This document shows positions 1 through 64,000 of a stretch of 64,000 nucleotides of DNA, piece after piece. The stretch spans positions 928,001 to 992,000 of the forward strand of contig OZ251219.1 of assembly GCA_965240465.1 (NCBI GenBank), given 5' to 3'. The position numbers and the translations under genes are program-made. Under the pieces are notes generated by a model that ran no database searches, had not been told where the DNA came from, and saw only the letters and a list, made by a program, of their open reading frames with translations. How positions within the stretch are numbered: position 1 is the first letter of the stretch; each line of letters begins with the position of its first letter. The stretch is from a bacterium (GTDB taxonomy: Bacteria; SAR324; JACQKK01).

Positions 1-685
1 TAGATCTGCCGGTCCGGGATTAACTTGGAGGGATGTGAAGCTTATTTTAGCTTCAACAGCTAAAAAAGTTGATCCAGGTGACGCAGGGTGGTTTCAGGGG
101 GCTGCTAGCTATGATGGCACCAAAGTTGGGCTGGAACGCTATGCTCATACCAATGCAAAATATAATCATAATCACGATTTTGGGTTTGGTCTTGCTGATG
201 CTGAGCGTGCTGTTAAGGCCGCCAAATCATGGAAGAGTAATGTAGGGGCACTTGAGTTTACGTCAGTAGAGGTGGGGGGAGAGGGTAACATTCCTGCAGG
301 AAGGATGAATATTCCGGATAATGATACAACTGGTAAAAGCTATAAAATAAGGTTTTATAGTACTAGCATTGATTTCATAGAATTTGTAAGTGTCGATATT
401 TGGATTAAAGCTGTTGGTTCAGCTACCCATTCTGGAGATTTACGGATAGAATTGACTTCTCCGGTAGGTAAAAGACCAAGTATTCTTGCTGAGCCCCATT
501 CCTGTTTTTTAGGTGATCACCCCTCAAGATGTGAATTTGATAGTAGGATCGTTTTTTCTTCTTTACGTCATCTTGGTGAAAATCCAAATGGACATTGGAC
601 TTTGAAAGTGGCAGACGAGGGTGAAAAAGATATTCATCGGATTTCAGGTTGGAAAGTGACTGTCTACGGGCATCGTAAGCAGTAG
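1..685 (+). CDS. Subtilisin/kexin-like S8 peptidase with proprotein convertase P-domain, C-terminal part (5' truncated by window)
   Basis: Frame is open from base 2 and reads PGLTWRDVKLILASTA (kexin LTWRD motif), then FGFGLADA, then a P-domain (HSGDLRIELTSP...GENPNGHWTLKVAD). Confidence 0.85.
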   Translation, partial: RSAGPGLTWRDVKLILASTAKKVDPGDAGWFQGAASYDGTKVGLERYAHTNAKYNHNHDFGFGLADAERAVKAAKSWKSNVGALEFTSVEVGGEGNIPAGRMNIPDNDTTGKSYKIRFYSTSIDFIEFVSVDIWIKAVGSATHSGDLRIELTSPVGKRPSILAEPHSCFLGDHPSRCEFDSRIVFSSLRHLGENPNGHWTLKVADEGEKDIHRISGWKVTVYGHRKQ

Positions 686-728
686 TTTCTCTCCGGCAGG
701 ATTTTAAGGGATTTTGGGGTTTGTTCCG

Positions 729-1934
729 CTATGATATGCAGGGCCAGTTCAGCCATAGCTGTTCTAGGGATAGCTGTTTGTTGGCATGCCAAAGGGAAAT
801 TTTTTGCTTGGTTTTTAAGGTGTCTTGATAACATCGGAAGGCTGCTTCACAGGAGAATTGTGGGGCTACCTTATGAAGTACTGCTTGGCCATTCGCGTTG
901 AGCAAGGTGCTATTTTTCAATTGTTCAGCGTTTTCTATTATTTGTTTATCTCCCTGTGATGCCCTCAGTTTTAGTACAGCTACATCATGCCACCATCCTT
1001 CTAGCCAATCTAACACAAAGCACCAGTCATCCCCGGCTGCCCACCTAGTACAATGAGACGATAACTTAGCAAATGAACGTTCTGATGAAGAAAGCAGATC
1101 CAGCAGAATTTTTTCCACCTGTTGCCATTCCTCAGCATGATCCAACAATAGCGGCCAAACTCCGGCAGATATTCCTGAGAATCGCAAAGCAAATTGCAAA
1201 GATTCCCCATGCAGTCCGGCTTTTTTAAGTAGCACTTGTCGCGAGTCATAATTCAGAGGACGGAATGGTAACTTCACACAACGCGAGGCAACGGTCTCAG
1301 GCAAGGAATGCAAGTAATTGGTGGATAATATCAGCACTCCCTTACCTGAGGGTTCTTCCAAGGTTTTTAATAGGGCATTAGCAGTCTCTAATCGCATGGT
1401 CTCCGCGCGGGATATAATTAACACTCGTCTGCCCCAGAGCGAGGTGGACAATGCTAGATTATCAATTGCTTGCCGTAGTTGTTCAATTTTTATGCTTATT
1501 CCCTCAGGTAGCAACTTGCTAATCTGAAGGTTATTCCCCGCCGTTGCCAACTTACAAGCCTGACACTCCCCACAGGCCTCTATTTCGCTATTTGCTAGAC
1601 CTCCGAATTCTGTTTGTGCTAGTCGTTTTAGTAGCGGCTCGCAATTTAAGGCAGCTGCCAATGCTAATGCCGTGCTATGTTTGCCCACATGAGGTGGCCC
1701 GTGAAACAGCCAAGCCCGAGGAGGATCCTCCATCTGTAAGGCGGTTTGAATTTGCTGGATGGCAGGCTGCTGACCCAATAACTGGGAAAATTTTACTACC
1801 AAACTGGTATCCTCTGTAGCTTCTTTCCTCGTAGCTTCTTTTATCGTAGCTTCTTTTATCGTAGATTCTTTTATCATGGCTTCTTTTTTTAAGGGATCTC
1901 CTAATCGCGGGCAGAAGACTAGGTGTCCTTCCAA
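729..1934 (-). CDS. holB: DNA polymerase III subunit delta' (alternative start ATG 1877)
   Basis: WLFHGPPHVGK, Zn motif ACGECQAC, ANALLKTLEEP, TVASRC; follows tmk. Confidence 0.92.
   Translation of the reverse strand: MEGHLVFCPRLGDPLKKEAMIKESTIKEATIKEATRKEATEDTSLVVKFSQLLGQQPAIQQIQTALQMEDPPRAWLFHGPPHVGKHSTALALAAALNCEPLLKRLAQTEFGGLANSEIEACGECQACKLATAGNNLQISKLLPEGISIKIEQLRQAIDNLALSTSLWGRRVLIISRAETMRLETANALLKTLEEPSGKGVLILSTNYLHSLPETVASRCVKLPFRPLNYDSRQVLLKKAGLHGESLQFALRFSGISAGVWPLLLDHAEEWQQVEKILLDLLSSSERSFAKLSSHCTRWAAGDDWCFVLDWLEGWWHDVAVLKLRASQGDKQIIENAEQLKNSTLLNANGQAVLHKVAPQFSCEAAFRCYQDTLKTKQKISLWHANKQLSLEQLWLNWPCIS
1816..1890. repeat. 15-bp in-frame tandem repeat, about 5 degenerate copies (KEATI)
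   Basis: GTAGCTTCTTTTATC units at the holB N-terminus. Confidence 0.85.
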
Positions 1935-2584
1935 GCCGTCAATTTTGGTTCTATTAATTTCCAGATCTGCTCATGTACCGCCTGAGGCTCTTTTTCAGCA
2001 AGTACACGCTGGATGCGGTCCGATGACTGGCATAGCCTTTGATAACCCTCTGCGGCACGCTGTTGCAAGGAGAAATTGAGATCAAAGCGATCATTTTTGG
2101 AGAGATCTGGCAAGTTATTTTTTGCTCTAATGCGTGCTTGGCAAGCCTCTGGCGAGGCATCCAGCCACAGGGTCAACTGTGGTAAGAAGGGGACAATGTT
2201 ATCTGTCATCCAATCTTCAAGTGATCGGAGATCTAGTTGCTGACCGTATTGTTGATAAGCAATGGTGGAGTCGTGAAATCTGTCGCAAAGGACTATCTGC
2301 CCCTTATCCAAGGCGGGACAAATAACCGCCTTGAGATGCTGAAGGCGATCGGCAAGAAATAAGAGCAATAGTGCTTGGGAGTCAATTTCATTTCCATCCT
2401 GTAATTTTTTTCTCAGGGCATGACCCAGTAGAGCAGTGCTGGGTTCTTTGGTGATGAGTAACGAGGTGCCTAGGGCCTTCAATTTCGGTTGCAAACGCTG
2501 ATGCAAAAGCTGGATCTGCGAGCTTTTGCCACTACCGTCAATCCCCTCCAGACTGATAAACAAACCATCACCCGATAGTGTCAT
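1919..2584 (-). CDS. tmk: Thymidylate kinase
   Basis: FISLEGIDGSGKSSQ P-loop, CDRFHDSTIAYQ. Confidence 0.96.
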   Translation of the reverse strand: MTLSGDGLFISLEGIDGSGKSSQIQLLHQRLQPKLKALGTSLLITKEPSTALLGHALRKKLQDGNEIDSQALLLLFLADRLQHLKAVICPALDKGQIVLCDRFHDSTIAYQQYGQQLDLRSLEDWMTDNIVPFLPQLTLWLDASPEACQARIRAKNNLPDLSKNDRFDLNFSLQQRAAEGYQRLCQSSDRIQRVLAEKEPQAVHEQIWKLIEPKLTAWKDT

Positions 2585-2601
2585 GTAGATATTCCCTTAG
2601 G

Positions 2602-3114
2602 CTAAAAACGAACTCGCAGGTAATCCCCTTTTTTTATACCTAAATCCTTAGCCCGACCAGCGGCGATTTCCAGAACCAGATTGGCGGGTTTTTTGGGTTC
2701 GTAGACGGGCAGATCCGCTAACGCGGTGCCAGAACTAGGTGGCGGTACCCGATGAGCAATATGTACCACCAGACCATTATTCAGCCAAATGATGTCTATG
2801 GGAATTTTCATTCCCTTCATCCAAAACCGATGACGATCAGCATCGGTATACAAAAACAGCATTCCTTCGTTAGCCCCGAGTTTGATTCTCCCCCCCAGCC
2901 CCTTGGATTGATTTTTCGGGTCTTCTACCACTTCCACCACAAAAGTGGTTTGCTTAAAAATAACCTTCGCCATCACAGGAGCAGTAGCAGGTTTTGCCCT
3001 GGCTGAACCTGTTGATAACAAGATTACTAAGAATAATCCCAGCCACCATAGCCGATGGACTTTTTTCCAAAGGCAATTAAACATGTCTGAAGTAACCAGC
3101 GTATTTAGATACAT
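2602..3114 (-). CDS. DUF192 family exported protein
   Basis: Signal peptide; GMLF, FWMKGMKIPIDIIW, VLEIAAG. Confidence 0.88.
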   Translation of the reverse strand: MYLNTLVTSDMFNCLWKKVHRLWWLGLFLVILLSTGSARAKPATAPVMAKVIFKQTTFVVEVVEDPKNQSKGLGGRIKLGANEGMLFLYTDADRHRFWMKGMKIPIDIIWLNNGLVVHIAHRVPPPSSGTALADLPVYEPKKPANLVLEIAAGRAKDLGIKKGDYLRVRF

Positions 3115-3141
3115 AGAAGGTCTATAAACTGAACTTTAATC

Positions 3142-3702
3142 CTAAACAACCGCTACTTGCTGAGCCAGCATTCGCCTTTTTAGGTACTGCCGCTTAAATA
3201 AAGATTGATGGTCAATAATCAATTTACCGTGTAAATGGTCTAGTTCGTGTTGGAAGCAAATGGATTCCACCCCAGTTAGTTTTTTCTGTTGCGTTTTGCC
3301 GGCAGTATTTTGGTAGCTAATCTGTATCTCTGCCAAGCGTTTTATGGGCAATGGGTCTAAGCCGAGCAAGCTGAGACAGCTTTCCAATCCAATCTGGGGA
3401 TTAGATCCACCCAGCAATTTAGGATTAATCATCACTCTGGCAGAAGGACTAGGGGATTTATTGATGGGACGAGGAGGCCTAAATTCACTGCTTGAAAGTT
3501 CTAGCATGTCCAGAGGAACATCCATCACCAGCACAGCCCTTGAATCCCCCACTTGAGGAGCTGCTAGCCCAATCCCTCTATTCTGATACATGGTCTCTAG
3601 CATGTCATTGGTGAATTGATACAAATGGTCATCAAAGGTGGTCACAAGCTTGGTTGCCTGCTTCAGGATGGGGTTGGGGTACTGGCGGATTGTCAATGCC
3701 AT
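3142..3702 (-). CDS. def: Peptide deformylase (ORF extends to 3789 through a tandem repeat; ATG 3702 preferred)
   Basis: GIGLAAPQVG, ESCLS (canonical EGCLS), QHELDHLHG. Confidence 0.95.
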   Translation of the reverse strand: MALTIRQYPNPILKQATKLVTTFDDHLYQFTNDMLETMYQNRGIGLAAPQVGDSRAVLVMDVPLDMLELSSSEFRPPRPINKSPSPSARVMINPKLLGGSNPQIGLESCLSLLGLDPLPIKRLAEIQISYQNTAGKTQQKKLTGVESICFQHELDHLHGKLIIDHQSLFKRQYLKRRMLAQQVAVV

Positions 3703-3722
3703 CGTCAATTTATCCAGAGAAG

Positions 3723-3792
3723 CACGGCAAACTATGGAAACATGGCAAACTATGGAAACATGGCAATCCATGGAAACATGGCAAGCCATGGC
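3723..3792. repeat. 18-bp tandem repeat, about 4 copies, between lpxK and def
   Basis: CATGGCAAACTATGGAAA units. Confidence 0.85.
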
Positions 3793-3804
3793 GGTTATTT
3801 TGTT

Positions 3805-5034
3805 TTATTTTAGACCGCATCGCTTTAGAAATTCAAGCAGAAAGTCAAGAAATGCCTTTTGGGGCTGGAGGGTTAAGTGCAGGACTAAGATTTTTTCAGC
3901 TAGTAATTTCTGCGATACACCAGCCTGAGAATAATTAGCCTGAGAATAATTAGCCTGAGAATAATTAGCCTGAGAAGATCTTAGCAGGTTTTTCAGTTTT
4001 ACGGCATCTTTGGCAGTAATCACCCACACTCGTTCTTTGCTCAATTGCCGTAGGTGTTCAAGATCTTTGTTGGTGTAGGAATGGTGGTTTGGAAAATAGT
4101 AGCGGGCAATGATGTTCGCCCCTAAGCGTTTCAGTGAATGCTCCAAATGCTCAGGATGGGCAATTCCGCACCAGCTGCCTACCTCTAGCCCCTTCAGTGT
4201 AGACAGAGGATAGGATTGTTCATCTTGGAGATCACTCAGCCTCAGTTGTTCTGCGTCACAGTGAAATATGGGAATTTTTAATCCCTGTGCTTGCCATTCT
4301 GCTCGGCGTAGCGGGATATTATCATCATCAGATCGGGTAAGCAGCAAGACATCAGCCCGATGTGCTGCCCAAAGCGGCTCCCGCAATTCTCCCCGAGGTA
4401 GTAGGCGAGCCTCCTTCAGCGGTTGAGAGGCATCCCAGATCAGCACATTAAGACGCCGCTTTGGCTCATCTCTACCCCCCCCCTCCCGTACAAAAGCTAC
4501 ATGCTGGAAGGCATCATCCAAAACAGCCACCTGAGGGGCATCCCGAAGAACAGCAGTACGCAAATTAAATCCACGATCAGCACCTACATAAAAAGGAAGC
4601 AGGTCATGCTTAGTAGCCAGCATGGCTACTTCATCACCCAGCCAGCTGGCAGGGTTCTTCCTCCAGTAAGAATTATCATCTTCGCTCATGCACGCCCTTA
4701 AAGAACGAGCCCTTACCTGTCTGCGATAACCCCGACTTAAACACACCACCCGCCAACCCCTCTGACTTATCCAGCCCAGTAGCACATCTACCAGCGGGGT
4801 TTTCCCGCTACCACCAACACTTAATCCTCCCACCACAATACAAACCATCCCGCTTCTTCTAACCCAGTCCCAATCAGAATTATCATCCCGTTCCCTCTTA
4901 TAGCCTTGAATCAAGGCTCTCCATCCCAATCGCAGTCTGATTAGACTCCCATACAGAACCCAGAGCGGCCATCGGAGCAACCAATGAATTTTTATTATGT
5001 CCTGCTGCCGTGAGGTGGAATTAGTGGTGTTCAT
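3805..5034 (-). CDS. lpxK: Tetraacyldisaccharide 4'-kinase
   Basis: VGGLSVGGSGKTP, LSRGY, GDE, LDDAFQH, LLPRGELREP, ITAKDAVK. Confidence 0.95.
   Translation of the reverse strand: MNTTNSTSRQQDIIKIHWLLRWPLWVLYGSLIRLRLGWRALIQGYKRERDDNSDWDWVRRSGMVCIVVGGLSVGGSGKTPLVDVLLGWISQRGWRVVCLSRGYRRQVRARSLRACMSEDDNSYWRKNPASWLGDEVAMLATKHDLLPFYVGADRGFNLRTAVLRDAPQVAVLDDAFQHVAFVREGGGRDEPKRRLNVLIWDASQPLKEARLLPRGELREPLWAAHRADVLLLTRSDDDNIPLRRAEWQAQGLKIPIFHCDAEQLRLSDLQDEQSYPLSTLKGLEVGSWCGIAHPEHLEHSLKRLGANIIARYYFPNHHSYTNKDLEHLRQLSKERVWVITAKDAVKLKNLLRSSQANYSQANYSQANYSQAGVSQKLLAEKILVLHLTLQPQKAFLDFLLEFLKRCGLK
3922..3976. repeat. 15-bp in-frame tandem repeat in lpxK (SQANY x3)
   Basis: AGCCTGAGAATAATT x3 plus a partial copy. 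Confidence 0.92.
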
Positions 5035-5116
5035 TTAAGCTGTACTCAACATTAATTTATCTCTACACCAAAGCTATGGTAAAATGCCTATATTTTCTAG
5101 GATGGCATAATAAGCG

Positions 5117-5181
5117 GCGTATAGGCGTCGGACATATGTAGGCAGCGTATAGGCGTCGGACATGTAGGCAGCGTATAGGCG
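5117..5181. repeat. 26-28-bp tandem repeat, about 2.5 copies, in the lpxK/mltA divergent region
   Basis: GCGTATAGGCGTCGGACAT(AT)GTAGGCA units. Confidence 0.8.
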
Positions 5182-5202
5182 GCAAATAAATGGATTCATT
5201 AA

Positions 5203-6534
5203 ATGCAATACCATCAAAGCACCATTCAAACTAGCATTTCTGCTCTTGCTGGTAAGTGTTTCATAGGCACTTGGCAGCAACAGATTAATTTATTGCTAAT
5301 GTTATCGTTTAGTGTACTATGTTTCGCTTGCGGTCAATTTTCCGCAGTGCCAGTACGCCAAGTGAAAAAACTCAACCTAATAGATGGCTGTGATAAGCAA
5401 AGCTTGTCTCAATCAGCCCAACGCTCTTTAACTTATTATGAAAGACTTTCTCGCCTACCCTCATCGCCTGAGAAGCAATCGGAAACACCCCCTGTTTTTC
5501 TATTCGGTGAGCATAGTTACTCGGCTCTGGAAATGGTAGCTTCCACCCAACTATTCCTAAACCTGCTGGATAAATCTAATTCTCCTAAGGAACTTAACCA
5601 GTCATTGCAAAAACATTTTCTCTATTTTGAAATATCCAACTCCCAAAAAAAAATACTCTTTACTGGCTACTTTGAGCCAGAAATTCCTGCTAGCCGTAGA
5701 CCCACCAAAAAACTTAATACTCCTGTCCATGCTCGCCCCAAGGACTTGATCGCGGTGAACCTAAACAGATATGAAAACGCCAAACTGCCCTCCATTCAAC
5801 TTTATGGCAAATTGAAGAACGGCAAGGTGCAACCTTATGACTCCCGAATACAAATTCAGCAACGGAAATCTTTGAAAGGACGCGCCCATGTGATTGCTTG
5901 GGTGAACGAGGTAGATTTGTTTTTCCTCCAAATTCAAGGCTCAGGAACTCTACGCTTTGCAAACAACAAGATTGTTAGGATAGGTTATGCTGCCAGCAAT
6001 AGTAATCCTTATCGCAGCATTGGAGCAATACTGGTAGAGCAAGAAAAAATGCCGCTGGAGGATGTAACCATGCAATCCCTTAAGGCTTGGATCCATAGCC
6101 ACCCTCGGCAAGGGCGTGAACTGATGCTCTCTAACCCTAGCTACGTGTTTTTTGATGTTCGCAAGCAGGGACCCTTAGGTAACATTCAGCTGAAGCTGAC
6201 CCCTCAACGCTCACTGGCAGTAGATAGCAGCCTGCTGCCCAAGGGAGCACTGGCATTTGTGAGCACCCATCTTCCTGCTCCTCAGTTCTTAGATTCGGAA
6301 TCCTTACCGCCCTTCCAGTGCTTTATGATGATCCAAGATACTGGCGGAGCTATCCGTGGCTACAGACGGGGTGATATCTTCTTCGGCTCGGGACCAGAGG
6401 CAGAATGGAACGCTGGTCAAATGAAAAATACTGGACGACTATTCTTGCTGGTCGCCAAAAAATCTGCCTTGACATCTCTTCTGCCCGCAGAATCCTCTGA
6501 TAAATTTCCGTTGGGGTCTCCTGCTTCTCCGTAG
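5203..6534 (+). CDS. mltA: Membrane-bound lytic murein transglycosylase A
   Basis: FTGYFEP, FFLQIQGSG, NPSYVFF, QDTGGAI...DIFFG 3D domain; lipobox-like CFAC. Confidence 0.93.
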   Translation: MQYHQSTIQTSISALAGKCFIGTWQQQINLLLMLSFSVLCFACGQFSAVPVRQVKKLNLIDGCDKQSLSQSAQRSLTYYERLSRLPSSPEKQSETPPVFLFGEHSYSALEMVASTQLFLNLLDKSNSPKELNQSLQKHFLYFEISNSQKKILFTGYFEPEIPASRRPTKKLNTPVHARPKDLIAVNLNRYENAKLPSIQLYGKLKNGKVQPYDSRIQIQQRKSLKGRAHVIAWVNEVDLFFLQIQGSGTLRFANNKIVRIGYAASNSNPYRSIGAILVEQEKMPLEDVTMQSLKAWIHSHPRQGRELMLSNPSYVFFDVRKQGPLGNIQLKLTPQRSLAVDSSLLPKGALAFVSTHLPAPQFLDSESLPPFQCFMMIQDTGGAIRGYRRGDIFFGSGPEAEWNAGQMKNTGRLFLLVAKKSALTSLLPAESSDKFPLGSPASP

Positions 6535-6554
6535 CCCTTTGTTCTATCAAGAGC

Positions 6555-7388
6555 ATGAAGAAATTATTACGGTGCGGGGTATCCTCGCTTATTCTCAAAA
6601 GGCAAAAGCTGGAATTCCCTCCAGTACGCCTGATGGGAGTACTCAACCTGACCCCTGATTCATTCAGCGATGGCGGAGAATTTACCACCCCCGAACACGC
6701 CCGCCAGCATGCTCAACGCTTGCTTGCTGCTGGGGCTGATATTCTGGATATCGGTGGTGCTTCTTCTCATCCTCGTGCATCTGTAGTCACCCCAGCCACA
6801 GAACTCCAGCGTGTTGCCGAATTGGTAGAACAACTGGCCGCTCAATTACCGATCCCCATCTCCATTGATACTCAAACCCCATCTGTCGCCCGACAATGCC
6901 TTCAGCTAGGGGCAAACATCATCAATGATGTCAGCGGGTTTGCCAATTCAGAAATGGCTACCATCGCTGATGAATACCAAGCACCACTGGTGATAACCTA
7001 TAATAATTTTCATCATCCGCTCCCACCAGAAGCCTCAATGCTAGAACACATGCTTGATTTCTTTCAGACCACCATAAAAAAAGTTCAACCAGACACTCAA
7101 CTGATACTTGATCCAGGCTATGGCTTTGGCAAAACACCTCAACAAAATCTGCAAATTCTAAATTATCTGCCCCAACTACTTCGCTTGGGACGCCCCGTAC
7201 TCGTTTGTACCTCCCGCAAAGCTTCCCTGGCCCGATTGACTATCGCCGCACCTCCCAAAGAACGCCTCGGGGCCTCCATCGCCAGTGCTCTCCAAGCCGC
7301 CCAGAAGGGAGTACACCTGCTTAGAGTACACGATGTTTTTCCACATCGCCAAGCACTACTATGGCAACAGCAAGTAGAAAATGAATAG
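6555..7388 (+). CDS. folP: Dihydropteroate synthase
   Basis: MGVLNLTPDSFSDGG, ISIDT, INDVSG, LDPGYGFGK, SRK, RVHDV. Confidence 0.96.
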   Translation: MKKLLRCGVSSLILKRQKLEFPPVRLMGVLNLTPDSFSDGGEFTTPEHARQHAQRLLAAGADILDIGGASSHPRASVVTPATELQRVAELVEQLAAQLPIPISIDTQTPSVARQCLQLGANIINDVSGFANSEMATIADEYQAPLVITYNNFHHPLPPEASMLEHMLDFFQTTIKKVQPDTQLILDPGYGFGKTPQQNLQILNYLPQLLRLGRPVLVCTSRKASLARLTIAAPPKERLGASIASALQAAQKGVHLLRVHDVFPHRQALLWQQQVENE

Positions 7389-7423
7389 CTAAAAGCGTCA
7401 GGCGTATTTTTCTATCTAGCAGT

Positions 7424-8443
7424 TTAACTGGCTTTAAGTATTGTTTTATCAAAGGGTGCCAGATGGCAGGCAGAGAAATGTTTGGGGTATATTTCCCTAG
7501 GGATCGGGACTTCTTTTTTGCAACGGTCTTCAGCATATGGGCAGCGAGGATGAAAAGGGCATCCCGAAGGTGGATTAATCGGGTTGGGGACTTCGCCTTT
7601 GATGACTTTTATGGGCGTGGTACTGGGTTTGGGTTCTGGGATGGCCTTCATAAGTGCCTGAGTGTAGGGATGCTGTGGTTTGGAGAATAGTTTTTCAGTG
7701 GGGGCGGTTTCCACCAGACGACCTAGGTACATAACAGCTACCCTCTTGCTGATGTATCTAACAACGGAGAGATCGTGGGAGATAAACAAGAAGGACAGAT
7801 TGTTATTTTTTTGCAGATCAGCCAATAGGTTGACTACTTGGGCTTGAATGGAAACATCTAAGGCAGAAACGGGTTCATCGGCTACAATGAGCCGTGGATT
7901 GAGTGCCAAAGCGCGAGCAATACCAATGCGTTGTCTTTGTCCGCCCGAGAATTCGTGGGGATATTTATGCATTTGCTCTGAGGTTAATCCTACTTGTTCA
8001 AACAGGTCTTTAATTTTTTTGGTGCGTTCTTCAGTAGTGCCCATTTTATGCACCAGCAGGGGTTCTGCCACGATGGTTCCTGCGGTCATGCGAGGATTGA
8101 GCGAAGAATAAGGGTCTTGAAAAATCATTTGCAATTTGCTGCGATACGGCTTGAGAGCAGAACGTTGCAGATGAGTAATATCGTTGCCAGCTAGGGTTAT
8201 TTTACCCGAAGTGGGTTCTAGCAGTCGTACTATTGTTCGTCCTACGGTGGATTTTCCGCAGCCAGATTCTCCTACTAGGCCTAGTGTTTCTGAATCTCCG
8301 ATCTGGAAACTAATTCCATCTACGGCTTTTAGCCAAGCATGGGTGCGGGAGAAGATTCCAGAACGCACTGGAAAATGCATCTTAAGGTTGTTCACCTTTA
8401 GCAAGGGTGTAGTAGATGAGGAAGTTGGGGCTGGTTTTTTCAT
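7424..8443 (-). CDS. Oligopeptide/dipeptide ABC transporter ATP-binding subunit (OppF/DppF type)
   Basis: GESGCGKST, FSGGQRQR, VADEP, C-terminal GCPFHPRC. Confidence 0.95.
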   Translation of the reverse strand: MKKPAPTSSSTTPLLKVNNLKMHFPVRSGIFSRTHAWLKAVDGISFQIGDSETLGLVGESGCGKSTVGRTIVRLLEPTSGKITLAGNDITHLQRSALKPYRSKLQMIFQDPYSSLNPRMTAGTIVAEPLLVHKMGTTEERTKKIKDLFEQVGLTSEQMHKYPHEFSGGQRQRIGIARALALNPRLIVADEPVSALDVSIQAQVVNLLADLQKNNNLSFLFISHDLSVVRYISKRVAVMYLGRLVETAPTEKLFSKPQHPYTQALMKAIPEPKPSTTPIKVIKGEVPNPINPPSGCPFHPRCPYAEDRCKKEVPIPREIYPKHFSACHLAPFDKTILKAS

Positions 8444-8488
8444 CTTCTGTTTAACGGGATTGACAAATAGGGGATGATATTGTGGTAC

Positions 8489-10579
8489 CTAAGCAGAGAG
8501 TTTTTCAGAGTGCCAACAAGCGGCTAGGTGTCCATCAGATTTTTTCTCTAGCGGGGGACGATGTTGACGGCACTTCTCAGTAGCATAAGAACAGCGATCT
8601 CTAAAGACACAGCCCGCGGGCAAATCATGCAGTGGAGGGACAATGCCGGGAATTTCCCTTAATCTCCCGGATTTTTGAGTACTCGGCAAGGAACGCATCA
8701 ATCCTAAGGTATAAGGATGCTTTGGGTTGGAAAAGAGGTCGTTAACCGAAGATTCTTCCACCTTGAAGCCCGCATACATGACGGCTACTCGTTGGCAGGT
8801 TTGGGCAACTACGCCTAAATCGTGGGTAATCATCAGGACCGCAGATTTGCTTTTATGGCAAAGATCTGCCAGTAATTCCAGAATCTGAGCTTGGATGGTA
8901 ACATCCAGGGCGGTGGTGGGTTCATCGGCAATGAGCACTTTGGGGTTGCAGGAAAGAGCCATGGCAATCATCACTCGCTGACGCATTCCCCCTGACATGT
9001 TATGCGGATATTCATCAATTTTGCGATGAGGCTCTGGAATTCGCACTACATCCAACATTTCTATCGTCTTTTGGCGGGCTTCTTTCTTAGACAATCCCTG
9101 GTGTAGGCGAATCACTTCTGATATCTGGAAACCTACCGTCAAGACTGGGTTAAGCGAAGTCATCGGCTCTTGAAAAATCATGGATATATCATTGCCTCTA
9201 ACTCGGCGTAGTTGATTTTCTTTGAGGGAAAGAAGGTCTTTACCCTCAAAATGGATAGATCCTGAGATTTCCACTGGAGGAGAGGGAATAAGCTTCAAAA
9301 TAGTGAGGGCGGCCACGGTTTTGCCACAGCCAGACTCACCTACCAAGCCCATAGTTTGGCCTTTTTTCAGATTCAGGGATAAGTTACTGACGGCCCGCAC
9401 TTTTCCTTGGCGAGCATGAAATACCACGCTGACATCTTCTATTTCCAGCAAATGCCGAGGCGATGATTTGGTATTTGACAAAGGGAGGGTAGCAACATTC
9501 TGCTTAGCGGCGGATTGTTTTTCTGAGCTCCGAGTCTGGGTTGTGAACACTTTTTTGAGATGATAGGGTAGGAGAGCAATAATGTTATGGGGAAGTCTAG
9601 CAGAAATAAATCTGAAATAATAATCCTTTTTATGGGTAGGAGGATTGATGCTTAAACTCATCGGCATATACCAAGGTTTGGTGATTTGAATTAGGGGATC
9701 TAGCCTTTCTCTCAAGGCATCCCCCAGCAGGTTGCTAGCCAGCACTAAGCAGGCAATAGCAGTACCCGGAGCCCACAGCAACCAAGGTGCCTGAGTAGCC
9801 TCAGCTAGACTAAGCTCAGCTAGCATGCGTCCCCATGAAGGAGTAGGGTCTGGGATCCCCAGCCCCAAAAAAGATAGAGAAGCTTCCAGCAATACTGCAT
9901 GTCCTAGTTGGGCACTGACCAATACCAGCAAAGGAGCGTAAAGATTTGGTAATAAATGAAATAATAAAATGCGAAAATAAGAAATCGCCTGCAAATGAGC
10001 CGCTTGAATAAATAAATGCTGACGCAACTCCAGCACCAAGGTACGCACTAAACGGGCCGTTCTTGGGGCCAAAGGAAGAGCAATCGCAACAACCACAGCC
10101 GTCTTTGAAGGACCCACTACCGCTACCAAAACAACCGCCGCTACCAACAAAGGCAAACTCTGCCAAGCTTCCAGCAATCGCTGTAATAAGAAATCGGCAG
10201 CCCGCGGTAGCAAACCACCCAACGCTCCCAGCAAAAATCCGATGCCACCCGATAATAAACACGCCCCGCAAGCAACACTCAGAGATACCCTAGCCCCAAA
10301 CAAAAGACGACTGAAAATATCGCGCCCTAAGGCATCAGCCCCCAGCCAATGAGACCCAGAGGGCAACGACAAGGGCTTTGCTACCGCCTGCAGGGGATCA
10401 TGCAGTACTAACAAATCGGCTGCCAAAGCACAGATAACCAAGCTCCCCAAAACCAGTGCCGCCAACCAAAACTGAACCCCCCATCCCCGCCACCACCAAC
10501 CAACTCGCAGGCTGGATGGCAACTGAGATGGCAATTGAGATGAGAACCGAGATGTTCTGCTAGGCAAAGTTCTTAGCAT
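8489..10579 (-). CDS. Fused ABC permease (DppC-like) and ATP-binding (DppD-like) protein
   Basis: N-terminal [11 protein letters not shown]...LSFLGLG..SWG; C-terminal [26 protein letters not shown]. Confidence 0.9.
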
Positions 10580-10597
10580 TCAGGTTTTTGATTAAGA

Positions 10598-11557
10598 TTA
10601 GGTCCCATGCAAACGAGGGTTGATAAAGGCATTGATAACATCCACTAGTAAATTGATCATCAAGGTCAGCAAAGTAAAAAGTAGCAACATGGTTCGTACC
10701 GATGACCAATCTCGCCAGCGAACCGCATGCACCAATGCCGTCCCCAAACCCGGAAAGTTGAAAACCGTCTCAGTCACCACCAATCCCCCCAACATAAAGG
10801 CAGCCTCCACCCCCAGCACCGTCACCAACGACGGCAACACATTGCGAACCGCATGCACCAATAACACTCCCCGAGGAGACAACCCCTTAGCCAATGCAGT
10901 ACGCCAATAATCCTGCTCAACAGCATCCAGCAAAGACGCACGAGTTATACGCTGCAACAATCCTGCCCCCCGAAATCCCACAATTAAAGACGGTAACCCC
11001 CACATCAAAACCTCCTGCAATCCAAAATCAACCCGAGTACTATATATAGGCAACACCCCAAACCACCTGAAACTAAACACCAAACCTAGCAATCCCAACC
11101 AAAAAGACGGCAAAGACAAACCCAGCAACCCCACTACCCTCAATACCCCGTCCACCAACCGACCCCGCTGCCAAACAGAACAAAACCCCAACCCAAATCC
11201 CAATAACACCATCCATCCCAATGATAGCAAACCCAGTCGAACACTTATTCCCAAAGCCCCCCACAAATAAGGACGCAATGCTTGCTCAAATACATTAGAA
11301 TATCCCCAATCACCACTGAAAAATCCTGCCAGCCACCTCCCATAGCGAAATATCCAGCTGCCATCCATCCCCCAATCATGCTCTAAATGCACCACTGCCT
11401 CTTTACTCGCCAAACCTGCCGACCCCAACAAAGCCTCCGCCGCACTGCCCGGTGCCAATTCGGCTAACCAAAAAGCAAACAACGACACCAACCCCAATCC
11501 CAAAATAGAACACCATAAACGAAACCCCAACAACCTCCATATACTCTGTCTAACCAT
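10598..11557 (-). CDS. Oligopeptide/dipeptide ABC permease (DppB/OppB type)
   Basis: DYWRTALAKGLS, HAVRN, ETVFNFPGLG, NPRL. Confidence 0.92.
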   Translation of the reverse strand: MVRQSIWRLLGFRLWCSILGLGLVSLFAFWLAELAPGSAAEALLGSAGLASKEAVVHLEHDWGMDGSWIFRYGRWLAGFFSGDWGYSNVFEQALRPYLWGALGISVRLGLLSLGWMVLLGFGLGFCSVWQRGRLVDGVLRVVGLLGLSLPSFWLGLLGLVFSFRWFGVLPIYSTRVDFGLQEVLMWGLPSLIVGFRGAGLLQRITRASLLDAVEQDYWRTALAKGLSPRGVLLVHAVRNVLPSLVTVLGVEAAFMLGGLVVTETVFNFPGLGTALVHAVRWRDWSSVRTMLLLFTLLTLMINLLVDVINAFINPRLHGT

Positions 11558-11586
11558 CTTGCTAATTCCCCCTGATATGCTCTCAA

Positions 11587-13245
11587 CTAGGGAGCTCTAT
11601 TACCCGTGGGGGTTGTTTTATTCTCCAGCCATACATTCTCCAGTCGCCAGCCATGATAGGCACTCTGGCGTAACTTCAATCCTTTCAATTCTGGCGATAA
11701 AATCGTGTGCCCCCGCAACTGTAGAATTATCGGACGAGCTTGTTCGGCGATGAGACGGCGTTCAATGATGTGTACCAATCGCAATCTTTTTCTAAAAGAG
11801 CGAGTTTGCGACTGCTTTTGAAATAAAACTTCCAGTTCCAGATTGCAATATCCCGAATAATTGCGTTCTGATTGGCAGGAGTAGTTTTCCAAGTACATAG
11901 CATCGGGGTTGTCGGGACCGAGGCCAGTGACGTTCATCCCCAGCTGGAAATCTCCTTCTTTGATACGGCTATGCCAAGCACTTCTATCTATCACCCGAAT
12001 GGTGGGACGGATGAAGGTTCTGCTTAATTGAGCGGTCAGCAAGGAAGCCGCCTTGCGATAAATTCTCACGTCCCGAGTAGATATGACTAAAGACAGCGGT
12101 TTTTTGGCTGAGTATCCTTGCTCGGCGAGGTATTTTTGGGCTTGCTGGAGGGATTTTCTATTTGCTTGCAAGCGGAGTATCTCCTTAGCGGGCAGTCCCC
12201 AAACCCCGTCTGGAGGAGACATAAGTGCTCCCCCTAAAAAAGATCCTTTTGTCCCCCCGAAAGCTTGTTGAAAGGCTTGGCGGTCAATGGCAAAATCGAT
12301 TGCTTGGCGGATGGAAGTATTCTTTAGCACGGGATCTTTAGGATTAAACAACAGATTCAAGGAAGCATTAGAAGGACGTCCTAAGCTAATCAAATTAGAG
12401 GCACGCTTTTGGATATCTTGAGCATCTTGAGGAGTAGCATCGTGAGGAAAGCCCAACTGTTGTTGACCTGATGCCATCGCCAACATGCGAGTGGGATGAT
12501 TAGGAATTATCAAATACACAATCTCATCCAGATAAGGCCGTCTTGGACGCCAATAATTCTCATTCCGTTGCAACTTGATTTCCTGACCCCGCCGCCAATG
12601 CACAAAACGCATCGGACCACTACCCACCGGCTCGGTACGCATCTTAGCCAAGGACACATGAGCTGGATAAACAGGAGAATAACCGCTAGCTAGCATGTCC
12701 AACAGAGAAGGTTGGGGAGCCCGCAGATGAAAACTTACCTGAAAATTGCCAGCGGTGGTAATCTTTTTCACTTGCTGATACCAAACTCGCCTCGGATTCT
12801 TACGCAATAACTGGGCATTCTCGCCTCTGATAACATCCCAAGTGTACTTAACATCGCTACTGGTTAAGGGTTTGCCATCGTGCCATTTTACGTCTTTTCT
12901 AAGTATCAAGCTTAGACGCAAGCCATCTTTGCTCCACTGCCAGCTTTTGGCCAGCTCGGGAACAATTCTTTTGGGTGATTCCACTGCTGAGCGGGGGTCA
13001 TAGGCTACCAGATTGTTAAACAAAGGCATGGCAGGAAAATTAGTACTCAAGGTAGCTTCCTCGTGAATAGACAAACTAGGAGGATTTCCTCGCAACTGAG
13101 CACGCAAAATCCCTCCCCGCGTCTGTGCCAATCCCTCGGTAGGATATGCCAGTAAGCCTCCTATGATGACGGACGCAATAATCACGAACGCAATAACCAC
13201 GAACGAAATAAAATAAGCTGGAACAAAAGAATTAGGGCGAATCAT
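11587..13245 (-). CDS. ABC transporter substrate-binding protein, family 5
   Basis: Signal peptide, PELAKSW, VKWHDGKPLTSSDVKYT, PVGSGP. Confidence 0.92.
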   Translation of the reverse strand: MIRPNSFVPAYFISFVVIAFVIIASVIIGGLLAYPTEGLAQTRGGILRAQLRGNPPSLSIHEEATLSTNFPAMPLFNNLVAYDPRSAVESPKRIVPELAKSWQWSKDGLRLSLILRKDVKWHDGKPLTSSDVKYTWDVIRGENAQLLRKNPRRVWYQQVKKITTAGNFQVSFHLRAPQPSLLDMLASGYSPVYPAHVSLAKMRTEPVGSGPMRFVHWRRGQEIKLQRNENYWRPRRPYLDEIVYLIIPNHPTRMLAMASGQQQLGFPHDATPQDAQDIQKRASNLISLGRPSNASLNLLFNPKDPVLKNTSIRQAIDFAIDRQAFQQAFGGTKGSFLGGALMSPPDGVWGLPAKEILRLQANRKSLQQAQKYLAEQGYSAKKPLSLVISTRDVRIYRKAASLLTAQLSRTFIRPTIRVIDRSAWHSRIKEGDFQLGMNVTGLGPDNPDAMYLENYSCQSERNYSGYCNLELEVLFQKQSQTRSFRKRLRLVHIIERRLIAEQARPIILQLRGHTILSPELKGLKLRQSAYHGWRLENVWLENKTTPTGNRAP

Positions 13246-13354
13246 ATTTTCCTAGAACAGAGAAGATAATAATAATGCTAAAGCATGAGATGCTAATAGT
13301 TGCTTGGTCACCAATAATAGGAACTCAACTCTCTATTAAGTTAATTGAATTTTA

Positions 13355-13852
13355 ATGTCAAATCCCAAGACAGACCCCAAAAAATCTGCCCTTCTTAACA
13401 AAGAAGATTTATCCGCTAAGCAAGCACAGCTGCTTGATAAGGCCAAAGCCTTTCTCCAACTGCATTCACGGGTGGTAGAAGATTTTGAGCGTAGCCTAAC
13501 CAAGGCTAGGCATTATCTTAGCTTGGTACGAATAGCTCTAGAAAAGGAACCCGCAGAAGCTTTATCCCTACTAAAACAAATTGAAGAAACCGAATTATCA
13601 AATCACTTGGAACAACAATTTGAAGCTTATGAATCAATAGCCGATCAATTGGAAAAAATTATCCAAACTCAACCCCAAAAAGAACTATCCCTTCAAATAT
13701 CTGAACTGCTTCCCAAACTACGCGAAAACTACCTCACCCAACTGAGAGAATCTGAAGAACAACAACAAATAATCCAAATCCTAAAAGAAAAATTAGCCGC
13801 TCTGAAAACCAATGATAACAAAACCAATGGCACAGAACATAATCATGGCTAA
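13355..13852 (+). CDS. Hypothetical coiled-coil protein
   Basis: 165-aa E/Q/L/K-rich ORF filling an otherwise empty interval; no recognisable motif. Confidence 0.6.
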   Translation: MSNPKTDPKKSALLNKEDLSAKQAQLLDKAKAFLQLHSRVVEDFERSLTKARHYLSLVRIALEKEPAEALSLLKQIEETELSNHLEQQFEAYESIADQLEKIIQTQPQKELSLQISELLPKLRENYLTQLRESEEQQQIIQILKEKLAALKTNDNKTNGTEHNHG

Positions 13853-13872
13853 GCACCGCTATGCTCTGAAAA

Positions 13873-14301
13873 CTAGTCAGGCACTAAAAATACGTACATA
13901 GTCCACCCTAAAACTAAGACCAAAACTCCCAGCATTAACAACAACGGCCAAATAGATTTCTGAGGCTCGGTATCATAAAGGCGTTCTTCTTTGAATCCAG
14001 CTTGAGAACTAGGAGTAGGGGTCTTTTCTTCCAGCTCAATAATACGCCGTAGGTCATCCTTGATGATGCTGTCGTTGATTCCGAGTGCTTGGGCATAATT
14101 GCGAATAAATCCTCGCACAAACACAAAATCTGGCAGCCCTTCCAAACTGCCAGCTTCAATCTGCTGGAGAAAATTAATCTGAATACGGGTACGATCCGAA
14201 ATTTCTTTCAAAGGAACGCCGCGTTCCTCGCGGGCAGCCCGTAAACGCCTGCCTAACTTGGCAAATAAATTGTCTAGCTGATTCTCTTCTGGTACGGACA
14301 T
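13873..14301 (-). CDS. rodZ: RodZ-like HTH protein with one transmembrane helix, no periplasmic domain
   Basis: LGRRLRAAREERG...ISDRTRI...FVRGFIRNYAQALG, then a C-terminal TM helix; lies near mreBCD. Confidence 0.75.
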   Translation of the reverse strand: MSVPEENQLDNLFAKLGRRLRAAREERGVPLKEISDRTRIQINFLQQIEAGSLEGLPDFVFVRGFIRNYAQALGINDSIIKDDLRRIIELEEKTPTPSSQAGFKEERLYDTEPQKSIWPLLLMLGVLVLVLGWTMYVFLVPD

Positions 14302-14428
14302 GGAAAATTATGAGTCAAGGTGATAATGGAGTAACTACCATTCTCTTCACCTTGAACCAATATAGTCAAGTTATTAACGGGAGAATAATACTGCTAAAAT
14401 CCAATATCCACTATTTCCAAAATAAATG

Positions 14429-14501
<73 letters not shown>

Positions 14502-14662
14502 ATGCTATAAAGAGGTTATCCAAAGTAGCTGGTGTTCTGTCAAGTGTAGGGTACAATTAAATCTTGGCTTGAGGTTGAAAATACGCTGGGAGACCTTGTT
14601 TAATGACATGAACCATTAGAGGATGCTATTCTCACGGAAGAGCAGTAGTCGGCGGCGCAATT

Positions 14663-14739
14663 GGTACTTTCTGGGTACTTTCTGAGTACTTTCTGGGTAC
14701 TTTCTGAGTACTTTCTGAGTACTTTCTGGGCACTTTCTT
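14663..14739. repeat. 11-bp tandem repeat x7 upstream of mreB
   Basis: (G/A)GTACTTTCTG units. Confidence 0.93.
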
Positions 14740-14752
14740 GGAAGAGTGAGCG

Positions 14753-15661
14753 GTGAATTTATTGGGTAGCTGGATGGCAGCGGATGTTGGTCATCGGCAA
14801 TTGAAATTGGTGTGTAGGGGGCATGAGGTCTGGGATCTGGAGATTCCTCCGCTCAGCGACACAGAAGAAGAAGGTCCGCGCTTAGCTGCGGTACTGAACT
14901 GGGGGTTTAGGCAGGGCTGGAACTGGAGTTGGTTCTTGAGAAGAATGAGTGGTCGGCTGGTGGTGGTATATCCGCCGGGAACGGATGATGAAATTCTACA
15001 GAAGTGGCAGCATGATTTGAGTTCCTTAGGTGTTGCCCGACTGGAGATGGTGGATGCATCTTTGGCAGCGGCGGCTGGTAGCGGCGAACAGGTGGGAGAG
15101 TTAGCCTGTCGGGGGGTGTTGAGTATGGGGGCAATTTGCAGTTGGTTTGCGGTGTATGCCTTGGGAGAATTGGTAGCTTGTTGCGAATTGCCATTTGGAG
15201 GTTGGAATTTTGACGTGGCTATCCAGTCATTTATTAAGAGTCGTGATAAAATAGATATTTCGGAGTTGAAAGCAGAAGGATTGCGATCTCAGTTAGGTAG
15301 ACTTCAATTTGGTACTAAGCGTTCAGAATTGCTATTACAAGGAAGAGAATCTTCTGGTACTGAAAAGACAACCATTCTGTACGATACCGAATTATGTGAG
15401 TTGTTGCAGGATTGTCTGGAACCTTTGTTATGGAGTATTCGGGTAGTTATGCGTAAGATACCTCCTGAGATGTTAGTAGATCTTAGTCGGAATCCTTTGT
15501 GTTTGGTGGGTGGATTGGCTCGTATGACCGGGATGGCAGAATTTTTGGAAAAACAACTTCATCTGCCTGTTAAGGTCCCTTCCAATCCAGAGCATGCGGT
15601 GGTGTTGGGAGCCCTGAAACTGGCCGCTGAAAGACGGTTCTGGAGACCAATCTCTAACTAG
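14753..15661 (+). CDS. mreB: Highly divergent MreB-like actin-fold protein
   Basis: First gene of mreC-mreD-mrdA; residual motifs SLAAAAGSG, GGWNFDVAI, IPPEMLVD, LVGGLA, NPEHAVVLGA. Confidence 0.75.
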   Translation: MNLLGSWMAADVGHRQLKLVCRGHEVWDLEIPPLSDTEEEGPRLAAVLNWGFRQGWNWSWFLRRMSGRLVVVYPPGTDDEILQKWQHDLSSLGVARLEMVDASLAAAAGSGEQVGELACRGVLSMGAICSWFAVYALGELVACCELPFGGWNFDVAIQSFIKSRDKIDISELKAEGLRSQLGRLQFGTKRSELLLQGRESSGTEKTTILYDTELCELLQDCLEPLLWSIRVVMRKIPPEMLVDLSRNPLCLVGGLARMTGMAEFLEKQLHLPVKVPSNPEHAVVLGALKLAAERRFWRPISN

Positions 15662-15675
15662 TTTTTGATTTATCC

Positions 15676-16566
15676 ATGATTGCATTCATCAGACGCCATA
15701 GTTTTAAGCTCAGCTTAGGGGCTGTTTTGCTCTTATTGATGCTACTTAGCTCTATATATCGCAGTAATCCTGATAAATTACAGCCCCTCAATCAACTTGT
15801 TCACGCGGTAGCTGCACCCTTTCAAAACACTGCTTATATTGCTCAAAAGCAGTTGTCTGGGTGGTTTGAGCAATACTTGATCTTGATGGATATAAAAGAG
15901 GAAAATACCAGATTACAGCAACAACTTATACAAATGCAGGCAGAACTTAATCGCTATATTGATGATGCTACTCGCTTCCGATTGCTAAAAAAACAACTCC
16001 GCCTCGCAGAACAAAAGGTACCCCAAAAAGTCTTTGCAGAAGTAATAGGATATTCCGTGGATGGATTCCATCGGGTAGCGATTATTAACAAAGGGCAAAG
16101 AGTAGGAATTCGCCGTAATTATCCTGTGGTGGTGGTGGAAGGGCTGGTAGGGCGAGTACTGTCCGCATCTACCAATCGGTCGGTAATCCAATTACTCAAT
16201 GATCCTAGGCATCGCTTTCCTGTTTCCATTCAAATTTCTCCTCCCCTGAACGAGGCTATCGAACCTCTGAATAGCTCAGTCATCGGTAATCCTCAAGAAC
16301 GTGCTCTGGCAAGCGGAAGACAAAATAAAATTAGGGCAGAACGCATCAGTACCCTAGCCTCCGTCAAATCAGGTGATAGAGTAATTACCAGCGGACTGGC
16401 AGGTATTTTTCCTCGGGGACTAGCAGTGGGCATCGTGGGAGAAGTCTCCAAACCCAAGCACGATGTGTTCCAATATGCAGATATTATCCCCCACGTAGAT
16501 TTTGATAGTCTGGAAGGAGTTTTTATCATCATCCAGCCCCCCAAAAATGATTTGTTCCAACCTTAG
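15676..16566 (+). CDS. mreC: Rod shape-determining protein MreC
   Basis: TM plus coiled coil, INKGQRVGI, GLVGRV, GDRVITSGLAGIFPRG. Confidence 0.93.
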   Translation: MIAFIRRHSFKLSLGAVLLLLMLLSSIYRSNPDKLQPLNQLVHAVAAPFQNTAYIAQKQLSGWFEQYLILMDIKEENTRLQQQLIQMQAELNRYIDDATRFRLLKKQLRLAEQKVPQKVFAEVIGYSVDGFHRVAIINKGQRVGIRRNYPVVVVEGLVGRVLSASTNRSVIQLLNDPRHRFPVSIQISPPLNEAIEPLNSSVIGNPQERALASGRQNKIRAERISTLASVKSGDRVITSGLAGIFPRGLAVGIVGEVSKPKHDVFQYADIIPHVDFDSLEGVFIIIQPPKNDLFQP

Positions 16567-16590
16567 TGGAAAATATCGCTAGCCAGCACG

Positions 16591-16713
16591 GGCCATCATA
16601 AACGCCCATCATAAATGCCCATCCCAAATGATTGACGCAGGAAACTAACGCAGGAAACTAACGCAGGAAACTAACGCAGGAAACTAACGCAGGAAACTAA
16701 CGCAGGAAACTAA
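16591..16713. repeat. Two adjacent 13-bp arrays between mreC and mreD: GCCCATCATAAAY about 3x, then ACGCAGGAAACTA x6 (16635-16712)
   Basis: Six perfect copies end 2 nt before the mreD ATG. Confidence 0.93.
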
Positions 16714-16714
16714 T

Positions 16715-17197
16715 ATGACGAAAATACTGGTTTATATTTGCATCGGACTAACAGCCTTATGGTTGCAACTGACCCTTGCCCAATGGCTAGCCTGGGGCGG
16801 TAGCCTAAAGCCCAATTTTCCCCTGCTGACTACCTTGCTACTCAGCCTGAGTGGCATCGGAGCAGCCATATTTCCCTATGCAGCCATTATGGGACTAACC
16901 CAAGACGTCCTTTCTCACAATATCCACGGAATATACAGCATAAGCTTTACCCTCACTGCTTTTGCCATCAGGGGATTTGCAGCTTATATTAACTATCAAC
17001 AATCCATCCTCCTGATAGCTACCGTATTCTTATTTGCCATGCTAGAAAGTATCTTCGCTTGGTTTCTGCTACAATTCTCACTCCAACGGCCCCCACTAGC
17101 TAGCTGGCTACTGAGCGGAATCCAAATGTCCGGCTACACAGCTTTGTTGGCACTGCTAGTCAATCGATTACTGCGTGGCATTTTACCCAATAACTAA
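16715..17197 (+). CDS. mreD: Rod shape-determining protein MreD
   Basis: 160-aa polytopic membrane protein between mreC and mrdA; KPNF, GLTQDVLS. Confidence 0.85.
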   Translation: MTKILVYICIGLTALWLQLTLAQWLAWGGSLKPNFPLLTTLLLSLSGIGAAIFPYAAIMGLTQDVLSHNIHGIYSISFTLTAFAIRGFAAYINYQQSILLIATVFLFAMLESIFAWFLLQFSLQRPPLASWLLSGIQMSGYTALLALLVNRLLRGILPNN

Positions 17198-17211
17198 AAT
17201 AGGTGCTTTAA

Positions 17212-19065
17212 GTGAAATTCGGTTCTTTTGATTCCAGTGGAAATGACCTACGGCAGTTCCGCACTCGGGTCTCCGTTATGAGGTGGATCATAGTGGGATT
17301 ATCGGTGATATGGATAAGCAAGCTGTTCTTCATGCAGGTGATCTTTTACCAGTACTACGACCGTCTAGCACGAGGAAACCGAATCAGAGTAATTCCACAG
17401 GAAGGCCCCCGAGGATTTATCTATGACCGTACTGGAGAGATCTTGGCGTATAATCGTCCTGCATATCATGTTAATTTTATGAAGGAAGATTCTCCCAACC
17501 CCGAAAAAACCCTAAGCGTTTTATCTCGCCTGACTGGTATCCCCCTAAATAACATCAAGAAGCGTTGGCAGTCCGAGGGCGAAATTCCATTTAGAGCAGT
17601 CCGAATATTGGACTCCATTCATAGAAACACTGCAGACATCATAGACAGCCATCACAGCGATATGCCTGGGGTGGCAGTAGAAGTGGAATTCAAACGCTTC
17701 TACCCTAAGCGGAATGTGTTGTCGCATGTACTGGGATATGTAAGTGCTAGCTCGGGTTTTCAGGCGAATCAGTTAAGATCTAATCAGCGTCTTTCTGGTC
17801 GGGTGGTGGGGCAGACAGGCTTGGAGGAATCCTATAATCAGCAATTACTAGGTACCGATGGAGGACATCAGGTAGAGGTGGATCACCTGGGACGCGATCT
17901 ACGGTTACTGGATAAGCCTGTCCCAGCGGTGGCAGGGAAGGAACTTAGGATCTCCATTGATGTCAATTTACAGCAGTATGCTCGCGATTTATTGGCGGAT
18001 AAAAAGGGGGTAATATTGCTATCTCAAGTAGCCACAGGCAAAATTCTGACTATGGTCAGTAGTCCCGATTACGATCCTAATGTCTTTGTGCGTGGCATCG
18101 CTCAGCAGGAGTGGAAGGACATTACTGATGATGACCAAGCAGCTTTGATCAATCGTGCTATTCAGGGTTTGTATCCCCCAGGGTCTACCTTCAAGATGGC
18201 AGTGGCATTGGCAGCTCTAGAGGAGGGCTTGATTGATGGAAAAAGCACTTTCTATTGTCCAGGGCATTATTTGCTTAGGGGTCGCCGACGATATTGCTGG
18301 TTGAAAAAAGGTCATGGAGTGGTTAATTTGCGTCAGGCGATTGCTAGATCTTGCAATGTGTTTTTTTATAATCTGGGAATCCAGCTAAAGGGCGAGCGAC
18401 TAGCACAGTATGCCCGCTTGCTGGGTTTTGGACGTACTAGCAGTCTGGAGCTGCCTAGCGAGAAGAAGGGCTTGGTCCCAGACCCGCAATGGAAAAAGAA
18501 AACCACCGGGCAACCATGGTTTGAAGGCGATGACATAAACTATGCCATCGGTCAAGGATATCTGAATGTGACTCCCATTCAATTATTGGGATATATTCAA
18601 TTTTTTGCTAGTCGGGGTTCGGTTTCTCATCCGACCCTGCTTAATTTCGCGGCTGATACCAATTCGCAGCCCGCGGATCTTTTTAAGCCTCAGCATCTGG
18701 AAATGATCCGCCAAGGAATGCTGGATGCCGTCAACCACGTAGGCACCGCTGGTAGGGCACGTACCTCGCTGTTTCAAGTAGCTGGCAAAACAGGAACCTC
18801 CCAAGTACAAGGCAGAAGGTACCGAGGTGTAAATAAATTATTACCTCATTCCATCTTCATTGGATATGCACCCGCAGCACTCCCAGAACTAGCTGTGGTG
18901 GTTATAGTGGAACACGGCAAAGAAGGAGGACTGGTGGCTGCTCCATTCGCTAGAAAAATGCTACTGTACGCCCATAAGCACCTGTACCCTCTGTATGATC
19001 CTCCTGCCGAAACAGAGCCATCAACCGAGCCATCAACCAAGCCATCAACCAAGCCATCAACCTAG
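17212..19065 (+). CDS. mrdA: Penicillin-binding protein 2
   Basis: RGFIYDRTG, YPPGSTFK (SxxK), SCN, KTGT. Confidence 0.95.
   Translation: MKFGSFDSSGNDLRQFRTRVSVMRWIIVGLSVIWISKLFFMQVIFYQYYDRLARGNRIRVIPQEGPRGFIYDRTGEILAYNRPAYHVNFMKEDSPNPEKTLSVLSRLTGIPLNNIKKRWQSEGEIPFRAVRILDSIHRNTADIIDSHHSDMPGVAVEVEFKRFYPKRNVLSHVLGYVSASSGFQANQLRSNQRLSGRVVGQTGLEESYNQQLLGTDGGHQVEVDHLGRDLRLLDKPVPAVAGKELRISIDVNLQQYARDLLADKKGVILLSQVATGKILTMVSSPDYDPNVFVRGIAQQEWKDITDDDQAALINRAIQGLYPPGSTFKMAVALAALEEGLIDGKSTFYCPGHYLLRGRRRYCWLKKGHGVVNLRQAIARSCNVFFYNLGIQLKGERLAQYARLLGFGRTSSLELPSEKKGLVPDPQWKKKTTGQPWFEGDDINYAIGQGYLNVTPIQLLGYIQFFASRGSVSHPTLLNFAADTNSQPADLFKPQHLEMIRQGMLDAVNHVGTAGRARTSLFQVAGKTGTSQVQGRRYRGVNKLLPHSIFIGYAPAALPELAVVVIVEHGKEGGLVAAPFARKMLLYAHKHLYPLYDPPAETEPSTEPSTKPSTKPST
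19015..19062. repeat. 12-bp in-frame repeat x4 at the mrdA C-terminus ((E/K)PST)
   Basis: (G/A)AGCCATCAACC units ending at the stop codon. Confidence 0.9.
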
Positions 19066-19092
19066 CTGCCATCCTCCAATTTCAAGATTCCA

Positions 19093-19710
19093 ATGCATCA
19101 AACAAGGGCTTTTTGTTTGGCATCAGCTTCTCCTCGCCGACAGGAGCTACTAGCTGAATGGGGGCTGGAATTCACTCAGTTTTCTCCTAAGGTGGATGAA
19201 AAACAGCTGGCTGGAGAATCTCCCAAAGACCAAGTAATGAGGTTGGCTCTTAGCAAAGCCCGAGCAGCTGTAGCCAGTCAAGTAGCCAATACGCCCGAGC
19301 CTCTACCCAGTCTTATTCTGGCAGGCGATACCCTGGTCTCCCTAGGTGGGCAGCCCCTGGGCAAGCCTGCCAATCTGGCTGAGGCAAGGAGTATGTTGCA
19401 TGCTCTGTCGGGCAGAACTCATCAGGTACTTTCTGCCTATTGTCTGCTGGAGGTTGCCGCGGCCCCCAAGAAAATCCAGCGACTGGTCTCCACCAAGGTT
19501 CACTTTCGCGTGTTGCCTACAGACTGGATTGAATGGTACCTTGGACATCACGAAGTGCTAGACAAGGCAGGAGCATATGCCATCCAATCCAGTGGCGGGG
19601 CAATGGTGGAGTGGATTCACGGTTCTTATACCAATGTGATTGGTTTTCCTATGGAGCAAATAATTTGGGACTTATTAAAAAATGGCTGGCTTATCCTAGC
19701 GGACTCTTAG
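19093..19710 (+). CDS. maf: Maf family nucleoside triphosphate pyrophosphatase
   Basis: LASASPRRQELL, GDT, GKP, LSGRTHQV, DKAGAYAIQ. Confidence 0.93.
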   Translation: MHQTRAFCLASASPRRQELLAEWGLEFTQFSPKVDEKQLAGESPKDQVMRLALSKARAAVASQVANTPEPLPSLILAGDTLVSLGGQPLGKPANLAEARSMLHALSGRTHQVLSAYCLLEVAAAPKKIQRLVSTKVHFRVLPTDWIEWYLGHHEVLDKAGAYAIQSSGGAMVEWIHGSYTNVIGFPMEQIIWDLLKNGWLILADS

Positions 19711-20666
19711 TACTAATTCTGCTGGGAGAACCTCATCAAGCAATAGCACAAGCACCCTGGCAGGTTACTCCTAAGGGAGTAATGTTGCTGGAACTTGGCT
19801 CCAGTCAGGAAAGACAAACCGAAGCGGTAGACTCAGCAGGAATAAAAAAAAGCTTAAGCCAGTATCTGGACTATCAAGACGAAATTAAAGGTCAACTGAA
19901 TGGAAATCTGGAAAGAAACTTTACTCGCAATTATTTATATCTGCAGTATGGACTGAAGGACACCCTGAACCTCAGACTAGAACTGAACCGCGGTACCGCT
20001 AAACAAACTGGCTCGGCAGTACCTTCTGCAGTGTTAATTAGCCAAACCCCATCCCCCCAACTCCAGTCGCAAGATTTGTCGGGCAGTGGTAATCACACCC
20101 TGATGCTGGTGTTTCGGAATCTGTTGGTAGAAGGCAGATCCCTACAGTGGCGATTAGGATATAGCCCTGCCGTCAATCCTAAGGACTTCCCCTACAGTAA
20201 TCCATACTCCCTTTCCCCAGGCTCTTATTCCAGATCCTTGCTCCTTGGAGTGCAAAATACCATCTATCCTGCTAGCAGCAAATCACGACTAGATATGCAA
20301 CTGGCATCCCGATACCACCTAAAAACTCCCCTCACTACCACCGAAAATCAAAACATCATCTTCCAACAAGGACACCAAATAACTGGGCTACTCCACTGGC
20401 AAAGCCTTCTAGATCCCTTAATACTCTCCCTAGGATTGCAAGCTCACTACCAAGGCAGCACCAAAGAAGATAATCAAAAATATGACGACAACAAACGACT
20501 CCTAAACCAAATCTTAGGACTCGCAATAGGAAACCTACATCAACTAGAACAAGGACAAAAACCAACTCTGCCCTGGCAACTGGAACTCAAATACACAAAC
20601 ACAGCCCACGCCCGCAATAGCCCACTGACATCCGAAACCTCCCTATCCTTATTGGCTTATTTCTAA
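19533..20666 (+). CDS. Hypothetical exported/outer-membrane beta-barrel-like protein (true start probably later, near the maf end)
   Basis: Signal-peptide-like LLVLILLGEPHQAIA, alternating beta-strand pattern, terminal Phe. Confidence 0.55.
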   Translation: MVPWTSRSARQGRSICHPIQWRGNGGVDSRFLYQCDWFSYGANNLGLIKKWLAYPSGLLVLILLGEPHQAIAQAPWQVTPKGVMLLELGSSQERQTEAVDSAGIKKSLSQYLDYQDEIKGQLNGNLERNFTRNYLYLQYGLKDTLNLRLELNRGTAKQTGSAVPSAVLISQTPSPQLQSQDLSGSGNHTLMLVFRNLLVEGRSLQWRLGYSPAVNPKDFPYSNPYSLSPGSYSRSLLLGVQNTIYPASSKSRLDMQLASRYHLKTPLTTTENQNIIFQQGHQITGLLHWQSLLDPLILSLGLQAHYQGSTKEDNQKYDDNKRLLNQILGLAIGNLHQLEQGQKPTLPWQLELKYTNTAHARNSPLTSETSLSLLAYF

Positions 20667-20702
20667 TGTATGCTTAGACCCCTCCTACGACACAATTACT
20701 TT

Positions 20703-20772
20703 AATCATCAACCACTTCAATCATCAACCACTTCAATCATCAACCACTTCAATCATCAACCACTTCAATCAT
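20703..20772. repeat. 16-bp tandem repeat x4 between convergent genes
   Basis: AATCATCAACCACTTC x4; the last copy overlaps the stop of the nucleotidyltransferase. Confidence 0.93.
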
Positions 20773-21520
20773 AAGGCTCAAATGCTAGCCGAATATGAGG
20801 CTCAAGGCGTAAGCATTTTTCCAATTGCTCTAGCTTAGCTACAGTATCAATGGCAGCATAAAAAATTCCCTGAGGCTGAAAAGTTTGAACCGTAGCCCCT
20901 CTGGAAACAGCATCTAGTAAAGCCTGAATAAAATCAAATGGCTCACCAGCCGAAGGAAAAAAATCCCGCAGGCGAGGGCGTAACATAGCAATCCCATTAT
21001 AAGCAACCTGATGAGTATCTCCCTTAGGCTCGGTGTAAAGACCTCTCTGCTGGCGACGTGATGAATCCAACCCGCAAAGGCAATCTTTATCATCAATGAG
21101 TAAGTAGGAACTTGAACTCCTCTCCTGCACTAGAAGGGTAGCCAGTGCTTCGCTTTGTTGATGAACATGCTCCAGCTGGCATAAAGAAACATCCGATATG
21201 GTGTCCGCGTTCCAGATCAATAGTGAATCCTCCCGCCAAAAATCAGCCGCATTCATGAGGGCACCACCGCTATCCAGCAAAATATGCTCCCGAAACAAAC
21301 GCACCCGAAACGGCAAACGAGGATCCCTTAGATAATCCTCCAACTGCTCCGCCAAATGATAGGCATTCATCGCCACCTCCTTCACTCCACCACGATGCAA
21401 CAATGCCAGCAATCTGCTCAGCAAAGGAACTCCCAATACGGGCATTAAGGCTTTGGGCGTACTCAGCCCTGGCTCTCCCAGCCGAATACCCTTGCCCGCA
21501 GCCAACAACATGGCCCTCAT
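20765..21520 (-). CDS. Sugar-phosphate nucleotidyltransferase (MurU-like)
   Basis: MRAMLLAAGKGIRL...TPKALMPV, LLDSGGAL, WNAD. Confidence 0.85.
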   Translation of the reverse strand: MRAMLLAAGKGIRLGEPGLSTPKALMPVLGVPLLSRLLALLHRGGVKEVAMNAYHLAEQLEDYLRDPRLPFRVRLFREHILLDSGGALMNAADFWREDSLLIWNADTISDVSLCQLEHVHQQSEALATLLVQERSSSSYLLIDDKDCLCGLDSSRRQQRGLYTEPKGDTHQVAYNGIAMLRPRLRDFFPSAGEPFDFIQALLDAVSRGATVQTFQPQGIFYAAIDTVAKLEQLEKCLRLEPHIRLAFEPYD

Positions 21521-21948
21521 GGATACCCCTCTATTTCCTGCGATGAACCAATCTTTTCTTCTTCCAACTCCCGATGACGCAAACTCACTTCCACTCCCTC
21601 AGACTCCAAAACACGACGCAAACTCTCAGCCAAAAACACCGAGCGATGACGACCTCCAGTACAACCAAAAGAAACTAGCAAATGATCTCTCCCCAACTCA
21701 GCATAAGATGCTACCGTTTGCTTTATCATCAACTCAGCCGCGGCCTGAAATTCCTGCACCGCAACGTGACCACCTAACCACTGCCTAACCTCCAAATCCC
21801 TACCATCTTGGCTCGCCATGCCTGCCTCAAAATGCGGATTCGGCAAACCACGACAATCAAACACAAATCCCCCCCCATGCGGGCTGGAACTAGATGGCAC
21901 TCCGCCACGATGATACGAAAAACTCCACAATTGAACTACTAACGACAT
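21517..21948 (-). CDS. Stand-alone RapZ C-terminal domain protein
   Basis: SFSY...GGGFVFDCRGLPNP, FGCTGGRHRSV, HREL. Confidence 0.88.
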   Translation of the reverse strand: MSLVVQLWSFSYHRGGVPSSSSPHGGGFVFDCRGLPNPHFEAGMASQDGRDLEVRQWLGGHVAVQEFQAAAELMIKQTVASYAELGRDHLLVSFGCTGGRHRSVFLAESLRRVLESEGVEVSLRHRELEEEKIGSSQEIEGYP

Positions 21949-21968
21949 GCTCTAAAATACCTGAAAAA

Positions 21969-24900
21969 TTAAATAAAATGCTCGGCAAATTCATCTATCT
22001 CAGGCATAAGAATTAGGGTTTCTGCCAAAACGGAGATGATCTCTTTTACCCTCCTTATCTCTTCAAAAGAAAGATCACGCCCATTGCGGTAAGTTAAATA
22101 CTTATCCACCACCTTATAACCACCAAGCTGGAAATCCCAAACTTCAGGGGAAACAGGGCTAAAGTAATTATCTTGGTTAATATAAAGCCTTTTATCAGTT
22201 ACTTGGTAGCGAGGTTCTTCAACTTTGTAATTTACTTTATCACTAACCTCAACATTTGGGCTAATGTCTTTAAGCAAATGTAAATCGGCTAATTTATTGC
22301 CTATCTTAACTAGTTTTATAAAATCTTCTTTTTTGTCAGGGAATGGAATACGGGGGAATTCTATCCTTAAAAAATCAACATATTTATCGCGATAGATAGG
22401 GCAATGCAGTACTGCATAAACATAATAAAATAATTCCTCTGGACTAAATTTTGTATGGTATTTATTATCTAGCCACTGGCGGAACTTACCATCAATGTTT
22501 TCTGTTTTTTCATTTTTATCATTGGGTTCTTCATATTTATATAAAGGAAAGAGATAATTATTTTCACCCTTATTAGAAACGGCATAGCGTTCTACAATTT
22601 TATTGGTAATACCTACATGTTGCCATTTATTAGAGTATAGGGATCTATTGACGGTGACAAGTCCTAGATTATCCTTATGAAGCATGTGTGTCATAATTTC
22701 TCCCCGAGGCCTAGATATAAAACCACGACTTTTAGGAGTATAATAAGTATGGCGTTCATCAAAGGGACGATAAAGTATGGGAGAGAACTTGTCATTTTCC
22801 TGACCATGTTTTATAATACTTTTCTGTGCCGATTTTACCCTCCATTCTTCAGTATCAGCTTTTAATTTATATTTATCGCTGGCTTCTTCTGAGGTAAGCG
22901 AGGCAAGATTTTTGACTACTTTTTTTATATCATCACTACTAAATTGCATGGTTAATTTATCTCTACCAGTAGTAATACCAGAGCTATATTTAGGGAATAT
23001 ATCGGTTACCAACCGTAATTTCTTATAATCTGCATATGATTTATAATCAAAGGGAGTAAAAGAATAACGAGGTTCTTGGGGTTTTACTTCCTGCCATTCA
23101 ATTTGCTGATAAGAACTTTCTGCAGTTTGTTTATATTTATCATCCCGACTACCCCAAAGATCAGCATGATAAATTTTCTTCTTTAAGCCTTTTTTCTTGA
23201 TAAAGAAACTTATGGCTACCCCTTCTTTAATCTCAAATACATTTTCATCTTTTTTGCCCTCAGGTATTAATTCCTTCTCCTTTAAGTTTCCATGTAGATC
23301 CAGGATGTAGATCTGATCAAAGCTTTCCATCAAGGAATAACGCATTCCCATAAAAGTAGGAGCATTAAGGAAGCTATGGCTGGTGATAACCCCCACGATC
23401 CCTTTTTCCATCTTTTCCAGCTTATATTCAGCAAAACAAATAAACTTTACATAGTCATTCTGGAGTGACTTGATATTAGGCACTGGGATTCTTCTACTAC
23501 AAATATATTTATATTTTCCTATTTTTTCTGTTATCCAGTCCCCTTTATTCTTGGATTCTACATTATAGGGAGGATTACCCATAATTACCAAAATATCTTG
23601 ATCTTTAATTTCTTTGGCTGTACTGGATTCTTCAGATAGGGCTGGCAATAGATGGTTCATTTGAGGTCTAATAGGTTCTAAGGTATTGGCTAGGTAAATA
23701 GGTAATCTGCCTTTTAGTTCTAGATTTTTATTCTTAATAAATTGTTGTAGCTTCATGTGGGCTACAATGTAGGGAGCGATTAGGAGTTCAAACCCGAAGA
23801 TGTTTTTGCAGATGTGATCATCCAGTAGTTTTTGGGGATTGGCAGATTGGCTTTCAAAAATTTGGCGGATGGTTTCCAGCATGAATGTTCCCGTCCCGCA
23901 GGCAAAGTCTAGAACGGTGACTTCGCTATCTGCCAAGCCATCGCCGCAGCCTAGCTTATCTTTTAGAAGGTCATTTATGCCTCGCACTATGAAGTTAACT
24001 ACTGGTTGGGGGGTATAATAAACACCCAGCTCTTTACGTTTTTTTTGATTATAGGCCTTGATAAAATTTTCATAAAAACAGATAAAGGGGTCATGGTCAA
24101 AGAGTAGTTGATCTTTATGGGGTGCATCAGTGGGTTTTTCTCTTAGGCTTTTTTCAATTTCGGACTGGTTGAGGTTGTTGATGATGGAGAGGGTGGATTC
24201 TACTATCCAGCTCAGGTGCTTAAATGGTTCTTTTTCTAGTTCATCTAAGAAACCGACTAGTTCACCGATTAAAGGAACTGATTTAGGTATGTTTTCTTGG
24301 ATGTTACTAAGGGTAATATCATTATTTTCTTGGTTAAGTCGTGCCATTAACAAGCCATAGCTTAAGGTTTGGGCAAAGACATCAGCGAATTCATCGGATG
24401 TTAATTGATTGGACACTTGTTTTACAAAGGCATCATAAATACCGTAAAGGCGACCTGTTTCATGTTCTGCTAGGTGTTTTTTTAATTCATAATGCAATAG
24501 TCTGCAGGGTTCAGCTAGGGCATCTGCCAGTTCCTTGGCAGTGCCGATCATTTCGGGTTTTTGCCCCAGAAAACCGCTGAGCATGGTTTCCAGCTCAGGC
24601 AGCTGCCGAGTTTTTAGCTTCTTAGAATAATCTTTCAGTTCTTCTGCCGAGTAGCAGGTGATTAGTTCTTCGGACTTGAGCCAGTAAAATTGGTGGTAAT
24701 TGGTAATGAGGACATTTTCATTGATGGAACTGTATTTTTTAATTTGATCGCTTTTAGCGATTTTTAGGCAGTCGGTACCCGGTTTTTTTGTTTCTAGGTA
24801 TCCAGTTACGCGTCCACTATCATCTTTAACGGTAAAATCAGGGATACCTACACCTTCGGCATATTTTTCTTGTTTGATATTAAAATTCTTCCCAGCCAGT

Positions 24901-25028
24901 TCTTTAAGCAAGTTATGCAGGGGGGTACGTCCATCAAACTCAGAGCTGTTATCGCTACCGTCTTGGTAGGCTTTTCTTAGTTCTGTGAAGTAGGTTTTCA
25001 AATGTTGGATTTTGTCAGTATAGGTCAT
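21969..25028 (-). CDS. Single-polypeptide restriction-modification enzyme (Type IIG / ISP-like: nuclease, N6-adenine MTase, TRD; no helicase)
   Basis: GIPDF...YLETK PD-(D/E)xK, GVYYTP, VLDFACGTGTF, GNPPY, YRPFD, EFPRIP; AT-rich. Confidence 0.88.
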   Translation of the reverse strand: MTYTDKIQHLKTYFTELRKAYQDGSDNSSEFDGRTPLHNLLKELAGKNFNIKQEKYAEGVGIPDFTVKDDSGRVTGYLETKKPGTDCLKIAKSDQIKKYSSINENVLITNYHQFYWLKSEELITCYSAEELKDYSKKLKTRQLPELETMLSGFLGQKPEMIGTAKELADALAEPCRLLHYELKKHLAEHETGRLYGIYDAFVKQVSNQLTSDEFADVFAQTLSYGLLMARLNQENNDITLSNIQENIPKSVPLIGELVGFLDELEKEPFKHLSWIVESTLSIINNLNQSEIEKSLREKPTDAPHKDQLLFDHDPFICFYENFIKAYNQKKRKELGVYYTPQPVVNFIVRGINDLLKDKLGCGDGLADSEVTVLDFACGTGTFMLETIRQIFESQSANPQKLLDDHICKNIFGFELLIAPYIVAHMKLQQFIKNKNLELKGRLPIYLANTLEPIRPQMNHLLPALSEESSTAKEIKDQDILVIMGNPPYNVESKNKGDWITEKIGKYKYICSRRIPVPNIKSLQNDYVKFICFAEYKLEKMEKGIVGVITSHSFLNAPTFMGMRYSLMESFDQIYILDLHGNLKEKELIPEGKKDENVFEIKEGVAISFFIKKKGLKKKIYHADLWGSRDDKYKQTAESSYQQIEWQEVKPQEPRYSFTPFDYKSYADYKKLRLVTDIFPKYSSGITTGRDKLTMQFSSDDIKKVVKNLASLTSEEASDKYKLKADTEEWRVKSAQKSIIKHGQENDKFSPILYRPFDERHTYYTPKSRGFISRPRGEIMTHMLHKDNLGLVTVNRSLYSNKWQHVGITNKIVERYAVSNKGENNYLFPLYKYEEPNDKNEKTENIDGKFRQWLDNKYHTKFSPEELFYYVYAVLHCPIYRDKYVDFLRIEFPRIPFPDKKEDFIKLVKIGNKLADLHLLKDISPNVEVSDKVNYKVEEPRYQVTDKRLYINQDNYFSPVSPEVWDFQLGGYKVVDKYLTYRNGRDLSFEEIRRVKEIISVLAETLILMPEIDEFAEHFI

Positions 25029-26341
25029 GTTATTTTTCTTTCAATTTTTGCTCCGATGGCGTTCAGTCTTTGGTCTATGTGTTCGTAGCCGCGGTCAATT
25101 TGGTGTATGTTTTGGATTACCGATTCGCCTTTGGCAGCGAGAGCAGCGATGAGCAATGCCATGCCTGCTCTTATATCTGGGGAGCTCATGAGTGTTCCGC
25201 TGAGGGTGGTGGCCCCTCTGATGAGGACTCGGTGTGGGTCGCAGAGTATTGCTTGTGCGCCCATTCGGATGATGCGGTCTACCCAGAAGAGGCGATTTTC
25301 AAACATTTTTTCAAACACCAGAGTGCTGCCTTGGCATTGAGTGGCTACTACCGCCATGATGCTGGTAAGGTCGGATGGGAAGAGCGGCCAGGGTCCGCTA
25401 TCTATTTTGACGATGCTGTTATCTGGTCTGGCGATCAGTTTTTGCGAGCCGTGGATGAGGAGGTCGCAGGTAGCATAGGTGCTAGGAGGAGTGGTTACCG
25501 CGGGAGGTTTGGGTTCGGTTTCCACTCCGAGTCGGCGGTACATAAGTCGGATCATGGTTAGATGTTCACAGATGGTGTCACAGATGGTGAGTTCACTGCC
25601 AGTGGCGGCGGCAAGTCCAATGAGAGAGCCGATTTCGGTATGGTCGGGTTGGAGGCGGTGTTCGCAGCCTGTGAGGGTATCGGTGCCTTGGATGTGGATG
25701 CGAGTGCTTCCTTGTCCGGTGATATTGGCTCCCATGGAGTTTAGCAGCTGGCATAGTCCTTGGACGTGAGGTTCAGCGGCGGCGTTGTCTATGATGGTTT
25801 CACCGGCGGTGGCGGCGGCGGCCATGAGAGCATTTTCGGTAGCGGTCACCGAGCATTCATCCAAGAAGATGTAGTTAGGCTGGAAGCGTTTAGGTAGCTG
25901 AAAATGTATACCCGGCGATGCTTGTTTGAGTCGAGCACCCAGCTTGATGAGTGCCATGAAGTGGGTTTCGAGCCTCCGCAGGCCGATGCAATCTCCGCCG
26001 GGTGGCGTCAAAACGACTTCCCCCAGCCTTGCCAACAACGGGCTAAGTAGTAGAATGGAACCTCTAATACGGCAGGCTAGTTTGGGTTCGGGTGCATGGG
26101 AATTCAGTACTTTAGCAGAGATACGAACACTGCCGGGCTGAGGATACTCAATGGAGACTCCCAGACTACTCAGTAACCCCAGCATATCTTGGATATCGTG
26201 AATAGCAGGGACATTGTGCAAAGTAACTGTGTCTCTGGTAAGTAGACAGGCAGCTATGGCTGGCAAAGCTTCGTTTTTGTTTCCTGCAGGGCTGATGCGT
26301 CCCTTTATAGGTTGCTGACCCTGTACGATAAATGTTTCCAA
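25025..26341 (-). CDS. murA: UDP-N-acetylglucosamine 1-carboxyvinyltransferase (Asp-type)
   Basis: GNKN, RGSILL, GGDCIGLR, SVTATEN, FENR, DIRAG, IDRGYE. Confidence 0.96.
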   Translation of the reverse strand: METFIVQGQQPIKGRISPAGNKNEALPAIAACLLTRDTVTLHNVPAIHDIQDMLGLLSSLGVSIEYPQPGSVRISAKVLNSHAPEPKLACRIRGSILLLSPLLARLGEVVLTPPGGDCIGLRRLETHFMALIKLGARLKQASPGIHFQLPKRFQPNYIFLDECSVTATENALMAAAATAGETIIDNAAAEPHVQGLCQLLNSMGANITGQGSTRIHIQGTDTLTGCEHRLQPDHTEIGSLIGLAAATGSELTICDTICEHLTMIRLMYRRLGVETEPKPPAVTTPPSTYATCDLLIHGSQKLIARPDNSIVKIDSGPWPLFPSDLTSIMAVVATQCQGSTLVFEKMFENRLFWVDRIIRMGAQAILCDPHRVLIRGATTLSGTLMSSPDIRAGMALLIAALAAKGESVIQNIHQIDRGYEHIDQRLNAIGAKIERKIT

Positions 26342-26443
26342 GGTGAGTTGTCCTTAATTAATCCAACGAGGTTGTTAATCTTAGCTAATTCCAATGATCT
26401 GCTGTGCCATTACTCAGATGCTACGGCAGATATGGTCTAAATT

Positions 26444-26528
26444 CAAATGACATTTCAAATGACATTCCAAATGGCATTCCAAATGGCATTCCAAATGGCA
26501 TTCCAAATGGCATTACTCAAATGACATT
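26444..26528. repeat. 12-bp tandem repeat, about 7 copies, upstream of murA
   Basis: CAAATG(G/A)CATTC units. Confidence 0.9.
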
Positions 26529-26781
26529 GAGTCCCTACTCATTGCTCTTTTGCAACTCGCGATACTAATTATTATTAATTTAATGCCAATAGTTATTTAT
26601 TTTAGTAGATAGTTGTGTTAGTGTGTATGGTAAACCCACTTATGTTCCGTTATGGCGGTACCCTAGTGGTCGTAAAAAAATTAGGTATTAACTATATTAA
26701 GTAGAAGTTATATGCGGGCGTAGGGGGAAACAATTTTTTTATGCTGGTAGTAATGAAATATAAGTCCGGTTTTTTAACAAA

Positions 26782-28554
26782 ATGCTTAAGGTAATAAACA
26801 TGGTTAAAGATAATGATAGGAACCGCCCTCCATTTAATTTTGGAGATTGTTCGCGGGGAACTTTTTGGTTAGGTGCATTGGTGCTGTTTCCGATTCTGCT
26901 AGTACTGGGTCAATGTTCTAGTGGTAATAGCGGTGGATCAGGCTCTGGTGGGGTTACAGCTGCCAGTTTATCCTTTAGTGAAGTAGTGGTGCAATCGCGG
27001 GGAGAAACTCAGAAGGCTGGTTTGGGTACCCCTTTGACCATCTCAGTGGAAATTAAAAATTCTGGAGGTAGATCTGCCATCAATAACAGGTTAGGGTTTT
27101 TTATATCTGTCAATGATACTATTGAAACAACTGATACTAAATTGGGTAATAATATTATAATATCCTCAGTGAAGTCAGGAGATAGTAAGTCTTACAGTCC
27201 AAGCAGCGTTGTAAATGCACAAACTAGTACTGGGGTATCGTACTATGGTGCTTGTCTAATTGAGGCTGATGGTACTGAGATATGTACCGCGGCTGAGAAA
27301 ATCACCGTATTTAATGGGTTGGATATATCTCTGTCAGATTTCACCACTCAATCGTTGGCTTTCACGGCTGAATCTACCAGTTTTGGTATTAGTGATAGTT
27401 TTCAGGTAACTGCCAATATAGACAACAATGGGAATGCTACTCTAGCAGCAGCCACCCCGAATGCTACGGTATCTTTCTACCGTTCTACCGATGGTATCAT
27501 TGATGGTCTGGATGAAACGCGGGACGGTGATGATGTCCTACTAGGAACATTAGATAATAGTGGCGAAATACTCGCTGGCGGGGAAATAGCCACAGTATTA
27601 TCGGGCAATGTGCCTGATGAGGTAGGTACATATTACTACGGTGCTTGTGTGGAGGTTGCGGCTGGAGTAAGTGATGAGGACTCAGATAATAACTGCACCG
27701 AGGGCAAGAAGGTGATTATTATTGATGGTGTTGATATAGAAGCTGTGAACTTTACGGTTACTCCTGAAGCGATTATCAAAGGTGGAGATTTTACCACCCT
27801 TTCTTTGCAGGCTAGGAATAATGGCAATGTTCAATTAACAGCAGATGAGGGGGATAACTTGATAGTGACGTTCTACCGTTCCCCTGATGAAGAAATTACC
27901 AAATATGATATGAAGTTAGATGAAATATCGAGTTTAGAGGCCATCACAGCTAAAACATTGAGCACGTCAATTCTAGCAGCTACAGATTCTATCACTGCTA
28001 CTGACGAGGGTGATTATTACTATGGTGCTTGCATAAGTGTTATTCCTGCAAACATTGATGCAAACACTGAGAATAATTGCATAGGAACGGAAGTAGCAGT
28101 GGTAGATAAGGTGGAATTACAGCTTAGAGAACTCAGGCCTAATGCTGATAACTCTGTTGATGCAAGCCTATTTAATGCTAGTGGAACCATCAATCTAACA
28201 ACGGAAATAGTTCCTCTAAATTTTTCGGTAAGAATTGTAAATGTTGGAAGTAAAGATTTGGCAGAGGTCAGCTTAGGTCATAATCTCAGAGTTATATTCT
28301 ACAGATCCGAAGATAATATTATTAGTGCTGCGGATACTTCAATATCGGTTGAAAGTTTCAGTGATGCCTTAGCTTCCCAGGAAATAACTGTACCAATAAA
28401 GCCTTTAAATATTGCCGCATCCGTATCCGTTCCCGCTAGCGGCACTTATTATTTTGGTGTTTGTGTGGTGGCACTGCCGTTGGTTGAAGAAAAAGATTAT
28501 GACACCACCAATAATTGCACCGCTGCCGATAAAGTGATAACAGTGGCATACTAG
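26782..28554 (+). CDS. Probable surface lipoprotein with about 4 CARDB/Ig-like repeats
   Basis: Hydrophobic signal then Cys (LGQC) and a Gly/Ser tether; repeated N.G..., FYRS.D..I, YY(G/F)xC, NNC motifs. Confidence 0.7.
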   Translation: MLKVINMVKDNDRNRPPFNFGDCSRGTFWLGALVLFPILLVLGQCSSGNSGGSGSGGVTAASLSFSEVVVQSRGETQKAGLGTPLTISVEIKNSGGRSAINNRLGFFISVNDTIETTDTKLGNNIIISSVKSGDSKSYSPSSVVNAQTSTGVSYYGACLIEADGTEICTAAEKITVFNGLDISLSDFTTQSLAFTAESTSFGISDSFQVTANIDNNGNATLAAATPNATVSFYRSTDGIIDGLDETRDGDDVLLGTLDNSGEILAGGEIATVLSGNVPDEVGTYYYGACVEVAAGVSDEDSDNNCTEGKKVIIIDGVDIEAVNFTVTPEAIIKGGDFTTLSLQARNNGNVQLTADEGDNLIVTFYRSPDEEITKYDMKLDEISSLEAITAKTLSTSILAATDSITATDEGDYYYGACISVIPANIDANTENNCIGTEVAVVDKVELQLRELRPNADNSVDASLFNASGTINLTTEIVPLNFSVRIVNVGSKDLAEVSLGHNLRVIFYRSEDNIISAADTSISVESFSDALASQEITVPIKPLNIAASVSVPASGTYYFGVCVVALPLVEEKDYDTTNNCTAADKVITVAY

Positions 28555-28643
28555 ATACCAGCCATTTTGCATCATAGGGATATGATGCATTGTAGGCTAT
28601 GTGCGGTTTTGTCCGTCTAATTTTAGCAGATGATAACAGAGTA

Positions 28644-30596
28644 TTAGGAGGCTTTAAGTTTCCTTTGTTGTTTTTGTTGGGTTTTCAGCCAACCCGCTAA
28701 AAGAGTGATCGCAGCAGGGGTCATGCCAGAGATACGACTAGCCTGACCTAGATCTTCGGGCTGATGATGACTGAGTTTTTGGGCTAGCTCAGTGGAAAGT
28801 CCACTGAGGGAATGATAGGGCATGTGTTGGGGCAGGCTGAGGGAATGCCATTTTTTCAAAGTAGCCGCTTGACTTTGCTGCCTCTTTAGGTAGCCCTGAT
28901 ATTTCAATTGTAATTCTACTTGCTGACAAACAGTAGCAGGAAAACCCCTCAAGTTGATGTCTAGATTTAGGTGGCTTAGGAATTCAGCTAGGTTGGTGAG
29001 ATACATTGTAGGTCGCTTGAGCAATTCTGCAGCCGTGTAGGGAGAGTTGATGGCAGGTTGCCTAAAAAGCTTAAGGGCATCATTAACGGCTGCGGTGGGG
29101 GTGAGGCGTAACTTATGCAAAGAGGAAGAAAGCGACTGAATAGAACGAGACTTTTCTTGCAGCTGGCAATGGTGAACCCGAGGTAACAAGCCGAGCTCAA
29201 TACTACGCTCACTGAGGCGTAAATCAGCATTGTCCTCCCGCAGATGAATGCGATGCTCAGCCCGAGAAGTGAACATGCGATAAGGCTCATCCACCCCCTT
29301 GGTTATCAGGTCATCCACCATAACCCCGATGATGGACTCATCCCGCCTCAGGATAAATAGCTTCTCCCCTTTGGCAAACAAGCTGGCATTGATGCCCGCT
29401 AGTAATCCTTGGGCAGCCGCTTCCTCATAGCCAGTAGTGCCGTTCAGTTGCCCTGCCAAAAACAAGGTCGGGATGCTCTTCACTGCCAGACTGGCACTTA
29501 ACTGGGTCGGCTGGACAAAGTCGTACTCTACCGCATATCCAGGCTGGATAATTTCTACCTCCTCCAGTCCCTTGATGGTACGAAGATATGCCAACTGTAT
29601 CTCCAAAGGCAGGCTGGTAGATAAGCCATTGGGGTAAATCTCATTGCCCTCCAGAGTGGTTGGCTCCAAAAAAACCTGATGCTCCAAGCGACTAGGGAAC
29701 TTAACTACCTTGTCCTCAATAGAGGGACAATAACGAGGACCAATCCCAGTAATCGCACCCGAATACAAAGCCGAACGATGTAGGTTGTCCCTGATGACTC
29801 GGTGAGTCTCCTCATTGGTACGAGTTATATGACAGCAAACCTGAGGCAAAAATGGCGGAGAATCAGCAGAACGCCAAAAACTAAAAGGCTGAATAGGATC
29901 ATCTCCTGCTTGTGACTCCAAAACATCCCAATCAATGCTGCGTTTATCCAAGCGAGGAACCGTACCTGTTTTCAAACGAGCTAGCGATAATCCCAAATCT
30001 GCCAGTTCTTTAGATAATCCATCCGATGGAGCCTCATTTACTCGCCCAGCTGCAGTTTGCTCAGAGCCAATGTGAGTTAACCCTCTCAAGAAAGTACCAG
30101 TAGTTAAAACAATCGCCCGAGCCATTATGGTAGTGCCATCCGCTAACTCAACCCCCCGCACCAAGGGAGCATTTAGGTTCTCATGTATCAGCCTTTTGAC
30201 CTCCGCTTGGCAAACGTACAACCTCTCTTGATGGGCTACTTGGGTTTGCATATGCTCGCGGTACTTCACCATATCGGACTGGCAGCGACTGCCCCACACC
30301 GCTGGACCCTTGGTACGATTCAATACCCGAAATTGAATTCCAGTAGCATCAGCCGTTTTACCCATCTGACCACCCAAGGCATCTATTTCCTTCACGAGTG
30401 CCCCCTTTCCCACTCCTCCAATGGCAGGATTACAGGGCATGTGTCCTATCATATCTGCTCGCATGGTCACCAATAGAGTTTCGCTTCCCAAGCGGGCTGA
30501 TGCCAAAGCTGCTTCCAATCCTGCGTGACCGCCTCCGACTACCAGCACTTGCCAGCATTTATGGTTATTGATAGGGTTGGCAAGATCGGCAGGCAT
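28644..30596 (-). CDS. mnmG: tRNA uridine-5-carboxymethylaminomethyl(34) synthesis enzyme
   Basis: VVGGGHAGLEAA, CNPAIGG, GPRYCPSIEDK, GTTGYEEAAAQG, EPYRMFTSRAE. Confidence 0.97.
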   Translation of the reverse strand: MPADLANPINNHKCWQVLVVGGGHAGLEAALASARLGSETLLVTMRADMIGHMPCNPAIGGVGKGALVKEIDALGGQMGKTADATGIQFRVLNRTKGPAVWGSRCQSDMVKYREHMQTQVAHQERLYVCQAEVKRLIHENLNAPLVRGVELADGTTIMARAIVLTTGTFLRGLTHIGSEQTAAGRVNEAPSDGLSKELADLGLSLARLKTGTVPRLDKRSIDWDVLESQAGDDPIQPFSFWRSADSPPFLPQVCCHITRTNEETHRVIRDNLHRSALYSGAITGIGPRYCPSIEDKVVKFPSRLEHQVFLEPTTLEGNEIYPNGLSTSLPLEIQLAYLRTIKGLEEVEIIQPGYAVEYDFVQPTQLSASLAVKSIPTLFLAGQLNGTTGYEEAAAQGLLAGINASLFAKGEKLFILRRDESIIGVMVDDLITKGVDEPYRMFTSRAEHRIHLREDNADLRLSERSIELGLLPRVHHCQLQEKSRSIQSLSSSLHKLRLTPTAAVNDALKLFRQPAINSPYTAAELLKRPTMYLTNLAEFLSHLNLDINLRGFPATVCQQVELQLKYQGYLKRQQSQAATLKKWHSLSLPQHMPYHSLSGLSTELAQKLSHHQPEDLGQASRISGMTPAAITLLAGWLKTQQKQQRKLKAS

Positions 30597-30604
30597 GTGG
30601 CAAA

Positions 30605-30694
30605 CAGGAGTGAGATGTCAGGAGTGAGATGTCAGGAGTGAGATGGCAGGAGTGAGATGGCAGGAGTGAGATGTCAGGAGTGAGATGGCAGGAG
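30605..30694. repeat. 14-bp tandem repeat x6 in the mnmG/ECF divergent region
   Basis: CAGGAGTGAGATG(T/G) units. Confidence 0.93.
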
Positions 30695-30884
30695 GTAGGG
30701 CGCGAGGTGTCGGTATAGGTTTGGTGAGGGGTGTCGGTATAGGTGGTGGTGGGGTGTCTAGTGTATAAGTGGGTGCGGTAGGTTTTTGAGCTTCAGCAAT
30801 GGAGGCAAGTGACAAGTGGCAAGTGAGTTTTTTGATAAATATGGTTTTTTGATGAATTAAGTACGCTCATTAAAAATATCATTC

Positions 30885-33395
30885 ATGGAAGATAGGGTCT
30901 CACATTCAGGGTTTGAAAGCCAGCCGAGCGGGGTGATTTATGAGGGGCGATTTGTAAGGGGAGTGTGGCTGGTGGGTTGGGGTTTTTTGTTATTGATATT
31001 ATTAGTGGTGGCATTGGCACCGTTATGGTCGGGGGAGGAATTCAGTTGGGGAGATTGGGAGGGCTGGGTGATAGGGTTGGTGTGGTTGTTGGGGATGTTG
31101 GTGTTAGCGGTGGGGGTAGGAGGGATTTCTTACTGGAGCAGGAATTACGCCTTACAGGAGTTGGTATTGGTGTCTTTGACTTTTAGTTTGGCACTGGTGT
31201 TGCTGGGAGTTTTAAGTCCGCTGATGGGAGCTTGGCCGGTAGTGATTTTGGGGCCATTTGCTTTTTTGCTCCATGATGTGTGGTTCAAGCAGGCGTATTT
31301 TTTATTGGTGGGGGTATTGGTGGGATTGGTGCCGCGGGTGGGGGCGTATTTTTTATTTCATTTATTGTGGGTTTGTTCTCAGGGATTATTGCATGGTTAT
31401 ATTTCACCTGGGTTGTTGTTGTTTGGTGGAGTTTCGGTATTTTTTATGGAGGCAGCTCTATTTTTATCGGGATTAACTAAGAGTTCTTTGGTAGTTGCTG
31501 GTGGGGGGATAAAGTTTGGTGGTGGAAGGATAGGGCGAGCTAGTTTGTCGTTGGGGGATATAGTTAGGATTGCTATTGCGGGGGCTTTAGCGATTGCTTT
31601 GGTGGTGTGGGTGAGTTTGCATTTGTGGAGTTGGTTGTATCGGCTGGAGTGGTCGTGGTGGTACATCGGGTTACAGATGGTTTCGGGTGCGATTAATGGG
31701 GGTTTGGGTTTGGGTTTGGGTTTATGGTTATCGGGTCGGTTGCAGGTTTTGCGTAGGGGTTGGCGAGTAGTGGGGCTGGGGAAATGTGTTCAGGTAGGTA
31801 GTTCAGCCGAGTTAGAGATGGGTTCTGTTTTCTCGGATGGTAGTCCGTCAAATATGGGCTTAGGCAGGGTAGGTTTAGCGGGGGGGAATTTAGGGGATCT
31901 AATAGTGGCGGAGGGGTTAAGTTTTAGCATTCCTCGGGGGGAGGTATTTAGCGGAGTGAGTTTGGTAGTGGGTAGAGGGGAATTGGTAGGTCTTAGTGGG
32001 ATAAGTGGCAGTGGGAAGAGTAGTTTATTGTGGCAGCTACAGGGATTATTGGCTAGTGGTGGGGGTAGGGTTTGGGGTCGTGAGGACAGGTGGGGTGAGT
32101 GTCGCTTATGGGAATGGTGGGGAGCAAAAAGATGGGCTAGGCATTGTGGCTTATTGTTTCAAGAGGTCCGCCCGCAATTGTTACGCAGTCGGGTATCAGA
32201 AGAGGTGGGTTTGGCAGCTCATTTGGGGGGATTTAGGGGTCGGCGGTGGGAGTGGGCGGTACGGGGGAGCTTGCTCCGATTTGGGCTAGCCAGTTTGTCA
32301 CAACGGCGAGTGGGCGATTTGAGCGGAGGTGAAATGCAGAGGTTAGCCTTGGCAGCTTTGTGGGTAGGACGGCATCGGGTATTATTATTGGACGAGCCGT
32401 TTTCGCATCAGGATGGTTATTGGCGTAGGCGGTTGGCAGCCGAGATTAAGCATCAAGTGAAGCGAGGATTGGGGGTATTGGTGGCTGAGCATCGGCGGCG
32501 GGTTTTGGGTGCTGGGGTGCGATGGATGCATTTATCAGGCGGAGTACTGGGTGAAGGGGAGTTTGCGGTAGATAATAATCAGGCAGTGAGGCGGGTAGGG
32601 AATAAGGAGGGCAAGCGGAAATTTATTCGGTCTAGCGGTAGGGATGGACTGAGGATTGATGATTTATGTTTTGGGCATGATGGTGGTCAGCGTTGGGGGC
32701 CTTTGAATGCTACCTTAGCGGAGGGAATGATGGTAGGGCTGGCGGGTGCCAATGGCTCGGGAAAGAGTAGTTTGCTAGAAGTATGTTTGGGGTTGCGAGG
32801 TCTATTGCGGGGGAGTGTGTACTTGGGGGGGAATGATGTTAGTAGGATGTCAGTGAGGTATCGGGCGAGGGTATTGGGCTGGTTGCCACAGGATACTGAT
32901 TTAGCCCTGGGCGAATTAACGGGTCGCTTGGAATTGCAGCGGGTACTGAGATTGGGAAAATGGCAGCTTGGGGGTCGGACGGGTATCAAGCACAGGGTGG
33001 ATGAGTGCTTGGAACGCTTGGATTTGAAAAATGTGGCGGACAAGCCGTTATTGTTATTGAGTGCGGGGGAGCGTCGTCGTTTGGCACTGGCGGCTGCTAT
33101 GGTGCATGGGCCGCGGGTATTGCTCTTGGATGAACCACTGGCAGGAGCTAGCTTGAGTGAAGCAAATAATTTACTGGACTGCTTACGTCAGGCGGTCAGG
33201 GAAGGATGGGTGGGCTGTGTTCTACTGGCTACTCATGATAAAGACTTGTTGCAACCACAAATTGATGGCTGGTGGGTACTTTGGAATCGTACTGGACGCC
33301 TCAATAAAAAATTGGCTACCACCCATCAGCACAAGAACATGGTCTGCGGTCGGCTGCGAGTAGTGAATCTAAACACAGGAGAGAACAGAGTATGA
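30885..33395 (+). CDS. ECF-type transporter fusion: membrane (S-component-like) domain plus two ABC ATPase domains
   Basis: About 290 aa of TM helices; GISGSGKSS/LSGGEMQR/LLLDEP; GANGSGKSS/LSAGERRR/LLLDEP; followed by an EcfT-like gene. Confidence 0.78.
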   Translation: MEDRVSHSGFESQPSGVIYEGRFVRGVWLVGWGFLLLILLVVALAPLWSGEEFSWGDWEGWVIGLVWLLGMLVLAVGVGGISYWSRNYALQELVLVSLTFSLALVLLGVLSPLMGAWPVVILGPFAFLLHDVWFKQAYFLLVGVLVGLVPRVGAYFLFHLLWVCSQGLLHGYISPGLLLFGGVSVFFMEAALFLSGLTKSSLVVAGGGIKFGGGRIGRASLSLGDIVRIAIAGALAIALVVWVSLHLWSWLYRLEWSWWYIGLQMVSGAINGGLGLGLGLWLSGRLQVLRRGWRVVGLGKCVQVGSSAELEMGSVFSDGSPSNMGLGRVGLAGGNLGDLIVAEGLSFSIPRGEVFSGVSLVVGRGELVGLSGISGSGKSSLLWQLQGLLASGGGRVWGREDRWGECRLWEWWGAKRWARHCGLLFQEVRPQLLRSRVSEEVGLAAHLGGFRGRRWEWAVRGSLLRFGLASLSQRRVGDLSGGEMQRLALAALWVGRHRVLLLDEPFSHQDGYWRRRLAAEIKHQVKRGLGVLVAEHRRRVLGAGVRWMHLSGGVLGEGEFAVDNNQAVRRVGNKEGKRKFIRSSGRDGLRIDDLCFGHDGGQRWGPLNATLAEGMMVGLAGANGSGKSSLLEVCLGLRGLLRGSVYLGGNDVSRMSVRYRARVLGWLPQDTDLALGELTGRLELQRVLRLGKWQLGGRTGIKHRVDECLERLDLKNVADKPLLLLSAGERRRLALAAAMVHGPRVLLLDEPLAGASLSEANNLLDCLRQAVREGWVGCVLLATHDKDLLQPQIDGWWVLWNRTGRLNKKLATTHQHKNMVCGRLRVVNLNTGENRV

Positions 33396-34234
33396 GTACC
33401 ACTAGCACTGACACGGTAACCACGGGATTTCCTCCTCAGGGGGCCTTGGTATGGATGATGTTAGCTTCTGTGTGGGTACTGTTGGTGACTAATTGGGGCT
33501 GGTTGTTGGGAGTGTTGGGGTTATCTTTTTTGTGGGGTTGGTTGCGAGCGTCTATCAAGCAACGTTGGTGGCTGGCAGGGGCTTGTCTTTTAACCACTTG
33601 GAGTTTTGTACTTTCTCAAGGATTGTTTTATCGGGCGGAAGAACTTTCACCGCTATTAGAGCTGCCTTGGCTGGGTGAGGCACAATTGGTGCTATCACAA
33701 GAGGGGGTAGGACACGGTCTTAAGCAGTCGCTCCGCTGGAATGCCCTTTTGCTGCTGGCTGCAGGACTATTGGTACGTTATCATCCTGATAGCCTAGCCA
33801 CAGGATTCCAACAATTGGGACTACCTACCCAAGTAGCTTTCTTATTCTCACTCGCATTGCAATACTTGCCCTGGATAGCCGCAGATACTCTGGCAGTCCT
33901 ACGCATCGCCCGCCTGAGAGGTTGTCAACGCTGGCAGTGGATTGTCATCATGCCCTCTCTCATTCGTTCCCTGATGGCAGCCAATATGAGAAGAGCTGAT
34001 ACCATCACCCTCGCCATGCTCGCCAAAGGACTAACCTCCTTCTCACTCCCTAATTCATGCTCCCCAACTTCTTCCAAACTCTCAGCAACACACAAAATAC
34101 TCCTCTGCAGTACCTCAATACTGGTCACATCCGTAATCGCACTCCGAATGCTACAAACCCTGCTGGAAAGAAAATATCTCAACCCGTCTGAAACCCTCTC
34201 ACTCATTACCTCCTGGCTTGATAAATGGCTCTAA
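33392..34234 (+). CDS. Energy-coupling factor transmembrane component T (EcfT/CbiQ family)
   Basis: TM helices, SLALQYLP, ARLRG and AMLAKG coupling-helix motifs; ATGA overlap with the upstream gene. Confidence 0.8.
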   Translation: MSTTSTDTVTTGFPPQGALVWMMLASVWVLLVTNWGWLLGVLGLSFLWGWLRASIKQRWWLAGACLLTTWSFVLSQGLFYRAEELSPLLELPWLGEAQLVLSQEGVGHGLKQSLRWNALLLLAAGLLVRYHPDSLATGFQQLGLPTQVAFLFSLALQYLPWIAADTLAVLRIARLRGCQRWQWIVIMPSLIRSLMAANMRRADTITLAMLAKGLTSFSLPNSCSPTSSKLSATHKILLCSTSILVTSVIALRMLQTLLERKYLNPSETLSLITSWLDKWL

Positions 34235-34248
34235 TCCCAACCTTAAAA

Positions 34249-35061
34249 TCAATTTGATGTTCCAGATCCGTGGGTATTTATTGACCGTGCAAATTCATCT
34301 ATCATTGGTCTCAGGGTTTTACCTACTCGCTCAAAGCAATCCAGCACTTCTTTGTAGACGGGCTGCTCTAAAGCAAGAAAATTCCAAAAATCTTCTCCCA
34401 CTAATAATTGCTCGTCGCTAAACATGCTCTTTGTAGTCCATCTTTTATAGGGGTCAGGATGGTAAGGATTGTAAGGGATCGCTAAACCAGAAAATGTTTT
34501 TGGCTGCTTTAAGGAAGATGATCCAGCATAATAGCTGGCAATCCACTTTAACGTGTTATGCTTAAGTTTCTCAAATTGATCTATGCTAGGCTTGGCGGTC
34601 TTGATATCCAAAAAATAGGTCTTGTTGTTTCTGTCAACTAGAAATAAATCCACTTTTCTAAGTTTTTTTTTAATTTGAGCTCCTTTATTTCTATTTTTCC
34701 ATAAAGCTTGACATTCTCTTTCTAAATCAGGTTCTTCTTTCTGTTTTTCTAAGTTATTCATAATAACAGTGATTGTTTCCTCGGATTCTTTGCGGATTAC
34801 GGGAGACAGTGTGTGAGAGCATTCAACTCGTTTAAAAAAGGGAAGAGCCACTTGCTTGGCAATTTGTTCAAAAATAGACGTTCCCATCATGGTGTTAACA
34901 GAGTGAATAAATGAAAATAACTTCATACTGTCTTTTCCTATGATGCGATGATGGAATGGCATAATTTTGGTTTCTGGATTGTAATTTTTCAGTTTTTTTT
35001 CTACTGCCTGAATAATGATCTCTTCTATTTTATTCTGTTGCGATTTTACTAGGATGGTCAT
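34249..35061 (-). CDS. Type II restriction endonuclease, TdeIII-like
   Basis: MPFHHRIIG..SFIHSVNT.MGTSIFEQ, VDLF...DIKTAKP, AIPYNPYHP, GEDFWNFL; directly downstream of an MTase. Confidence 0.8.
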   Translation of the reverse strand: MTILVKSQQNKIEEIIIQAVEKKLKNYNPETKIMPFHHRIIGKDSMKLFSFIHSVNTMMGTSIFEQIAKQVALPFFKRVECSHTLSPVIRKESEETITVIMNNLEKQKEEPDLERECQALWKNRNKGAQIKKKLRKVDLFLVDRNNKTYFLDIKTAKPSIDQFEKLKHNTLKWIASYYAGSSSLKQPKTFSGLAIPYNPYHPDPYKRWTTKSMFSDEQLLVGEDFWNFLALEQPVYKEVLDCFERVGKTLRPMIDEFARSINTHGSGTSN

Positions 35062-35068
35062 CTTTTTA

Positions 35069-36679
35069 TTATTCCGATTGGAGGTGAAAGATGGTCTCGC
35101 TGTAAGCAGATTTATCTCCTTCGGCACGATTCAAAACTGGTCGCTGGTATCGGTTAACGATGTGCATTCTAGCCCGTTCGGCGATGGATGGATATAGCTG
35201 ATAATAATCATTGGCGACTAAGAATACGTGGTGATTTTTTATCATGAAGCGTTTGCAATTTTGTAACACCTTGGCGATGTCCTCCACGTATTTTTCTCGG
35301 GCTTGGCGTGAGCGACCGCCGCTCATGGGCCCGATTTCATCTTTATCACGACGAGAAAAGCCAAACATTTCATAAGCGTAGGCATGCTGCTGGTGATAAT
35401 CAATCATGCCTACATATGGAGGTGAAGAAAATATTCCCTTGATGGGCTTTGATGAGAGTTTGCTTTTTGATAGGCATTCTATCACATTGATGTTGCGTGA
35501 ATCGCCAACAAAGCATTTTTGTATGGTATCGGTACGCAGGCGGGAAAAAGTTTCTAAGCGTTTAATGGTGTCTTCAGCATAGCGATTCCACCATCTATTG
35601 ATGGAAAACAAAGGGTGGCACAACTTGCCATGCTTGCGACAATAGTAAGGCTTGGTGACTGGTTTATTCAAGGTGGCTAGGTCACGGTGGGTGGTTGCTC
35701 TACAAGAACGCAGTGTCCGACTCAAGATTAGCCTTAGCATGTCTCTTATACTAGTGGTGGAGTTGTGGTTAATTTCCTGTATGGCTACCTTTATTTGCTT
35801 TCTGACGCTGGGCAAGCACCAGATATCCAAGAATGATTCACTAGCAGGTGCATAGGGGGGGATGAGGTGTTTTTTCTTGAGGGCATCAAAGCGGGGAAGT
35901 AATTTTTCTAGCTGCTCACTTGAGTATTCAAGGTCTCGGAAAGATCTGTCAGCAAGTTTCTTGCGAAATTGTGGAGAAGGAAAGCATTTTTCATTAACAG
36001 CACTCATCATTTCTGAAAGCTCGGCCTCAAATGCAATGGGAGTCAAGGGAGCAATCACTCGGGCAACCCTAGCCGCCTCTCGCTGTAACTGCGAACCAGA
36101 AATTTCTGTTAGTTTTAGGTTAGCGATCAAGGCATTGAACTCAGAAATTTCTACTCCTAATGCATGCAAACCTATCTCGTTGGCAGCTACCAGAGTAGTG
36201 CCGCTACCGCAAAAAGGATCAAGCACTAAATCGCCACGCCGAAATACAGCCTCTTTCTTGGTATCATCGGTATGCTCATCAAGAAAATATTCTACCAGTT
36301 GAGGAATGAATTTTCCCTTGTATGGATGCAGACGATGCACATGCTTTGTGGTTTGTGTCTCCTTGTATTGAGAAAAAGACAGGGGCTGCAGGGGAAAACT
36401 TTCTTTTCTGGCATAGTAAGCAGATAATTGGTCGGTACGCACAAGCACTCTTTTCTGCTGTTCTATTTTATCTATCAAGCCGTAGGAAATTAGGTAGCTA
36501 ATGTTGGAAGAAGTAATGTCCTTGTCTAAGAGTTTGCTAGCCCATTGACTAGCTTGCTGGATGGTCAGCGTTTGTTCAGCTTGTGACAAGGGTTTTGGTG
36601 ACCCCGCATGGTCTGAATCCAATCCCCTTTTAGAAATAGTATCTTCTACATTTGCTATATCTTGAGGAACCATTTTCAT
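35069..36679 (-). CDS. DNA methyltransferase, probably N4-cytosine (alpha order), with N-terminal HTH-like segment
   Basis: HPYKGKFIPQLV, VLDPFCGSGTT, SSPPY. Confidence 0.88.
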   Translation of the reverse strand: MKMVPQDIANVEDTISKRGLDSDHAGSPKPLSQAEQTLTIQQASQWASKLLDKDITSSNISYLISYGLIDKIEQQKRVLVRTDQLSAYYARKESFPLQPLSFSQYKETQTTKHVHRLHPYKGKFIPQLVEYFLDEHTDDTKKEAVFRRGDLVLDPFCGSGTTLVAANEIGLHALGVEISEFNALIANLKLTEISGSQLQREAARVARVIAPLTPIAFEAELSEMMSAVNEKCFPSPQFRKKLADRSFRDLEYSSEQLEKLLPRFDALKKKHLIPPYAPASESFLDIWCLPSVRKQIKVAIQEINHNSTTSIRDMLRLILSRTLRSCRATTHRDLATLNKPVTKPYYCRKHGKLCHPLFSINRWWNRYAEDTIKRLETFSRLRTDTIQKCFVGDSRNINVIECLSKSKLSSKPIKGIFSSPPYVGMIDYHQQHAYAYEMFGFSRRDKDEIGPMSGGRSRQAREKYVEDIAKVLQNCKRFMIKNHHVFLVANDYYQLYPSIAERARMHIVNRYQRPVLNRAEGDKSAYSETIFHLQSE

Positions 36680-36816
36680 TACAAAAGCCTCCTTGCTTTA
36701 AGAAAAAGTGTTTGCTAAACATCAAACAGTCGCTACGTTTTTCTATCTGCTTATAGCTGTGAGCGTCAATCTTATTAAGCATGCTTTTAAGCTAGGGTAC
36801 TCTTCATTAAAGCAAA

Positions 36817-37776
36817 TTGGTAAGGCTAATGACAGACAAACGTCAACTGGGGCAATTCTTTACCAAGGGAAACCCGTTTGAACTCAAACCATTTATCGCG
36901 TGGGCTAAAACTGCGGGCTTGCAAAAGGCTACGATACTAGAACCATTTGCAGGTGCTAATCACATCATAAAATCGCTTATAAGGACAGAGCAATGCAGAG
37001 AGTTTGCATCCTACGATGTAGCCCCCAAAGATAAAGGCGTTAAACGCAAAGATACCATAAAGCACTTCCCCAAAGGCTATAACGTGTGCATAACAAACCC
37101 GCCCTGGTTAGCCCGTAATTCAGCCACACGGCGAGGACTTGATTATCCTAATACCGAATATGATGATCTGTATAAGCACTGCTTAAAACTATGCCTTGAT
37201 AACTGCAAGTATGTAGCCGCACTTATCCCTGCTAGCTATTTGCAAAGCAGGCTATTCAGGGAGAGACTGCAAAGCTATATCTTACTGCACGATACCATCT
37301 TTGATGATACCGAAAACCCTGTCTGCCTAGCACTCTTTACTGAGGAACCTTGCAACACAACCGCAATATATTATGACAATAACTACATAGATAATCTGGC
37401 AGAATTGGCAAGCTATATGCCGAACAAGTTGGAAATCCATATTCCAGAAAAGTGTGGAAGCAATGCGTTGAGATTTAATGACCCGCACGGCGAACTAGGA
37501 TTCATATCATTTGACAACACCAAGCAGCCATCAATTCGTTTCTGTGAGGTAGAGGAGATAGCCGAATACGCCATTAAAGGCACATCGCGTTTTATTACTC
37601 GTATTGGTGGGGAATTTTCCAACCTACCGAAAACAATAAAACTGCTTAACAAAAAACTTAACGAATTCAGAAAAGATACACACGATATATTTCTCACCCC
37701 ATTCAAAGGACTTCGCCAAGACGGACAGTACCGTCGGCGAATGGAATATACTCTGGCACGGAGGCTTATCAATTAA
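36817..37776 (+). CDS. Putative amino-DNA methyltransferase (gamma order), orphan
   Basis: LGQFFT, ILEPFAG, ITNPPW. Confidence 0.72.
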   Translation: MVRLMTDKRQLGQFFTKGNPFELKPFIAWAKTAGLQKATILEPFAGANHIIKSLIRTEQCREFASYDVAPKDKGVKRKDTIKHFPKGYNVCITNPPWLARNSATRRGLDYPNTEYDDLYKHCLKLCLDNCKYVAALIPASYLQSRLFRERLQSYILLHDTIFDDTENPVCLALFTEEPCNTTAIYYDNNYIDNLAELASYMPNKLEIHIPEKCGSNALRFNDPHGELGFISFDNTKQPSIRFCEVEEIAEYAIKGTSRFITRIGGEFSNLPKTIKLLNKKLNEFRKDTHDIFLTPFKGLRQDGQYRRRMEYTLARRLIN

Positions 37777-37813
37777 ATACCTAGGAAAATATCAGAAAGT
37801 ATACCGTGCCAAC

Positions 37814-38377
37814 ATGGATCACACCGCAGAAAATGCCAAGCAGGGCAAACTAGATACAGTTATTAAAACAAGCCTTGTTGCAGCTTTGCTGACGTATTTT
37901 GCTTTAGCGGGTATAAACATTCTTAAGCATCAGCCATCAAGCTCCAAGTTGCGATCTGAATTGAGGGCTGAACTCAAAGCTTCTTTGTCCTCTGCTACCG
38001 CCCCGCGACCAGTTGCTAAACCAGTTAAGCAGACCGCTCCTCAGCTGTTCCAGCCAGCACCAAGCTCTACTCCTGCCAAACCACTGGTACGCAAAAGACA
38101 GCTGGATGAAGGATTCAAGATACTAGCTGCAATAATCCCGCACTACCCGCCCGGAGCACGCTGGTGGAATAAATCTGGCTGGGTAGACCTAGAACTGCTG
38201 GTCGGTACTGATGGCAAAGTAAAGCAAATTAAACTACTGGATGAAAGTGAGTCCCTCGGTTTTGGCGAAGCAGCCCTAGCTGCTTGGAATAAGGCACGTT
38301 TTACGGCTCCCACCGTGCTAGGAAAACCAGTTCGGGTCCGCTGGCGACAGAGGGTCTATTTTCGTCATGATAAATGA
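37814..38377 (+). CDS. TonB family energy transducer
   Basis: N-terminal TM, Pro-rich linker, PHYPPGA...GWVDLELLVGTDGKV, FGEAALAA. Confidence 0.88.
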   Translation: MDHTAENAKQGKLDTVIKTSLVAALLTYFALAGINILKHQPSSSKLRSELRAELKASLSSATAPRPVAKPVKQTAPQLFQPAPSSTPAKPLVRKRQLDEGFKILAAIIPHYPPGARWWNKSGWVDLELLVGTDGKVKQIKLLDESESLGFGEAALAAWNKARFTAPTVLGKPVRVRWRQRVYFRHDK

Positions 38378-40553
38378 GCGGGAACTCTCCAACCTGCCCA
38401 GGCAAAAACAACCAGCTTGGATATCCAAAAATGCCTCGCCAAAATCTAGTGCATATAAAACAACCTGTGGAATAATCTTGGGTTGTTATCTTTGCCTGTT
38501 CTTATCCAGCGTGTGGGCACAAACAAAACAGGCTAAACCAGAAATAAATCCAACTGAAGAACTAAAGATTGAATCAGCTACTAAATCAGCAGCTAATCTA
38601 GCGGCAGATTCAGAGGTAGAATCAGCCCCAGAATCAGCCCCAGATACAGACCCCAGCCTGCCACCAGAGGTTCTAGTGGAAGCCCCGCCTCAATTGGTTC
38701 GTCCTCGGGGATCACCGCCGATCTGGGGTAGTGATTTTTATGCAGGATCGCGTAGTGTGCTGGAGGTAGACGGGGGAGAGTTATCAGACACCTTGGAGCA
38801 AGCCCCCGGGATTTTGGTAGAGCGTTCAGGAGGGGTACTTTCGCCATCTAGGTTGAGCATTCGGGGTGGTCGCTCGGGGCAAGTACTTGTGCTTTGGGAT
38901 GATGAACTTCTCAATGAGGAACAGCCTCATCCGTCCGTAGTGCTAGGAGAAGATGGAGTAGATTTGAATCGCATTCCCGCAGAGTGGGTGGACTCAGTGG
39001 AGGTAGTCCGAGGAGCCGCGGGGGCGTTATCTGGCTCAGGGATAGGAGGAGTATCGGGGTTGGTGCGATTGCGTTCTAAGCCTCGGTCGGGTTGGGGTTT
39101 CCAAACTACTAAGGGTGAAAATATGGAGGCATGGCAGCTATATGGTAGTACTGCACCCTCAGGACAACAGCTGGCAGTGGTGCTTAATTATCGCCAGAGC
39201 GATGAGGAATACATCTACTACGATGCCCGCCATGCAGCCGGTCAGCGGGGAAATCTCTGTGCTAAAAAACTGGATGGAAATTACTACTTGCGTCGTTGTC
39301 AGCAGAGACGTTTCATCCACAGCCGTTTTGATTGGTCGGCTCCTAATTGGAAACAGCGGTTTGAATGGGATGAAGAAACCCAATCAGGATTAGGAGGAAT
39401 AGCAGACCCCAAACCATATGGATTAAAGCGAGTACGCCGTTGGAAAATTGGTCATCAACAGCAAATATTAGGCTGGAACTGGAATGCTTCCCTTAACTCC
39501 CTGCAAGGAGAACGCGATGAAAATACTCAACTATCTCATCCTGATACAGAAAACCACTGGCAAAATAACAAACTACGCCTGAATACCAAACACCAGTGGC
39601 AACACTTGCCATACCAACTACTCTTGGAGGTAGGCATCAGCCAACAACAACTGCGTGATAAAAAACTAAACGCCCAACGCCAAATTCAATTCGTGCGTCT
39701 GCATACCGAATACCGCAGTCCTCGGGCAACCAGCGAATTATCTCTTAGGCACGACCAACTTGAAGATCAGCAATCCGAAATCACATCAGCTGCTCCAATA
39801 AGACCGCAACAATTATCCAGCACCAGCTGGAGAGCTGCCTCTTCGCTAAAATTTTTTTCTCACGGGGGAATAAAATTTAGTCTGGGTCAAGCTCATCAAC
39901 CACCAGCACTCTATCAACTCTATGACCCCAGCCTGTCACCCGCAGAAAGCCTAGCCAACCCTCTGCTGAAACCAGAGCATTCTTCCTCGCAAGACCTAGG
40001 CCTGTTCTTGCAGTATAATCCACACCTCTATGCCGAATGGATCGCCTTCCAACAAACCATCCGCGATAACATCATCCCCATCGCTAAAGAGGAAAACCCA
40101 ATCCAATTCCGCTTTGAAAACATCCACCAAGTACGCTCCACAGGATCCGAAACCCTACTGGGATGGAGAATCCGTCACACCTACCTAGATGCTTCACTGA
40201 CGAAACTTAAAGCCATCATCCAGAAAAATAACGCCAATGACCCTCGCTACAACGGCAACTTCGTTCCCCAACAACCACAAAAACAACTCAACTTCCGTCT
40301 GGGTAATAAACTTCCCCGCTGGCAAACCGAAATCCGTAGCCGACAAACTAGCCGTCGCTATCTAAACCCTGCCAATACCCGCTTCCTAGTACCATATCGC
40401 CTATACCACCTCCACCTGAGCTTCAAACCTACTCCCTCCTGGAAAATCTCACTCAATATCCGCAACCTCACCAACATAACCTACGCCGAAAGAGAAAACT
40501 ACCCGCCACCAGGAAGACAATGGTTCCTCAACCTCTCATTCCAAAAACCTTAA
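38367..40553 (+). CDS. TonB-dependent receptor (BtuB-like)
   Basis: LEQAPGI, SIRGG..QVLVLWD, VEVVRG, NLTN..Y, PGRQWFL. Confidence 0.88.
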   Translation: MINERELSNLPRQKQPAWISKNASPKSSAYKTTCGIILGCYLCLFLSSVWAQTKQAKPEINPTEELKIESATKSAANLAADSEVESAPESAPDTDPSLPPEVLVEAPPQLVRPRGSPPIWGSDFYAGSRSVLEVDGGELSDTLEQAPGILVERSGGVLSPSRLSIRGGRSGQVLVLWDDELLNEEQPHPSVVLGEDGVDLNRIPAEWVDSVEVVRGAAGALSGSGIGGVSGLVRLRSKPRSGWGFQTTKGENMEAWQLYGSTAPSGQQLAVVLNYRQSDEEYIYYDARHAAGQRGNLCAKKLDGNYYLRRCQQRRFIHSRFDWSAPNWKQRFEWDEETQSGLGGIADPKPYGLKRVRRWKIGHQQQILGWNWNASLNSLQGERDENTQLSHPDTENHWQNNKLRLNTKHQWQHLPYQLLLEVGISQQQLRDKKLNAQRQIQFVRLHTEYRSPRATSELSLRHDQLEDQQSEITSAAPIRPQQLSSTSWRAASSLKFFSHGGIKFSLGQAHQPPALYQLYDPSLSPAESLANPLLKPEHSSSQDLGLFLQYNPHLYAEWIAFQQTIRDNIIPIAKEENPIQFRFENIHQVRSTGSETLLGWRIRHTYLDASLTKLKAIIQKNNANDPRYNGNFVPQQPQKQLNFRLGNKLPRWQTEIRSRQTSRRYLNPANTRFLVPYRLYHLHLSFKPTPSWKISLNIRNLTNITYAERENYPPPGRQWFLNLSFQKP

Positions 40554-40583
40554 TGATAATCACTAGGGATATTCTATTCTCCT

Positions 40584-40612
40584 AAAAGGTGCCTCTAAAA
40601 GGCATCTTTTTT
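40584..40612 (+). terminator. Probable intrinsic terminator after the TBDR
   Basis: AAAAGGTGCCT-CTAAA-AGGCATCTTTT hairpin with a T tract. Confidence 0.7.
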
Positions 40613-40687
40613 GACAGGATGGAGTTTGTATGTTTGTTAAATCTGGTACCATGAAAATATTTAACCTTGATTTTTCACCTTAAAAAA

Positions 40688-40976
40688 AGATAAGAGAGAA
40701 GAAGCTAGGAGGAAAGAAGATATGAGAGAAGAAGCTAGGAGGAAAGAAACCAGGAGGAAAGAAGGTATGAGGGAAGATATGAGGAAAGAAGATAGGAGGG
40801 AAGATATGAGGAAATCAGATAATAGAAAAGAAGATAGGAGGGGAGATATGAGTAAATCAGATAATAGAAAAGAAGATAGGAGGGGAGATATGAGTAAATC
40901 AGATAATAGAAAAGAAGATAGGAGAAAATTAAATATGAGAAAAGAAAATAGAAGAAAAGGGGAGAAAAGCAGATAA
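40688..40976. repeat. Purine-rich mosaic repeat upstream of efp, including 42-bp units about x3
   Basis: GATATGAGTAAATCAGATAATAGAAAAGAAGATAGGAGGGGA and related shorter AAGAAG/AGGAGG modules. Confidence 0.85.
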
Positions 40977-41036
40977 GAAATTATCCTGTGTCTCTGGTTG
41001 GGGTTGTTTGTCATTGATATGTAGGAAAAATAAACG

Positions 41037-41609
41037 GTGTACGGTACCTCTGATATCCGCAAGGGGTTGAAAATAGAAATAGATGGTAGTCCCTACACGG
41101 TGATTGAATTTCAGTTCGTCAAGCCGGGAAAGGGCAATGCCTTCACCCGCTGTAAAATTAAGAACATGCTCACAGGTTCAGTGTTGGATCGTACTTGGAA
41201 ATCTGGCGAAAGGCTGAAACCCGCTCAACTAACCGAACGCCGCATGCAGTTCTTGTACAAGGATGGGGAAGATTGGACTTTTATGGACCAAACCAGCTTT
41301 GAACAATATGTACTGAATGATAAAGAAGTAGGCGATGAAGCACGCTTCTTGTTGGAAAATACCGAAACAGATGTCCTACTATTCAATGAGCGTCCTATGA
41401 GCATCTCATTGCCGAATTTTGTAGAATTGGAAGTCGCCGAAACCAACCCCGGCGTACGAGGAGATACGGTTTCCGGAGGTCGCAAGCCAGCTACTTTGAG
41501 CACTGGGACTGTCATTCAAGTTCCCTTGTTTATCAACCAAGGGGAGGTGCTTAAGATAGATACCCGTAACGGAGAGTACGTAGAACGCATCAAGCAAGCT
41601 GCTAACTAG
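41037..41609 (+). CDS. efp: Elongation factor P
   Basis: FVKPGKGNAF, PGVRGDT, QVPLFINQGE..IDTR. Confidence 0.97.
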   Translation: MYGTSDIRKGLKIEIDGSPYTVIEFQFVKPGKGNAFTRCKIKNMLTGSVLDRTWKSGERLKPAQLTERRMQFLYKDGEDWTFMDQTSFEQYVLNDKEVGDEARFLLENTETDVLLFNERPMSISLPNFVELEVAETNPGVRGDTVSGGRKPATLSTGTVIQVPLFINQGEVLKIDTRNGEYVERIKQAAN

Positions 41610-41621
41610 TTTATCCTGCGT

Positions 41622-42083
41622 TCATGGGTGGCAGCGAAATAAAAATCCCCATTGAGGCTGAAAAACCACTAACACTACGATTATAATCATCAGTATGGTA
41701 GGAATTTCGTTCATCCAGCGAAATGCCTTCTCTGAAAGAGTGGACTGTCCATTGGTTAGCCTTTTAAGAAAGACTGCTGCCAACAAATGGATAACTAATA
41801 TGCCCATGACTGCCAAAAGTTTCAAAGCCAGCCAACTCGGTAACCAAAATTGGCAGCCCCTTATCAATACCAGCATACCTCCGCTTAACAAACTCACTAA
41901 GGCTGCTGGGGTCGCAATGATCCTCAAGAGGCGTGACTCCATCACTAAAAAACGCTCCCTGATTGCTGCATTAGCCTCGCCGCGGTGATAGACAAGGAGG
42001 CGGTAAAGATATAGCAAACCAGCCATCCAAGAAATCACTGCCACTATGTGTAACGCCTTGAGGGCTAGGTAGGTATTTAACAT
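41622..42083 (-). CDS. hemJ: Protoporphyrinogen oxidase HemJ
   Basis: KALHIVAVISWMAGLLYLYRL, MESRL, FRWMNEIPT. Confidence 0.9.
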   Translation of the reverse strand: MLNTYLALKALHIVAVISWMAGLLYLYRLLVYHRGEANAAIRERFLVMESRLLRIIATPAALVSLLSGGMLVLIRGCQFWLPSWLALKLLAVMGILVIHLLAAVFLKRLTNGQSTLSEKAFRWMNEIPTILMIIIVVLVVFQPQWGFLFRCHP

Positions 42084-42286
42084 TGCCAGTAATTAGAAAT
42101 ATCCTCAGTAAGATCGGAGTTGCGTTCAAGCATCTTTCATTTTCTACTGAATTGGGTTATAATTGCCAAAGGTAGACGGCTGAGGATAAGCAAAAGGAGC
42201 GGATGAGAAGGTTGGGTGTGGGTGAGAGGAGGAAAAGGTGTGTTCCTCGTGGATGCTAGCATGCCAGCGGGGGTGAGGCAAAAATA

Positions 42287-42516
42287 GGAGGCAGGAACAA
42301 AGGAGGCAGAAGCAAAGGAGGCAGAAGCAAAGGAAGCAGAAGCAAAGGAGGCAGAAGCAAAGGAGGCAGAAGCAAAGGAGGCAGGAACAAAGGAGGCAGG
42401 AACAAAGGAGGCAGGAACAAAGGAGGCAAGAACAAAGGAGGTAGGAACAAAGGAGGCAAGAACAAAGGAGGTAGGAACAAAGGAGGCAAGAACAAAGGAG
42501 GCAGGAACAAAGGAGG
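42287..42516. repeat. 15-bp tandem repeat x15 in the hemJ/aroA divergent region
   Basis: GGAGGCAGGAACAAA and variants. Confidence 0.95.
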
Positions 42517-42574
42517 TGTTAGGCGTTAGACGATAGCGATTATCGCTGATTGCGTTTAGGCGAGAAGTGAATAA

Positions 42575-44005
42575 ATGGAATCCCAATCTTTGGCATCAGC
42601 TACCTCTTTGGATGTTTCTCCTGTTATCAAGCTCAATCCGATTGCCAGTATATCAGGACAGATTGACTTACCCGGTTCCAAAAGCATTGCCAATCGTATG
42701 CTATTGCTGGCAGCTATGGCTGAGGGGGAGACTAAGCTGACAAACGTTCCCCATGGGGATGATGTCCAATTGATGATACAGGCACTTTGTCAGCTGGGGG
42801 TAGGCATCACAAGGATTAGCGAGGGGGAATGTTGCGAGGATGTGGTGATCAGCGGATTAGGCGGAAAATGGCCTGCAGGGAAGCATCGTTTGGAGGTAGG
42901 CAATGCGGGTACGGTCATGCGTTCTTTAGCGGCCGCCTTGTGTTATGGGGAGGGGCGATATGAATTATATGGCACAGAACGCATGCATGAGCGTCCATTG
43001 GTGGGATTGATGGAAGGGCTACGCCAATTAGGGGTTCAGTCTACATATTTTAAGCGGGCTTTATATCCGCCACTAGCAGTGGGAAGAGCAACTAAGGAGG
43101 GTGTCCGCTTGCTGAGCGGAGGAGACATTTGGATCAGCGGGTCACAAAGTAGCCAGTTTGTATCATCGGCGTTAATGGCTATTCCGCTGGGAGGAAAGCC
43201 TGTCAGGCTGAATTTGGTGGGTGATTTAGTTTCTCGCCCCTATGTAGCAATGACCATCAGCCTGATGGATAGCTTTGGGGTGCAAGTAGGAGGGGGAACA
43301 GACAAATGTTTTGAAATAGATGGCGGACAACATTATCGTGCTGCAGGTGAGATGCAAGTAGAGGGAGATGCTTCATCGGCATCTTATTTTTTGGCGGGGG
43401 CAGCCATCAGCGGTGGCGACGTGACAGTCACAGGCTGCGGTTTGAATAGCATGCAAGGTGACATTAGATTTGCCAAAGTGTTGGAAAAAATGGGGGCTTT
43501 GGTCCAATGGGGTGATAATTGGGTAAGGGTGAGGGGAAAGGGAAGGGGAATGGAAAAGCGAAGGCTCTTATCCTATCGGTATGATAGTGAAAAACCCCTC
43601 CAAGGAATTGATGTCAACATGGTGAACATGCCAGATGTCGCCATAACCCTAGCGGTGATCGCCCTATTCTCAGAGGGGAGTACTACCATCCGCGGAATAG
43701 GCAACTGGCGATTGAAGGAAAGCAATCGCATGCAAGCTGTGACAAATGAACTTACAAAACTAGGAGCTAAAGTATTGGTAAGCAAAGACAAAATGATAAT
43801 TCAACCGCCAGAAGAAGTAGAAGAAGTAGCAATGATTGAAACTTACCAAGATCATCGCATTGCCATGTCATTTTCTTTAGTTCCCTGTGCAGGGATAGAG
43901 GTACTCATCCAGAACCCCATCTGTGTTTCCAAAACTTTTCCCCATTTCTTTGAAAAACTATTTGAAATGGCTGTCTTTGTAGAAACAGAACCACAAACTC
44001 TATAG
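42575..44005 (+). CDS. aroA: 3-phosphoshikimate 1-carboxyvinyltransferase
   Basis: LPGSKSIANR, GNAGT, SSQFVS, EGDASSASY, RLKESNR, DHRIAM, KTFP. Confidence 0.96.
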   Translation: MESQSLASATSLDVSPVIKLNPIASISGQIDLPGSKSIANRMLLLAAMAEGETKLTNVPHGDDVQLMIQALCQLGVGITRISEGECCEDVVISGLGGKWPAGKHRLEVGNAGTVMRSLAAALCYGEGRYELYGTERMHERPLVGLMEGLRQLGVQSTYFKRALYPPLAVGRATKEGVRLLSGGDIWISGSQSSQFVSSALMAIPLGGKPVRLNLVGDLVSRPYVAMTISLMDSFGVQVGGGTDKCFEIDGGQHYRAAGEMQVEGDASSASYFLAGAAISGGDVTVTGCGLNSMQGDIRFAKVLEKMGALVQWGDNWVRVRGKGRGMEKRRLLSYRYDSEKPLQGIDVNMVNMPDVAITLAVIALFSEGSTTIRGIGNWRLKESNRMQAVTNELTKLGAKVLVSKDKMIIQPPEEVEEVAMIETYQDHRIAMSFSLVPCAGIEVLIQNPICVSKTFPHFFEKLFEMAVFVETEPQTL

Positions 44006-44018
44006 TCGTGGCTACTAC

Positions 44019-45146
44019 TCAGAGCAACCTTTTTACTTGGGATTTAATTTCTTTGATACACCGATCAATATGTTCGGGTTGTACTCCATATCCCCAGCTG
44101 ATGCGTACGGAGGCTTGTACTTTTTCCTTCGGTAGTCCCATGCTGATGAGTACTTGGCTGGGTTCTTGTGCTCCCGAACTACATGCCGAACCCGAAGAAA
44201 TGGCAATGCCATTCAGGTCTAAGGCTACCACCAGATTCTCTGCTGATATTCCTTCTATCCCGCCATTAAAAGTGTTCGGCAAACGGGTTGCTTGCTTGCC
44301 ATTAATGAAAAATCCGGGCAAAGAAGCCAGCCCTTCTTCCAACTGAGCCCCCAAGCTCACCATGCGAGCACGCCATGATTCTAATCGGGACAGTTGCCAG
44401 ATAGCTGCCCCAGCAAATCCTGCTGCCAGCATAACTGCTTCTGAGCCTGCCCGACGATTGCGTTCTTGGCGTCCTCCTCTAATGAGAGGTAGGGGTTCTT
44501 TCTTGGCTTTAGCTACCAGAGCACCAATTCCTTTGGGACCTCCCAATTTATGAGCTGAGACACTCAACATATCTACTCCCCAATCTTGCCAAGGTAGGGG
44601 CATTCGTCCCCAAGCTTGCACGGCATCGGTATGAAAAATAACCTGAGGATGTTCTTTCAGTAGCTCTCCTATTTGGGCTAAGGGCTGTACCACCCCTGTT
44701 TCGTTATTGGCTGCCATCACCGACAGCAGGCGGGTGTGCGATGTCAGAAGCGGGGGTAGTGCCTCCACACAAACTTTCCCATTATCATCAACAGGAAGCC
44801 AAGCTACTTCTACCCCCTGATCCTTCAGCCAATGACAGGTCTCCTGAATGGCAGGATGCTCAATGACAGAGGTAATCAGTCTTATGGGACGCTCAGCCGA
44901 TGCCAACCAAGCCAAAGCGGTGTTATCGGATTCGCTACCGCCGCTGGTAAATATCAGCTCACTGCGGGCACAGCCCAAAACTGAGGCAATGTCCTCCCTA
45001 GCGTACTCCAGAGCAGCGCGGGCTTGCTGTCCAAAGATGTGTGGGCTGGAGGGATTCCCCCAGTACTGCCGAGCCGCCTGCATTCGCTGTTGAGCCTCAT
45101 CAAGCAGGGGGGCGGTGGCATTGTAATCCAGATAAACATTATCCAT
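44019..45146 (-). CDS. Cysteine desulfurase (IscS/NifS family)
   Basis: YLDYNATAP, GNPSS, FTSGGSE, SAHKLGGPKG, SSGSAC. Confidence 0.94.
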   Translation of the reverse strand: MDNVYLDYNATAPLLDEAQQRMQAARQYWGNPSSPHIFGQQARAALEYAREDIASVLGCARSELIFTSGGSESDNTALAWLASAERPIRLITSVIEHPAIQETCHWLKDQGVEVAWLPVDDNGKVCVEALPPLLTSHTRLLSVMAANNETGVVQPLAQIGELLKEHPQVIFHTDAVQAWGRMPLPWQDWGVDMLSVSAHKLGGPKGIGALVAKAKKEPLPLIRGGRQERNRRAGSEAVMLAAGFAGAAIWQLSRLESWRARMVSLGAQLEEGLASLPGFFINGKQATRLPNTFNGGIEGISAENLVVALDLNGIAISSGSACSSGAQEPSQVLISMGLPKEKVQASVRISWGYGVQPEHIDRCIKEIKSQVKRLL

Positions 45147-45175
45147 TGGTCGCTCGGCTCAAAAGGCTATAATCC

Positions 45176-46525
45176 TCAGCGAGTCACAAATACCAAAAAG
45201 CGAGTACTATTTGCTGGCAGACTCAGTTTGCCGAGCTCTTTCTTGCCCACGGATTTTCCTTGTGCATCCAGCAGTTCGGCTTGCAGTTTATGCTCCCCAG
45301 CAGGTAGCCAGAATTGAGCAAAGAGAATCTTATCCGGCAGGGTACGCCAAGAACGCAGATCGGCTCCTTCTAGTATCCAATTTCCCAGGGCGGTGAAAAG
45401 CTGTGCAGCATCTTTGTCTATCGCCCCCGCTACGCCATATCTGGCTATTTGGCGGGTTACTGACTTGGATATAATCAAGGGCTGATGATCCTCCAAATTC
45501 TTGATGGCAATATTTCCAGTGGGATGAACAACCTCGCTAGTAGTAATAAGCTGATCATCGGCTAGTATACGCGATCCATGTACTCTATAATCGCGAGTGC
45601 GGTACGTAGGCAGTGCTATATCAAGAAACAAACCATTCTTGATGGCGTAAGGAATTCGGTATTCTTCCTTGATAGGGGCTTTGCCAGCAAAGTGAAAAAC
45701 ATAAACTGTTGCCAGTGCTCTTCTTTGAGAGAGAGTAAATACTTTTTGCTCGGGAAAACGATCCCGCCAGATTTTAAATTGACTTCTTCCTAAAATAGGA
45801 GCGGTAGCCAGCAAATTGGCTTTTAAGGCAGAAGGGGGACCTACCCCGAAATGCTGACCAAATTTTCCCTGATATAAATTAAAGGAATTCCTGTTGGTGA
45901 TCAAGGCGTCATTTATATCAGAGCGTATTTTTCCCCATTCATAGAAAATGCCGTTCAGCATGCGAGCAAAGGCATCCTCTTGATAACGGGCTTTTAATAT
46001 CCCTCCCCGCTTACTGTGAATATAATTTAGCTTTTCATTCAGCTTGCGACTTTCTACCTGCGCGGACTCTCTATTACCCAACTGAGCAAAACTGAGAGCC
46101 TTGTAGACATTGATCATCACATCTTCAAAATCTTCTCCCGCATAGGTGACCACTTTATCATTGACAACCAAAGAAGCTGCTTGCTCAGAAATTGATTTCT
46201 GAAACAATTCATCAATGCGGCGTTCAGCCTCATGAAAAACATCAATACTTTCTGTGTGACGCCCTTGATAATGCAATAACGTACCCCGGTCTAGCAACCA
46301 AAGGACCCTATCGCGGCTACCATAAATGCTACGGTTTTTTTCTACTAATTGGTGGGCCTTGGCATATTTTTCACTTGCCAGCAGGGGTTCAATCTTTTGC
46401 TGTATTCTGCTCGATCCCGCACACCCGCCACCAATCCAAAGCCCCGCTAGCAAAAGAGGAAATAAAAACCTCCCTACCAGATACTTTGAAAAGTACCAAT
46501 CAAATCGCAAATAAGAGATGCTCAT
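45176..46525 (-). CDS. COG3014-like TPR lipoprotein
   Basis: Lipobox GGGC, YAGEDFE, ADLRSWRTLP; follows lpoB. Confidence 0.75.
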   Translation of the reverse strand: MSISYLRFDWYFSKYLVGRFLFPLLLAGLWIGGGCAGSSRIQQKIEPLLASEKYAKAHQLVEKNRSIYGSRDRVLWLLDRGTLLHYQGRHTESIDVFHEAERRIDELFQKSISEQAASLVVNDKVVTYAGEDFEDVMINVYKALSFAQLGNRESAQVESRKLNEKLNYIHSKRGGILKARYQEDAFARMLNGIFYEWGKIRSDINDALITNRNSFNLYQGKFGQHFGVGPPSALKANLLATAPILGRSQFKIWRDRFPEQKVFTLSQRRALATVYVFHFAGKAPIKEEYRIPYAIKNGLFLDIALPTYRTRDYRVHGSRILADDQLITTSEVVHPTGNIAIKNLEDHQPLIISKSVTRQIARYGVAGAIDKDAAQLFTALGNWILEGADLRSWRTLPDKILFAQFWLPAGEHKLQAELLDAQGKSVGKKELGKLSLPANSTRFLVFVTR

Positions 46526-46569
46526 CCAGCAATGCCCCCCTTATTATGTAGCTTGACAGTTCCTCAAGA

Positions 46570-47205
46570 CTATAATCCTGCCCTTCTGCGTTTGATAAAT
46601 TTCTTGATCTTCTTTTCACCAATCCAGCTTTTAACATTGCTCTCCACATTGATTAGCTCCAAATTGACCTGATAAAATACTATCTCCCGCTTGCCCTCGC
46701 GATCATTAATGCTGTTCACCTCGCCTGTCAGTACAAAATCTGCCCCCAATTCCTTGCCGATCCCAGCTGGATCTCTTGTTAACCCAGTATTTTGTTCTGC
46801 TCTTTCTTCACGCACACTTAAACGCTGACTCTTATCGGCAACCACCGTTACCTTGCCAGACTTCAAGAAGGCACGCTCTAAGTCTTTAACAAAGGTCTTA
46901 GTATTAATATGCTCGCTAGAACGATTAGACACCCCATAGGCAATCACCACAGGTTGAGTACCATAACGCTGCTCCCATTGTGTAATCCAAGGCCAGGAAA
47001 GACTGTCGCGTATCATTTCTTCAGACACCAAGCGGGAATCGGTATCATTCCATTTGCCACTGAGGTCAATGCTTTCCTCAGCACCAACCCGAGTAACCTT
47101 CTTGCCCGCACAAGCAGAAACATTAAACAATAGACTTAGGCAGGTCACACCGAGTAGCACAGTATTTAGAAACTTCGCACCTGAAAATATAGTCGCTATG
47201 TTCAT
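46570..47205 (-). CDS. lpoB: Penicillin-binding protein activator LpoB family lipoprotein
   Basis: Lipobox SAC, DLSGKWNDTD, NRSSEHI, GADFVLTG. Confidence 0.82.
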   Translation of the reverse strand: MNIATIFSGAKFLNTVLLGVTCLSLLFNVSACAGKKVTRVGAEESIDLSGKWNDTDSRLVSEEMIRDSLSWPWITQWEQRYGTQPVVIAYGVSNRSSEHINTKTFVKDLERAFLKSGKVTVVADKSQRLSVREERAEQNTGLTRDPAGIGKELGADFVLTGEVNSINDREGKREIVFYQVNLELINVESNVKSWIGEKKIKKFIKRRRAGL

Positions 47206-47319
47206 GGAGTATTCTCTTGGAAAAAATTGCTGAAAAATAATCTTCTAACACTCAAAATCACCTAAGCCCATTTGATAGCACATGTAGATATGAAAAACAA
47301 AAACTCAGCCATTTGTTTT

Positions 47320-48336
47320 TCAACAGGCATTAATAAAATGTTCTAGGTTGGTTTTGTGAGGGCTAATTTGAATGGAAATAACATCAAAGCGGGCTTGGAA
47401 TTTATCCCATAGATCGTGCTCAGTGAGGTAAAGTTCGCCCAGTTTGCGTAGCTGGGCTTGCTTGGCGGGGGTGACGGAAAGGCTGGGGTGAGTTAGATTA
47501 TTGGTACGTGTTTTAACTTCTACAAAGACTAAATACTCATCTTTTTCAGCTATTATATCTAGCTCGCCCTTGCCCAGTCGTACATTGCGGCCGTGAATGC
47601 GATATCCTTGGGAGAGCAGGTAGATTTCAGCATGGGATTCTCCCATTTTACCGATGCTTTGTCTCGGGTCAGCTGGCGATGATTGCGGTGATCGGGAAGC
47701 TGGCGATTTAGTCTCGCGGGATTGATTTTGCAAGCCAACAGGGATCTTCTTTAAGAAAGAGTTCCGATGAATAGGACAGGTTCCATGCCGAAGAATTGCC
47801 TGACGGTGAGCTGCGGTGGGGTATCCTTTATGCTGGGTAAAATTCCACTGCGGCCAATATTTATGAGCTAGGTGCATCAAGTGGTCGCGGGTGGTTTTGG
47901 CGATGATGGAAGCCGCTGCAATGGAATTACTGAGGTTGTCTCCCTTGATGATTGTTTCCCCAGGGCAGGGGATATCAGGAGATTGATTGCCATCTATCAG
48001 GGCATAATCTGGCAAAATGGATAAGCTGGATACAGCACGCTCCATAGCAAGCAGGGTAGCTCTGAGGATGTTAAGGCGGTCAATTTCTGCTGGTGAAGAG
48101 AGGCGTACCGACCAAGCTAGAGACTTTTGTTTGATTTCGCCTGCCAAGCGTTCTCGCTGAGAAGCGGAGATCTTTTTACTATCTGCTAAGGGTAGCGATG
48201 AATACCAATCGGGATGCAACACTACGGCGGCTGCCACTACCGGCCCGGCCAGGGGACCGCGTCCGGCTTCGTCTATGCCGGCTACTCGGGGTAGGTTTTT
48301 TTGCCAGAGGGATTTTTCTAGCTGGAAATCAGGCAT
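47320..48336 (-). CDS. rnhB: Ribonuclease HII fused to a YraN-family nuclease
   Basis: [29 protein letters not shown]; after a S/P linker GKMGE..A..YL, GELDIIA, FVEVKTR, RFDVI, HFINA. Confidence 0.93.
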
Positions 48337-48685
48337 TAATTTCGCGCAGGCGGGCTTTTCTTCCCTTTAGAGCACGTAGATAATACAGCTTAGCTCGCCT
48401 TATGCGTCCTTGACTCTTAACAACGATGCTTTCAATCAGGGGAGAGTGCAGAGAAAATTGGCGTTCTACGCCATATCCCTGAGATACCTTACGCACGGTG
48501 AACATGGCATCTAAGTGTGCTTTACGCCGATGACAGCAAAGTACCACGCCCTCAAATGCTTGAACTCGTTTCTTTTCTCCCTCCCGAATCCAATAGTTCA
48601 CCTGTACTTTTGCTCCGACGGGAGGAGGAGTAACGTCATCACGGCGATGAGTTTCATCTATCCATTGCATGAGGGAATTTTTCAT
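48329..48685 (-). CDS. rplS: 50S ribosomal protein L19
   Basis: [32 protein letters not shown]. Confidence 0.96.
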
Positions 48686-48740
48686 ATCGGTTGTGGGGAT
48701 TGCGATTGCCAAGACTAATGCGGGTGGGGGGGGGTCAGGA

Positions 48741-49550
48741 TTAATTAGGGTCGCGAGCCTTAGGAACACCAGCGGAATTCATTGTTTCCTTATCGCACTT
48801 TGGAGGGGAGGATGGCAAGTGTTTTTTGTTCTTCTTGGCTTTAGTCAAAGGAGGCTCAGCAAGTAGGTCGGGTCTTCTTTGGGCGGTGCGTTGCAGGGCT
48901 TGCTGCCTACGCCAGTGCCTGATCTGCTGATGATTACCAGAAAGTAGAATATCGGGTACGCACTCCCCTTGAAATATCTCAGGGCGGGTATATTGAGGAT
49001 ATTCCAATAGCTGATTATTAAAACTTTCTTCTTTGGTAGAATCAGGATTGCCCAATACCCCGGGCACCAGACGCACTACCGTTTCTATTATTGCCAGCGA
49101 GGGAGCTTCTCCACCTTGGCAAATGAAATCCCCCAGTGAAAGTTCTTCGTCCACCAATTGAGTGCGAATTCGTTCATCAAAACCCTCATAGCGACCGCAA
49201 ATAAGGGTAAGCACTTGGCTAGAATTCGCATAACCCTGGGCGGTAGGCTGATTAAAAATTCGTCCTTGTGGAGTAAGGAGCACCCGCCAAAGCTGTCGTT
49301 TATCAAGAGCATGCTTTTGGGCAATAGCTTCTAAGGCTGAGGCTAGCACATCGGCTTTTAATACCATGCCCGCTCCTCCCCCGTAGGGGGTATCATCCAC
49401 CGCCCGGTAGCGTCCGATACCAAAATCACGCAGCGAAGTAATACCCAATTGCAACTGCTTTTGCTCCAAGGCACGCTTGATAATCCCGCATTCTGCAAAA
49501 GGAGCAAATAACTGAGGAAATAAAGTGAGAATTTCTATGTAAATAGGCAA
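48741..49550 (-). CDS. trmD: tRNA (guanine37-N1)-methyltransferase
   Basis: VDDTPYGGGAGMV, CGRYEGFDER, LLEYPQYTRP. Confidence 0.97.
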   Translation of the reverse strand: MPIYIEILTLFPQLFAPFAECGIIKRALEQKQLQLGITSLRDFGIGRYRAVDDTPYGGGAGMVLKADVLASALEAIAQKHALDKRQLWRVLLTPQGRIFNQPTAQGYANSSQVLTLICGRYEGFDERIRTQLVDEELSLGDFICQGGEAPSLAIIETVVRLVPGVLGNPDSTKEESFNNQLLEYPQYTRPEIFQGECVPDILLSGNHQQIRHWRRQQALQRTAQRRPDLLAEPPLTKAKKNKKHLPSSPPKCDKETMNSAGVPKARDPN

Positions 49551-49568
49551 GATTTTATCCCTCGCAAT

Positions 49569-50111
49569 TTATTTTTCTTTCTTATTATCCTCTTCTTCTT
49601 CCATGCCGGGCAGGGGATGGAAAATCAGAGAGTTCTCTTTGATATTAACCTGAGGAAATAATTCTTTGGTAAAGGGTGCCAGCAGAGGTTCCCCTTTGTC
49701 CCGAGAAATTTCCAGCACCTGTTGATGAGCAGAAGAATGAAGTCCTTTTACATAGCCAATGATGCAACCAGCAGGGTTAATCACTTGACAGCCGATCAGG
49801 TCATGGCAAAGGTACTCATTTTCGGCTAGCGGTTTTAGATGCTCAGAAGGTAATAGCAGTTCTTGGCCTTTCAATTTTTCGGCTTGCTCCAGAGTGTCCA
49901 AGTCTTTCAGCTGTAAGTACCATTGATCGTTATAAAGGCGGATATGCTGTATCTCAAAGGTCTGCAGGAACTCCCCAGTGTCAATAATCAGTGAACTGAG
50001 CTGGAGGTAATAATCGGGGTAGGGCGTAAGAGGTACCGCACACAAGCAACCTTTCAAGCCGTGAGTTCCCCTCACCCTCCCAATACACACCAGTTGATCG
50101 CGGTCAAACAC
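49569..50111 (-). CDS. rimM: Ribosome maturation factor RimM
   Basis: IGRVRGTHGLKG, EYLCHDLIGC; synteny with rpsP and trmD. Confidence 0.93.
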   Translation of the reverse strand: MFDRDQLVCIGRVRGTHGLKGCLCAVPLTPYPDYYLQLSSLIIDTGEFLQTFEIQHIRLYNDQWYLQLKDLDTLEQAEKLKGQELLLPSEHLKPLAENEYLCHDLIGCQVINPAGCIIGYVKGLHSSAHQQVLEISRDKGEPLLAPFTKELFPQVNIKENSLIFHPLPGMEEEEDNKKEK

Positions 50112-50207
50112 CTAGCTTAATCCTTAACGCAACACTCAAAAGCAGGTCGGCAAGATAGTTAAATAACAGCTTAAGAAACTGATAGGATCTCGGTTGCTAC
50201 CAGTTTA

Positions 50208-50885
50208 TTAGACTTTCTCGGTGGATTCTTCTTTTACTTCTGTTTTTTCCTCAGGCTTTGCTTCAGTTTGTTCTTCGGTTCTTACTTTAGGTGGGGTGTC
50301 GGCTTTGGTTTCAGTAGCCTTGGTTTCGGTAGCTTTGGTTTCAGTAGCCTTGGTTTCGGTAGCTTTGGTTTCAGTAGCCTTGGTTTCGGTAGCTTTGGTT
50401 TCGGTAGCCTTGGTTTCAGTAGCCTTGGTTTCAGTAGCCTTGGTTTCGGTAGCTTTGGTTTCAGTAGCCTTGGTTTCAGTAGCCTTGGTTTCAGTAGCCT
50501 TGGTTTCAGTAGCCTTGGTTTCGGTAGCCTTGGTTTCGGTAGAGGTGGTTTCTTTAGTCTTGCTAGCTGCCGTGATAGAAGATTTATCAGGGGGAGCAGA
50601 TTTTGGTTTTCGTTTTTTGGTGGCAGGGGGCAGAATACGATCGTGCTTAATGCTATGTAGCTCTAGTAGTCGACTAACTCTCTGACTGGGCTGAGCACCG
50701 ACATCCATCCAGTATTTGGCACGCTCGGTATTGATTTGGCTCTTGTTATCTTCCAGCAGAGGATTGTAACTTCCCAGTCTTTCTATGAAGCGGCCATCTC
50801 TGGGTGCCGAACGCTCTTGTACTACTATGCGAAAGAATGGGCGACTTTTGCGTCCTCCTCGTGCCATCCGAATGCTTAACGACAT
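50208..50885 (-). CDS. rpsP: 30S ribosomal protein S16 with long repetitive C-terminal extension
   Basis: IRMARGG, PFFRIVV, PRDGRFIERLGSYNP, GAQPS; then (TETKA)16. Confidence 0.96.
   Translation of the reverse strand: MSLSIRMARGGRKSRPFFRIVVQERSAPRDGRFIERLGSYNPLLEDNKSQINTERAKYWMDVGAQPSQRVSRLLELHSIKHDRILPPATKKRKPKSAPPDKSSITAASKTKETTSTETKATETKATETKATETKATETKATETKATETKATETKATETKATETKATETKATETKATETKATETKATETKATETKADTPPKVRTEEQTEAKPEEKTEVKEESTEKV
50301..50540. repeat. 15-bp in-frame tandem repeat x16 in rpsP
   Basis: AGC(C/T)TTGGTTTC(A/G)GT units. Confidence 0.97.
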
Positions 50886-51066
50886 AAAAACTTACTCCTT
50901 AATGTGAAAATAAAGCTAGAAGATAACAGATATTTGTTCAAATTTGGTTTCTGTTTTGCCTCAGGCGATGTTAGTCCAATTAGTTAGGATAGAAAATCAA
51001 GGCTATGTTTTATGGACGGAGAAGTCAAATACTATGATTTTGATCAATTGAATAGCAGGAGAATAT

Positions 51067-51096
51067 TTGACAATCTCAGCTAGCAACAGCCATAGT
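51067..51096 (+). promoter_or_regulatory. Possible sigma70 promoter for hisS
   Basis: TTGACA-18 nt-CATAGT, about 40 nt before the ATG. Confidence 0.4.
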
Positions 51097-51138
51097 TGAG
51101 CGATGATGTCGCCTATTTTTTGTTGTTGATTCAATGTT

Positions 51139-52431
51139 ATGCCTGCTGTTTTTCAGCCCGTAAGGGGCGTGCGCGATTTCTACCCCGAGGACTTGCGATT
51201 GCGGGACTGGTTGTTTGAGCGATGGCGTAGTGGGGGTAAGAAGTTCGGTTTTGTAGAATATGATGCCTGTGTACTAGAGCATGAGGATTTGTATCTGCGT
51301 AAGGCTGGGGAGGAGATAGCTGAGCAGATATATGGTTTCACCGACAAGGGGGGACGCAGGTTGTCCTTGCGTCCGGAGATGACCCCCAGTTTGGCACGTT
51401 TGGTGGTTCAGCGACAAGGAGCGTTATCATTTCCTTTGAAGTGGTTTTCGGTAGCTCAGTGTTTTCGTTATGAGCGGATGACTCGTGGTCGCCGGCGGGA
51501 GCATTATCAATGGAATGCGGACATTGTGGGAGAGTCCTCGCTGGTAGCAGAAGTTGAGATATTGGCACTATTGTTTAGTGTGTTGGCTGATCTGGGGCTA
51601 AGTCCTAAGCATGTACGGGTACATCTTAATCATCGCCAGTTAATGCGGGGTTTGCTACGAACGCTAGGTATTCTTGATATCAAGCATGCAGCAGTGCTAT
51701 CTGCGATAGACAAGCGTGATAAGGTAACCACCACTGAATTGACAAGTATGCTACACCTCCAAGGTCTTGATGAACGTTGTGGGCAATCCTTGTTGGAGGT
51801 GCTGAACAATAATGACCATCAACGCCTGTGCCAGATGGTGGCAGGTAAAGAAGAAGCGGCAGCCTTTAAGGAATTAGATTGGCTGATGGCTAGGCTGGCA
51901 GATATGGGATTTGCAGACTGGTGTCAGCTTGATTTGACGGTGGTACGGGGCTTGTCCTATTATACGGGTACCGTATTTGAAATACGCGATGCGAATGTCA
52001 GCTTGCGGGCTATTTGTGGTGGTGGTCGTTATGACAATTTATTGGAGACCGTAGGTGGAAAACCCATGTCCGCGGTGGGATTTGGCTTTGGCGACATAGT
52101 GATTATGGAATTACTGCAAGAACAAAAATTACTACCTGTGCTTACAAACCAACATGATTGTTTGGTGATTCCCTATTCTAAAGCCGAGCATGATGCTTGT
52201 TTTAGTATCAGCCAGAAATTGCGTCAGCGAGGTTTATCTACCTATGCAGAGCTTTCTGGTCGCAAGCTGCCTAGGTCTCTACAACTGGCAGAAGCCATAG
52301 GAGCTAAGTACGCCATCTTGCTGATGCCCGAAGAGCTAGCACGAGGAAGATTGATTATTAAGAATCTGGCTGAACGCCAAGAAACTCTGGTGGAAATGGA
52401 AGCTTTTCTGGCAGAGCCCAATTTGCAATAA
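51139..52431 (+). CDS. hisS: Histidine--tRNA ligase
   Basis: GVRDFYP, LRPEMTPS, FRYER, RGLSYYTG, GGGRYD. Confidence 0.96.
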   Translation: MPAVFQPVRGVRDFYPEDLRLRDWLFERWRSGGKKFGFVEYDACVLEHEDLYLRKAGEEIAEQIYGFTDKGGRRLSLRPEMTPSLARLVVQRQGALSFPLKWFSVAQCFRYERMTRGRRREHYQWNADIVGESSLVAEVEILALLFSVLADLGLSPKHVRVHLNHRQLMRGLLRTLGILDIKHAAVLSAIDKRDKVTTTELTSMLHLQGLDERCGQSLLEVLNNNDHQRLCQMVAGKEEAAAFKELDWLMARLADMGFADWCQLDLTVVRGLSYYTGTVFEIRDANVSLRAICGGGRYDNLLETVGGKPMSAVGFGFGDIVIMELLQEQKLLPVLTNQHDCLVIPYSKAEHDACFSISQKLRQRGLSTYAELSGRKLPRSLQLAEAIGAKYAILLMPEELARGRLIIKNLAERQETLVEMEAFLAEPNLQ

Positions 52432-52475
52432 CCTAAATCACGGGACTGGTGAACGTCAAAATGCCTGAGCTCGCC

Positions 52476-53258
52476 TTAATTTATCAAGGTTTTAGGCTCG
52501 GGGTCGGAGGTTGCCTGCCCCATTTTCATCAATGAGATAAGCTTTTCTAAGCGGGCTTTGATTGAAGGAGCCTCCAGTAGTCCCTGTTTCTCTGAGGGAT
52601 GGAAGGGCAATGACATGCTTAATCCGTTCACAATTATAGCTGGGGGTAGCTGGTCAAGCTGGTCAAATTGCATTTGCAGATTGTTCCATTCTGCAAATTC
52701 CTCCAGCTCTTTTAGGAGCTGCTTCAAATCCAGTTTGGCTTCCAATTCATAGCCATCTTGCATAAAAGAAGAAAAATTAACTTGCAAACGACGATAACCA
52801 TCCTTAGGAGGAATTTCCTTACTCACCGCAAAACGCCTTAATCCTTGTAAGGCTACTAAGTAATGTCCCTCTTTGGTTTCCTTTTTCTCGGCGATCCAGC
52901 CCAAACAGCCCACCCGATACAAAGGTTGCTCCAATGCTGTTGAATTTTCTTCCTCAATTGCAGTATCTCCCTCTTCTTCAAACATGTGAGAAATACCTCC
53001 TGGTTTTTCCTTTTCTCCTATTTTTCCTACCCCATGCAATGGCTGAATAACTCCAATGTAACCATCACCCTTGAGGGCATCACCGACCATATTGCAATAA
53101 CGATGCTCAAAAAAATGAAGCGGCAACCACATACCAGGCAACAAAAGTAGTCCGTTCAAGGGAAATACTGGAATCTCCTGAGGTAAATGTGTTTTGCTCA
53201 CATCTTCTTTATTTGCTTCCATATTAATAATTTTTGTCTTCCTATCCATTACAATCAA
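52476..53258 (-). CDS. LON peptidase substrate-binding domain protein
   Basis: IPVFPL..LLPG..LPLHFFEHRY, VGCLG, EKQGLLEA. Confidence 0.85.
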   Translation of the reverse strand: MIVMDRKTKIINMEANKEDVSKTHLPQEIPVFPLNGLLLLPGMWLPLHFFEHRYCNMVGDALKGDGYIGVIQPLHGVGKIGEKEKPGGISHMFEEEGDTAIEEENSTALEQPLYRVGCLGWIAEKKETKEGHYLVALQGLRRFAVSKEIPPKDGYRRLQVNFSSFMQDGYELEAKLDLKQLLKELEEFAEWNNLQMQFDQLDQLPPAIIVNGLSMSLPFHPSEKQGLLEAPSIKARLEKLISLMKMGQATSDPEPKTLIN

Positions 53259-53461
53259 CCTTGTCGCTTGTCACAAACCCAACTTACAAATAACCAGCCC
53301 TGCCGAGATTCAATTGGTCACGCCTAGAACCTCCACACCCCTGCTACCATTCTATCCAAATAACAAGAGTATGTCCAACCTAATTTATTGATCACATAGC
53401 TGTGATCATTAGTGCCTGATCTCTCATAAAGGATGCCATTAGACAATTCCCTGGTAATTTC

Positions 53462-53917
53462 TTATACTGCCAGCGTAAGTTCTACTTCTACCGCGGCATT
53501 GAGAGGTAAAGATGAACACCCTACTGCAGCTCTGGCATGGCGACCTTGATCACCCAATAAGGCAACTAGCAGATCAGAAGCACCATTGATAACCTTAGGA
53601 TGATCAGCAAAGCCTACCCCCGCATTGACAAATCCTCCTACTCGCAACACACGGTTAATCTTTCCTAAATCTCCTAAATAGGCTTGTGCTTGTGCCAGAC
53701 AATTCAATACACATAAACGTGCGGCTAGGATTCCTTCTTCCAAGCTTAACTGTACTCCTAGCTGTCCTTGAAAGCGAAGACCAGTCTCATCGGTAGGGAG
53801 CTGACCTGAAATCAGTAGCAAGTCACCATGTTGCACACAAGGTAGATAATTAGCCACTGGCGGTTTGACCTCTGGCAATGTTAAGCCTTGTTCTTTTAAT
53901 TTTGCTTCAATACTCAT
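53462..53917 (-). CDS. RidA/YjgF family protein
   Basis: PVANY, ISGQLP, NGASDLL, GRHARAAVG, LPLNAAVEVE. Confidence 0.92.
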   Translation of the reverse strand: MSIEAKLKEQGLTLPEVKPPVANYLPCVQHGDLLLISGQLPTDETGLRFQGQLGVQLSLEEGILAARLCVLNCLAQAQAYLGDLGKINRVLRVGGFVNAGVGFADHPKVINGASDLLVALLGDQGRHARAAVGCSSLPLNAAVEVELTLAV

Positions 53918-53996
53918 TATTTTTTCTTTAACTATGAATAAAAAATCGCCTTATAATATCTCTAAGACACCACAACGGATATGATACTCTGAGTAT

Positions 53997-54602
53997 ATGG
54001 CCATGCAAGTATTTTTGGACGTAGATGGGGTTCTGCTAGATCTTGAGGCCTCATTTGTACGCTTTTTGAATCAACATCAGGGATTCAACCTTCCCGAAGG
54101 ATATCGGGCTCGCACCTTTGATTTTGCTGAACTCACCCCCGCCCATAAAGTAGAAGCCAGTTGGAAAGCTTTTACTACCTCAGAAGACAGTGCTCAGATG
54201 CCCCCCTTGGTGCGATCAGATCACTTTAACGAGCAAACAATCGGCTGCTCAGTGCATTTGTTAACCAATTTTCCGGTCCCCCAAATGCATCATCGCTGGG
54301 CTAATTTAAGATTGCAGGGATTTTGCTATCAAGGGCTTCACTATTGCGGTTTGAAAAGTCACGAAACAGCCATCGCTCAGCCCAAATCTGCCATCATCAA
54401 GCAACTTCTCCAACCTGGGCAGGTAGCCATTTTTGTGGATGATGTCCCAGAAAACTGCTTAGATGTCGTTCAGTATTGCCCAGAAGTTGAGGTGTGGCTG
54501 ATGACCCATCCCTTTAATAAGACCTTCCACCACCAAGATGTACGCCGTGCTCTTGATTGGTCAATCTTGTTTCATCGTCTGCAACAACTACGGAAAAAAT
54601 AA
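53997..54602 (+). CDS. HAD-superfamily hydrolase (nucleotidase-like)
   Basis: FLDVDGVLLD motif I, LLTN, K, FVDD. Confidence 0.75.
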   Translation: MAMQVFLDVDGVLLDLEASFVRFLNQHQGFNLPEGYRARTFDFAELTPAHKVEASWKAFTTSEDSAQMPPLVRSDHFNEQTIGCSVHLLTNFPVPQMHHRWANLRLQGFCYQGLHYCGLKSHETAIAQPKSAIIKQLLQPGQVAIFVDDVPENCLDVVQYCPEVEVWLMTHPFNKTFHHQDVRRALDWSILFHRLQQLRKK

Positions 54603-54641
54603 GTCGTGCCAGCACGGTTTTCTCAGCTTAAATGCTCGGCC

Positions 54642-55433
54642 TCAAGATTTTTCAGGGGTGGCATCTGGAGTAGCAGACGAGGTAGCAGCAGGTGGGGTGG
54701 CAGCAGATTTGGGGTCAATTGCGGTAGGTTCTACCTTCTGTTCAGTTCCTGATGACACTGGGGATGGCTGAGCAACAGGTGCCTTATTTTCCTCAGGTGC
54801 AGAAGAAGGGACATTCAGGGTGTATTTGCTAACCTCCACCAGACCTCCATTGGGCCCAGGTACCGCCCCCCTTAGCAAGAGCAGATTTTTTTCTGGGCTT
54901 ACTTGCTCCACCCGCAAATTGTGCACGCTGACCCGCTCATGCCCCATATGACCAGGCATGCTCTTCCCCTTGAAAACCCGACCAGGATCAGTGTGACACC
55001 CGATAGACCCGGGCGTCCGATGAAATTGAGAACCATGAGAAGCCGGTCCACCAGAGAATCCATGTCGCTTTATTACCCCCTGAAAGCCTTTTCCCTTGGA
55101 GATGCCAGATATACGCACTTTTTCCCCCTCGGAAAAGGCTCGCACATCCCACTGCTGACCAGGACGGACCTGGGAGACATCAGCCACCGTAAATTCTTTC
55201 AAGTGTTTCATCGGAGTAAGCTCCTTGAAATGTCCCTTGGTAGGCTTGTTAGCTTGCTTGGGCTTAGCAAATGGCTGATAACCAACCTGAACGGCATCGT
55301 AACCATCCTTTTTCAAAGTTTTAACTTGCACTGCCACCACAGGACCCACCTCCAGCACGGTCACAGGCACACAGCGACCGTCCTCACGAAAGAGCCGCGT
55401 CATTCCTATTTTGCGTCCTAATAAGCCCTTCAT
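54642..55433 (-). CDS. rplC: 50S ribosomal protein L3 with low-complexity C-terminal extension
   Basis: GRKIGMT, DGYDAVQ, SKGKGFQGVIKRHGF, GRVFKGKSMPGHMG, GAVPG. Confidence 0.97.
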   Translation of the reverse strand: MKGLLGRKIGMTRLFREDGRCVPVTVLEVGPVVAVQVKTLKKDGYDAVQVGYQPFAKPKQANKPTKGHFKELTPMKHLKEFTVADVSQVRPGQQWDVRAFSEGEKVRISGISKGKGFQGVIKRHGFSGGPASHGSQFHRTPGSIGCHTDPGRVFKGKSMPGHMGHERVSVHNLRVEQVSPEKNLLLLRGAVPGPNGGLVEVSKYTLNVPSSAPEENKAPVAQPSPVSSGTEQKVEPTAIDPKSAATPPAATSSATPDATPEKS

Positions 55434-55473
55434 TGTAGTGAATCTTTCCTTAAAATATAAACCAGACCAGCAA

Positions 55474-55749
55474 CTATTTCCTCACCGCTACCAATTGCTT
55501 GAGTGCAATGCTTAAGCGAGATTTATAACGACCAGCAGTTTGCTTCTTCAGTACCCCTTTGGAAACCGATTTATCAATCATCTTTTGGGTAAGAGGGTAT
55601 GCAGCCTGTGCTTTTTCGGTCTCTTTTCCCGTCAGCAGGCTACGAAAATTAGTAATGCAACTACGTAAGGTAGAACGTAAATGACGATTACGCTTATTAC
55701 GGCGTTCAGTCTGACGAATACGCTTTAATGCCGATTTGTGTTGTGCCAT
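55474..55749 (-). CDS. rpsT: 30S ribosomal protein S20
   Basis: MAQHKSALKRIRQ, IDKSVSKGV, A.RYKSRL. Confidence 0.95.
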   Translation of the reverse strand: MAQHKSALKRIRQTERRNKRNRHLRSTLRSCITNFRSLLTGKETEKAQAAYPLTQKMIDKSVSKGVLKKQTAGRYKSRLSIALKQLVAVRK

Positions 55750-55991
55750 AAATTACAATCGCAAACGATAAACACTCTTCCCAAAACAAAAAGCCAGACC
55801 CAAGCACATAGACTAAGCCAAGCCAAACCCTCATTAGCTGATAAGCATGCCATGTTAATAACTGATTGTGCAATATTTTTAGAGGGAAACCATCGCAAAG
55901 GTACTAGAAGTTTATCACCCTAAGTTATGCCAGCACCAAAATCTCACCGCATGTGACTACTCTGGTATCGGCAGATCCAATTCCGCGAGTT

Positions 55992-56951
55992 TTATTCAGG
56001 CATCAGTTCGGTTTTATCAATCCAGTTGGGGCTTGATTTTACTTGCAGCTCTAAGTGTACCCGGCAGCCAAGATGTTTTTGCAGAGCTAGTCGGGCAGAT
56101 TTGCCTATTTTTGCGATCATTCTTCCTTTATGTCCTATCAGGATGGCTTTCTGTGAATCCCGTCTGGTGTAAATCTTGGCAGAGATCCACATCAATGAAC
56201 CTCTTTTCTCCCAGTGTTCTATCTGCACCGTTGTTTCATGAGGTAGCTCTTGGCTCACAAATCTTAGCAATTGTTCGCGTATCAGCTCTCCCAGCTGGAC
56301 ATGATCCGATTGAGAAATAACTTGCTCCTCAGGAAACCATCGCGGACCCACCGGCAAACAGGATACCAACTCTTTTTTTAACTCCTCCACCCCCTCCCCT
56401 GTGAGTGCAGATACCAAAAAAATCCGCTTTACAAATAGCAACAACTCTAATTCCTGTCGGCATTGCCTTAAATTCTCAGCACTAGCGGCGTCTATTTTAT
56501 TTATCACTCCCCAAACTACCCCCCCCCCAGTACGCAGGAGGTTCTCTATTGCTCGCTGTTCCTTTCCCGCAACTCTTAGGGGATCCGCCACCAAAAGATG
56601 ATGCTCCGTCCCGCAAGCTGCTTGCTGTCTCTCCCTGCTCATAAACATCTCCAGCCGATTACGGGACTCTAGTCGCATCCCCGGGGTATCCGTCAAAACC
56701 AACTGATAACCCTCCCCATTGCAAATACCCCACCGCCTTCTCCTAGTGGTGTGAGGATGTCGAGATACAATGGCTACTTTCTCTCCCACCAAACGATTGC
56801 ATAAACTAGACTTGCCAACATTAGGACGACCCAATACGGATACTATCCCAGAACAAAATTCCTTTTCTTGAGATTCTGAATTCTGCTTATCGCTTGAAAC
56901 TGACTGCTTAAAGGGTGCTTCTGACATTGTCTCACTGGGCGATTGTCTCAC
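55992..56951 (-). CDS. era: GTPase Era (start uncertain; ATG near 56927 likely)
   Basis: GRPNVGKSS, DTPG, NKID, SA, KH domain SQKAILIG. Confidence 0.95.
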   Translation of the reverse strand: MRQSPSETMSEAPFKQSVSSDKQNSESQEKEFCSGIVSVLGRPNVGKSSLCNRLVGEKVAIVSRHPHTTRRRRWGICNGEGYQLVLTDTPGMRLESRNRLEMFMSRERQQAACGTEHHLLVADPLRVAGKEQRAIENLLRTGGGVVWGVINKIDAASAENLRQCRQELELLLFVKRIFLVSALTGEGVEELKKELVSCLPVGPRWFPEEQVISQSDHVQLGELIREQLLRFVSQELPHETTVQIEHWEKRGSLMWISAKIYTRRDSQKAILIGHKGRMIAKIGKSARLALQKHLGCRVHLELQVKSSPNWIDKTELMPE

Positions 56952-57003
56952 TGGGCGATTGTCTCACTGGGCAATTGTCTCATTTGGCAATTGTCTTATT
57001 GGG
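56926..57003. repeat. 16-bp tandem repeat, about 5 copies degrading rightwards, over the era start
   Basis: ATTGTCTCACTGGGCG units. Confidence 0.88.
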
Positions 57004-57009
57004 TAGCCC

Positions 57010-57037
57010 TTGACATCCTGAGGCGTATCTTTATTAT
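57010..57037 (+). promoter_or_regulatory. Possible sigma70 promoter upstream of the selA leader
   Basis: TTGACA-16 nt-TATTAT. Confidence 0.4.
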
Positions 57038-57224
57038 CCATTTGGCAATGCCTTCAAAGATAGTCTAACATGACCTACTAAGCTATCGCATAGGGTGCAT
57101 GCCTTGAAAAATAATAAAGCCAGCCGAGCTGTTTAGGTATCCTGATCTCAAGAGCTAAATTGCCTCCTGCGGTTGAAAATTGTAGGATGGGGCAGGGGGG
57201 GGGGTTGGTTTAGTTGCTTGGTCA

Positions 57225-57410
57225 ATGGTGCTGAGATGGTGCTGAGATGGTGCTGAGATGGTGCTGAGATGGTGCTGAGATGGTGCTGAGATGGTGCTGA
57301 GATGGTGCTGAGATGGTGCTGAGATGGTGCTGAGATGGTGCTGAGATGGTGCTGAGATGGTGCTGAGATAGTACTTAGATGGTATGAGATAGCACTGAGA
57401 TAACACTGAA
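57225..57410. repeat. 11-bp tandem repeat x13 perfect (57225-57367) plus about 4 decayed copies, upstream of selA
   Basis: ATGGTGCTGAG units. Confidence 0.96.
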
Positions 57411-57441
57411 ATGCTCTCCATGAATAAGCCTAGGGCTACCA

Positions 57442-58944
57442 ATGGTTACTGCAATTAAGAGAGGCACAAGCAAAGCTGGCACAAGCTGCGATCAATCATT
57501 AGAAAGTCAGGTTAAGCTCTCGCCTTCTATGCTAGCGGTGTTGCCTTCGGTGCGGGAAGCGGAAGCGTATTTGGTTCAGCAAATTGGTGGGGAATCTGAG
57601 CAGATCAAGAGAATTCGTCCGCAGCTTGAGGTTGCCTTAGGGCAGTTAAGAGGTTCTCTGAGGCAAGATAAAGCGGTGGTTATTTCACGTCAGCAGATTT
57701 TGGAACAGCTGGCTTATAAGTTATCGTCGTCGCTGAGTGGACTGCGGGAGGTTATTAATGCTAGTGGAGTGGTGTTACACACCAATTTGGGTAGGGCTCC
57801 CTTGGGGAGTGAGTTATTTAGGCGTACTTTGGCGTGCTTATCGGGGGCTGTCAATTTGGAATATGACCTGCTGAAAGGCGAGCGTGGTTTTCGGGCTACG
57901 GGAGTGGAAGTTTTGCTAAGCCAGCTGGCTGGGGCTGAAGATGGGCTGGTATCTAATAACAATGCGGCGGCGGTTTTGCTCCTGCTGACTGCTTTAGCCT
58001 CTCAGGCTGAGGTGATAGTATCGCGAGGAGAGTTGGTGGAAATCGGGGGAGGGTTTCGGGTGCCTGAAATCATGCAGCAATCGGGGGTGAAGTTGGTGGA
58101 GGTAGGCACTACCAACCGTACTTGTCTAGGCGATTATGCCCAAGCGATTACTTCTCGTACTGTGGCATTACTGAAGGTGCATCGTTCTAATTTCACCATG
58201 GGCGGATTTGTGGAGGAAGTTCCCTTATCAGAGTTGGCTCGGCTGGCGAGTAAGCAGCGGGTTTCTTTGTGGTGCGATCAGGGCAGTGCCAGTTTTTACC
58301 GTTTTCGGCAGCCAGAGCTTAAGAAAATGGAAACCCCAATGGAGCTGCTGAAAATGGGAGTACAAGTACTCACCTTCAGTGCTGATAAATTGTTGGGTTC
58401 GGTGCAGGCGGGCTTGGTGGTAGGTGATAAAAAAAGCATTGCTCGGATGCGGGCACATCCGTTGTTTCGCAGTTTGCGTTGCGACAAGGTCAGGTTGGCA
58501 CTACTGGAGCAAACCCTGTTGGATAGCTTGTCCCCCAAGACCTTTCCCGAGAAAAATCCGACCACTGCTTTTTTGGAACGCACCCCAGATGAGCTACATT
58601 CCTTGGCAAAAGCCTTGTTGAACTTGCTAGGTCAGCTTGAGAAAAAAGGCTTACACTGCCAATTGCTCCAGACAGAAAGCTTGGTGGGAGCTGGTGCTGC
58701 CCCGGACATAAAACTTCCCAGTTTGGCGTTATCCCTAGTACTGAAAAACATGTCGGCAGATAAGCTCACGCAACGACTCCGCACTGCTCGGGTGCCGATC
58801 ATTGCTCGTCAGCAAAAAGGACAAGTATGGCTGGATATGCGTACTCTATCTGAGGCTCAATTACCCATCATCGCGGAAACCTTGACCAAGATCACCATGG
58901 ATTTTGCTCAATCCTTGACACCACCAGCAAAACTAAGCGACTAA
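57442..58944 (+). CDS. selA: L-seryl-tRNA(Sec) selenium transferase
   Basis: VINASGVVLHTNLGRAP, NNNAAAV, SRGELVEIGGGFR, EVGTTNRT, FSADKLLG. Confidence 0.96.
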   Translation: MVTAIKRGTSKAGTSCDQSLESQVKLSPSMLAVLPSVREAEAYLVQQIGGESEQIKRIRPQLEVALGQLRGSLRQDKAVVISRQQILEQLAYKLSSSLSGLREVINASGVVLHTNLGRAPLGSELFRRTLACLSGAVNLEYDLLKGERGFRATGVEVLLSQLAGAEDGLVSNNNAAAVLLLLTALASQAEVIVSRGELVEIGGGFRVPEIMQQSGVKLVEVGTTNRTCLGDYAQAITSRTVALLKVHRSNFTMGGFVEEVPLSELARLASKQRVSLWCDQGSASFYRFRQPELKKMETPMELLKMGVQVLTFSADKLLGSVQAGLVVGDKKSIARMRAHPLFRSLRCDKVRLALLEQTLLDSLSPKTFPEKNPTTAFLERTPDELHSLAKALLNLLGQLEKKGLHCQLLQTESLVGAGAAPDIKLPSLALSLVLKNMSADKLTQRLRTARVPIIARQQKGQVWLDMRTLSEAQLPIIAETLTKITMDFAQSLTPPAKLSD

Positions 58945-59960
58945 GATAACTCCTCCAGTAATTCCCAATAGTGCTTTAGTCGCCAATTTTCCAGATCGCC
59001 TTTTTCAGTAGCCTCACGCACCGCACAATTAGGCTCACCGCGATGCCAACAATCCTGAAAAGAGCACTGCCCCGCAAACTCACAAATCCCCGGATAGCAA
59101 AGCCTTAAATCAGCTGCCTTGATATCCTGATGTATAAATTCACGCATTCCGGGAGAATCAATTAAAAAGCCTCCTCCCTCCCGCAAGGGCAACAACTGAG
59201 ATGCACTGGTGGTATGACGACCACGTCCTCCAGATCCTACTTCTCCTACCCGACGCCGAACTCCACATAAAGCATTGCTAAGACTAGTCTTACCCGCTCC
59301 AGAAGGTCCCACTAAAATTGTGCAGCCTCCTTGTAGTAGCCTAGCTAATTCTGGCACTCCTTCTTCCTGTGTTATGACCGCTCTTAAAACTTGAAGCCCT
59401 AGTCGCCGATAAGGATTTGCTAATTCGTCAAATATACCTTGGGGGGTCAAATCTAATTTAGTCACGCATAACAAAGTTTGTAAATTTGCATGTCTGGCAG
59501 CAAGCCATAACCGGTCCACCAAGCGAGTAGAAAAAATCGGTGATGTAGCTGCGGCTACTATCAATACCCTCTCTATATTTGCTGCCAGCAATTGCGATTC
59601 AACTCGTCCATGATGACCCCCATGCTTAACCTTACCAACCCGACGGTGTAATTCACTTTTGCGAGGTAGCAGCTCTCTGACCAAACCTTTTTTACCCTCC
59701 CAAACCTCAAATTTGACTCGGTCTCCAACCACCAAAGTTTGTTTATTTAGGCCTCTTATTTTATCCCTATCACGCAGTCTGCCAACCAAGCGGCAAGTGT
59801 ACTCCTGATCGCTGTGCCATACCTTACACAATTCACCGTAACTGGATGATATCCATCCATCCCTTAGTTCCTTTTCGGCATGTTCTGCCAACTTCTCCTC
59901 CCCTTTTTTGGGATTATTCTCCATGCTACTCTGTCCAACAAAAATGTTCTTATCCACCAT
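58941..59960 (-). CDS. rsgA: Ribosome small subunit-dependent GTPase A
   Basis: VVGDRV, TKLD, GPSGAGKTS, GRHTT, DSPG, C..DC.H..EP.C. Confidence 0.95.
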   Translation of the reverse strand: MVDKNIFVGQSSMENNPKKGEEKLAEHAEKELRDGWISSSYGELCKVWHSDQEYTCRLVGRLRDRDKIRGLNKQTLVVGDRVKFEVWEGKKGLVRELLPRKSELHRRVGKVKHGGHHGRVESQLLAANIERVLIVAAATSPIFSTRLVDRLWLAARHANLQTLLCVTKLDLTPQGIFDELANPYRRLGLQVLRAVITQEEGVPELARLLQGGCTILVGPSGAGKTSLSNALCGVRRRVGEVGSGGRGRHTTSASQLLPLREGGGFLIDSPGMREFIHQDIKAADLRLCYPGICEFAGQCSFQDCWHRGEPNCAVREATEKGDLENWRLKHYWELLEELS

Positions 59961-60416
59961 GTGTCATTAGCACATTTCTTAATCGCTAGTCACTATAACC
60001 CTATATCTTACTGAAAAAATGATAAGATATATTCGCTCAATATATGCTAATTTAGATTAGTAAATAATCCTACACTAATGATAATAATGATAAGTTATAA
60101 CATTCATGAAATGAAGAACTATGCCCGCCTATGTTCTGCTTAAGGGGTGTTTTTGTTCCCTGCTGTAATTATAAGATTATTCATTTTATTCCTTGTATAT
60201 CAATAATTTATAAGATGGGTATCCTGTAAATCCGCTTTCCTAGCCGATCTGTATTTTTCTGCAAGTGGGAACAAAACATAGCCAAAAAATGAAAATCTCT
60301 TTAAGAACAAACGATAAGATATTTTTTATAAAAAACATCAAAATATGACTTGAAAATAAGAATATAATAGTGGCAGACTAAGTGCGATTGGATGTTACCT
60401 AAGGGCAGGGGTAGTA

Positions 60417-60666
60417 GGGGATGATAGGAGGGGGGATGATAGGAGGGGGGATGATAGGAGGGGGGATGATAGGAGGGGGGATGATAGGAGGGGGGATGGA
60501 AGGGTAGCAGGTAGGGGGGGAGATGACAGGGCGGGGGGATGATAGGAGGGGGGATGGAAGGGTAGCAGGTAGGGGGGGAGATGACAGGGCGGGGGGATGA
60601 TAGGAGGGGGGATGGAAGGGTAGCAGGTAGGGGGGGAGATGACAGGGCGGGGGGGATGATAGGAGG
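60417..60666. repeat. G-rich composite repeat: 15-bp units about x4 followed by about 58-bp units x3
   Basis: ATGATAGGAGGGGGG; ATGATAGGAGGGGGGATGGAAGGGTAGCAGGTAGGGGGGGAGATGACAGGGCGGGGGG. Confidence 0.92.
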
Positions 60667-60896
60667 CGGCAGGCAGGGAAGCCAAGCCGTCAAGATTTAG
60701 TAAGCGGATGTCGTCTGTGGAATACCAAGGAGGTAGCTCATAAGAGGAGCAAGAATGCCTGCGGCTGAAGATAGGCATCTAGGAGCGGTGGATGGGTACA
60801 TCCCCCGCGGAAAATTAGAGAGGGAGGAAGAGTAATGTGTGTTGACTGTTGGAAAATGTTTGTTAGTAGTTATTAGCCAAGTTTTTGTATTTATAG

Positions 60897-62825
60897 ATGT
60901 TTGTCTGCCAGGGTACAGCTAAGACCTTAAATGGTTTCAAGCGTATAAACGTGCATCATCATTTACAGGAAGCCCTAGGTGCTTGGCATGATCTATATGA
61001 GAAAAAGGGAGGGGACCCTATCGGAATGGAATCTGCCTTGAACAGCCAGTTGGAAAGCCAATTTGCCACTGAGGCGATGGGAAAATTAGCACTGAGTGGG
61101 CAAATGAGTTGCATGTTGCGGGTGCGTGATATTCAAAGCTTCGTGACTGAATGCTCCTTGCTGAGAGATATTAAAATTGAAGTACTGGAACATATTTTAC
61201 TGGAACAGAATCTATCAGCCCGCTGGGCTACGGTGCGTGATACCTTGGCTAGAAATGCCTCTATCTTGTGTGATATTAAACCTATGCCAGCCTTGATGAG
61301 GCTGGAAACCTGTAAACAGCAATTGTCCGACCCTTTGTCTGTTTTGGGAAAGTTGTTGGTGGCTACCGCCTTATTTAATTTTGATCAGGATAAAGAACAT
61401 CCTCCCTTAAACTGGCTGGTTCACTTCAAAAGCAAGGCTTTTCCCGAACACAAATGGCATCATCAGGTCAAGGAAATGGAAGATTGGAGACCATCCAACC
61501 CCTTGTGTCGCTGGGAGTACCTAGCCGCAGACTTGATGCACGTGTTGTTTAGAGAAGCACGCTCCCAACTGCCCGAGCATTCATCTTATCAGGGTTTTCA
61601 GACTACTAAGGACGAGCAAGGTTTTGCCGTCCTTCCCGCTAATAGCAGTCGCAAAACCTATTGTTTATTTCAGCCTTTGTCAAAGGATGAAAAGCAGTAC
61701 TGCCAGCCTTTGTCAAAGGATGAAAAGCAGGATTGCCAGCCTTTGTCAAAGGATGAAAAGCAGGATTGCCAGCTTTTAACAAAGGATGAAAAGCGGGATT
61801 GCCAGCTTTTAACAAAGGATGAAAAGCAGGATTGCCAGCTCCTGTCCAGGGATGAGGACTATTCCACCCCGCCAACTGGGAACAACCCAACAGGAGAAGT
61901 AACAACCACAGCAGAGCCTGTTGCCAAAGACGCGGCAAAACCGCAGCAAATAGAGCTCTTTCCTCTGAATGCTAGCGATTTCCTACCCCAACTTCATCGC
62001 TTTGGTCATCGTCGCTTAGGACCTCAAACACCCCGCCTCCTAGCCGTGCTTATGGAGCAACTGGCAGTTGCCGAGCCAGCCATACCGCTCACCATCTCGC
62101 TTGAGAAAATCAGTACTCGGGTAGCCAGTGCAAACGATACTCCCAAGAAACATTCCTCCCGTAGAAAAAATCTGGTGAAAATCATCAACTGGCTACAGCA
62201 AGAAGTCCTTATGCATCATGTGCTGGATAATACCGACAGCACCCAGCAATCCCTAAGCAAAGGAGGATTATTGAACGTCTTGCGTTGGGAAGGACCGCAA
62301 CACATATTTGTTCCTCAGGATACTCATGACTATAAAGGCAACTATCCCCACAACTATCCCCACAACTATCCCCACAACTATCCCCACAACCAGCAAGATG
62401 CACACCAAGTGAGAATCCTATTGGACAGCAGCTTCTTCAATCCTGATGGTAGCTGCATGGCAGCACTCTGGAGAGACTTGCCTTCGGCACTCTTTTCTCC
62501 CGATAACCAAACCCACCCCTATGCACCGGCTTTGTTCGCCTTCATGAGACAAAAATGGAATTCTCAATCCAGAAAAACATGGACTATTCACGTACAAACC
62601 CTGCTGGAACAATGCGGAATTTGGTACAGTCCCTCTGGTCGCTACCGTGCCTTGGAAACCCTCAAAAGAGACCTAAACTTCATGAAACAACAAGGCTGGT
62701 TGTATAAATGGCACATCACTGAATATCCCCAAAGACAAACCCTCCACCAAGAATGCATCCTCACTGCTTCGGTGCCTGCAATAATTTCTAAAACCTGGAA
62801 AAAATCGGCTTCTTACTATGGGTGA
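60897..62825 (+). CDS. Hypothetical protein with a putative Rep/TrfA-like tandem winged-helix C-terminal region
   Basis: 642-aa ORF; C-terminal HPYAPALFAF..WTIHVQTLLEQCG..LETLKRDLNFMKQQGWLYKWHI resembles a replication-initiator WH2; QQIELF motif. The ORF is confident, the function is tentative. Confidence 0.55.
   Translation: MFVCQGTAKTLNGFKRINVHHHLQEALGAWHDLYEKKGGDPIGMESALNSQLESQFATEAMGKLALSGQMSCMLRVRDIQSFVTECSLLRDIKIEVLEHILLEQNLSARWATVRDTLARNASILCDIKPMPALMRLETCKQQLSDPLSVLGKLLVATALFNFDQDKEHPPLNWLVHFKSKAFPEHKWHHQVKEMEDWRPSNPLCRWEYLAADLMHVLFREARSQLPEHSSYQGFQTTKDEQGFAVLPANSSRKTYCLFQPLSKDEKQYCQPLSKDEKQDCQPLSKDEKQDCQLLTKDEKRDCQLLTKDEKQDCQLLSRDEDYSTPPTGNNPTGEVTTTAEPVAKDAAKPQQIELFPLNASDFLPQLHRFGHRRLGPQTPRLLAVLMEQLAVAEPAIPLTISLEKISTRVASANDTPKKHSSRRKNLVKIINWLQQEVLMHHVLDNTDSTQQSLSKGGLLNVLRWEGPQHIFVPQDTHDYKGNYPHNYPHNYPHNYPHNQQDAHQVRILLDSSFFNPDGSCMAALWRDLPSALFSPDNQTHPYAPALFAFMRQKWNSQSRKTWTIHVQTLLEQCGIWYSPSGRYRALETLKRDLNFMKQQGWLYKWHITEYPQRQTLHQECILTASVPAIISKTWKKSASYYG
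61671..61858. repeat. 33-bp in-frame repeat x5.5 (QPLSKDEKQDC)
   Basis: CAGCCTTTGTCAAAGGATGAAAAGCAGGATTGC and variants. Confidence 0.93.
62339..62390. repeat. 12-bp in-frame repeat x4 (NYPH)
   Basis: CAACTATCCCCA x4. Confidence 0.93.
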
Positions 62826-62966
62826 GCTTGCTTACGGTAATGCTTGCTCGCAGTAATAACTGTTCGCCATAACACTTACTGATAATTATTTAACAATCAC
62901 TATTCGTCAATTTAACCCACTTTCATTCATCAACAAAAGGATAGGACAAGCACAAAAGCCGAATAC

Positions 62967-63129
62967 GAAGGCCAAGTACAAAAACAAAAACAAAGATAGG
63001 GAGTGATTCTCGTATTAGTTCCCCGCAGAAACCCGGCACATCAAGGATGAATTGTGCACTTTCCCAAGGATTTGGATGGTTTCGGCCTGTGGTCAACGAG
63101 GATCACTCCTTCTTTGTCGCTTGGTTTTC
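62967..63129 (+). ncRNA. Candidate structured ncRNA, family unassigned
   Basis: Nested stems GAAGGCCAAG/CTTGGTTTTC, AGGGAGTGATTCTCGT/ACGAGGATCACTCCTT, CCGCAG/CTGTGG, GAAACC/GGTTTC, plus two apical hairpins; the non-Watson-Crick pairs in these stems are all G-U on the + strand. Confidence 0.6.
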
Positions 63130-63236
63130 TATTATATCCCGATACAGGCTGATTGTATGGAGTAAGAGCAAAGCCACCCGAACAGATGGTCATTATTGAT
63201 GGAATGGGGTAGAGTGCCTTAGCAGGAGTTTTCTGA

Positions 63237-64000
63237 GTGTCCCCTTCCCCTTCTTATTCATATCGCCTTGGTATGGTGCAGATGGATTCGGGCAACCAGA
63301 TGGATGCCAATCTTGAACAAATGTTGGGGTGGGTGAAAGAAGCTAGTCAGCAGGGAGTTTCTTTACTGGCTTTCCCAGAGATGTGTTTATACATCGGCGA
63401 TCATGGTGATCGGGTGAAGAACGCGATCCATGTTGATGATGAAAGCGATGCCACTATGGTACGCCTGAAAGAAGCAGCTATTAAAAATAAGATCTGGTTG
63501 ATGCTGGGCAGTGTGTCTGAGTTTGCAGGTCCTGATGTTAACAAGGTTTATAATTCTTCTCTCTTGCTGGGGGCAGATGGAAAGTTGCATGCACATTATC
63601 GCAAGAGGCATTTGTTTCAGGCTTTGTTGCCTGATATATCCATGCAGGAAACTCATTTTTTCTTAGCGGGGCAGGAGCCTCCCCCAGTGGTTAAGACTCA
63701 TTTTGGGAGGCTGGGTTTTTCCATCTGCTTTGATGTCCGCTTTGGCGAGCACTACAGGTACTTGCGAGATGCTGGAGCCGAATTGGTGTTTGTGCCTTCT
63801 AATTTTACCATCCCGACGGGCAAATATCACTGGGAGGTTTTATTGCGTGCCCGGGCGATAGAAAATCAGTTATTTATTGTGGCTCCTGCCCAAGTAGGTA
63901 CTCATCGGGGTTGGGGATACTCCTCTTATGGTCATAGCATGCTGGTTGACCCTTGGGGAGAAGTACTCTGTTGCCAGCCTGAGGGGATTGGGCTGTCGGT
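63237..64000 (+). CDS. Carbon-nitrogen hydrolase (nitrilase family, Nit1/deaminated-glutathione amidase-like); 3' truncated by window and absent from the ORF track
   Basis: GTG at 63237 with AGGAG RBS; LAFPEM, YRKRHLF, SICFDVRF (E-K-C triad), HWEVLLRARAIENQ, YGHSMLVDPWG. Confidence 0.92.
   Translation, partial: MSPSPSYSYRLGMVQMDSGNQMDANLEQMLGWVKEASQQGVSLLAFPEMCLYIGDHGDRVKNAIHVDDESDATMVRLKEAAIKNKIWLMLGSVSEFAGPDVNKVYNSSLLLGADGKLHAHYRKRHLFQALLPDISMQETHFFLAGQEPPPVVKTHFGRLGFSICFDVRFGEHYRYLRDAGAELVFVPSNFTIPTGKYHWEVLLRARAIENQLFIVAPAQVGTHRGWGYSSYGHSMLVDPWGEVLCCQPEGIGLS

Follow-up and report, generated by a model that had tools for sequence, protein, structure and literature searches.

The DNA under study is densely populated with tandem repeats, and the arrays are somewhat more plausibly explained as young, locally born minisatellites that arise by slippage-type events at a rate dependent on chromosomal position and are then sifted by selection than by any other route. 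The window is the 64,000-nt stretch of assembly GCA_965240465.1 that was analyzed (contig OZ251219.1, positions 928,001–992,000, forward strand). It forms part of a small, ~1.6 Mb SAR324-related bacterial chromosome (G000) which was compared with that of a congener (G001), both being single-contig assemblies. Tandem Repeats Finder (TRF) returned 43 rows in the window at a score of at least 40, which merged into 23 arrays with scores of at least 50 that occupy 3.7% of the sequence, whereas a shuffled window yielded none. The original prediction of about 20 distinct arrays in 64 kb was thereby borne out, coordinates and periods included. The proposal that the repeats extend genome-wide with unrelated units also held: 648 TRF arrays cover 6.6% of bases in the 1.6 Mb genome, and the units of 505 of the 531 short-period arrays (TRF period ≤60 bp) are singletons unique to their locus. 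These 531 arrays have the form of minisatellites, that is, head-to-tail units of ~10–100 bp. The intergenic periods peak at 13–14 bp and fall below 10 bp in just 2 of 219 intergenic arrays. Approximately 45% of the short-period arrays (237/531) lie inside genes, and frame-keeping arrays are carried by 186 of 1211 called genes (~15%). The gene calls are from a crude caller which misses small genes, for example hemJ and maf, and by which ~88% of the genome is coding. Repeat inserts in ~15% of genes call for care in annotation and in short-read assembly.

Arrays in the window were placed relative to genes whose names were confirmed with NCBIfam. Intergenic examples comprise a 26-bp unit (×2.4; 5117..5181), an 11-bp unit upstream of an MreB-like ORF (×6.9; 14663..14738; TRF periods 11 and 33), a 13-bp unit (×2.9; 16593..16630) and a perfect 13-bp array directly ahead of mreD (×6.1; 16635..16713). 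Further along are a 16-bp array in a convergent gap (×4.7; 20698..20772), a 12-bp array in a divergent gap (×6.9; 26444..26528), a 14-bp array upstream of mnmG (×6.4; 30605..30694) and a degenerate 24-bp array (×2.3; 30704..30758). A purine-rich composite of 15-, 42- and 84-bp periods is located upstream of efp (40683..40959), and a 15-bp array (×15.4; 42286..42516) separates hemJ from aroA; an ORF that spans the latter (42137–42586) produced no family match. A G-rich 58-bp array (×4.3; 60417..60666) is also intergenic, and a 7-nt indel variant was noted just upstream of it in sequencing run X1. Two arrays had been described as perfect at one end and decayed at the other, which is visible in the sequence: the 16-bp array at the era start (×4.4; 56926..57003) is clean on the left and decayed on the right, and the intergenic 11-bp array (×16; 57225..57409), which a G-run precedes, consists of 13 perfect units and then decayed units. 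Across the genome 18 of 45 arrays displayed one-sided decay against 12.0 ± 2.2 when unit order was shuffled, with 11 of 2000 shuffles reaching 18.

Within genes the arrays occupy tails, linkers and N-terminal regions. On the minus strand, a perfect 15-bp array (×3.7; 3922..3976) forms an in-frame insertion near the lpxK C-terminus, with 89% of its residues opposite a gap in the congener ortholog; the C-terminal tail of ribosomal protein S16 (rpsP) contains (TETKA)n, encoded by a 15-bp array (×15.9; 50305..50542), and a degenerate 12-bp array (×4.7; 50232..50287) ends that tail. A low-complexity S16 tail is present in both species. On the plus strand, a 12-bp array (×4.2; 19016..19066) forms the C-terminal tail of mrdA (PBP2), where the domain ends ~27 residues earlier, and another 12-bp array (×3.2; 38618..38656) falls in the linker that precedes the plug domain at the N-terminus of a TonB-dependent receptor. 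ORF 60897–62825 includes two in-frame plus-strand arrays, a 33-bp unit (×5.1; 61671..61839) and a perfect 12-bp unit encoding (NYPH)n (×4.3; 62339..62390), with 84% and 78% of residues, respectively, opposite gaps in the congener. N-terminal positions include minus-strand arrays in the first 22 residues of a fused oligopeptide permease-ATPase ORF (12 bp ×3.3; 10515..10554) and in the N-terminal region of a peptide-binding protein ORF (15 bp ×2.9; 13169..13211). Several N-terminal arrays are probably leaders that were swallowed by over-long ORF calls. The array assigned originally to the holB reading frame retains its 15-bp period and position (×4.8; 1816..1887), but its in-ORF status is ambiguous: it lies between the tmk stop codon and the conserved HolB core, where it could extend the protein N-terminally or serve as a leader. 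Similarly, the placement of the 18-bp array (×3.7; 3726..3791) is corrected to a position that precedes the likely true def start (MALTIRQYP...).

The arrays are local in origin and turn over rapidly. None of the short-period units in the genome was shared with the congener, and 120 of 125 perfect arrays finish in a partial unit compared to only five that end on a whole unit. The presence of an array in one ortholog was unlinked to its presence in the other (odds ratio 0.87, p = 0.5), no unit was common to any of the 43 ortholog pairs with arrays in both species, and 43% of array residues fall opposite ortholog gaps against a background of 1.4%. The assembly was also compared with k = 31 k-mer contigs (Logan) from two runs, X1 and X2, of one sample that is probably the source sample. 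The contigs of both runs break or collapse at every array and one X2 contig spans the 11-bp array at 57225–57409 with 11 units fewer, which is what would be expected if assembly or polishing had generated the arrays or their copy numbers; the latter are taken from the assembly only. Nevertheless, an artefactual origin is scarcely credible: both flanks of each array match the independent contigs with 0 differences, k-mer depth is ~3-fold higher in bins that contain long arrays, decayed end units are present, 13 other assemblies from the same family contain arrays as well and, as outlined below, reading frames are respected.

The proposal that selection for frame filters the arrays was substantiated. 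Among arrays bracketed on both sides by protein sequence conserved with the congener (n = 92), the period is divisible by three in 91. The same applies to 250 of 254 arrays internal to called genes compared to 61 of 208 intergenic arrays, the latter being the chance level, and to 39/39 genic versus 20/61 intergenic perfect arrays. Periods that are not divisible by three occur in 14 of 251 genic short-period arrays. Expressed as density, coding arrays amount to 0.169 per kb when divisible by three and 0.010 per kb when not, against 0.328 and 0.796 per kb, respectively, in intergenic DNA. Thus, frame-breaking arrays are purged from genes ~80-fold by selection, and frame-keeping arrays persist at approximately half of their intergenic density. 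Hydrophobic residues are scarce in the encoded repeat peptides, in which P, E, K, T, S, A and G are abundant. The adenine content of genic arrays is 0.30 compared to 0.28 for all coding DNA, the shift in composition being mainly a decrease in T and an increase in C; adenine content in intergenic arrays is 0.25.

The repeat-rich trait is a property of one SAR324 family and is weak in its sister family. Family f1 possesses 32 arrays in 180 kb (~11 per 64 kb) versus three arrays in 186.8 kb (1.0 per 64 kb) in the sister family f2, and the congener genome has 425 arrays. An ordinary density for the clade had been named originally as grounds against the prediction; this applies in part, because the whole of family f1 is repeat-rich. 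The suggestion that repair is missing did not survive: mutS, mutL, recA, recJ, xseA, UvrD-type helicases, RNase HI/HII (rnhA/B) and the 5′-exonuclease domain of Pol I (polA) are all present and open. Searches for a DnaQ-type domain in the two congeners produced no TIGR00573 or PF00929 match, which in single-contig genomes might indicate that loss of the proofreading subunit rendered the replisome prone to slippage. This explanation is very unlikely. Genome G009 has a DnaQ-type gene, yet exhibits 13.1 arrays per 64 kb, whereas G027 is without a match, yet is repeat-poor (1.1 per 64 kb), and further genomes that lack a match, among them G022, G023, G025 and G029, have 0–1 array per sampled locus. 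The absence of DnaQ therefore does not track repeat density, and a uniform replisome defect is not expected to produce the zones described next. A family-B polymerase (PolB) was looked for in both congeners and was not found. Overall, the high rate is explained by no missing or extra gene.

Array density and GC3 (GC at third codon positions, arrays masked) co-vary in large zones that are mirrored about the origin and whose profile differs in the congener. Density varies ~7-fold across zones of hundreds of kb, which is at odds with the original conception of a general repeat-generating process. Array counts correlate with GC3 (rho 0.69) but not with GC at codon positions 1 and 2 (rho 0.04), and density follows GC3 also in the congener (rho 0.63) and in G009 (rho 0.75, n = 10); these zonal statistics rest on ~8–10 blocks per genome in two related genomes, and p-values overstate their support. 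The mirror correlation about dnaA and the GC-skew minimum is 0.74, ranking second among 79 axes with only the antipode better, although the skew itself is irregular and peaks at 1.56 Mb, away from the origin antipode. No perfect array of 122 lies at ±400–520 kb from the origin where ~18 are expected. Intergenic and genic arrays co-vary across zones (rho 0.61). The distances of orthologs from the origin are conserved between the congeners (rho 0.905), but their zone profiles are opposite, and where orthologs diverge in GC3, array density diverges with it (rho 0.72). Origin-mirrored, congener-specific zones imply a generator whose activity depends on location along the arms instead of being uniform, and with the coupling to GC3 they accord poorly with either an evenly error-prone replisome or selection acting gene by gene. 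Decay polarity and unit orientation had no link to fork direction, which is at odds with a simple leading/lagging-strand slippage model.

To account for the observed density, uniqueness, turnover, frame filtering, zonation and gene complement, a local stretch of 10–60 bp of any sequence would be duplicated in tandem, and copies would then be gained or lost via strand misalignment during DNA synthesis, whether at the replication fork or during repair. The loop so misaligned would comprise one whole unit, mostly of 11 bp or more. Loops of that size are too large for MutS mismatch repair, and their escape would be the reason that shorter periods are almost absent despite intact MutS and MutL. Arrays would be born unusually often in one SAR324 family, most of all in this genus with its reduced genomes. 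As the landscape is mirrored on both arms and coupled to GC3, the rate of birth would be set by the place and timing of a region's replication or recombination, and not by the resident genes. Selection would then leave frame-keeping survivors that encode hydrophilic low-complexity peptides in tails, linkers and N-termini. Tentatively, and with less assurance than for the scheme as a whole, minisatellite birth in the genus may be a read-out of a replichore-symmetric mutation or recombination landscape in which near-silent zones, at background level and devoid of perfect arrays over 240 kb, alternate with zones that are ~7-fold more active, which drags GC3 along and which has shifted between the two species despite preserved gene–origin distances. 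If so, a repeat regime of Borg proportions would require no dedicated polymerase and no extrachromosomal mode of life, and array density could map replication-linked instability in uncultured bacteria.

Two further explanations bear on what generates and what retains the arrays. Homologous recombination, through unequal exchange, gene conversion or slippage in D-loop synthesis, might principally make and resize them, with rich zones being recombination-rich and GC3 raised as a result. Intact recA, recJ and UvrD-type helicases are in keeping with this scheme, as are the link of density to GC3 but not to GC at the first two codon positions, a trend that recurs in G001 and G009, and the one-sided decay of arrays, which is reported also for human recombination-associated minisatellites. 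In E. coli, however, slippage that is independent of RecA suffices to account for short tandem repeats. Recombination landscapes that are replichore-symmetric and linked to GC have been published, but those described in PMC11879095 are conserved among related species and highest near the origin, whereas the congeners here are opposite. A leading role for recombination is rather unlikely. That arrays are instead kept for use, as copy-number-tunable leaders or promoters and evolvable disordered protein segments akin to contingency loci and the Borg amino acid repeat proposal, is improbable. The 186 genes whose frame-keeping arrays favor P, E, K, T and S, a depletion of such arrays in genes of no more than ~2-fold and the S16 tail kept in both species are compatible with use. 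Against it, gap length predicts intergenic arrays in all four gene contexts (35 in 24 kb of convergent and 61 in 55 kb of divergent gaps), and units bearing GGAGG are five sense to four antisense; with neither a sense bias nor a bias to gene starts, the suggestion of tunable leaders fails. Moreover, arrays are not conserved in the congener, orthologs are not co-hit, and the co-variation of genic and intergenic arrays by zone speaks of supply, not demand. Slippage-type birth at a position-dependent rate followed by selection is preferred.

The variable-number tandem repeats and contingency loci of pathogens are slippage-prone tandem repeats in genes and promoters, as are the arrays described here, but contingency loci are few and located in certain genes with surface or regulatory functions, where frame disruption often serves a purpose. 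In contrast, this genome has hundreds of arrays across housekeeping genes and every type of gap, and frame-breaking repeats are confined to 14 of 251 genic and one of 92 bracketed arrays. Zhou, Aertsen and Michiels (2014) is listed among the references of PMC9879509. Ehrlichia ruminantium resembles the present case as a small bacterial genome with tandem repeats that actively expand and contract, mainly in non-coding DNA, for which PMC10710844 cites Collins (2005) and Frutos (2006). As given there, that genome differs in its very long intergenic regions and coding ratio of ~64% compared to ~88% here, and ~45% of short-period arrays in the present genome are genic. Base-substitution rates in bacteria form mirrored waves on the replichores (Dillon, 2018, PMC6106087; Niccum, 2019, PMC6606806). 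The waves are an origin-symmetric mutational property independent of gene content, as proposed here, but concern point mutations in laboratory lines deficient in mismatch repair; the signal in the two SAR324 congeners instead consists of standing repeat density together with GC3, the genomes are wild and retain mutS and mutL intact, and their profiles differ.

The closest match is with Borgs, extrachromosomal elements of Methanoperedens, and the resemblance suggested originally is upheld number for number: perfect tandem repeats, defined as regions of at least 50 nt and at least three units, occupy 0.62% of Borgs (Schoelmerich et al., 2023, PMC9879509) and, in 125 regions by the same criteria, 0.75% of the present genome. 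According to the consulted passages of that paper, shared features are locus-unique units of local derivation flanked by partial copies, fast turnover between close relatives, hydrophilic low-complexity repeat peptides with T-poor codons and in-ORF units that are all divisible by three in Borgs, compared to 14–38% of intergenic units in Borgs and 29–33% here. The differences are that these arrays reside on a bacterial main chromosome with dnaA, ribosomal and cell-wall genes and are a family-wide trait instead of being restricted to extrachromosomal elements, that a family-B polymerase was not found and coding-strand units are not enriched in adenine, that many arrays are decayed, and that density zones along the arms are tied to GC3, which those passages do not report. 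Borg hallmarks, namely perfect units unique to their locus, strict adherence to reading frame, disordered peptides and fast turnover, are therefore found also on an ordinary bacterial chromosome and in a SAR324 family, and thus such statistics alone do not demonstrate a special adaptation of the element.

Analysis of the window with Tandem Repeats Finder (TRF) returned 43 rows at scores of at least 40, which merged into 23 arrays at scores of at least 50 that occupy 3.7% of the sequence; a shuffled copy of the window yielded no arrays. The array coordinates and periods of the original prediction were reproduced, and NCBIfam matches confirmed the gene names, namely holB, tmk, def, lpxK, mreD, mrdA, mnmG, efp, aroA, rpsP, era, selA and rsgA. 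The one-sided decay noted for two arrays (57225-57410 and 56926-57003), each with its other end perfect, is exactly what the sequence shows. The arrays in lpxK, mrdA, rpsP and the open reading frame at 60897 are firmly in frame within coding sequence as had been proposed, and the holB array is located between the tmk stop codon and the conserved HolB core. A low-complexity tail is present in the S16 protein of both the genome under study (G000) and its congener (G001), with (TETKA)n found only in the former. An 18-bp array (3726-3791), which like the holB array is to be counted as an in-gene case only with caution, precedes MALTIRQYPNPIL, which is likely to be the true Def start because Def of the congener starts MATLSLRLFPDSIL. 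The gene at 14753-15661, ahead of mreC, mreD and mrdA, produced only a weak MreB match (94 bits compared to a cut-off of 515) from profile position ~101. Breakage of mreB by an 11-bp array was considered and rejected, as MreB N-terminal sequence was not seen upstream in the three forward frames; the product is a divergent or shortened MreB. The window also includes a single 696-residue open reading frame (8489-10579) in which an Opp/Nik-type permease (residues 38-298) is joined to an OppD-type ATPase (374-693), a (GGGTTT)x4 tract (31700-31723) that is among the very few short-period repeats of the window, and selA for L-seryl-tRNA(Sec) selenium transferase (57442-58944).

The window corresponds to positions 928001-992000 of G000, a genome that consists of a single contig of 1,599,138 bp with 45% GC and a marker gene completeness of 83.6%, whose MnmG protein has its closest named relatives in SAR324 cluster metagenome-assembled genomes (MAGs; 62% and 59% identity). 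TRF analysis of the entire genome produced 1000 rows that merged into 648 arrays, which together span 105,425 bp (6.6% of all bases); 531 of the 648 have periods of ≤60. This equates to 25.9 arrays per 64 kb. The congener, a single 1.72 Mb contig, had 17.3 arrays per 64 kb in the first 400 kb that were sampled and ~17 when 93% of the genome was included (425 arrays, 2.1% of bases). Within the same family, whose remaining members have genomes of 2.3-5.2 Mb, the density was 13.1 in G009 (200 kb), 7.3 in G008 (140 kb) and 11.4 in nine further genomes (32 arrays in 180 kb from 10 stretches), compared to 1.0 in ten genomes of the sister family (three arrays in 186.8 kb), 1.1 in sister family member G027 (60 kb) and 4.85 across 80 loci (1.32 Mb) sampled from diverse bacteria, with arrays probably undercounted in short-read MAGs. 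The repeat richness therefore is a family-level trait that is strongest in the genus of G000 and G001. No description of the trait in SAR324 was found in the literature searched, and the papers listed as mentioning both SAR324 and tandem repeats do not concern it.

The prediction that arrays inside genes are selected for reading frame was upheld. With an in-house gene caller that identified 1211 genes in G000 (88% coding, some small genes missed), periods divisible by three characterized 250 of 254 arrays internal to genes, whereas intergenic arrays had such periods in only 61 of 208 cases; the corresponding values for perfect arrays were 39/39 and 20/61. As over-long gene calls could swallow frame-keeping leader arrays, the test was repeated with arrays bracketed on each side by at least 20 residues aligned with the G001 ortholog. 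Among these, 91 of 92 periods were divisible by three, and the exception was a 22-bp two-copy repeat. Frame-keeping arrays occurred at 0.169 per kb of coding sequence compared to 0.328 per kb of intergenic sequence, and frame-breaking arrays at 0.010 and 0.796 per kb, respectively. Thus, frame-breakers have been removed ~80-fold and frame-keepers only ~2-fold. The 234 in-frame arrays were distributed over 186 of the 1211 genes, with the highest share in the N-terminal tenth of proteins. The encoded peptides were enriched in P (2.2-fold) as well as E, K, T, S, A and G; conversely, F, W, M, Y, C, I, L and R were under-represented. On the coding strand of genic arrays T was less frequent (0.19, down from 0.26) and C more frequent (0.26, up from 0.22), and no adenine bias was evident.

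The suggestion that intergenic arrays act as tunable leaders gained no support. The number of arrays followed gap length in all gene contexts, namely 68 in 58 kb of '--' gaps, 55 in 56 kb of '++' gaps, 61 in 55 kb of divergent gaps and 35 in 24 kb of convergent gaps. Shine-Dalgarno-like arrays were rejected as leaders as upstream units bearing GGAGG showed no sense bias (five sense and four antisense among 232 array-gene pairs).

The units are unrelated to one another as originally proposed: 505 of the 531 short-period units in G000 were singletons, and only 13 pairs had four or more 10-mers in common. Of 503 units, 111 recur exactly at other genomic sites, but these matches were discounted because chance alone would produce them for 12-14-mers, and a search for over-represented words that might be uptake or nicking signals revealed nothing convincing. 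Comparison of G000 orthologs with those of G001, which have a median protein identity of 64%, showed arrays in both genes of 43 pairs, in G000 only in 102, in G001 only in 255 and in neither in 525, which is no association (odds ratio 0.87, p = 0.5), and ortholog arrays had no units in common. Within the bracketed arrays, 43% of residues were opposite a gap in the ortholog compared to 1.4% of aligned residues generally, and 42 of the 92 were at least half gap. Perfect arrays usually broke off within a unit, at no fixed point, and just 5 of 125 had a whole-unit end. Intergenic periods peaked at 13-14 and were <10 in only 2 of 219 arrays. The scarcity of periods <10 fits intact mismatch repair (MutS), which would clear small loops but miss those of unit size. 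The arrays probably are young minisatellites that were born from local sequence and would be resized by misalignment during DNA synthesis, with maintenance of reading frame and tolerance of hydrophilic peptide acting as filters. The misaligned synthesis may be either fork-linked slippage or recombination-linked synthesis.

Arrays were distributed very unevenly along G000. Counted outward from the origin, which is marked by dnaA (605 kb) and by the minimum of the cumulative GC skew (607,845), the numbers of short-period arrays in successive 40-kb bins were 24, 25, 21, 23, 24, 16, 14, 7, 15, 9, 4, 3, 4, 8, 23, 36, 27, 8, 16 and 5 on the right arm and 19, 25, 21, 19, 17, 14, 16, 15, 4, 4, 3, 1, 1, 3, 11, 17, 18, 4, 2 and 5 on the left. 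The mirror correlation at the origin was 0.74 and ranked second of 79 axes; the sole better axis was the antipode at 1.40 Mb, which is the same axis because the chromosome is circular. Both arms combined held 278 arrays at 0-280 kb (31.8 per 64 kb) and 16 at 400-520 kb (4.3 per 64 kb), and none of 122 perfect short-period arrays was within ±400-520 kb where ~18 were expected. Zone borders are located approximately ±300-400, 540 and 680 kb from the origin. As intergenic and genic arrays co-varied across the genome (rho 0.61), the zones differ in array supply and not in protein-level tolerance. With arrays masked, the array count correlated with GC at third codon positions (GC3; rho 0.69, 40-kb bins) and showed no tracking of GC at positions 1 and 2 (rho 0.04). 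With 20-kb bins the GC3 correlation (rho 0.61) was matched by 1 of 79 circular shifts. The p-values of the zonal statistics overstate the support because there are approximately ten blocks per genome and only two related genomes. In G001, the coupling with GC3 was evident across genes (rho 0.63) and zones of GC 0.50-0.54 were distinguished from zones of 0.465-0.48. The best mirror axis of its GC profile was its origin, at which the array profile had a mirror correlation of 0.79 (rank 6 of 86). A similar GC3 trend was observed in G009 (rho 0.75, n = 10). G000 is array-rich at 0-300 kb and array-poor at 400-540 kb; G001 is array-poor at 0-240 kb, and its array-rich zone starts at 280 kb and extends to 560 kb on one arm and 720 kb on the other. 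The local density of arrays around orthologs was negatively correlated between the two genomes (rho -0.53), and GC3 differences between them tracked those in array density (rho 0.72). One sharp zone border, at 280 kb, was rejected as a rearrangement breakpoint as the block that contains it is colinear with G001.

G000 also contains 259 G/C homopolymer runs of at least 7, up to 18 long and with 46 of at least 10, lengths that may reflect long-read errors. By a rough estimate these runs exceed the compositional prediction. They were located near arrays in 19 cases compared to 7.4 expected and followed the same zones (rho 0.51). Gene order is strongly scrambled between G000 and G001, yet origin distance is retained (rho 0.905), the pattern expected of repeated origin-symmetric inversions. 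Outside the window, two adjacent genes (G000:C1:288433-290720) have a GC3 of 0.15 compared to ~0.44 in their neighbors, and their G001 orthologs (64-68% identity) are located elsewhere. Five consecutive large genes with internal repeats of 354-375 bp (G000:C1:255696-273253), which lacked G001 orthologs under the filter used, are interspersed with four fragments of the rnhA 3′ end (profile positions ~100-139; at 261288, 264802, 267855 and 271375). The region looks like a segmental tandem duplication in which the rnhA end was copied every time.

The original prediction ascribed the arrays to a general process, either a slippage-prone replisome or missing repair. The arrangement of arrays in zones, mirrored about the origin and coupled to GC3, speaks against a replisome that is uniformly sloppy, and also against gene-by-gene function. 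Missing repair is at odds with the gene content, as G000 carries mutS, mutL, recA, recJ, xseA, the genes for RNase HI and RNase HII, five UvrD-type helicase matches and a Pol I 5′-exonuclease domain, all of them open. Among the genes proposed for inspection, mutS, mutL, recA and recJ were present and only dnaQ was not found: a DnaQ-type domain (TIGR00573, PF00929) had no match in G000, G001 or G008. Such matches were found in 7 of 18 genomes of the repeat-rich family and 7 of 12 of the sister family. DnaQ loss does not track array density and so does not explain the trait: repeat-rich G009 possesses a DnaQ-type gene, and repeat-poor G027 has none. An extra polymerase like that of Borgs, which are extrachromosomal elements of Methanoperedens, also was rejected as family-B polymerase (PF00136) had no match in G000 or G001. 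Effects of fork direction were dismissed similarly. The decayed end of arrays was fork-distal in 22 cases and proximal in 19 in G000 (19 and 13 in G001), and the G-rich unit strand was leading in 64% (G000) and 63% (G001) compared to 59% and 58% for random windows, an excess that was not significant (p = 0.08 and 0.24, respectively). Only approximately half of G001 genes are co-oriented with replication, and co-orientation was not significantly related to array density in that genome (rho 0.27, p = 0.08).

Two sequencing runs (X1 and X2) of one sample, probably the source, contain the window stretch and were examined as k-mer contigs. The unique flanks of arrays showed no differences from the run contigs, which end 30-40 nt inside each array, and contig depth was ~3-fold higher in bins with long arrays. 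A 7-nt indel adjoins the 58-bp array in X1. One X2 contig spans an 11-bp array but is 11 units shorter there and has a flanking SNP; it was not counted as evidence of polymorphism as it may be a k-mer collapse.

New in this analysis are the comparison with Borgs under Borg criteria, the distribution of the trait across the family and the mirroring of zones. The proposed likeness to the repeats of Borgs was sustained. When repeat regions were defined as in Borgs (perfect, at least 50 nt and at least three units), G000 possessed 125 regions that cover 0.75% of the genome (78 per Mb), compared to 460 regions and 0.62% coverage in ten Borg genomes as set out in section 2.1.4 of the source (PMC9879509). 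The partial-unit ends of perfect arrays in G000 likewise are akin to the flanking partial repeats that the same source describes in Borgs. A link between tandem-repeat density and replichore position was not found in the literature searched. The array and GC3 zones of G000 resemble both the mirrored waves of mutation rate described in two studies (PMC6106087, PMC6606806) and the replichore-symmetric, GC-linked recombination landscapes of a third (PMC11879095).

Follow-up and report, generated by a model that had tools for sequence, protein, structure and literature searches.

The 1.6-Mb chromosome of a SAR324-related bacterium with a small, reduced genome (G000) carries a gene-scale sawtooth of G-to-C skew, the reality of which is confirmed here. 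The best reading of the data is a polarity that is anchored on transcription units and that behaves like a fixation bias. The pattern had been proposed, from hand counts, in an earlier note on 64,000 nucleotides of this chromosome, referred to here as the window. Genes were defined by a simple longest-ORF rule (1199 ORFs, 88% of the genome), with all control genomes treated likewise, and switches were scored as the skew of the right-hand 300 nt minus the skew of the left-hand 300 nt. The assembly sequence was confirmed by Logan contigs (one sample, two runs), which match pieces of the window with 0 differences, for example over 10,063 nt.

A Skew Sawtooth with Resets at Intergenic Spacers

All six 60-nt counts of the earlier note were reproduced exactly:

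33481-33540, plus strand: G26/C3
34021-34080, plus strand: G4/C25
39001-39060, plus strand: G28/C10
40381-40440, plus strand: G5/C26
11161-11220, plus strand: G4/C27
30961-31020, plus strand: G23/C4

Such imbalances are far from chance expectation, as |G-C| is 18 or more in 55 of the 1066 60-nt windows, compared to a mean of 0.9 and a maximum of 5 in 200 mononucleotide shuffles. Six of the seven switches named in the note score 0.54 or higher (7.4 kb, 0.63; 11.57 kb, 0.54; 30.6 kb, 0.95; 40.6 kb, 1.20; 57.1 kb, 0.63; 60.3 kb, 0.87), and the seventh, at 63.1 kb, is the weakest with 0.37. Jumps reaching 0.45 in the window number 12 up and 5 down. Across the genome, up (C-to-G) jumps outnumber down (G-to-C) jumps by 91 to 26 at a score of at least 0.6 (85 to 9 in the sister species, G001), by 40 to 6 at 0.7, and by 15 to 2 at 0.8. 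The proposed resetting at intergenic spacers, in all junction orientations, is borne out genome-wide. Non-coding DNA lies within 50 bp of 71% of up-jumps, compared to 18% of 2000 random positions, and the 91 up-jumps fall at 35 co-directional, 22 convergent, and 21 divergent junctions, 12 intragenic sites, and 1 contig edge.

Base Signature at Silent and Coding Sites

Rather than vanishing at synonymous sites, the pattern is strongest at silent positions and present in all eight four-fold codon families. Along genes, four-fold GC skew falls from -0.02 to -0.35, with G declining from 0.219 to 0.149 and C rising from 0.228 to 0.312; A and T are flat, as is the four-fold AT skew along the gradient (-0.112 to -0.121). 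In the NNR codons of Lys, Glu, Gln, and Arg (AGR), G/(A+G) drops from about 0.41-0.50 to 0.28-0.35, unlike in Leu TTR codons, where it stays flat along genes. The effect in NNY codons is weaker and less even than in NNR codons. The shift also reaches the first two codon positions and the usage of amino acids.

Relative to the spacer, the strand running 5' to 3' away from it shows four-fold G raised 1.2-fold and C lowered to 0.78-fold near the spacer, with A and T unchanged. The two sides mirror each other (G 1.197 and C 0.776 on one, C 1.183 and G 0.783 on the other). The effect decays within about 1-1.5 kb, and the contributions of the two flanking spacers sum to the tooth.

The Tooth Is a Spacer-to-Spacer Block

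A tooth extends from one spacer (of some 20-60 bp or more) to the next, whichever way the enclosed genes point, which upholds the orientation independence noted earlier. The teeth and switch spacers of the window are as follows:

7389..7423, no strand: convergent 35-bp spacer; up-jump 0.63 at 7370
7424..11557, minus strand: Opp-type ABC operon of three abutting genes (permease, permease-ATPase fusion, ATPase) forming one tooth; plus-strand skew +0.28 to -0.65, sense four-fold skew +0.76 to -0.55
11557..11587, no strand: co-directional 29-bp gap between a substrate-binding-protein gene and a permease gene; reset 0.54 at 11590
30597..30884, no strand: divergent spacer; up-jump 0.95 at 30560; 14-nt and 24-nt tandem arrays (30605-30758)
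30885..34234, plus strand: overlapping double ABC-ATPase gene and CbiQ/EcfT-like gene forming one tooth; skew +0.6 for about 2 kb, then down to -0.56; four-fold skew +0.81 to -0.70
38367..40553, plus strand: TonB-dependent receptor gene; skew +0.29 to -0.51 inside a single gene
40554..41036, no strand: co-directional spacer upstream of efp, filled with a purine-rich 15-nt-period array (40683-40959); largest up-jump of the window, 1.20 at 40680
42084..42574, no strand: divergent spacer; up-jump 0.62 at 42150; AGGAGG-containing array, 15 nt x 15.4 (42286-42516)
56952..57441, no strand: divergent spacer; up-jump 0.63 at 57080; array, 11 nt x 16 (57225-57401)
57442..59960, both strands: overlapping convergent pair selA (plus) and rsgA (minus) forming a single tooth; plus-strand skew +0.38 to -0.40, without a reset where the two 3' ends meet (58941-58944)
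59961..60896, no strand: divergent spacer; up-jump 0.87 at 60340; G-rich array (60417-60666)
60897..62825, plus strand: ORF of 642 aa without assigned function; skew +0.31 to -0.26

Every block type falls from positive to negative skew. Among 1092 co-directional gene pairs pooled from G000 and G001, there is no reset between abutting genes (n = 139, gap not above 0; jump -0.003 +/- 0.029), with the downstream member lower by 0.184 +/- 0.027 (p = 2e-9); at gaps of 60-150 bp, the skew resets by +0.231 +/- 0.024. In convergent pairs, the 3' ends are neutral (-0.02) at gaps of up to 20 bp (n = 57) and reach -0.218, with a jump of +0.435, at gaps of 60-150 bp (n = 70). Abutting convergent blocks (n = 62) descend through successive skews of 0.248, 0.130, 0.022, 0.019, -0.097, and -0.180. 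Mean jumps are 0.357 at convergent, 0.314 at divergent, and 0.21 at co-directional spacers.

The switch lies about mid-spacer in divergent (150-400 bp) and convergent (60-150 bp) spacers. Co-directional spacers of 150-400 bp have it within their first eighth to quarter, just past the upstream stop, which indicates that the side with the promoter and 5' leader is part of the downstream unit. Positive skew sets in within non-coding DNA, some 160 nt before start codons, and the C-rich phase stops about 40 nt past stop codons.

It is important to note that such a gradient is identical after reverse complementation, and orientation independence therefore does not exclude transcription. The earlier argument that transcription direction alone does not explain the switches fails on this point: a sense strand passing from a G-rich 5' part to a C-rich 3' part yields up-jumps at all three kinds of junction, divergent, convergent, and co-directional. 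Equivalently, each transcription unit starts G-rich and C-poor and finishes C-rich and G-poor on its sense strand. Read-through accounts for the single tooth formed by abutting convergent genes, and from the sequence patterns the tooth is probably the transcription unit.

These observations also bear on translation-linked selection, in the form of a codon ramp, nonsense-error avoidance, or amino-acid composition alone, which is scarcely credible as the cause. Codon bias is known to vary along genes, skew correlates with hydrophobicity (r = 0.37), and Escherichia coli has a weak gradient, although one that runs the other way (0.035 to 0.198 in 82 genes). However, such selection is contradicted by abutting genes inside operons, whose start codons bring no reset. 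The polarity also reaches non-coding leaders and spacers, all four-fold families are affected, and highly expressed genes are unremarkable in skew; tuf, fusA, and ribosomal-protein genes show no extreme values (four-fold -0.24 to +0.12).

Lineage Distribution and Conservation

The sawtooth is present in both genomes of the genus and absent from the five sampled relatives outside it and from E. coli. For orthologues of G000 and G001, family-adjusted four-fold skew, compared in 796 of the 883 reciprocal-best pairs (64% median identity), correlates at r = 0.61, and still at r = 0.51 where both neighbours are unconserved. The sawtooth is a strong lineage-specific pattern, and the force behind it is stable and locus-specific. 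No gene-content difference accounts for its restriction to the genus.

The Sawtooth Overlies a Single-Origin Replication Skew

The global check proposed in the earlier note revealed an ordinary single-origin skew beneath the sawtooth. Cumulative skew has one global minimum, at 607,846, located 2 kb from the sole DnaA-family match (605,584-606,018), and a single global maximum; the same holds for G001. At four-fold sites, replication asymmetry couples GC4 (+0.22) with AT4 (-0.05 in G000, about -0.12 in G001), unlike the sawtooth of the same genomes, which shows no AT-skew coupling. The single minimum beside dnaA and the missing coupling argue against the dispersed replication initiation that had been suggested.

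More broadly, DNA synthesis might start at spacers, through small origins, R-loop priming, or spacer-phased Okazaki priming, and imprint replication asymmetry at the 1-3-kb scale. The C-to-G switch has the sign of an origin, the effect is two-sided and indifferent to gene orientation, and its 1-1.5-kb scale is like that of bacterial Okazaki fragments. The shape resembles human skew N-domains. It also resembles the CpG-island bidirectional asymmetries described in PMC2817419. Nevertheless, this explanation is very improbable. The local amplitude of the sawtooth (about 0.2) exceeds the replication offset of 0.09-0.105 by a factor of roughly two, and by our derivation Okazaki phasing permits equality at most. 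Furthermore, abutting genes show no reset, co-directional spacers are weaker, orthologue skew persists despite unconserved neighbours, and the asymmetry is missing among young mutations, as described below.

Repeat Arrays and Young Mutations

The reported coincidence of switches with repeat arrays stands, since arrays lie within 150 bp of 55 of 91 up-jumps, compared to 278 of 836 spacer midpoints. A role of the arrays as product or driver does not: jumps at flanking silent sites are no larger in array-bearing than in array-free spacers, and relatives without the sawtooth are repeat-rich as well. With all arrays masked, the up/down asymmetry persists (76 and 20 at 0.6).

Singletons were analyzed in tandem arrays, which are a special, young sequence class. 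One test took arrays without indels from G000 and G001 and used flank skew (0.10 or more) to orient them, which gave 106 interior singletons in 133 arrays. C was lost at 15 of 1224 opportunities and G at 48 of 2438, and the ratio of 0.62 rejects the value of about 2 that a mutational equilibrium would demand (p < 0.001). Three of four singleton analyses lack excess C loss on the G-rich strand, which speaks against the mutational origin previously favored; the least strict one (G000 only, arrays of at least three copies, edge copies of three-copy arrays included) showed some, with C/G loss ratios of 1.5 (39/1135 versus 54/2365) and 2.2 (15/372 versus 18/994). G:C to C:G changes are rare among singletons (10/349 and 74/1231). 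Two specific routes fare no better. Deamination of single-stranded DNA should raise T as C falls, whereas A and T are flat, and resection of breaks with damage to the remaining single strand predicts the opposite sign, judging from the meiotic-break geometry described in PMC7615360. We infer that the force behaves like a fixation bias, G > A ~ T > C, rather than a point-mutation bias.

Models for the Polarity

The top-ranked single mechanism, which we put forward tentatively, is selection acting on how much C relative to G the nascent RNA contains. RNA nearing a unit boundary, sense or antisense, would become C-rich and G-poor, the composition required by Rho factor, and a Rho-type stop would halt transcription before entry into the next unit; G-rich 5' parts would be the mirror of the same rule acting on antisense RNA. 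C>G skew is the chief known descriptor of Rho-binding sites (PMC6144790), and the rise of C and fall of G with flat A/T fits that composition. The model is consistent with the coincidence of teeth with operons or spacer-to-spacer blocks, with the co-directional switch beside the upstream stop and the onset of skew in the leader, and with the fixation-like singleton ratio (0.62) and the orthologue correlation (0.61). Moreover, rho and nusG are present, and intrinsic-terminator-like patterns occur only at shuffle level (31 versus 21.3 +/- 5.3; 18 versus 21.2 +/- 4.0). However, rho and nusG are also found in relatives without the sawtooth, and the only stretch from a relative that was scanned for terminator-like patterns (G008, locus L025) likewise has them at shuffle level. 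The 3' trailer, which is free of ribosomes and the expected loading site of Rho, is not the most C-rich part, and a kilobase gradient exceeds the needs of a 60-80-nt binding site. Equal amplitudes on the sense and antisense sides, and at convergent (0.357) and divergent (0.314) spacers, are unpredicted by the model and would be natural for a pure DNA-level process. Selection at silent sites strong enough to move amino-acid usage as well is demanding for a 1.6-Mb reduced genome, and the least strict singleton ratios (1.5, 2.2) point the other way.

Alternatively, an asymmetry of transcription-coupled mutation or repair may vary along the unit, an explanation that we regard as rather doubtful. 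For example, the non-template strand could be exposed or R-looped near the 5' end, with the reverse asymmetry near the 3' end arising from antisense transcription or graded transcription-coupled repair. The correspondence of operon and tooth, the positive skew already present in the leader, and the one singleton analysis with excess C loss would follow, and mfd, rnhA, and UDG were found, indicating that the pathways exist. In the most G-skewed genes, T outnumbers A at four-fold positions (AT skew -0.25 where GC skew is +0.76), and G skew is stronger in genes for membrane proteins, which tie transcription to the membrane (+0.23 per GRAVY unit, versus 0.03-0.06 in controls). A fungal analogue is debated in such terms in PMC3315797. 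In contrast, the flat four-fold AT skew along the gradient speaks against cytosine deamination, the flip to C>G at 3' ends equals the 5' ends in amplitude, and the largest jumps occur at convergent spacers, where no promoter is required. The other three singleton analyses and the rarity of G:C to C:G changes also weigh against it.

Strand-asymmetric biased gene conversion, acting at the DNA level from unit boundaries, is unlikely. Putative breaks or nicks at boundaries would be resected 5' to 3', and the 3' tail would invade another genome copy. Mismatch repair recognizes G.G well and C.C poorly; mismatches would be fixed against the invading strand only when recognized, and G alleles of the outward strand would spread. 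By our derivation, this geometry gives the correct sign, and the process yields the observed order G > A ~ T > C with A/T neutral. It predicts mirror symmetry regardless of gene orientation, the 1-1.5-kb decay is tract-like, non-synonymous sites are affected too, and a fixation bias is compatible with symmetric young mutations; recA, recJ, mutS, and mutL were found. Yet the same repair genes occur in relatives without the sawtooth, and the co-directional switch beside the upstream stop, rather than mid-spacer, points to unit structure. Co-directional jumps (0.21) are weaker than convergent and divergent ones, the model expects NNY and NNR codons to be affected equally, and rare G-C transversions would require a strong bias. 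We found no published report of such an effect in a literature search matched by 12 papers, and none of the 9 listed dealt with bacteria.

Comparison with Known Systems

Classical transcription-associated asymmetry, which stems from deamination of the non-template strand, keeps one level along the gene, is coupled with T>A, and is not known to flip to C>G. The sawtooth resembles it in the G-rich sense strand of 5' parts and the T-richness of the most skewed genes, and differs from it in its gradient, its flip to C>G, and its lack of general T>A coupling. With the bacterial replication-origin switch it shares the C-to-G switch and the enrichment of G on the strand leaving it. That switch, however, occurs once per chromosome beside dnaA, has megabase reach, and couples G>C with T>A in these genomes, whereas the switches of the sawtooth number in the hundreds, have kilobase reach, and lack an A/T component.

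The N-domains of mammals are sawtooth-shaped, with sharp rises at fixed sites and slow declines, and are two-sided whatever genes are present. The same features characterize CpG-island asymmetries (PMC2817419). Unlike the sawtooth described here, these mammalian patterns extend over hundreds of kb to Mb, include a T-A skew component, and are ascribed to fork polarity.

Fungal genes, as presented in PMC3315797, show, in common with the sawtooth, a within-gene GC-skew gradient at four-fold sites that extends into flanking non-coding DNA, shifted amino-acid usage, and an AT skew that is nearly uniform and tied to GC skew at the positive end alone; mutational and adaptive explanations are considered for both. 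The fungal gradient has the opposite sign (C-biased 5', G-biased 3') and is eukaryotic, Pol II-dependent, and confined to one gene per unit, whereas the present sawtooth is bacterial, has the operon or spacer-to-spacer block as its unit, and is far larger in local amplitude (window skew up to 0.6-0.8). Finally, the C>G bubbles of Rho-dependent terminators (PMC6144790) share with the sawtooth a rise of C and fall of G, indifferent to A/U, on the RNA to be terminated; those sites are local, spanning 60-80 nt, and the sawtooth adds to this composition an operon-wide kilobase gradient and an antisense mirror.

A Gene-Scale Sawtooth in GC Skew

The window belongs to a genome (G000) assembled as one contig of 1,599,138 bp, whose GidA protein has its closest named relatives among SAR324-cluster MAGs, at 59–62% identity. 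Switches were scored at each tenth base as the skew of the 300 nt on the right versus that of the 300 nt on the left, an up-jump being a C-to-G switch and a down-jump the reverse. The six hand counts of the earlier note proved exact on recount, and six of the seven switches that it named score 0.54–1.20, with the remaining one at 0.37. The window holds 12 up-jumps versus 5 down-jumps of at least 0.45, and |G − C| is at least 18 in 55 of 1,066 60-nt windows (shuffles: mean 0.9, maximum 5). The 300-nt skew stays at +0.45 to +0.63 over more than 2 kb of the gene at 30885–33395, is down to −0.47 at 34000–34299, and leaps from −0.44 to +0.68 at 40.6 kb. Independently assembled contigs from public runs match the window with 0 differences, and in a run from a second study a 5,431-nt piece is likewise identical (0 differences), marking the same strain; the sawtooth is therefore not an assembly artefact.

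Across the genome, up-jumps outnumber down-jumps 91 to 26 at a threshold of 0.6, 40 to 6 at 0.7, and 15 to 2 at 0.8. Non-coding DNA lies within 50 bp of 71% of up-jumps, 35% of down-jumps, and 18% of random positions, so that the switches are not random with respect to intergenic regions, in agreement with the earlier note. By junction type, 35 up-jumps are co-directional, 22 convergent, and 21 divergent. The ORFs of the window are housekeeping genes, encoding an Opp-type transporter, MreB/C, PBP2, GidA, an ECF-type transporter, a TonB-dependent receptor, EF-P, HisRS, SelA, RsgA, Era, and others. Several loci are of separate interest:

Individual loci in the window
8489–10579 (−): Opp-type permease and ABC ATPase domains fused in a 696-aa ORF; skew flips sign between the halves
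21969–25028 (−): Type ISP restriction-modification enzyme, in a low-GC stretch (GC of this and the next stretch, 0.34–0.40)
34249–36679 (−): TdeIII-type restriction enzyme and adjoining methylase, in a low-GC stretch
47320–48336 (−): RNase HII fused to a UPF0102/YraN-type domain in one ORF
57442–58944 (+): selA, selenocysteine synthase gene

The Gradient at Silent Sites and in Amino-Acid Usage

Gene profiles were drawn from 683 ORFs of at least 900 nt, taken from longest-ORF calls made by a simple rule and covering 88% of the genome. By decile along the gene, sense-strand GC skew at four-fold sites (silent third positions) drops monotonically from −0.02 to −0.35, equally for genes of both strands, while four-fold AT skew is about −0.12 throughout. 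The fall is an exchange of G (0.219 to 0.149) for C (0.228 to 0.312), with no shift in A (0.245 to 0.237) or T (0.307 to 0.302), and it is found in all eight four-fold codon families. The pattern thus survives at synonymous sites, where its loss would have pointed, in the terms of the earlier note, to amino-acid composition. Among NNR codons, G-ending forms drop from about 0.41–0.50 to 0.28–0.35 of the total for Lys, Glu, Gln, and Arg (AGR) and stay level for Leu (TTR), and the rise of C in NNY codons is uneven.

The coding sequence is affected as well. First-position skew declines from 0.288 to 0.175 along the gene, and second codon positions and amino-acid usage shift too: from the first to the last quintile, Q changes 1.28-fold, N 1.22-fold, I 1.20-fold, and V 0.86-fold. 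The shift is similar in G001, a sister species of the same genus, and relatives outside the genus are flat (800 kb pooled). Hydrophobic segments are more G-skewed, by +0.23 per GRAVY unit in G000 and +0.11 in G001 versus 0.03–0.06 in controls, a link that the same pressure, acting at the first two codon positions, may partly produce.

Distribution among Relatives

G001, the only other species of the genus sampled, has a genome of 1,724,560 bp in one contig and displays the same features, with a four-fold gradient from +0.03 to −0.29 and with 85 up-jumps versus 9 down-jumps at 0.6 and 42 versus 2 at 0.7. Family-adjusted skew of orthologues is correlated between the two species (r = 0.61, n = 796), and r is still 0.51 where neither neighbour is conserved, a persistence that control of the skew by flanking sites alone would not predict. 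The five relatives sampled, all with larger genomes, comprise three from the same family and two from the same order. Their profiles are flat over the 100–200 kb covered in each, with a change of at most about 0.08; the per-gene SD of four-fold skew is 0.11–0.18 in relatives and 0.28–0.31 in the genus. In E. coli (200 kb) the gradient is weak and reversed in sign, and no up-jump exceeds 0.5.

Gene content offers no correlate of the sawtooth among the 10 families compared between genus and relatives. Nine repair, recombination, and transcription families (rho, RNase HI, UDG, Mfd (TRCF), MutS, RecA, MutL, RecJ, and NusG) are common to G000, G001, and the relatives G004, G008, and G009, and the RecC family (Exonuc_V_gamma) has no match in any of these five. 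A search for rho across 12 relatives missed it in two only, the incomplete genomes G003 and G006.

Replication Skew Is Separate from the Sawtooth

A C-to-G switch is what a bidirectional origin would leave, and many such origins had been suggested in the earlier note. The genome argues otherwise: cumulative skew reaches a single minimum (607,846) and a single maximum (1,562,157), the sole DnaA-family match (605,584–606,018) is next to the minimum, and none of the switches in the window is at this global minimum, as against 91 local jumps of at least 0.6 genome-wide. Cumulative skew in G001 likewise has one minimum and one maximum. Leading and lagging genes differ by about +0.22 in four-fold GC skew and by −0.05 (G000) or about −0.12 (G001) in four-fold AT skew; the corresponding changes along the sawtooth are about 0.3 (GC) and 0 to −0.04 (AT). 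The signature of the sawtooth is therefore not the leading/lagging asymmetry of the same genome, and the intragenic gradient adds onto the replication offset.

Phasing by Okazaki priming was rejected: by our own derivation its amplitude cannot exceed the replication offset, whereas about twice that offset is observed, with a different signature. Break resection followed by damage to the single strand would leave a skew of the wrong sign under the geometry described in PMC7615360. Dispersed initiation of DNA synthesis, set against a single global minimum with its DnaA match, is judged very unlikely. As a separate observation, genes show no leading-strand preference in G000 (464 leading versus 470 lagging among 934 ORFs), an indifference unusual for a genome with clear replication skew.

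The Unit of the Tooth

In the earlier note, the occurrence of switches at divergent, convergent, and co-directional junctions was taken to mean that transcription direction alone does not explain them. That argument does not hold. A sense strand running from G-rich to C-rich reads alike on the antisense strand, and up-jumps are therefore expected at all three junction types; because the gradient is invariant under reverse complement, the junctions are no evidence against transcription.

The unit was analyzed with G000 and G001 pooled, using skew residuals adjusted for codon family. Between abutting or overlapping co-directional genes (n = 139) the reset is absent (jump −0.003 ± 0.029), and the downstream gene of such pairs lies 0.184 ± 0.027 below the upstream gene. 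With a co-directional gap the reset grows, from 0.055 (1–20 bp) to 0.119 (20–60 bp) and 0.231 (60–150 bp). Convergent genes at most 20 bp apart (n = 57) have 3′ ends at −0.02 and no jump; a convergent gap of 60–150 bp (n = 70) goes with 3′ ends at −0.218 and a jump of 0.435, larger than the 0.334 of divergent spacers. When genes at most 20 bp apart are joined into blocks, a fall along the + strand is common to all block types, and abutting convergent pairs (n = 62) run through 0.248, 0.130, 0.022, 0.019, −0.097, and −0.180, a single tooth rather than two.

In blocks of at least 2.5 kb, four-fold sites next to a spacer have G at 1.197 and C at 0.776 of expectation where the sense strand runs outward from the spacer, and C at 1.183 and G at 0.783 in the last 250 nt before the spacer where it runs inward; A and T are at 0.92–1.06 of expectation in each distance bin. 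The effect of the spacer is gone by about 1.5 kb, and this decay with distance replaced a reading of the tooth as a length-scaled “N-domain.” Spacer DNA carries the same polarity, the switch falling near the middle of divergent spacers of 150–400 bp and convergent spacers of 60–150 bp, and shortly past the upstream stop codon in co-directional spacers. Positive skew starts about 160 nt upstream of start codons, with leaders at +0.05 to +0.11. A coarser test, with intergenic halves cut at the midpoint, gave weak polarity (+0.049 upstream, 0.00 downstream) and is superseded by these finer profiles.

The tooth probably corresponds to the transcription unit: resets are absent inside operons, the switch in co-directional spacers comes after the stop codon upstream, leaders group with the tooth that lies downstream of them, and read-through explains the one tooth in abutting convergent pairs. 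Twin-domain supercoiling alone predicts an even profile over abutting convergent pairs, and the observed one is odd. Classical non-template deamination would give a uniform G>C with T>A, whereas four-fold AT skew is flat and GC skew flips sign along the unit. Codon optimality or a translation ramp was also rejected; highly expressed genes are unremarkable, the skew of tuf, fusA, and ribosomal-protein genes not being extreme, and there is no reset inside runs of abutting genes. Translational selection is thus extremely improbable. At about 73,000–83,000 of G000 the str and S10 ribosomal-protein cluster apparently has rplB as its last gene, with unrelated ORFs beyond it; judged from the ORF listing, this suggests a rearranged operon.

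Repeat Arrays Accompany the Switches but Do Not Enlarge Them

The earlier note had linked the switches to repeat arrays. The coincidence stands, since arrays are near 55 of 91 up-jumps versus 33% of spacers; a part for arrays in the cause does not, since flanking silent-site jumps are no larger with an array (0.237 versus 0.248, 0.170 versus 0.327, and 0.259 versus 0.272). With all arrays masked, 76 up-jumps versus 20 down-jumps are left. Arrays number 52 per 100 kb in G000, 37 in G001, 21–30 in relatives without a sawtooth, and 8 in E. coli; a high repeat density thus occurs without a sawtooth as well.

Purine-rich arrays of 15-nt period, with AGGAGG/GGAGG (Shine–Dalgarno-like) occurring 13–19 times, lie directly upstream of three genes in the window, and two further repeats are of note, the last outside the window:

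Repeats associated with genes
40683–40959: purine-rich array upstream of efp
42286–42516: purine-rich array upstream of an EPSP-synthase-family gene
60417–60666: purine-rich array upstream of a 642-aa ORF
50208–50885 (−): ribosomal protein S16 gene with a long C-terminal extension from a 15-nt × 15.9 tandem array
G000 contig C1, 255696–271494: intact RNase HI gene, followed at intervals of about 3.0–3.5 kb by four C-terminal partial matches to RNase HI that contain in-frame stops; this looks like a large tandem repeat bearing a gene fragment

Young Mutations Probably Erode the Skew

The arrays also provide young, polarised mutations, as differences confined to a single interior copy. G000 has 828 non-overlapping tandem arrays. 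Their mutation spectrum is mainly transitions, with few changes of G:C to C:G (10 of 349 and 74 of 1,231 in two singleton sets). Rates of C loss and G loss were compared on the G-rich strand:

Ratio of C loss to G loss in tandem arrays
Arrays oriented by their own skew: 0.80 (8/524 versus 39/2036)
Arrays with indels, aligned to consensus, flank skew 0.1 or 0.2: 1.04–1.11
Arrays with indels, flank skew 0.3: 0.42, with a single C loss only
Indel-free arrays, both genomes, at least 4 copies: 0.61–0.87
Least strict set, G000 only, at least 3 copies, edge copies kept in 3-copy arrays: 1.5 and 2.2

The least strict singleton set has an estimated p of about 0.03–0.06. Mutational equilibrium would call for a ratio of about 2, which the indel-free set rejects (p ≤ 0.002, flank skew 0.10 or 0.15). 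Taken together, these ratios suggest that young mutations wear the skew down and do not create it. The force is therefore indicated to be a fixation bias, either selection or biased conversion, with moderate confidence because arrays are a special sequence class. Transcription-coupled mutation or repair would suit a tooth that follows the transcription unit, and young mutations lack the matching asymmetry; we hold it to be doubtful.

Candidate Mechanisms

The sawtooth is thus a spacer-anchored polarity over whole operons, a lineage-specific exchange of G for C atop a normal replication skew. Its causes are narrowed by the G/C swap with neutral A/T, the mirrored sides of the spacer, the range of about a kilobase, and the lack of matching asymmetry in young mutations. 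The best single mechanism, put forward tentatively, would be selection on the C-versus-G content of nascent RNA, linked to Rho, such that RNA nearing the boundary of a unit would turn into a good Rho substrate. Rho prefers RNA with C up and G down and is indifferent to A/U (PMC6144790), and this composition is what precedes the spacer on the inward-running strand (C × 1.18, G × 0.78). Both rho and nusG are present in G000, where this reading predicts Rho-dependent termination; scans for promoter and terminator patterns were at shuffle level in the window and in one relative stretch (L025, from G008). Several observations weigh against the Rho mechanism: relatives have rho and nusG yet no sawtooth, L025 also is without terminator-like motifs above shuffle, 3′ trailers are not C-rich beyond about 40 nt, and sense- and antisense-side amplitudes are equal.

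That symmetry, like the G-for-C signature, is best fitted by biased gene conversion anchored at unit boundaries, a proposal of our own derivation that is without direct support and that we rate as unlikely. More broadly, a DNA-level process reaching about 1 kb outward on both sides of each transcription-unit boundary could conceivably write the sawtooth, though we would not favor it. Candidates would be strand-asymmetric gene conversion, through unequal recognition of G·G and C·C mismatches, or local outward DNA synthesis. If true, such a process would be an undescribed force on bacterial codon and amino-acid usage, gene-scale and independent of transcription sense. As the sawtooth is confined to one genus with reduced genomes, close relatives offer a clean contrast in the search for its cause.

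Comparison with Known Strand Asymmetries

Bacterial strand composition is usually ascribed to a single replication signal and a transcription signal that is weak and uniform. The sawtooth adds a third component that is local and polar and that exceeds the replication skew, at about ±0.2 in the mean at silent sites and with whole-sequence skew up to 0.6–0.8 in single genes. Because of it, the choice between synonymous codons reverses inside operons, and the beginning of a unit differs from its end in amino-acid usage. Such genomes would mislead skew-based origin finders, codon-usage measures, and horizontal-transfer tests. Among the papers listed, a literature search turned up no bacterial report of such a sawtooth and, on SAR324 together with GC skew, nothing beyond one incidental mention.

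We class the sawtooth among compositional strand asymmetries anchored at genomic landmarks. The skew N-domains of mammals have a similar shape at a scale a thousand times larger. In shape it also resembles the asymmetries around CpG islands (PMC2817419), at a scale a thousand times smaller here. The closest described pattern is the intragenic gradient of unicellular fungi (PMC3315797), with which it has in common a signal at four-fold sites, an extension into non-coding DNA, an effect on amino acids, and a uniform AT skew. The sign is opposite, being G-biased at the 5′ end and C-biased at the 3′ end here and the reverse in the fungi. The present pattern is, moreover, bacterial, and unlike in the fungal one its unit is not the single gene, as it runs through abutting genes without a reset.

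Follow-up and report, generated by a model that had tools for sequence, protein, structure and literature searches.

Iteron-plasmid initiators such as RepE, Pi and TrfA, as well as RctB from Vibrio, use a WH1-WH2 module of two winged helices as their DNA-binding device. RepE (mini-F) and Pi (R6K) are plasmid proteins of 250–300 aa (PDB 1rep, 2z9o, 2nra), the iterons bound by TrfA adjoin DnaA boxes and an AT-rich region, and the origin served by RctB contains arrays of short repeats on a separate replicon; RctB also senses crtS in Vibrio. To our knowledge, RctB of the Vibrionaceae is essentially the one known case of a plasmid-type Rep initiator fixed in a chromosome, and we know of no clamp motif in this protein. 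Binding to the β clamp is mediated by motifs of the QL[SD]LF or QxxLxF type, and in Hda and other regulators of initiation with a clamp motif, such a motif on a flexible segment beside a folded domain ties the regulator to DNA-loaded clamps. As described in PMC8034659, TrfA of RK2 is plasmid-borne, acts on five iterons and carries the sequence QLSLF (residues 134–138) N-terminal to its WH1-WH2 pair as well as an extra N-terminal domain, whilst a further domain 4 is present at the C terminus of RctB.

The locus investigated here belongs to a SAR324 bacterium and was analysed within a window of 64,000 bp (contig OZ251219.1, positions 928,001–992,000). As originally predicted, it encodes a 642-aa protein. 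In the present analysis, the protein comprises an N-terminal α/β domain, a disordered linker and two winged-helix domains (Table 1). Of RctB from V. cholerae chromosome 2 (PDB 5tbf, 5ubf), only domains 2-3 match the winged-helix pair structurally, with 8–9% identity in the structural alignments, and the PDB sequence searches returned no RctB chain. Whereas RctB runs a separate replicon, the SAR324 gene is located on the sole chromosome, which has its own dnaA/oriC, and no conserved iteron array accompanies it. The protein also ends 13 residues after WH2, unlike RctB with its domain 4 (PMC8034659). The likeness to TrfA lies in a clamp motif ahead of WH1, which in the SAR324 family has the form Q-[LM]-x-L-[FLI]-P and directly precedes WH1. 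However, the two proteins share no sequence similarity, the SAR324 N-terminal domain of 225 aa is unrelated, and no entry titled TrfA was found among the fold-search matches listed, in which 8ac8 and 8aan are titled "Rep protein". RepE and Pi differ in having neither the N-terminal domain nor the linker nor the clamp motif, and iterons are missing at the SAR324 locus. Hda belongs to the AAA+ proteins, lacks winged helices and is related to the SAR324 protein neither in sequence nor in fold.

Table 1. Features of the SAR324 locus, with coordinates given for the 64,000-bp window.
Feature	Coordinates	Strand	Remarks
rsgA (ribosome small-subunit GTPase), divergent to the ORF	58941..59960	-	Pfam RsgA_GTPase, 2.7e-39
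AT-rich intergenic tract between the divergent rsgA and ORF	59961..60400	.	At the position of the relatives' conserved upstream module
G-rich tandem array, period 58 bp x 4.3, composed of a 15-bp unit	60417..60666	+	92% matches; 15-bp unit from 60417
ORF, 642 aa	60897..62825	+	Single-copy SAR324-restricted family, unannotated
N-terminal alpha/beta domain, residues 1-225	60897..61571	+	Best-conserved part of the protein
Linker, disordered, length-variable, residues 226-349	61572..61943	+	pLDDT < 50 at 228-247 and 268-346
In-frame 33-bp x 5.1 repeat (LSKDEKQDCQP-type units), within the linker	61671-61839	+	TRF
Beta-clamp-binding-type motif QQIELFP (predicted), residues 350-356	61944..61964	+	Family consensus Q-[LM]-x-L-[FLI]-P
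Winged-helix domain 1 (WH1, predicted), about residues 358-470	61968..62306	+	AF2 pLDDT mostly > 90
In-frame 12-bp x 4.3 repeat (NYPH units), loop between the winged helices	62339..62390	+	TRF
Winged-helix domain 2 (WH2, predicted), about residues 500-629	62394..62783	+	AF2 model, fold alignment

A protein family restricted to SAR324

The protein had been regarded as an orphan, a view that did not hold: a search of 1.84 billion proteins gave 78 representative homologues at E ≤ 0.001, and every named homologue is annotated as "hypothetical protein". The gene is found in 42 of 88 SAR324 genomes with one copy each, the genome studied here likewise encoding a single copy, and the carriers are distributed over the SAR324 families (here labelled f1 to f7) as 18/18 in f1, 2/2 in f3, 1/1 each in f4, f5 and f6, 18/19 in f7 and 0/45 in f2. 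Because it is entirely absent from the f2 genomes, many of which are >90% complete, the gene is dispensable at least in this lineage, the sole sampled SAR324 family lacking it. The full-length frame is intact and without stops in all 42 carrier genomes, and the start of the ORF agrees with the homologue starts in the alignment (MFVCQG, MFVCEG or MxxFxG). A phylogenetic tree of 38 copies placed f1 in one clade with a support of 100 and required five label changes for six families, which is the minimum possible, and the tree thus follows taxonomy. The gene is vertically inherited in most of the SAR324 phylum; together with the chromosomal location, this fits the earlier suggestion of a domesticated gene. 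Branches in the tree are long, and sequence evolution is fast. The related loci were retrieved using a 13-row family alignment, as a single-protein query gave none, and the SAR324 records returned by this search were exclusively metagenome-assembled.

Searches with the 642-aa protein gave 0 Pfam families at E ≤ 10, no NCBIfam family (a chance match to RarA with an E-value of 0.22 being the only one), no match in the PDB sequence search and 0 matches at E ≤ 10 in the PDB profile search. No Rep family was found among the Pfam matches of 50 members, PHROGs gave 0 matches, and a tblastn search of 72,556 plasmids with the C-terminal half as query found nothing. The family was also not found described in the literature on SAR324 replication initiators or on chromosomal plasmid-type initiators with winged helices or clamp motifs. 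The N-terminal domain has no recognizable relative and no recognized fold match, in keeping with its designation as novel in the original prediction.

A Pfam scan of 42.5–64 kb of the window matched 16 of 18 ORFs, all of them encoding housekeeping functions (RsgA, SelA, Era, S20, L3, HisRS, TrmD, RimM, S16, RNase HII, CN hydrolase and others), and neither an integrase nor a transposase was among the 16 matched ORFs, as had been proposed from the sequence. Housekeeping neighbours are shared with the relatives, the common ones being rsgA, SDR, HflX-like and CN hydrolase genes, and RsgA-like divergent upstream ORFs were recognized by eye from their N-terminal sequences in four further loci (L009, L011, L014 and L020). 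Downstream of the ORF, only 1.2 kb of the window is left.

The predicted tandem winged-helix module

The full-length AF2 model had a pLDDT of 81.2, with values mostly >90 in both winged-helix regions. When compared to the PDB using Foldseek, 2 of 399 matches had an E-value ≤ 0.001, and the top matches were RctB domains 2-3 (5tbf_A, 2.6e-4) and Pi in complex with iteron DNA (2nra_C, 7.7e-4), followed in the list by RepE54 entries. In the fold search, WH1 and WH2 aligned jointly to RepE54, Pi and RctB domains 2-3, and for the C-terminal half the best 46 rows were all initiators, with both winged-helix domains in the initiator-specific arrangement. The two winged-helix-like regions noted earlier are hence present in the predicted structure, and the C-terminal half is predicted to adopt the paired winged-helix fold of RepE/Pi/RctB-type initiators. 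Conserved basic positions are found in WH1 (R368, R372, R373, R380 and position 441), and the predicted recognition helix of WH2 (residues 579–598) contains the conserved residues R582, Y583, R584 and K590.

Since the sequence searches link the protein to no Rep family, homology with the plasmid Reps is argued solely from the fold. Alignment of the family profile to a Rep_3 alignment using hhalign gave a probability of 0.1%, which is a weak test as the template is shallow (5 sequences); the Rep_3 gene used for comparison was taken from a SAR324 genome. Canonical Rep_3 genes were found in 6 of the 88 SAR324 genomes and in 0 of the 18 f1 genomes.

A conserved motif of clamp-binding type ahead of WH1

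The clamp-like sequence QQIELF pointed out previously corresponds to residues 350–355 (61944-61961), just before WH1 as is QLSLF in TrfA. It closes the linker of low pLDDT, the rest of which is unconserved. Among 81 homologues, Q351 is conserved in 71, L/M at position 352 in 67, L354 in 70, L/F/I at position 355 in 75 and P356 in 64, and the motif reads QLSLF or QLDLF in some family members. When the protein was modelled in complex with the DnaN of the same genome, the scores were 0.70, 0.70 and 0.69 in three runs compared to 0.00 for the best of three controls, although the score may mirror likeness rather than binding, since solved clamp-peptide complexes are abundant. Among 157 solved complexes, 116 attain the mark used for this score, as do 2 of 215 mismatched pairs. 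The runs agreed in at least 75% of contacts, with a partner pLDDT of 47–48, and residues 348–355 were predicted to contact DnaN residues 195–200, 343–345, 369–371 and 385–392, including the C-terminal residues of the clamp. In the models, the motif is thereby placed in the hydrophobic (canonical) pocket of DnaN. The QQIELF stretch, placed just before WH1, is a conserved motif of clamp-binding type.

Taken together, the Rep-like fold, the clamp motif and the vertical inheritance make the protein look like a plasmid replication protein that the chromosome captured long ago, and we consider this structural and evolutionary core highly probable. An ordinary transcription factor or nucleoid protein could also have a Rep-like double winged helix and use QxxLFP for contacts within or between subunits, or in some other way. 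This is rather unlikely, as the structural match spans both winged-helix domains in the initiator arrangement with initiators in all of the best 46 rows, and as the motif is found in an otherwise unconserved linker, reads exactly QL[SD]LF in some members and docks in the clamp pocket in the models, with controls at 0.00.

Position relative to dnaA and the chromosomal origin

The gene is found at 989 kb of the genome, on a single 1.6-Mb contig, and dnaA-dnaN-recF at 603–606 kb, coinciding with the minimum of the cumulative GC skew (about 605 kb). The distance between the two is about 384 kb in this genome, and the distance between gene and dnaA varies among genomes (384 kb, about 387 kb, 11 kb in G064 and 573 kb). 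The protein is not the main chromosomal initiator, and with the origin genes and skew minimum thus positioned and no iteron array present, the suggestion of an origin adjacent to the gene was not supported. A local switch in GC skew is present as originally noted (from -0.39 at 59700 to +0.78 at 60300) and is accounted for by the two divergently transcribed genes together with the G-rich array, but an origin marked by it is not supported, as the global minimum is about 384 kb away. No sustained skew inflection is seen at 988 kb, merely a dip of a few kb, and the switch is not a replichore boundary.

Using TTATCCACA, which we take to be the E. coli-type DnaA-box consensus and which may not be that of SAR324, 4 sites with at most one mismatch were found in 14.7 kb upstream compared to 3 in 15 kb of coding control. 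No clear cluster of DnaA boxes was found even beside dnaA. Short DnaA-like frames of 282–299 aa were observed in relatives of this genome.

The AT-rich upstream region and the G-rich array

The AT-rich character ascribed to the upstream DNA (59960-60370) was evident, with a GC content of 0.285 at 59961-60370 compared to about 0.46 for the genome, and the tract is one of 44 regions with a 400-bp window at GC ≤ 0.32 (1.4% of windows). The low-GC position is conserved in the relatives: across the locus, the 200-bp window with the least GC falls upstream of the gene in 13 of 15 f1 loci, and the trough has a GC content of 0.24–0.30 in genomes of 0.59–0.66. As the AT-rich tract is conserved at the locus, it is plausible that the DNA adjoining the gene contains a cis-acting element. 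At the sequence level, the tract shares only short blocks with the relatives, namely TATATCAA (60196-60203), TAAGAACAAACGATAAGA (60302-60319) and CTTGAAAAT (60349-60357). A sigma-70-like site faces rsgA on the minus strand (60203-60176), and because TATATCAA on the other strand reads as a TTGATA -35 hexamer, the module may partly be the divergent rsgA promoter.

In 10 genomes, the conserved upstream module comprises about 310 nt. Its box GCGCCACA is located at -589 to -685, or at -831 in one genome, and is followed after about 110 nt by a second CGCCACA; most family members also have an inverted repeat in this region. An nhmmer model of the module located it ahead of the gene in another 5 f1 genomes outside its building set, giving a module of roughly 310 nt in 15 of 18 f1 genomes overall, and did not detect it statistically in the genome studied here, its sister species, G008 or non-f1 loci. 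A BLAST search recovered the module from just 2 of 19 family genomes and was too insensitive compared to nhmmer. The module accompanies the gene in f1 even where the upstream neighbour is different, and the 13-mer box occurs 2–4 times per genome versus 0–4 times for a reversed control. For neither strand did RNAalifold yield a consensus structure, a result in favour of an element acting at the level of DNA, and Rfam revealed no family upstream, the only match in the window being a tRNA (14429-14501), and none in the loci of six relatives; the module was therefore rejected as a non-coding RNA. GCGCCACA was likewise rejected as a DnaA box, as it is not enriched beside dnaA in six genomes, with the exception of two copies upstream of dnaA in G008 (n = 1).

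The G-rich composite repeat upstream of the ORF is present as described, with a GC skew of +0.89. Its unit is found nowhere else in the genome, which contains 645 tandem arrays constituting 6.6% of its sequence, and the array is among 20 that are strongly strand-skewed. An unrelated 14-bp array is found at the same place in the sister species, compared to 15 bp in the genome studied here, and no such array in any of 8 further relatives. The regions ahead of the gene in 8 relatives contained 0–9 repeat families each, mostly with two copies, plus one 3 x 14-nt tandem, and no array of at least three iteron-like direct repeats (17–22 bp). The initial reading of the repeats as iterons was discarded on account of this lineage specificity, and judging by sequence the array is a lineage-specific expansion within a genome-wide one, not an iteron set. 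The G-rich repeats and the local skew switch are by-products of a repeat-rich reduced genome, and a false lead is thereby removed.

These data also bear on whether the gene and the AT-rich region could constitute a working second, Rep-dependent origin on the main chromosome, where the AT tract would be melted and the replisome recruited via the clamp motif as by TrfA at oriV. Such an origin would agree with the Rep fold and clamp motif, the deep AT trough directly upstream (lowest of the locus in 13/15 f1 loci), the conserved boxes at fixed spacing and the short distance of 11 kb to dnaA in G064. It is nonetheless unlikely: the 8 relatives have no array of three or more iteron-like repeats of 17–22 bp, the arrays within the genus have a 14-15-bp period, are unrelated between sisters and belong to a genome-wide expansion, and E. 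coli-type DnaA boxes, possibly not the SAR324 consensus, are about as frequent as in the control (4 in 14.7 kb vs 3 in 15 kb). Furthermore, the GC skew has no sustained inflection at 988 kb, DnaA/oriC are intact, and the distance of the gene to dnaA ranges from 11 to 573 kb.

Possible role on the chromosome

We lean towards the complete reading of a domesticated Rep-like protein that is tethered to the clamp and binds upstream sites. An ancestor of SAR324 would have domesticated a plasmid-type Rep, which would recognize specific sites through WH2 and WH1; these sites would most probably lie within the conserved AT-rich DNA that precedes the gene itself. The pair of CGCCACA boxes, spaced by about 110 bp in most family members, and the inverted repeat would suggest a Rep-like autoregulation, and the linker motif would tether the protein to DNA-loaded β clamps; because of this proposed tether, its action may be coupled to ongoing replication.

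A replisome factor acting genome-wide at forks or loaded clamps, in repair, restart or DnaA control, and unrelated to its own upstream DNA, would similarly make use of the clamp motif, and could explain why the N-terminal domain and not the DNA-binding half is the most conserved part and why the protein is conserved outside f1, where the module is undetectable. This is quite improbable, as the Rep-type winged-helix pair binds sequence-specifically in all characterized relatives and the f1 module travels with the gene despite a differing upstream neighbour. With a rather small likelihood in our estimate, an ancient plasmid-derived module beside DnaA/oriC, made up of the Rep-fold protein with its clamp motif and the AT-rich cis element, might still act in chromosome replication, as a second conditional or backup origin or as a clamp-coupled checkpoint that detects the passage of forks at a defined chromosomal site, much as RctB senses crtS; if so, the N-terminal domain would represent a new replisome- or DnaA-interacting module.

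A Rep-fold protein with a conserved clamp motif has been retained as a core gene of one copy throughout most of the phylum, on a chromosome equipped with DnaA/oriC as well. Should it take part in replication control, a plasmid initiator would have been domesticated independently for a second time, with another architecture and a new N-terminal domain, and there would be a concrete entry point to the control of replication in the widespread phylum SAR324. More modestly, it defines a new protein family, so far "hypothetical", with DnaN as a testable partner and CGCCACA as candidate sites.

A functionless, decaying remnant of an integrated plasmid or mobile element, as the Rep-like fold, the long branches with fast evolution and the repeat insertions within the ORF might suggest, is hardly credible given frames intact without stops in 42/42 genomes, a tree congruent with taxonomy, housekeeping synteny with no integrase or transposase nearby, and repeats that preserve the reading frame and occur solely in disordered loops. 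The linker, described as repeat-filled in the original prediction, indeed accommodates the 33-bp x 5.1 array within residues 226–349, an insertion missing from all 49 other rows of the family alignment. The NYPH repeat, missing from the other alignment rows, is particular to this genome and lies in a loop with pLDDT < 50 at residues 482–496.

Architecture and genomic setting of the Rep-like gene

The 642-aa open reading frame (ORF) represents a new, phylum-restricted and vertically inherited protein family, combining a Rep-type pair of winged-helix domains (WH1-WH2), a clamp-type motif and an N-terminal domain without a recognised fold. The chromosome that carries it has a DnaA/oriC of its own, and conserved AT-rich DNA precedes the gene. 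Confidence in the structural and evolutionary core of this reading is high. Each sequence feature of the original prediction (the ORF, the AT-rich tract, the G-rich repeat, the linker repeats, QQIELF and the housekeeping setting) was located in the sequence. The ORF and the divergent rsgA are separated by 936 bp, and the 18 ORFs scanned with Pfam at 42.5–64 kb were housekeeping genes or had no match, with no integrase or transposase among them. The genome is a single contig of 1,599,138 bp, of which the window spans 928,001-992,000; since same-family relatives have genomes of 2.3–5.2 Mb at about 0.6 GC, the genome of this genus is reduced in size and lower in GC. Two further protein architectures were also seen nearby, a fusion of RNase HII with a UPF0102 domain and long low-complexity C-terminal extensions of ribosomal proteins L3 and S16.

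Features of the Rep-like locus and its surroundings, in window coordinates
Feature	Position	Strand	Details
ORF, 642 aa	60897-62825	+	open reading frame; start aligned with homologue starts
rsgA, divergent, upstream of ORF	58941-59960	-	Pfam RsgA_GTPase 2.7e-39
AT-rich tract	59961-60370		GC 0.285
G-rich tandem array	60417-60666		15-bp unit inside 58-bp period x 4.3
In-frame tandem repeat within ORF	61671-61839		33 bp x 5.1
In-frame tandem repeat within ORF	62339-62390		12 bp x 4.3
QQIELF	61944-61961		inside ORF
ORFs over G-rich array	60301-60693, 60395-60778	-	127-130 aa; proline-rich repeats (HPPSY and similar); almost certainly repeat artefacts, not genes
Other tandem arrays	56926-56996, 57225-57401		
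RNase HII-UPF0102 (YraN-like) fusion	47320-48336	-	one 338-aa frame; residues 19-195 and 232-322
Ribosomal protein L3	54642-55433	-	P/A/S/T-rich C-terminal tail
Ribosomal protein S16	50208-50885	-	225 aa; Pfam domain at residues 9-67

An AlphaFold2 model of the full ORF (50-row alignment, mean pLDDT 81.2) has three ordered blocks, with disorder at residues 228–346 and 482–496, exactly where the in-frame repeats of this genome fall. The stretches previously picked out as winged-helix-like correspond to helices and strands of WH1 (378–435) and WH2 (543–608) in the model, and the predicted WH1-WH2 fold was supported by Foldseek: the C-terminal half matched domains 2-3 of RctB best in the PDB (E 2.6e-4). 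Pi with iteron DNA came next (7.7e-4), and below it dozens of RepE54 entries along with two “Rep protein” entries (8ac8, 8aan). Basic residues are conserved at WH1 positions 368, 372, 373, 380 and 441 and, in WH2, at R582, R584 and K590, where the recognition helix begins. No sequence-level tie of the family to Rep_3, TrfA or RctB was found using Pfam, NCBIfam, PDB sequence and profile searches, PHROG, plasmid tblastn or hhalign. The predicted fold and the domain order are the sole basis for kinship with plasmid initiators. The fold and the motif are already known; what is new, as far as the literature searched and the family libraries (Pfam, NCBIfam and PHROG) show, is the protein family as such, the N-terminal domain and the place of the gene in the chromosomal core of most of the phylum.

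A predicted clamp-binding motif

The clamp-type motif closes a linker that is otherwise unconserved, with WH1 starting right after it. Across 81 homologues its successive positions are Q in 71, L/M in 67, any residue, L in 70, L/F/I in 75 and P in 64, and some homologues carry QLSLF or QLDLF, the clamp-binding consensus. Complex predictions pairing ORF residues 336–375 with the genome’s own DnaN (393 aa, from the dnaA-dnaN-recF row) scored 0.70, 0.70 and 0.69, while the highest-scoring of three controls gave 0.00. Of 157 solved complexes, 116 attain this mark, as do 2 of 215 mismatched pairs. The runs agreed in at least 75% of contacts (partner pLDDT 47–48), placing ORF residues 348–355 against DnaN 195–200, 343–345, 369–371 and the C-terminal 385–392. 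As many clamp-peptide complexes have already been solved, the prediction expresses likeness to those rather than binding. Together, conservation and the predicted complex favour the proposal that QQIELF is a clamp-binding-like motif.

We lean towards a mechanism in which a plasmid-type initiator of an ancestor was domesticated on the SAR324 chromosome, its product now being tethered to the clamp and binding DNA sequence-specifically. Rep proteins bind their own upstream region when autoregulating, and the probable target here would likewise be the gene’s own upstream region. That the protein is simply a transcription factor whose motif has no function is unlikely, although this is the strongest of the alternatives.

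Relation of the locus to the replication origin

An adjacent origin had also been raised as a possibility for the locus, where a skew switch falls. Cumulative GC skew across the genome bottoms out at about 600 kb and peaks at about 1,530 kb, and dnaA (PF00308, 87 bits) lies at 605.6 kb with dnaN and recF adjoining, far from the ORF at 988.9 kb, where only a dip of a few kb is seen at 2-kb resolution. The supposed switch is the divergent gene pair together with the G-rich array. The Rep-like gene lies 384 kb from dnaA here and about 387 kb in the sister species, but only about 11 kb in G064, a complete 2.4-Mb genome of family f3 (locus L058, G064:C1:2016637-2029793). In G065 the distance is 573 kb, and about 5 kb upstream of the Rep-like gene there is a short frame resembling DnaA (282 aa, 24 bits).

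The G-rich repeats were rejected as iterons because in the sister species their place is taken by a 14-bp array of unrelated sequence (with four more just downstream of the gene), eight relatives from other genera have no upstream array, and the genome is unusually rich in tandem repeats throughout: 645 merged arrays make up 105 kb, or 6.6% of it. Twenty of them are at least 100 bp, strongly strand-skewed and GC-rich. The G-rich unit has no other occurrence in the genome and is lineage-bound. E. coli-type DnaA boxes, a consensus that may not be the host’s, were not enriched (4 in 14.7 kb vs 3 in a 15 kb control). AT-richness was the only origin-specific feature seen at the ORF. A true second origin is unlikely, marginally less probable than the transcription factor.

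The commonest array periods in the genome are 12–18 bp, with many arrays intergenic and some lying within genes without breaking the frame. To the right of the skew minimum, short-period arrays show a weak plus-strand bias towards G (125 G-rich vs 64 C-rich), and to its left the opposite bias (54 vs 73). About 1 kb from dnaA, a C-rich array that is one of the 20 strongly skewed ones (58-bp period x 6.6, GC 0.60, skew -0.84; G000:C1:607402-607788, partly in locus L021) has the same period length as the ORF’s G-rich array but a different sequence.

A conserved AT-rich upstream module

Within the window genome’s family (f1), the lowest-GC 200-bp window of the whole 5–14-kb locus lies 230–1,060 nt upstream of the start in 13 of the 15 loci with upstream DNA, and the upstream trough is a near-equal second minimum in the other two. 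The trough reaches 0.24–0.30 in several f1 genomes of 0.59–0.66 GC; outside f1 the pattern is mixed. A ~310-nt upstream module aligns in 10 f1 genomes, with a box GCGCCACA(T/A) at -589 to -685 (in one genome at -831). A second CGCCACA follows some 110 nt further downstream, the spacer being unconserved but constant in length. The boxes are followed by an inverted repeat ATATCAA...TTGATATG, then GAATAATATTA, TGAGAACAG..AAG, TTTTTTGTTTGGAA and TGTGATTGATTAC. Searching with an nhmmer model built from these genomes added five more f1 genomes that have the module ahead of the gene (E 2e-25 to 5e-5; 15 of 18 in total), with no match in the window’s genome, its sister G001, G008 or non-f1 loci; the G002 contig carries no upstream DNA. 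Only short module blocks, recognised by eye, are present in the window’s own AT-rich tract.

A minus-strand sigma-70-like site uses the conserved TATCAA block, so the module may in part be the promoter of rsgA; even so, it accompanies the Rep-like gene also where the upstream neighbour is not rsgA. The module matched no Rfam family and yielded no consensus RNA structure. The 13-nt box occurs 2–4 times per genome in five genomes vs 0–4 for a reversed control, and is therefore a locus-specific site rather than a regulon motif. A clamp-type motif would also suit a factor acting at forks genome-wide, a reading that appears improbable. Upstream of dnaA in G008 (L057 5904-6050), a (GGGGCAACT)n repeat lies between two GCGCCACA boxes spaced 139 bp apart; this is the one f1 genome in which the DNA available upstream of the Rep-like gene lacks such boxes, and as a single case it could be chance.

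Distribution and inheritance of the family

The ORF had been called an orphan, a description overturned by phmmer against 1.84 billion representatives, which retrieved 78 homologues at E <= 0.001 (32 at <= 1e-30). They carry no precomputed Pfam domains, and are named “hypothetical protein” where the source gives a name. Loci encoding homologues come from MAGs labelled “SAR324 cluster bacterium”, “Deltaproteobacteria bacterium” or “bacterium”, the closest on a 1.72-Mb chromosome. By a 50-member profile, 42 of 88 phylum genomes carry a single copy, full-length and free of stops: f1 18/18, f3 2/2, f4 1/1, f5 1/1, f6 1/1 and f7 18/19, but 0/45 in f2. In a quick maximum-likelihood tree of 38 copies (row L053 and duplicates L022-L025 excluded), the f1 copies formed one clade (support 100), and the family labels required five changes for six families, the minimum possible. 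Recurring neighbours are a divergent rsgA upstream and a short-chain dehydrogenase, HflX-like GTPase or CN hydrolase downstream (relatives’ genes named by eye from N-termini, the window’s own by Pfam). The pattern is one of vertical inheritance going back to an early ancestor of SAR324, the gene having been lost in f2 or having diverged there past recognition. A mobile-element remnant is very improbable.

Canonical Rep_3 genes (PF01051; L061-L066) show no sequence relation to the ORF family and are sporadic (6 of 88 SAR324 genomes, 0 of 18 in f1). They lie mostly on small contigs, two with in-frame TGA stops, and are presumably plasmids or mobile elements.
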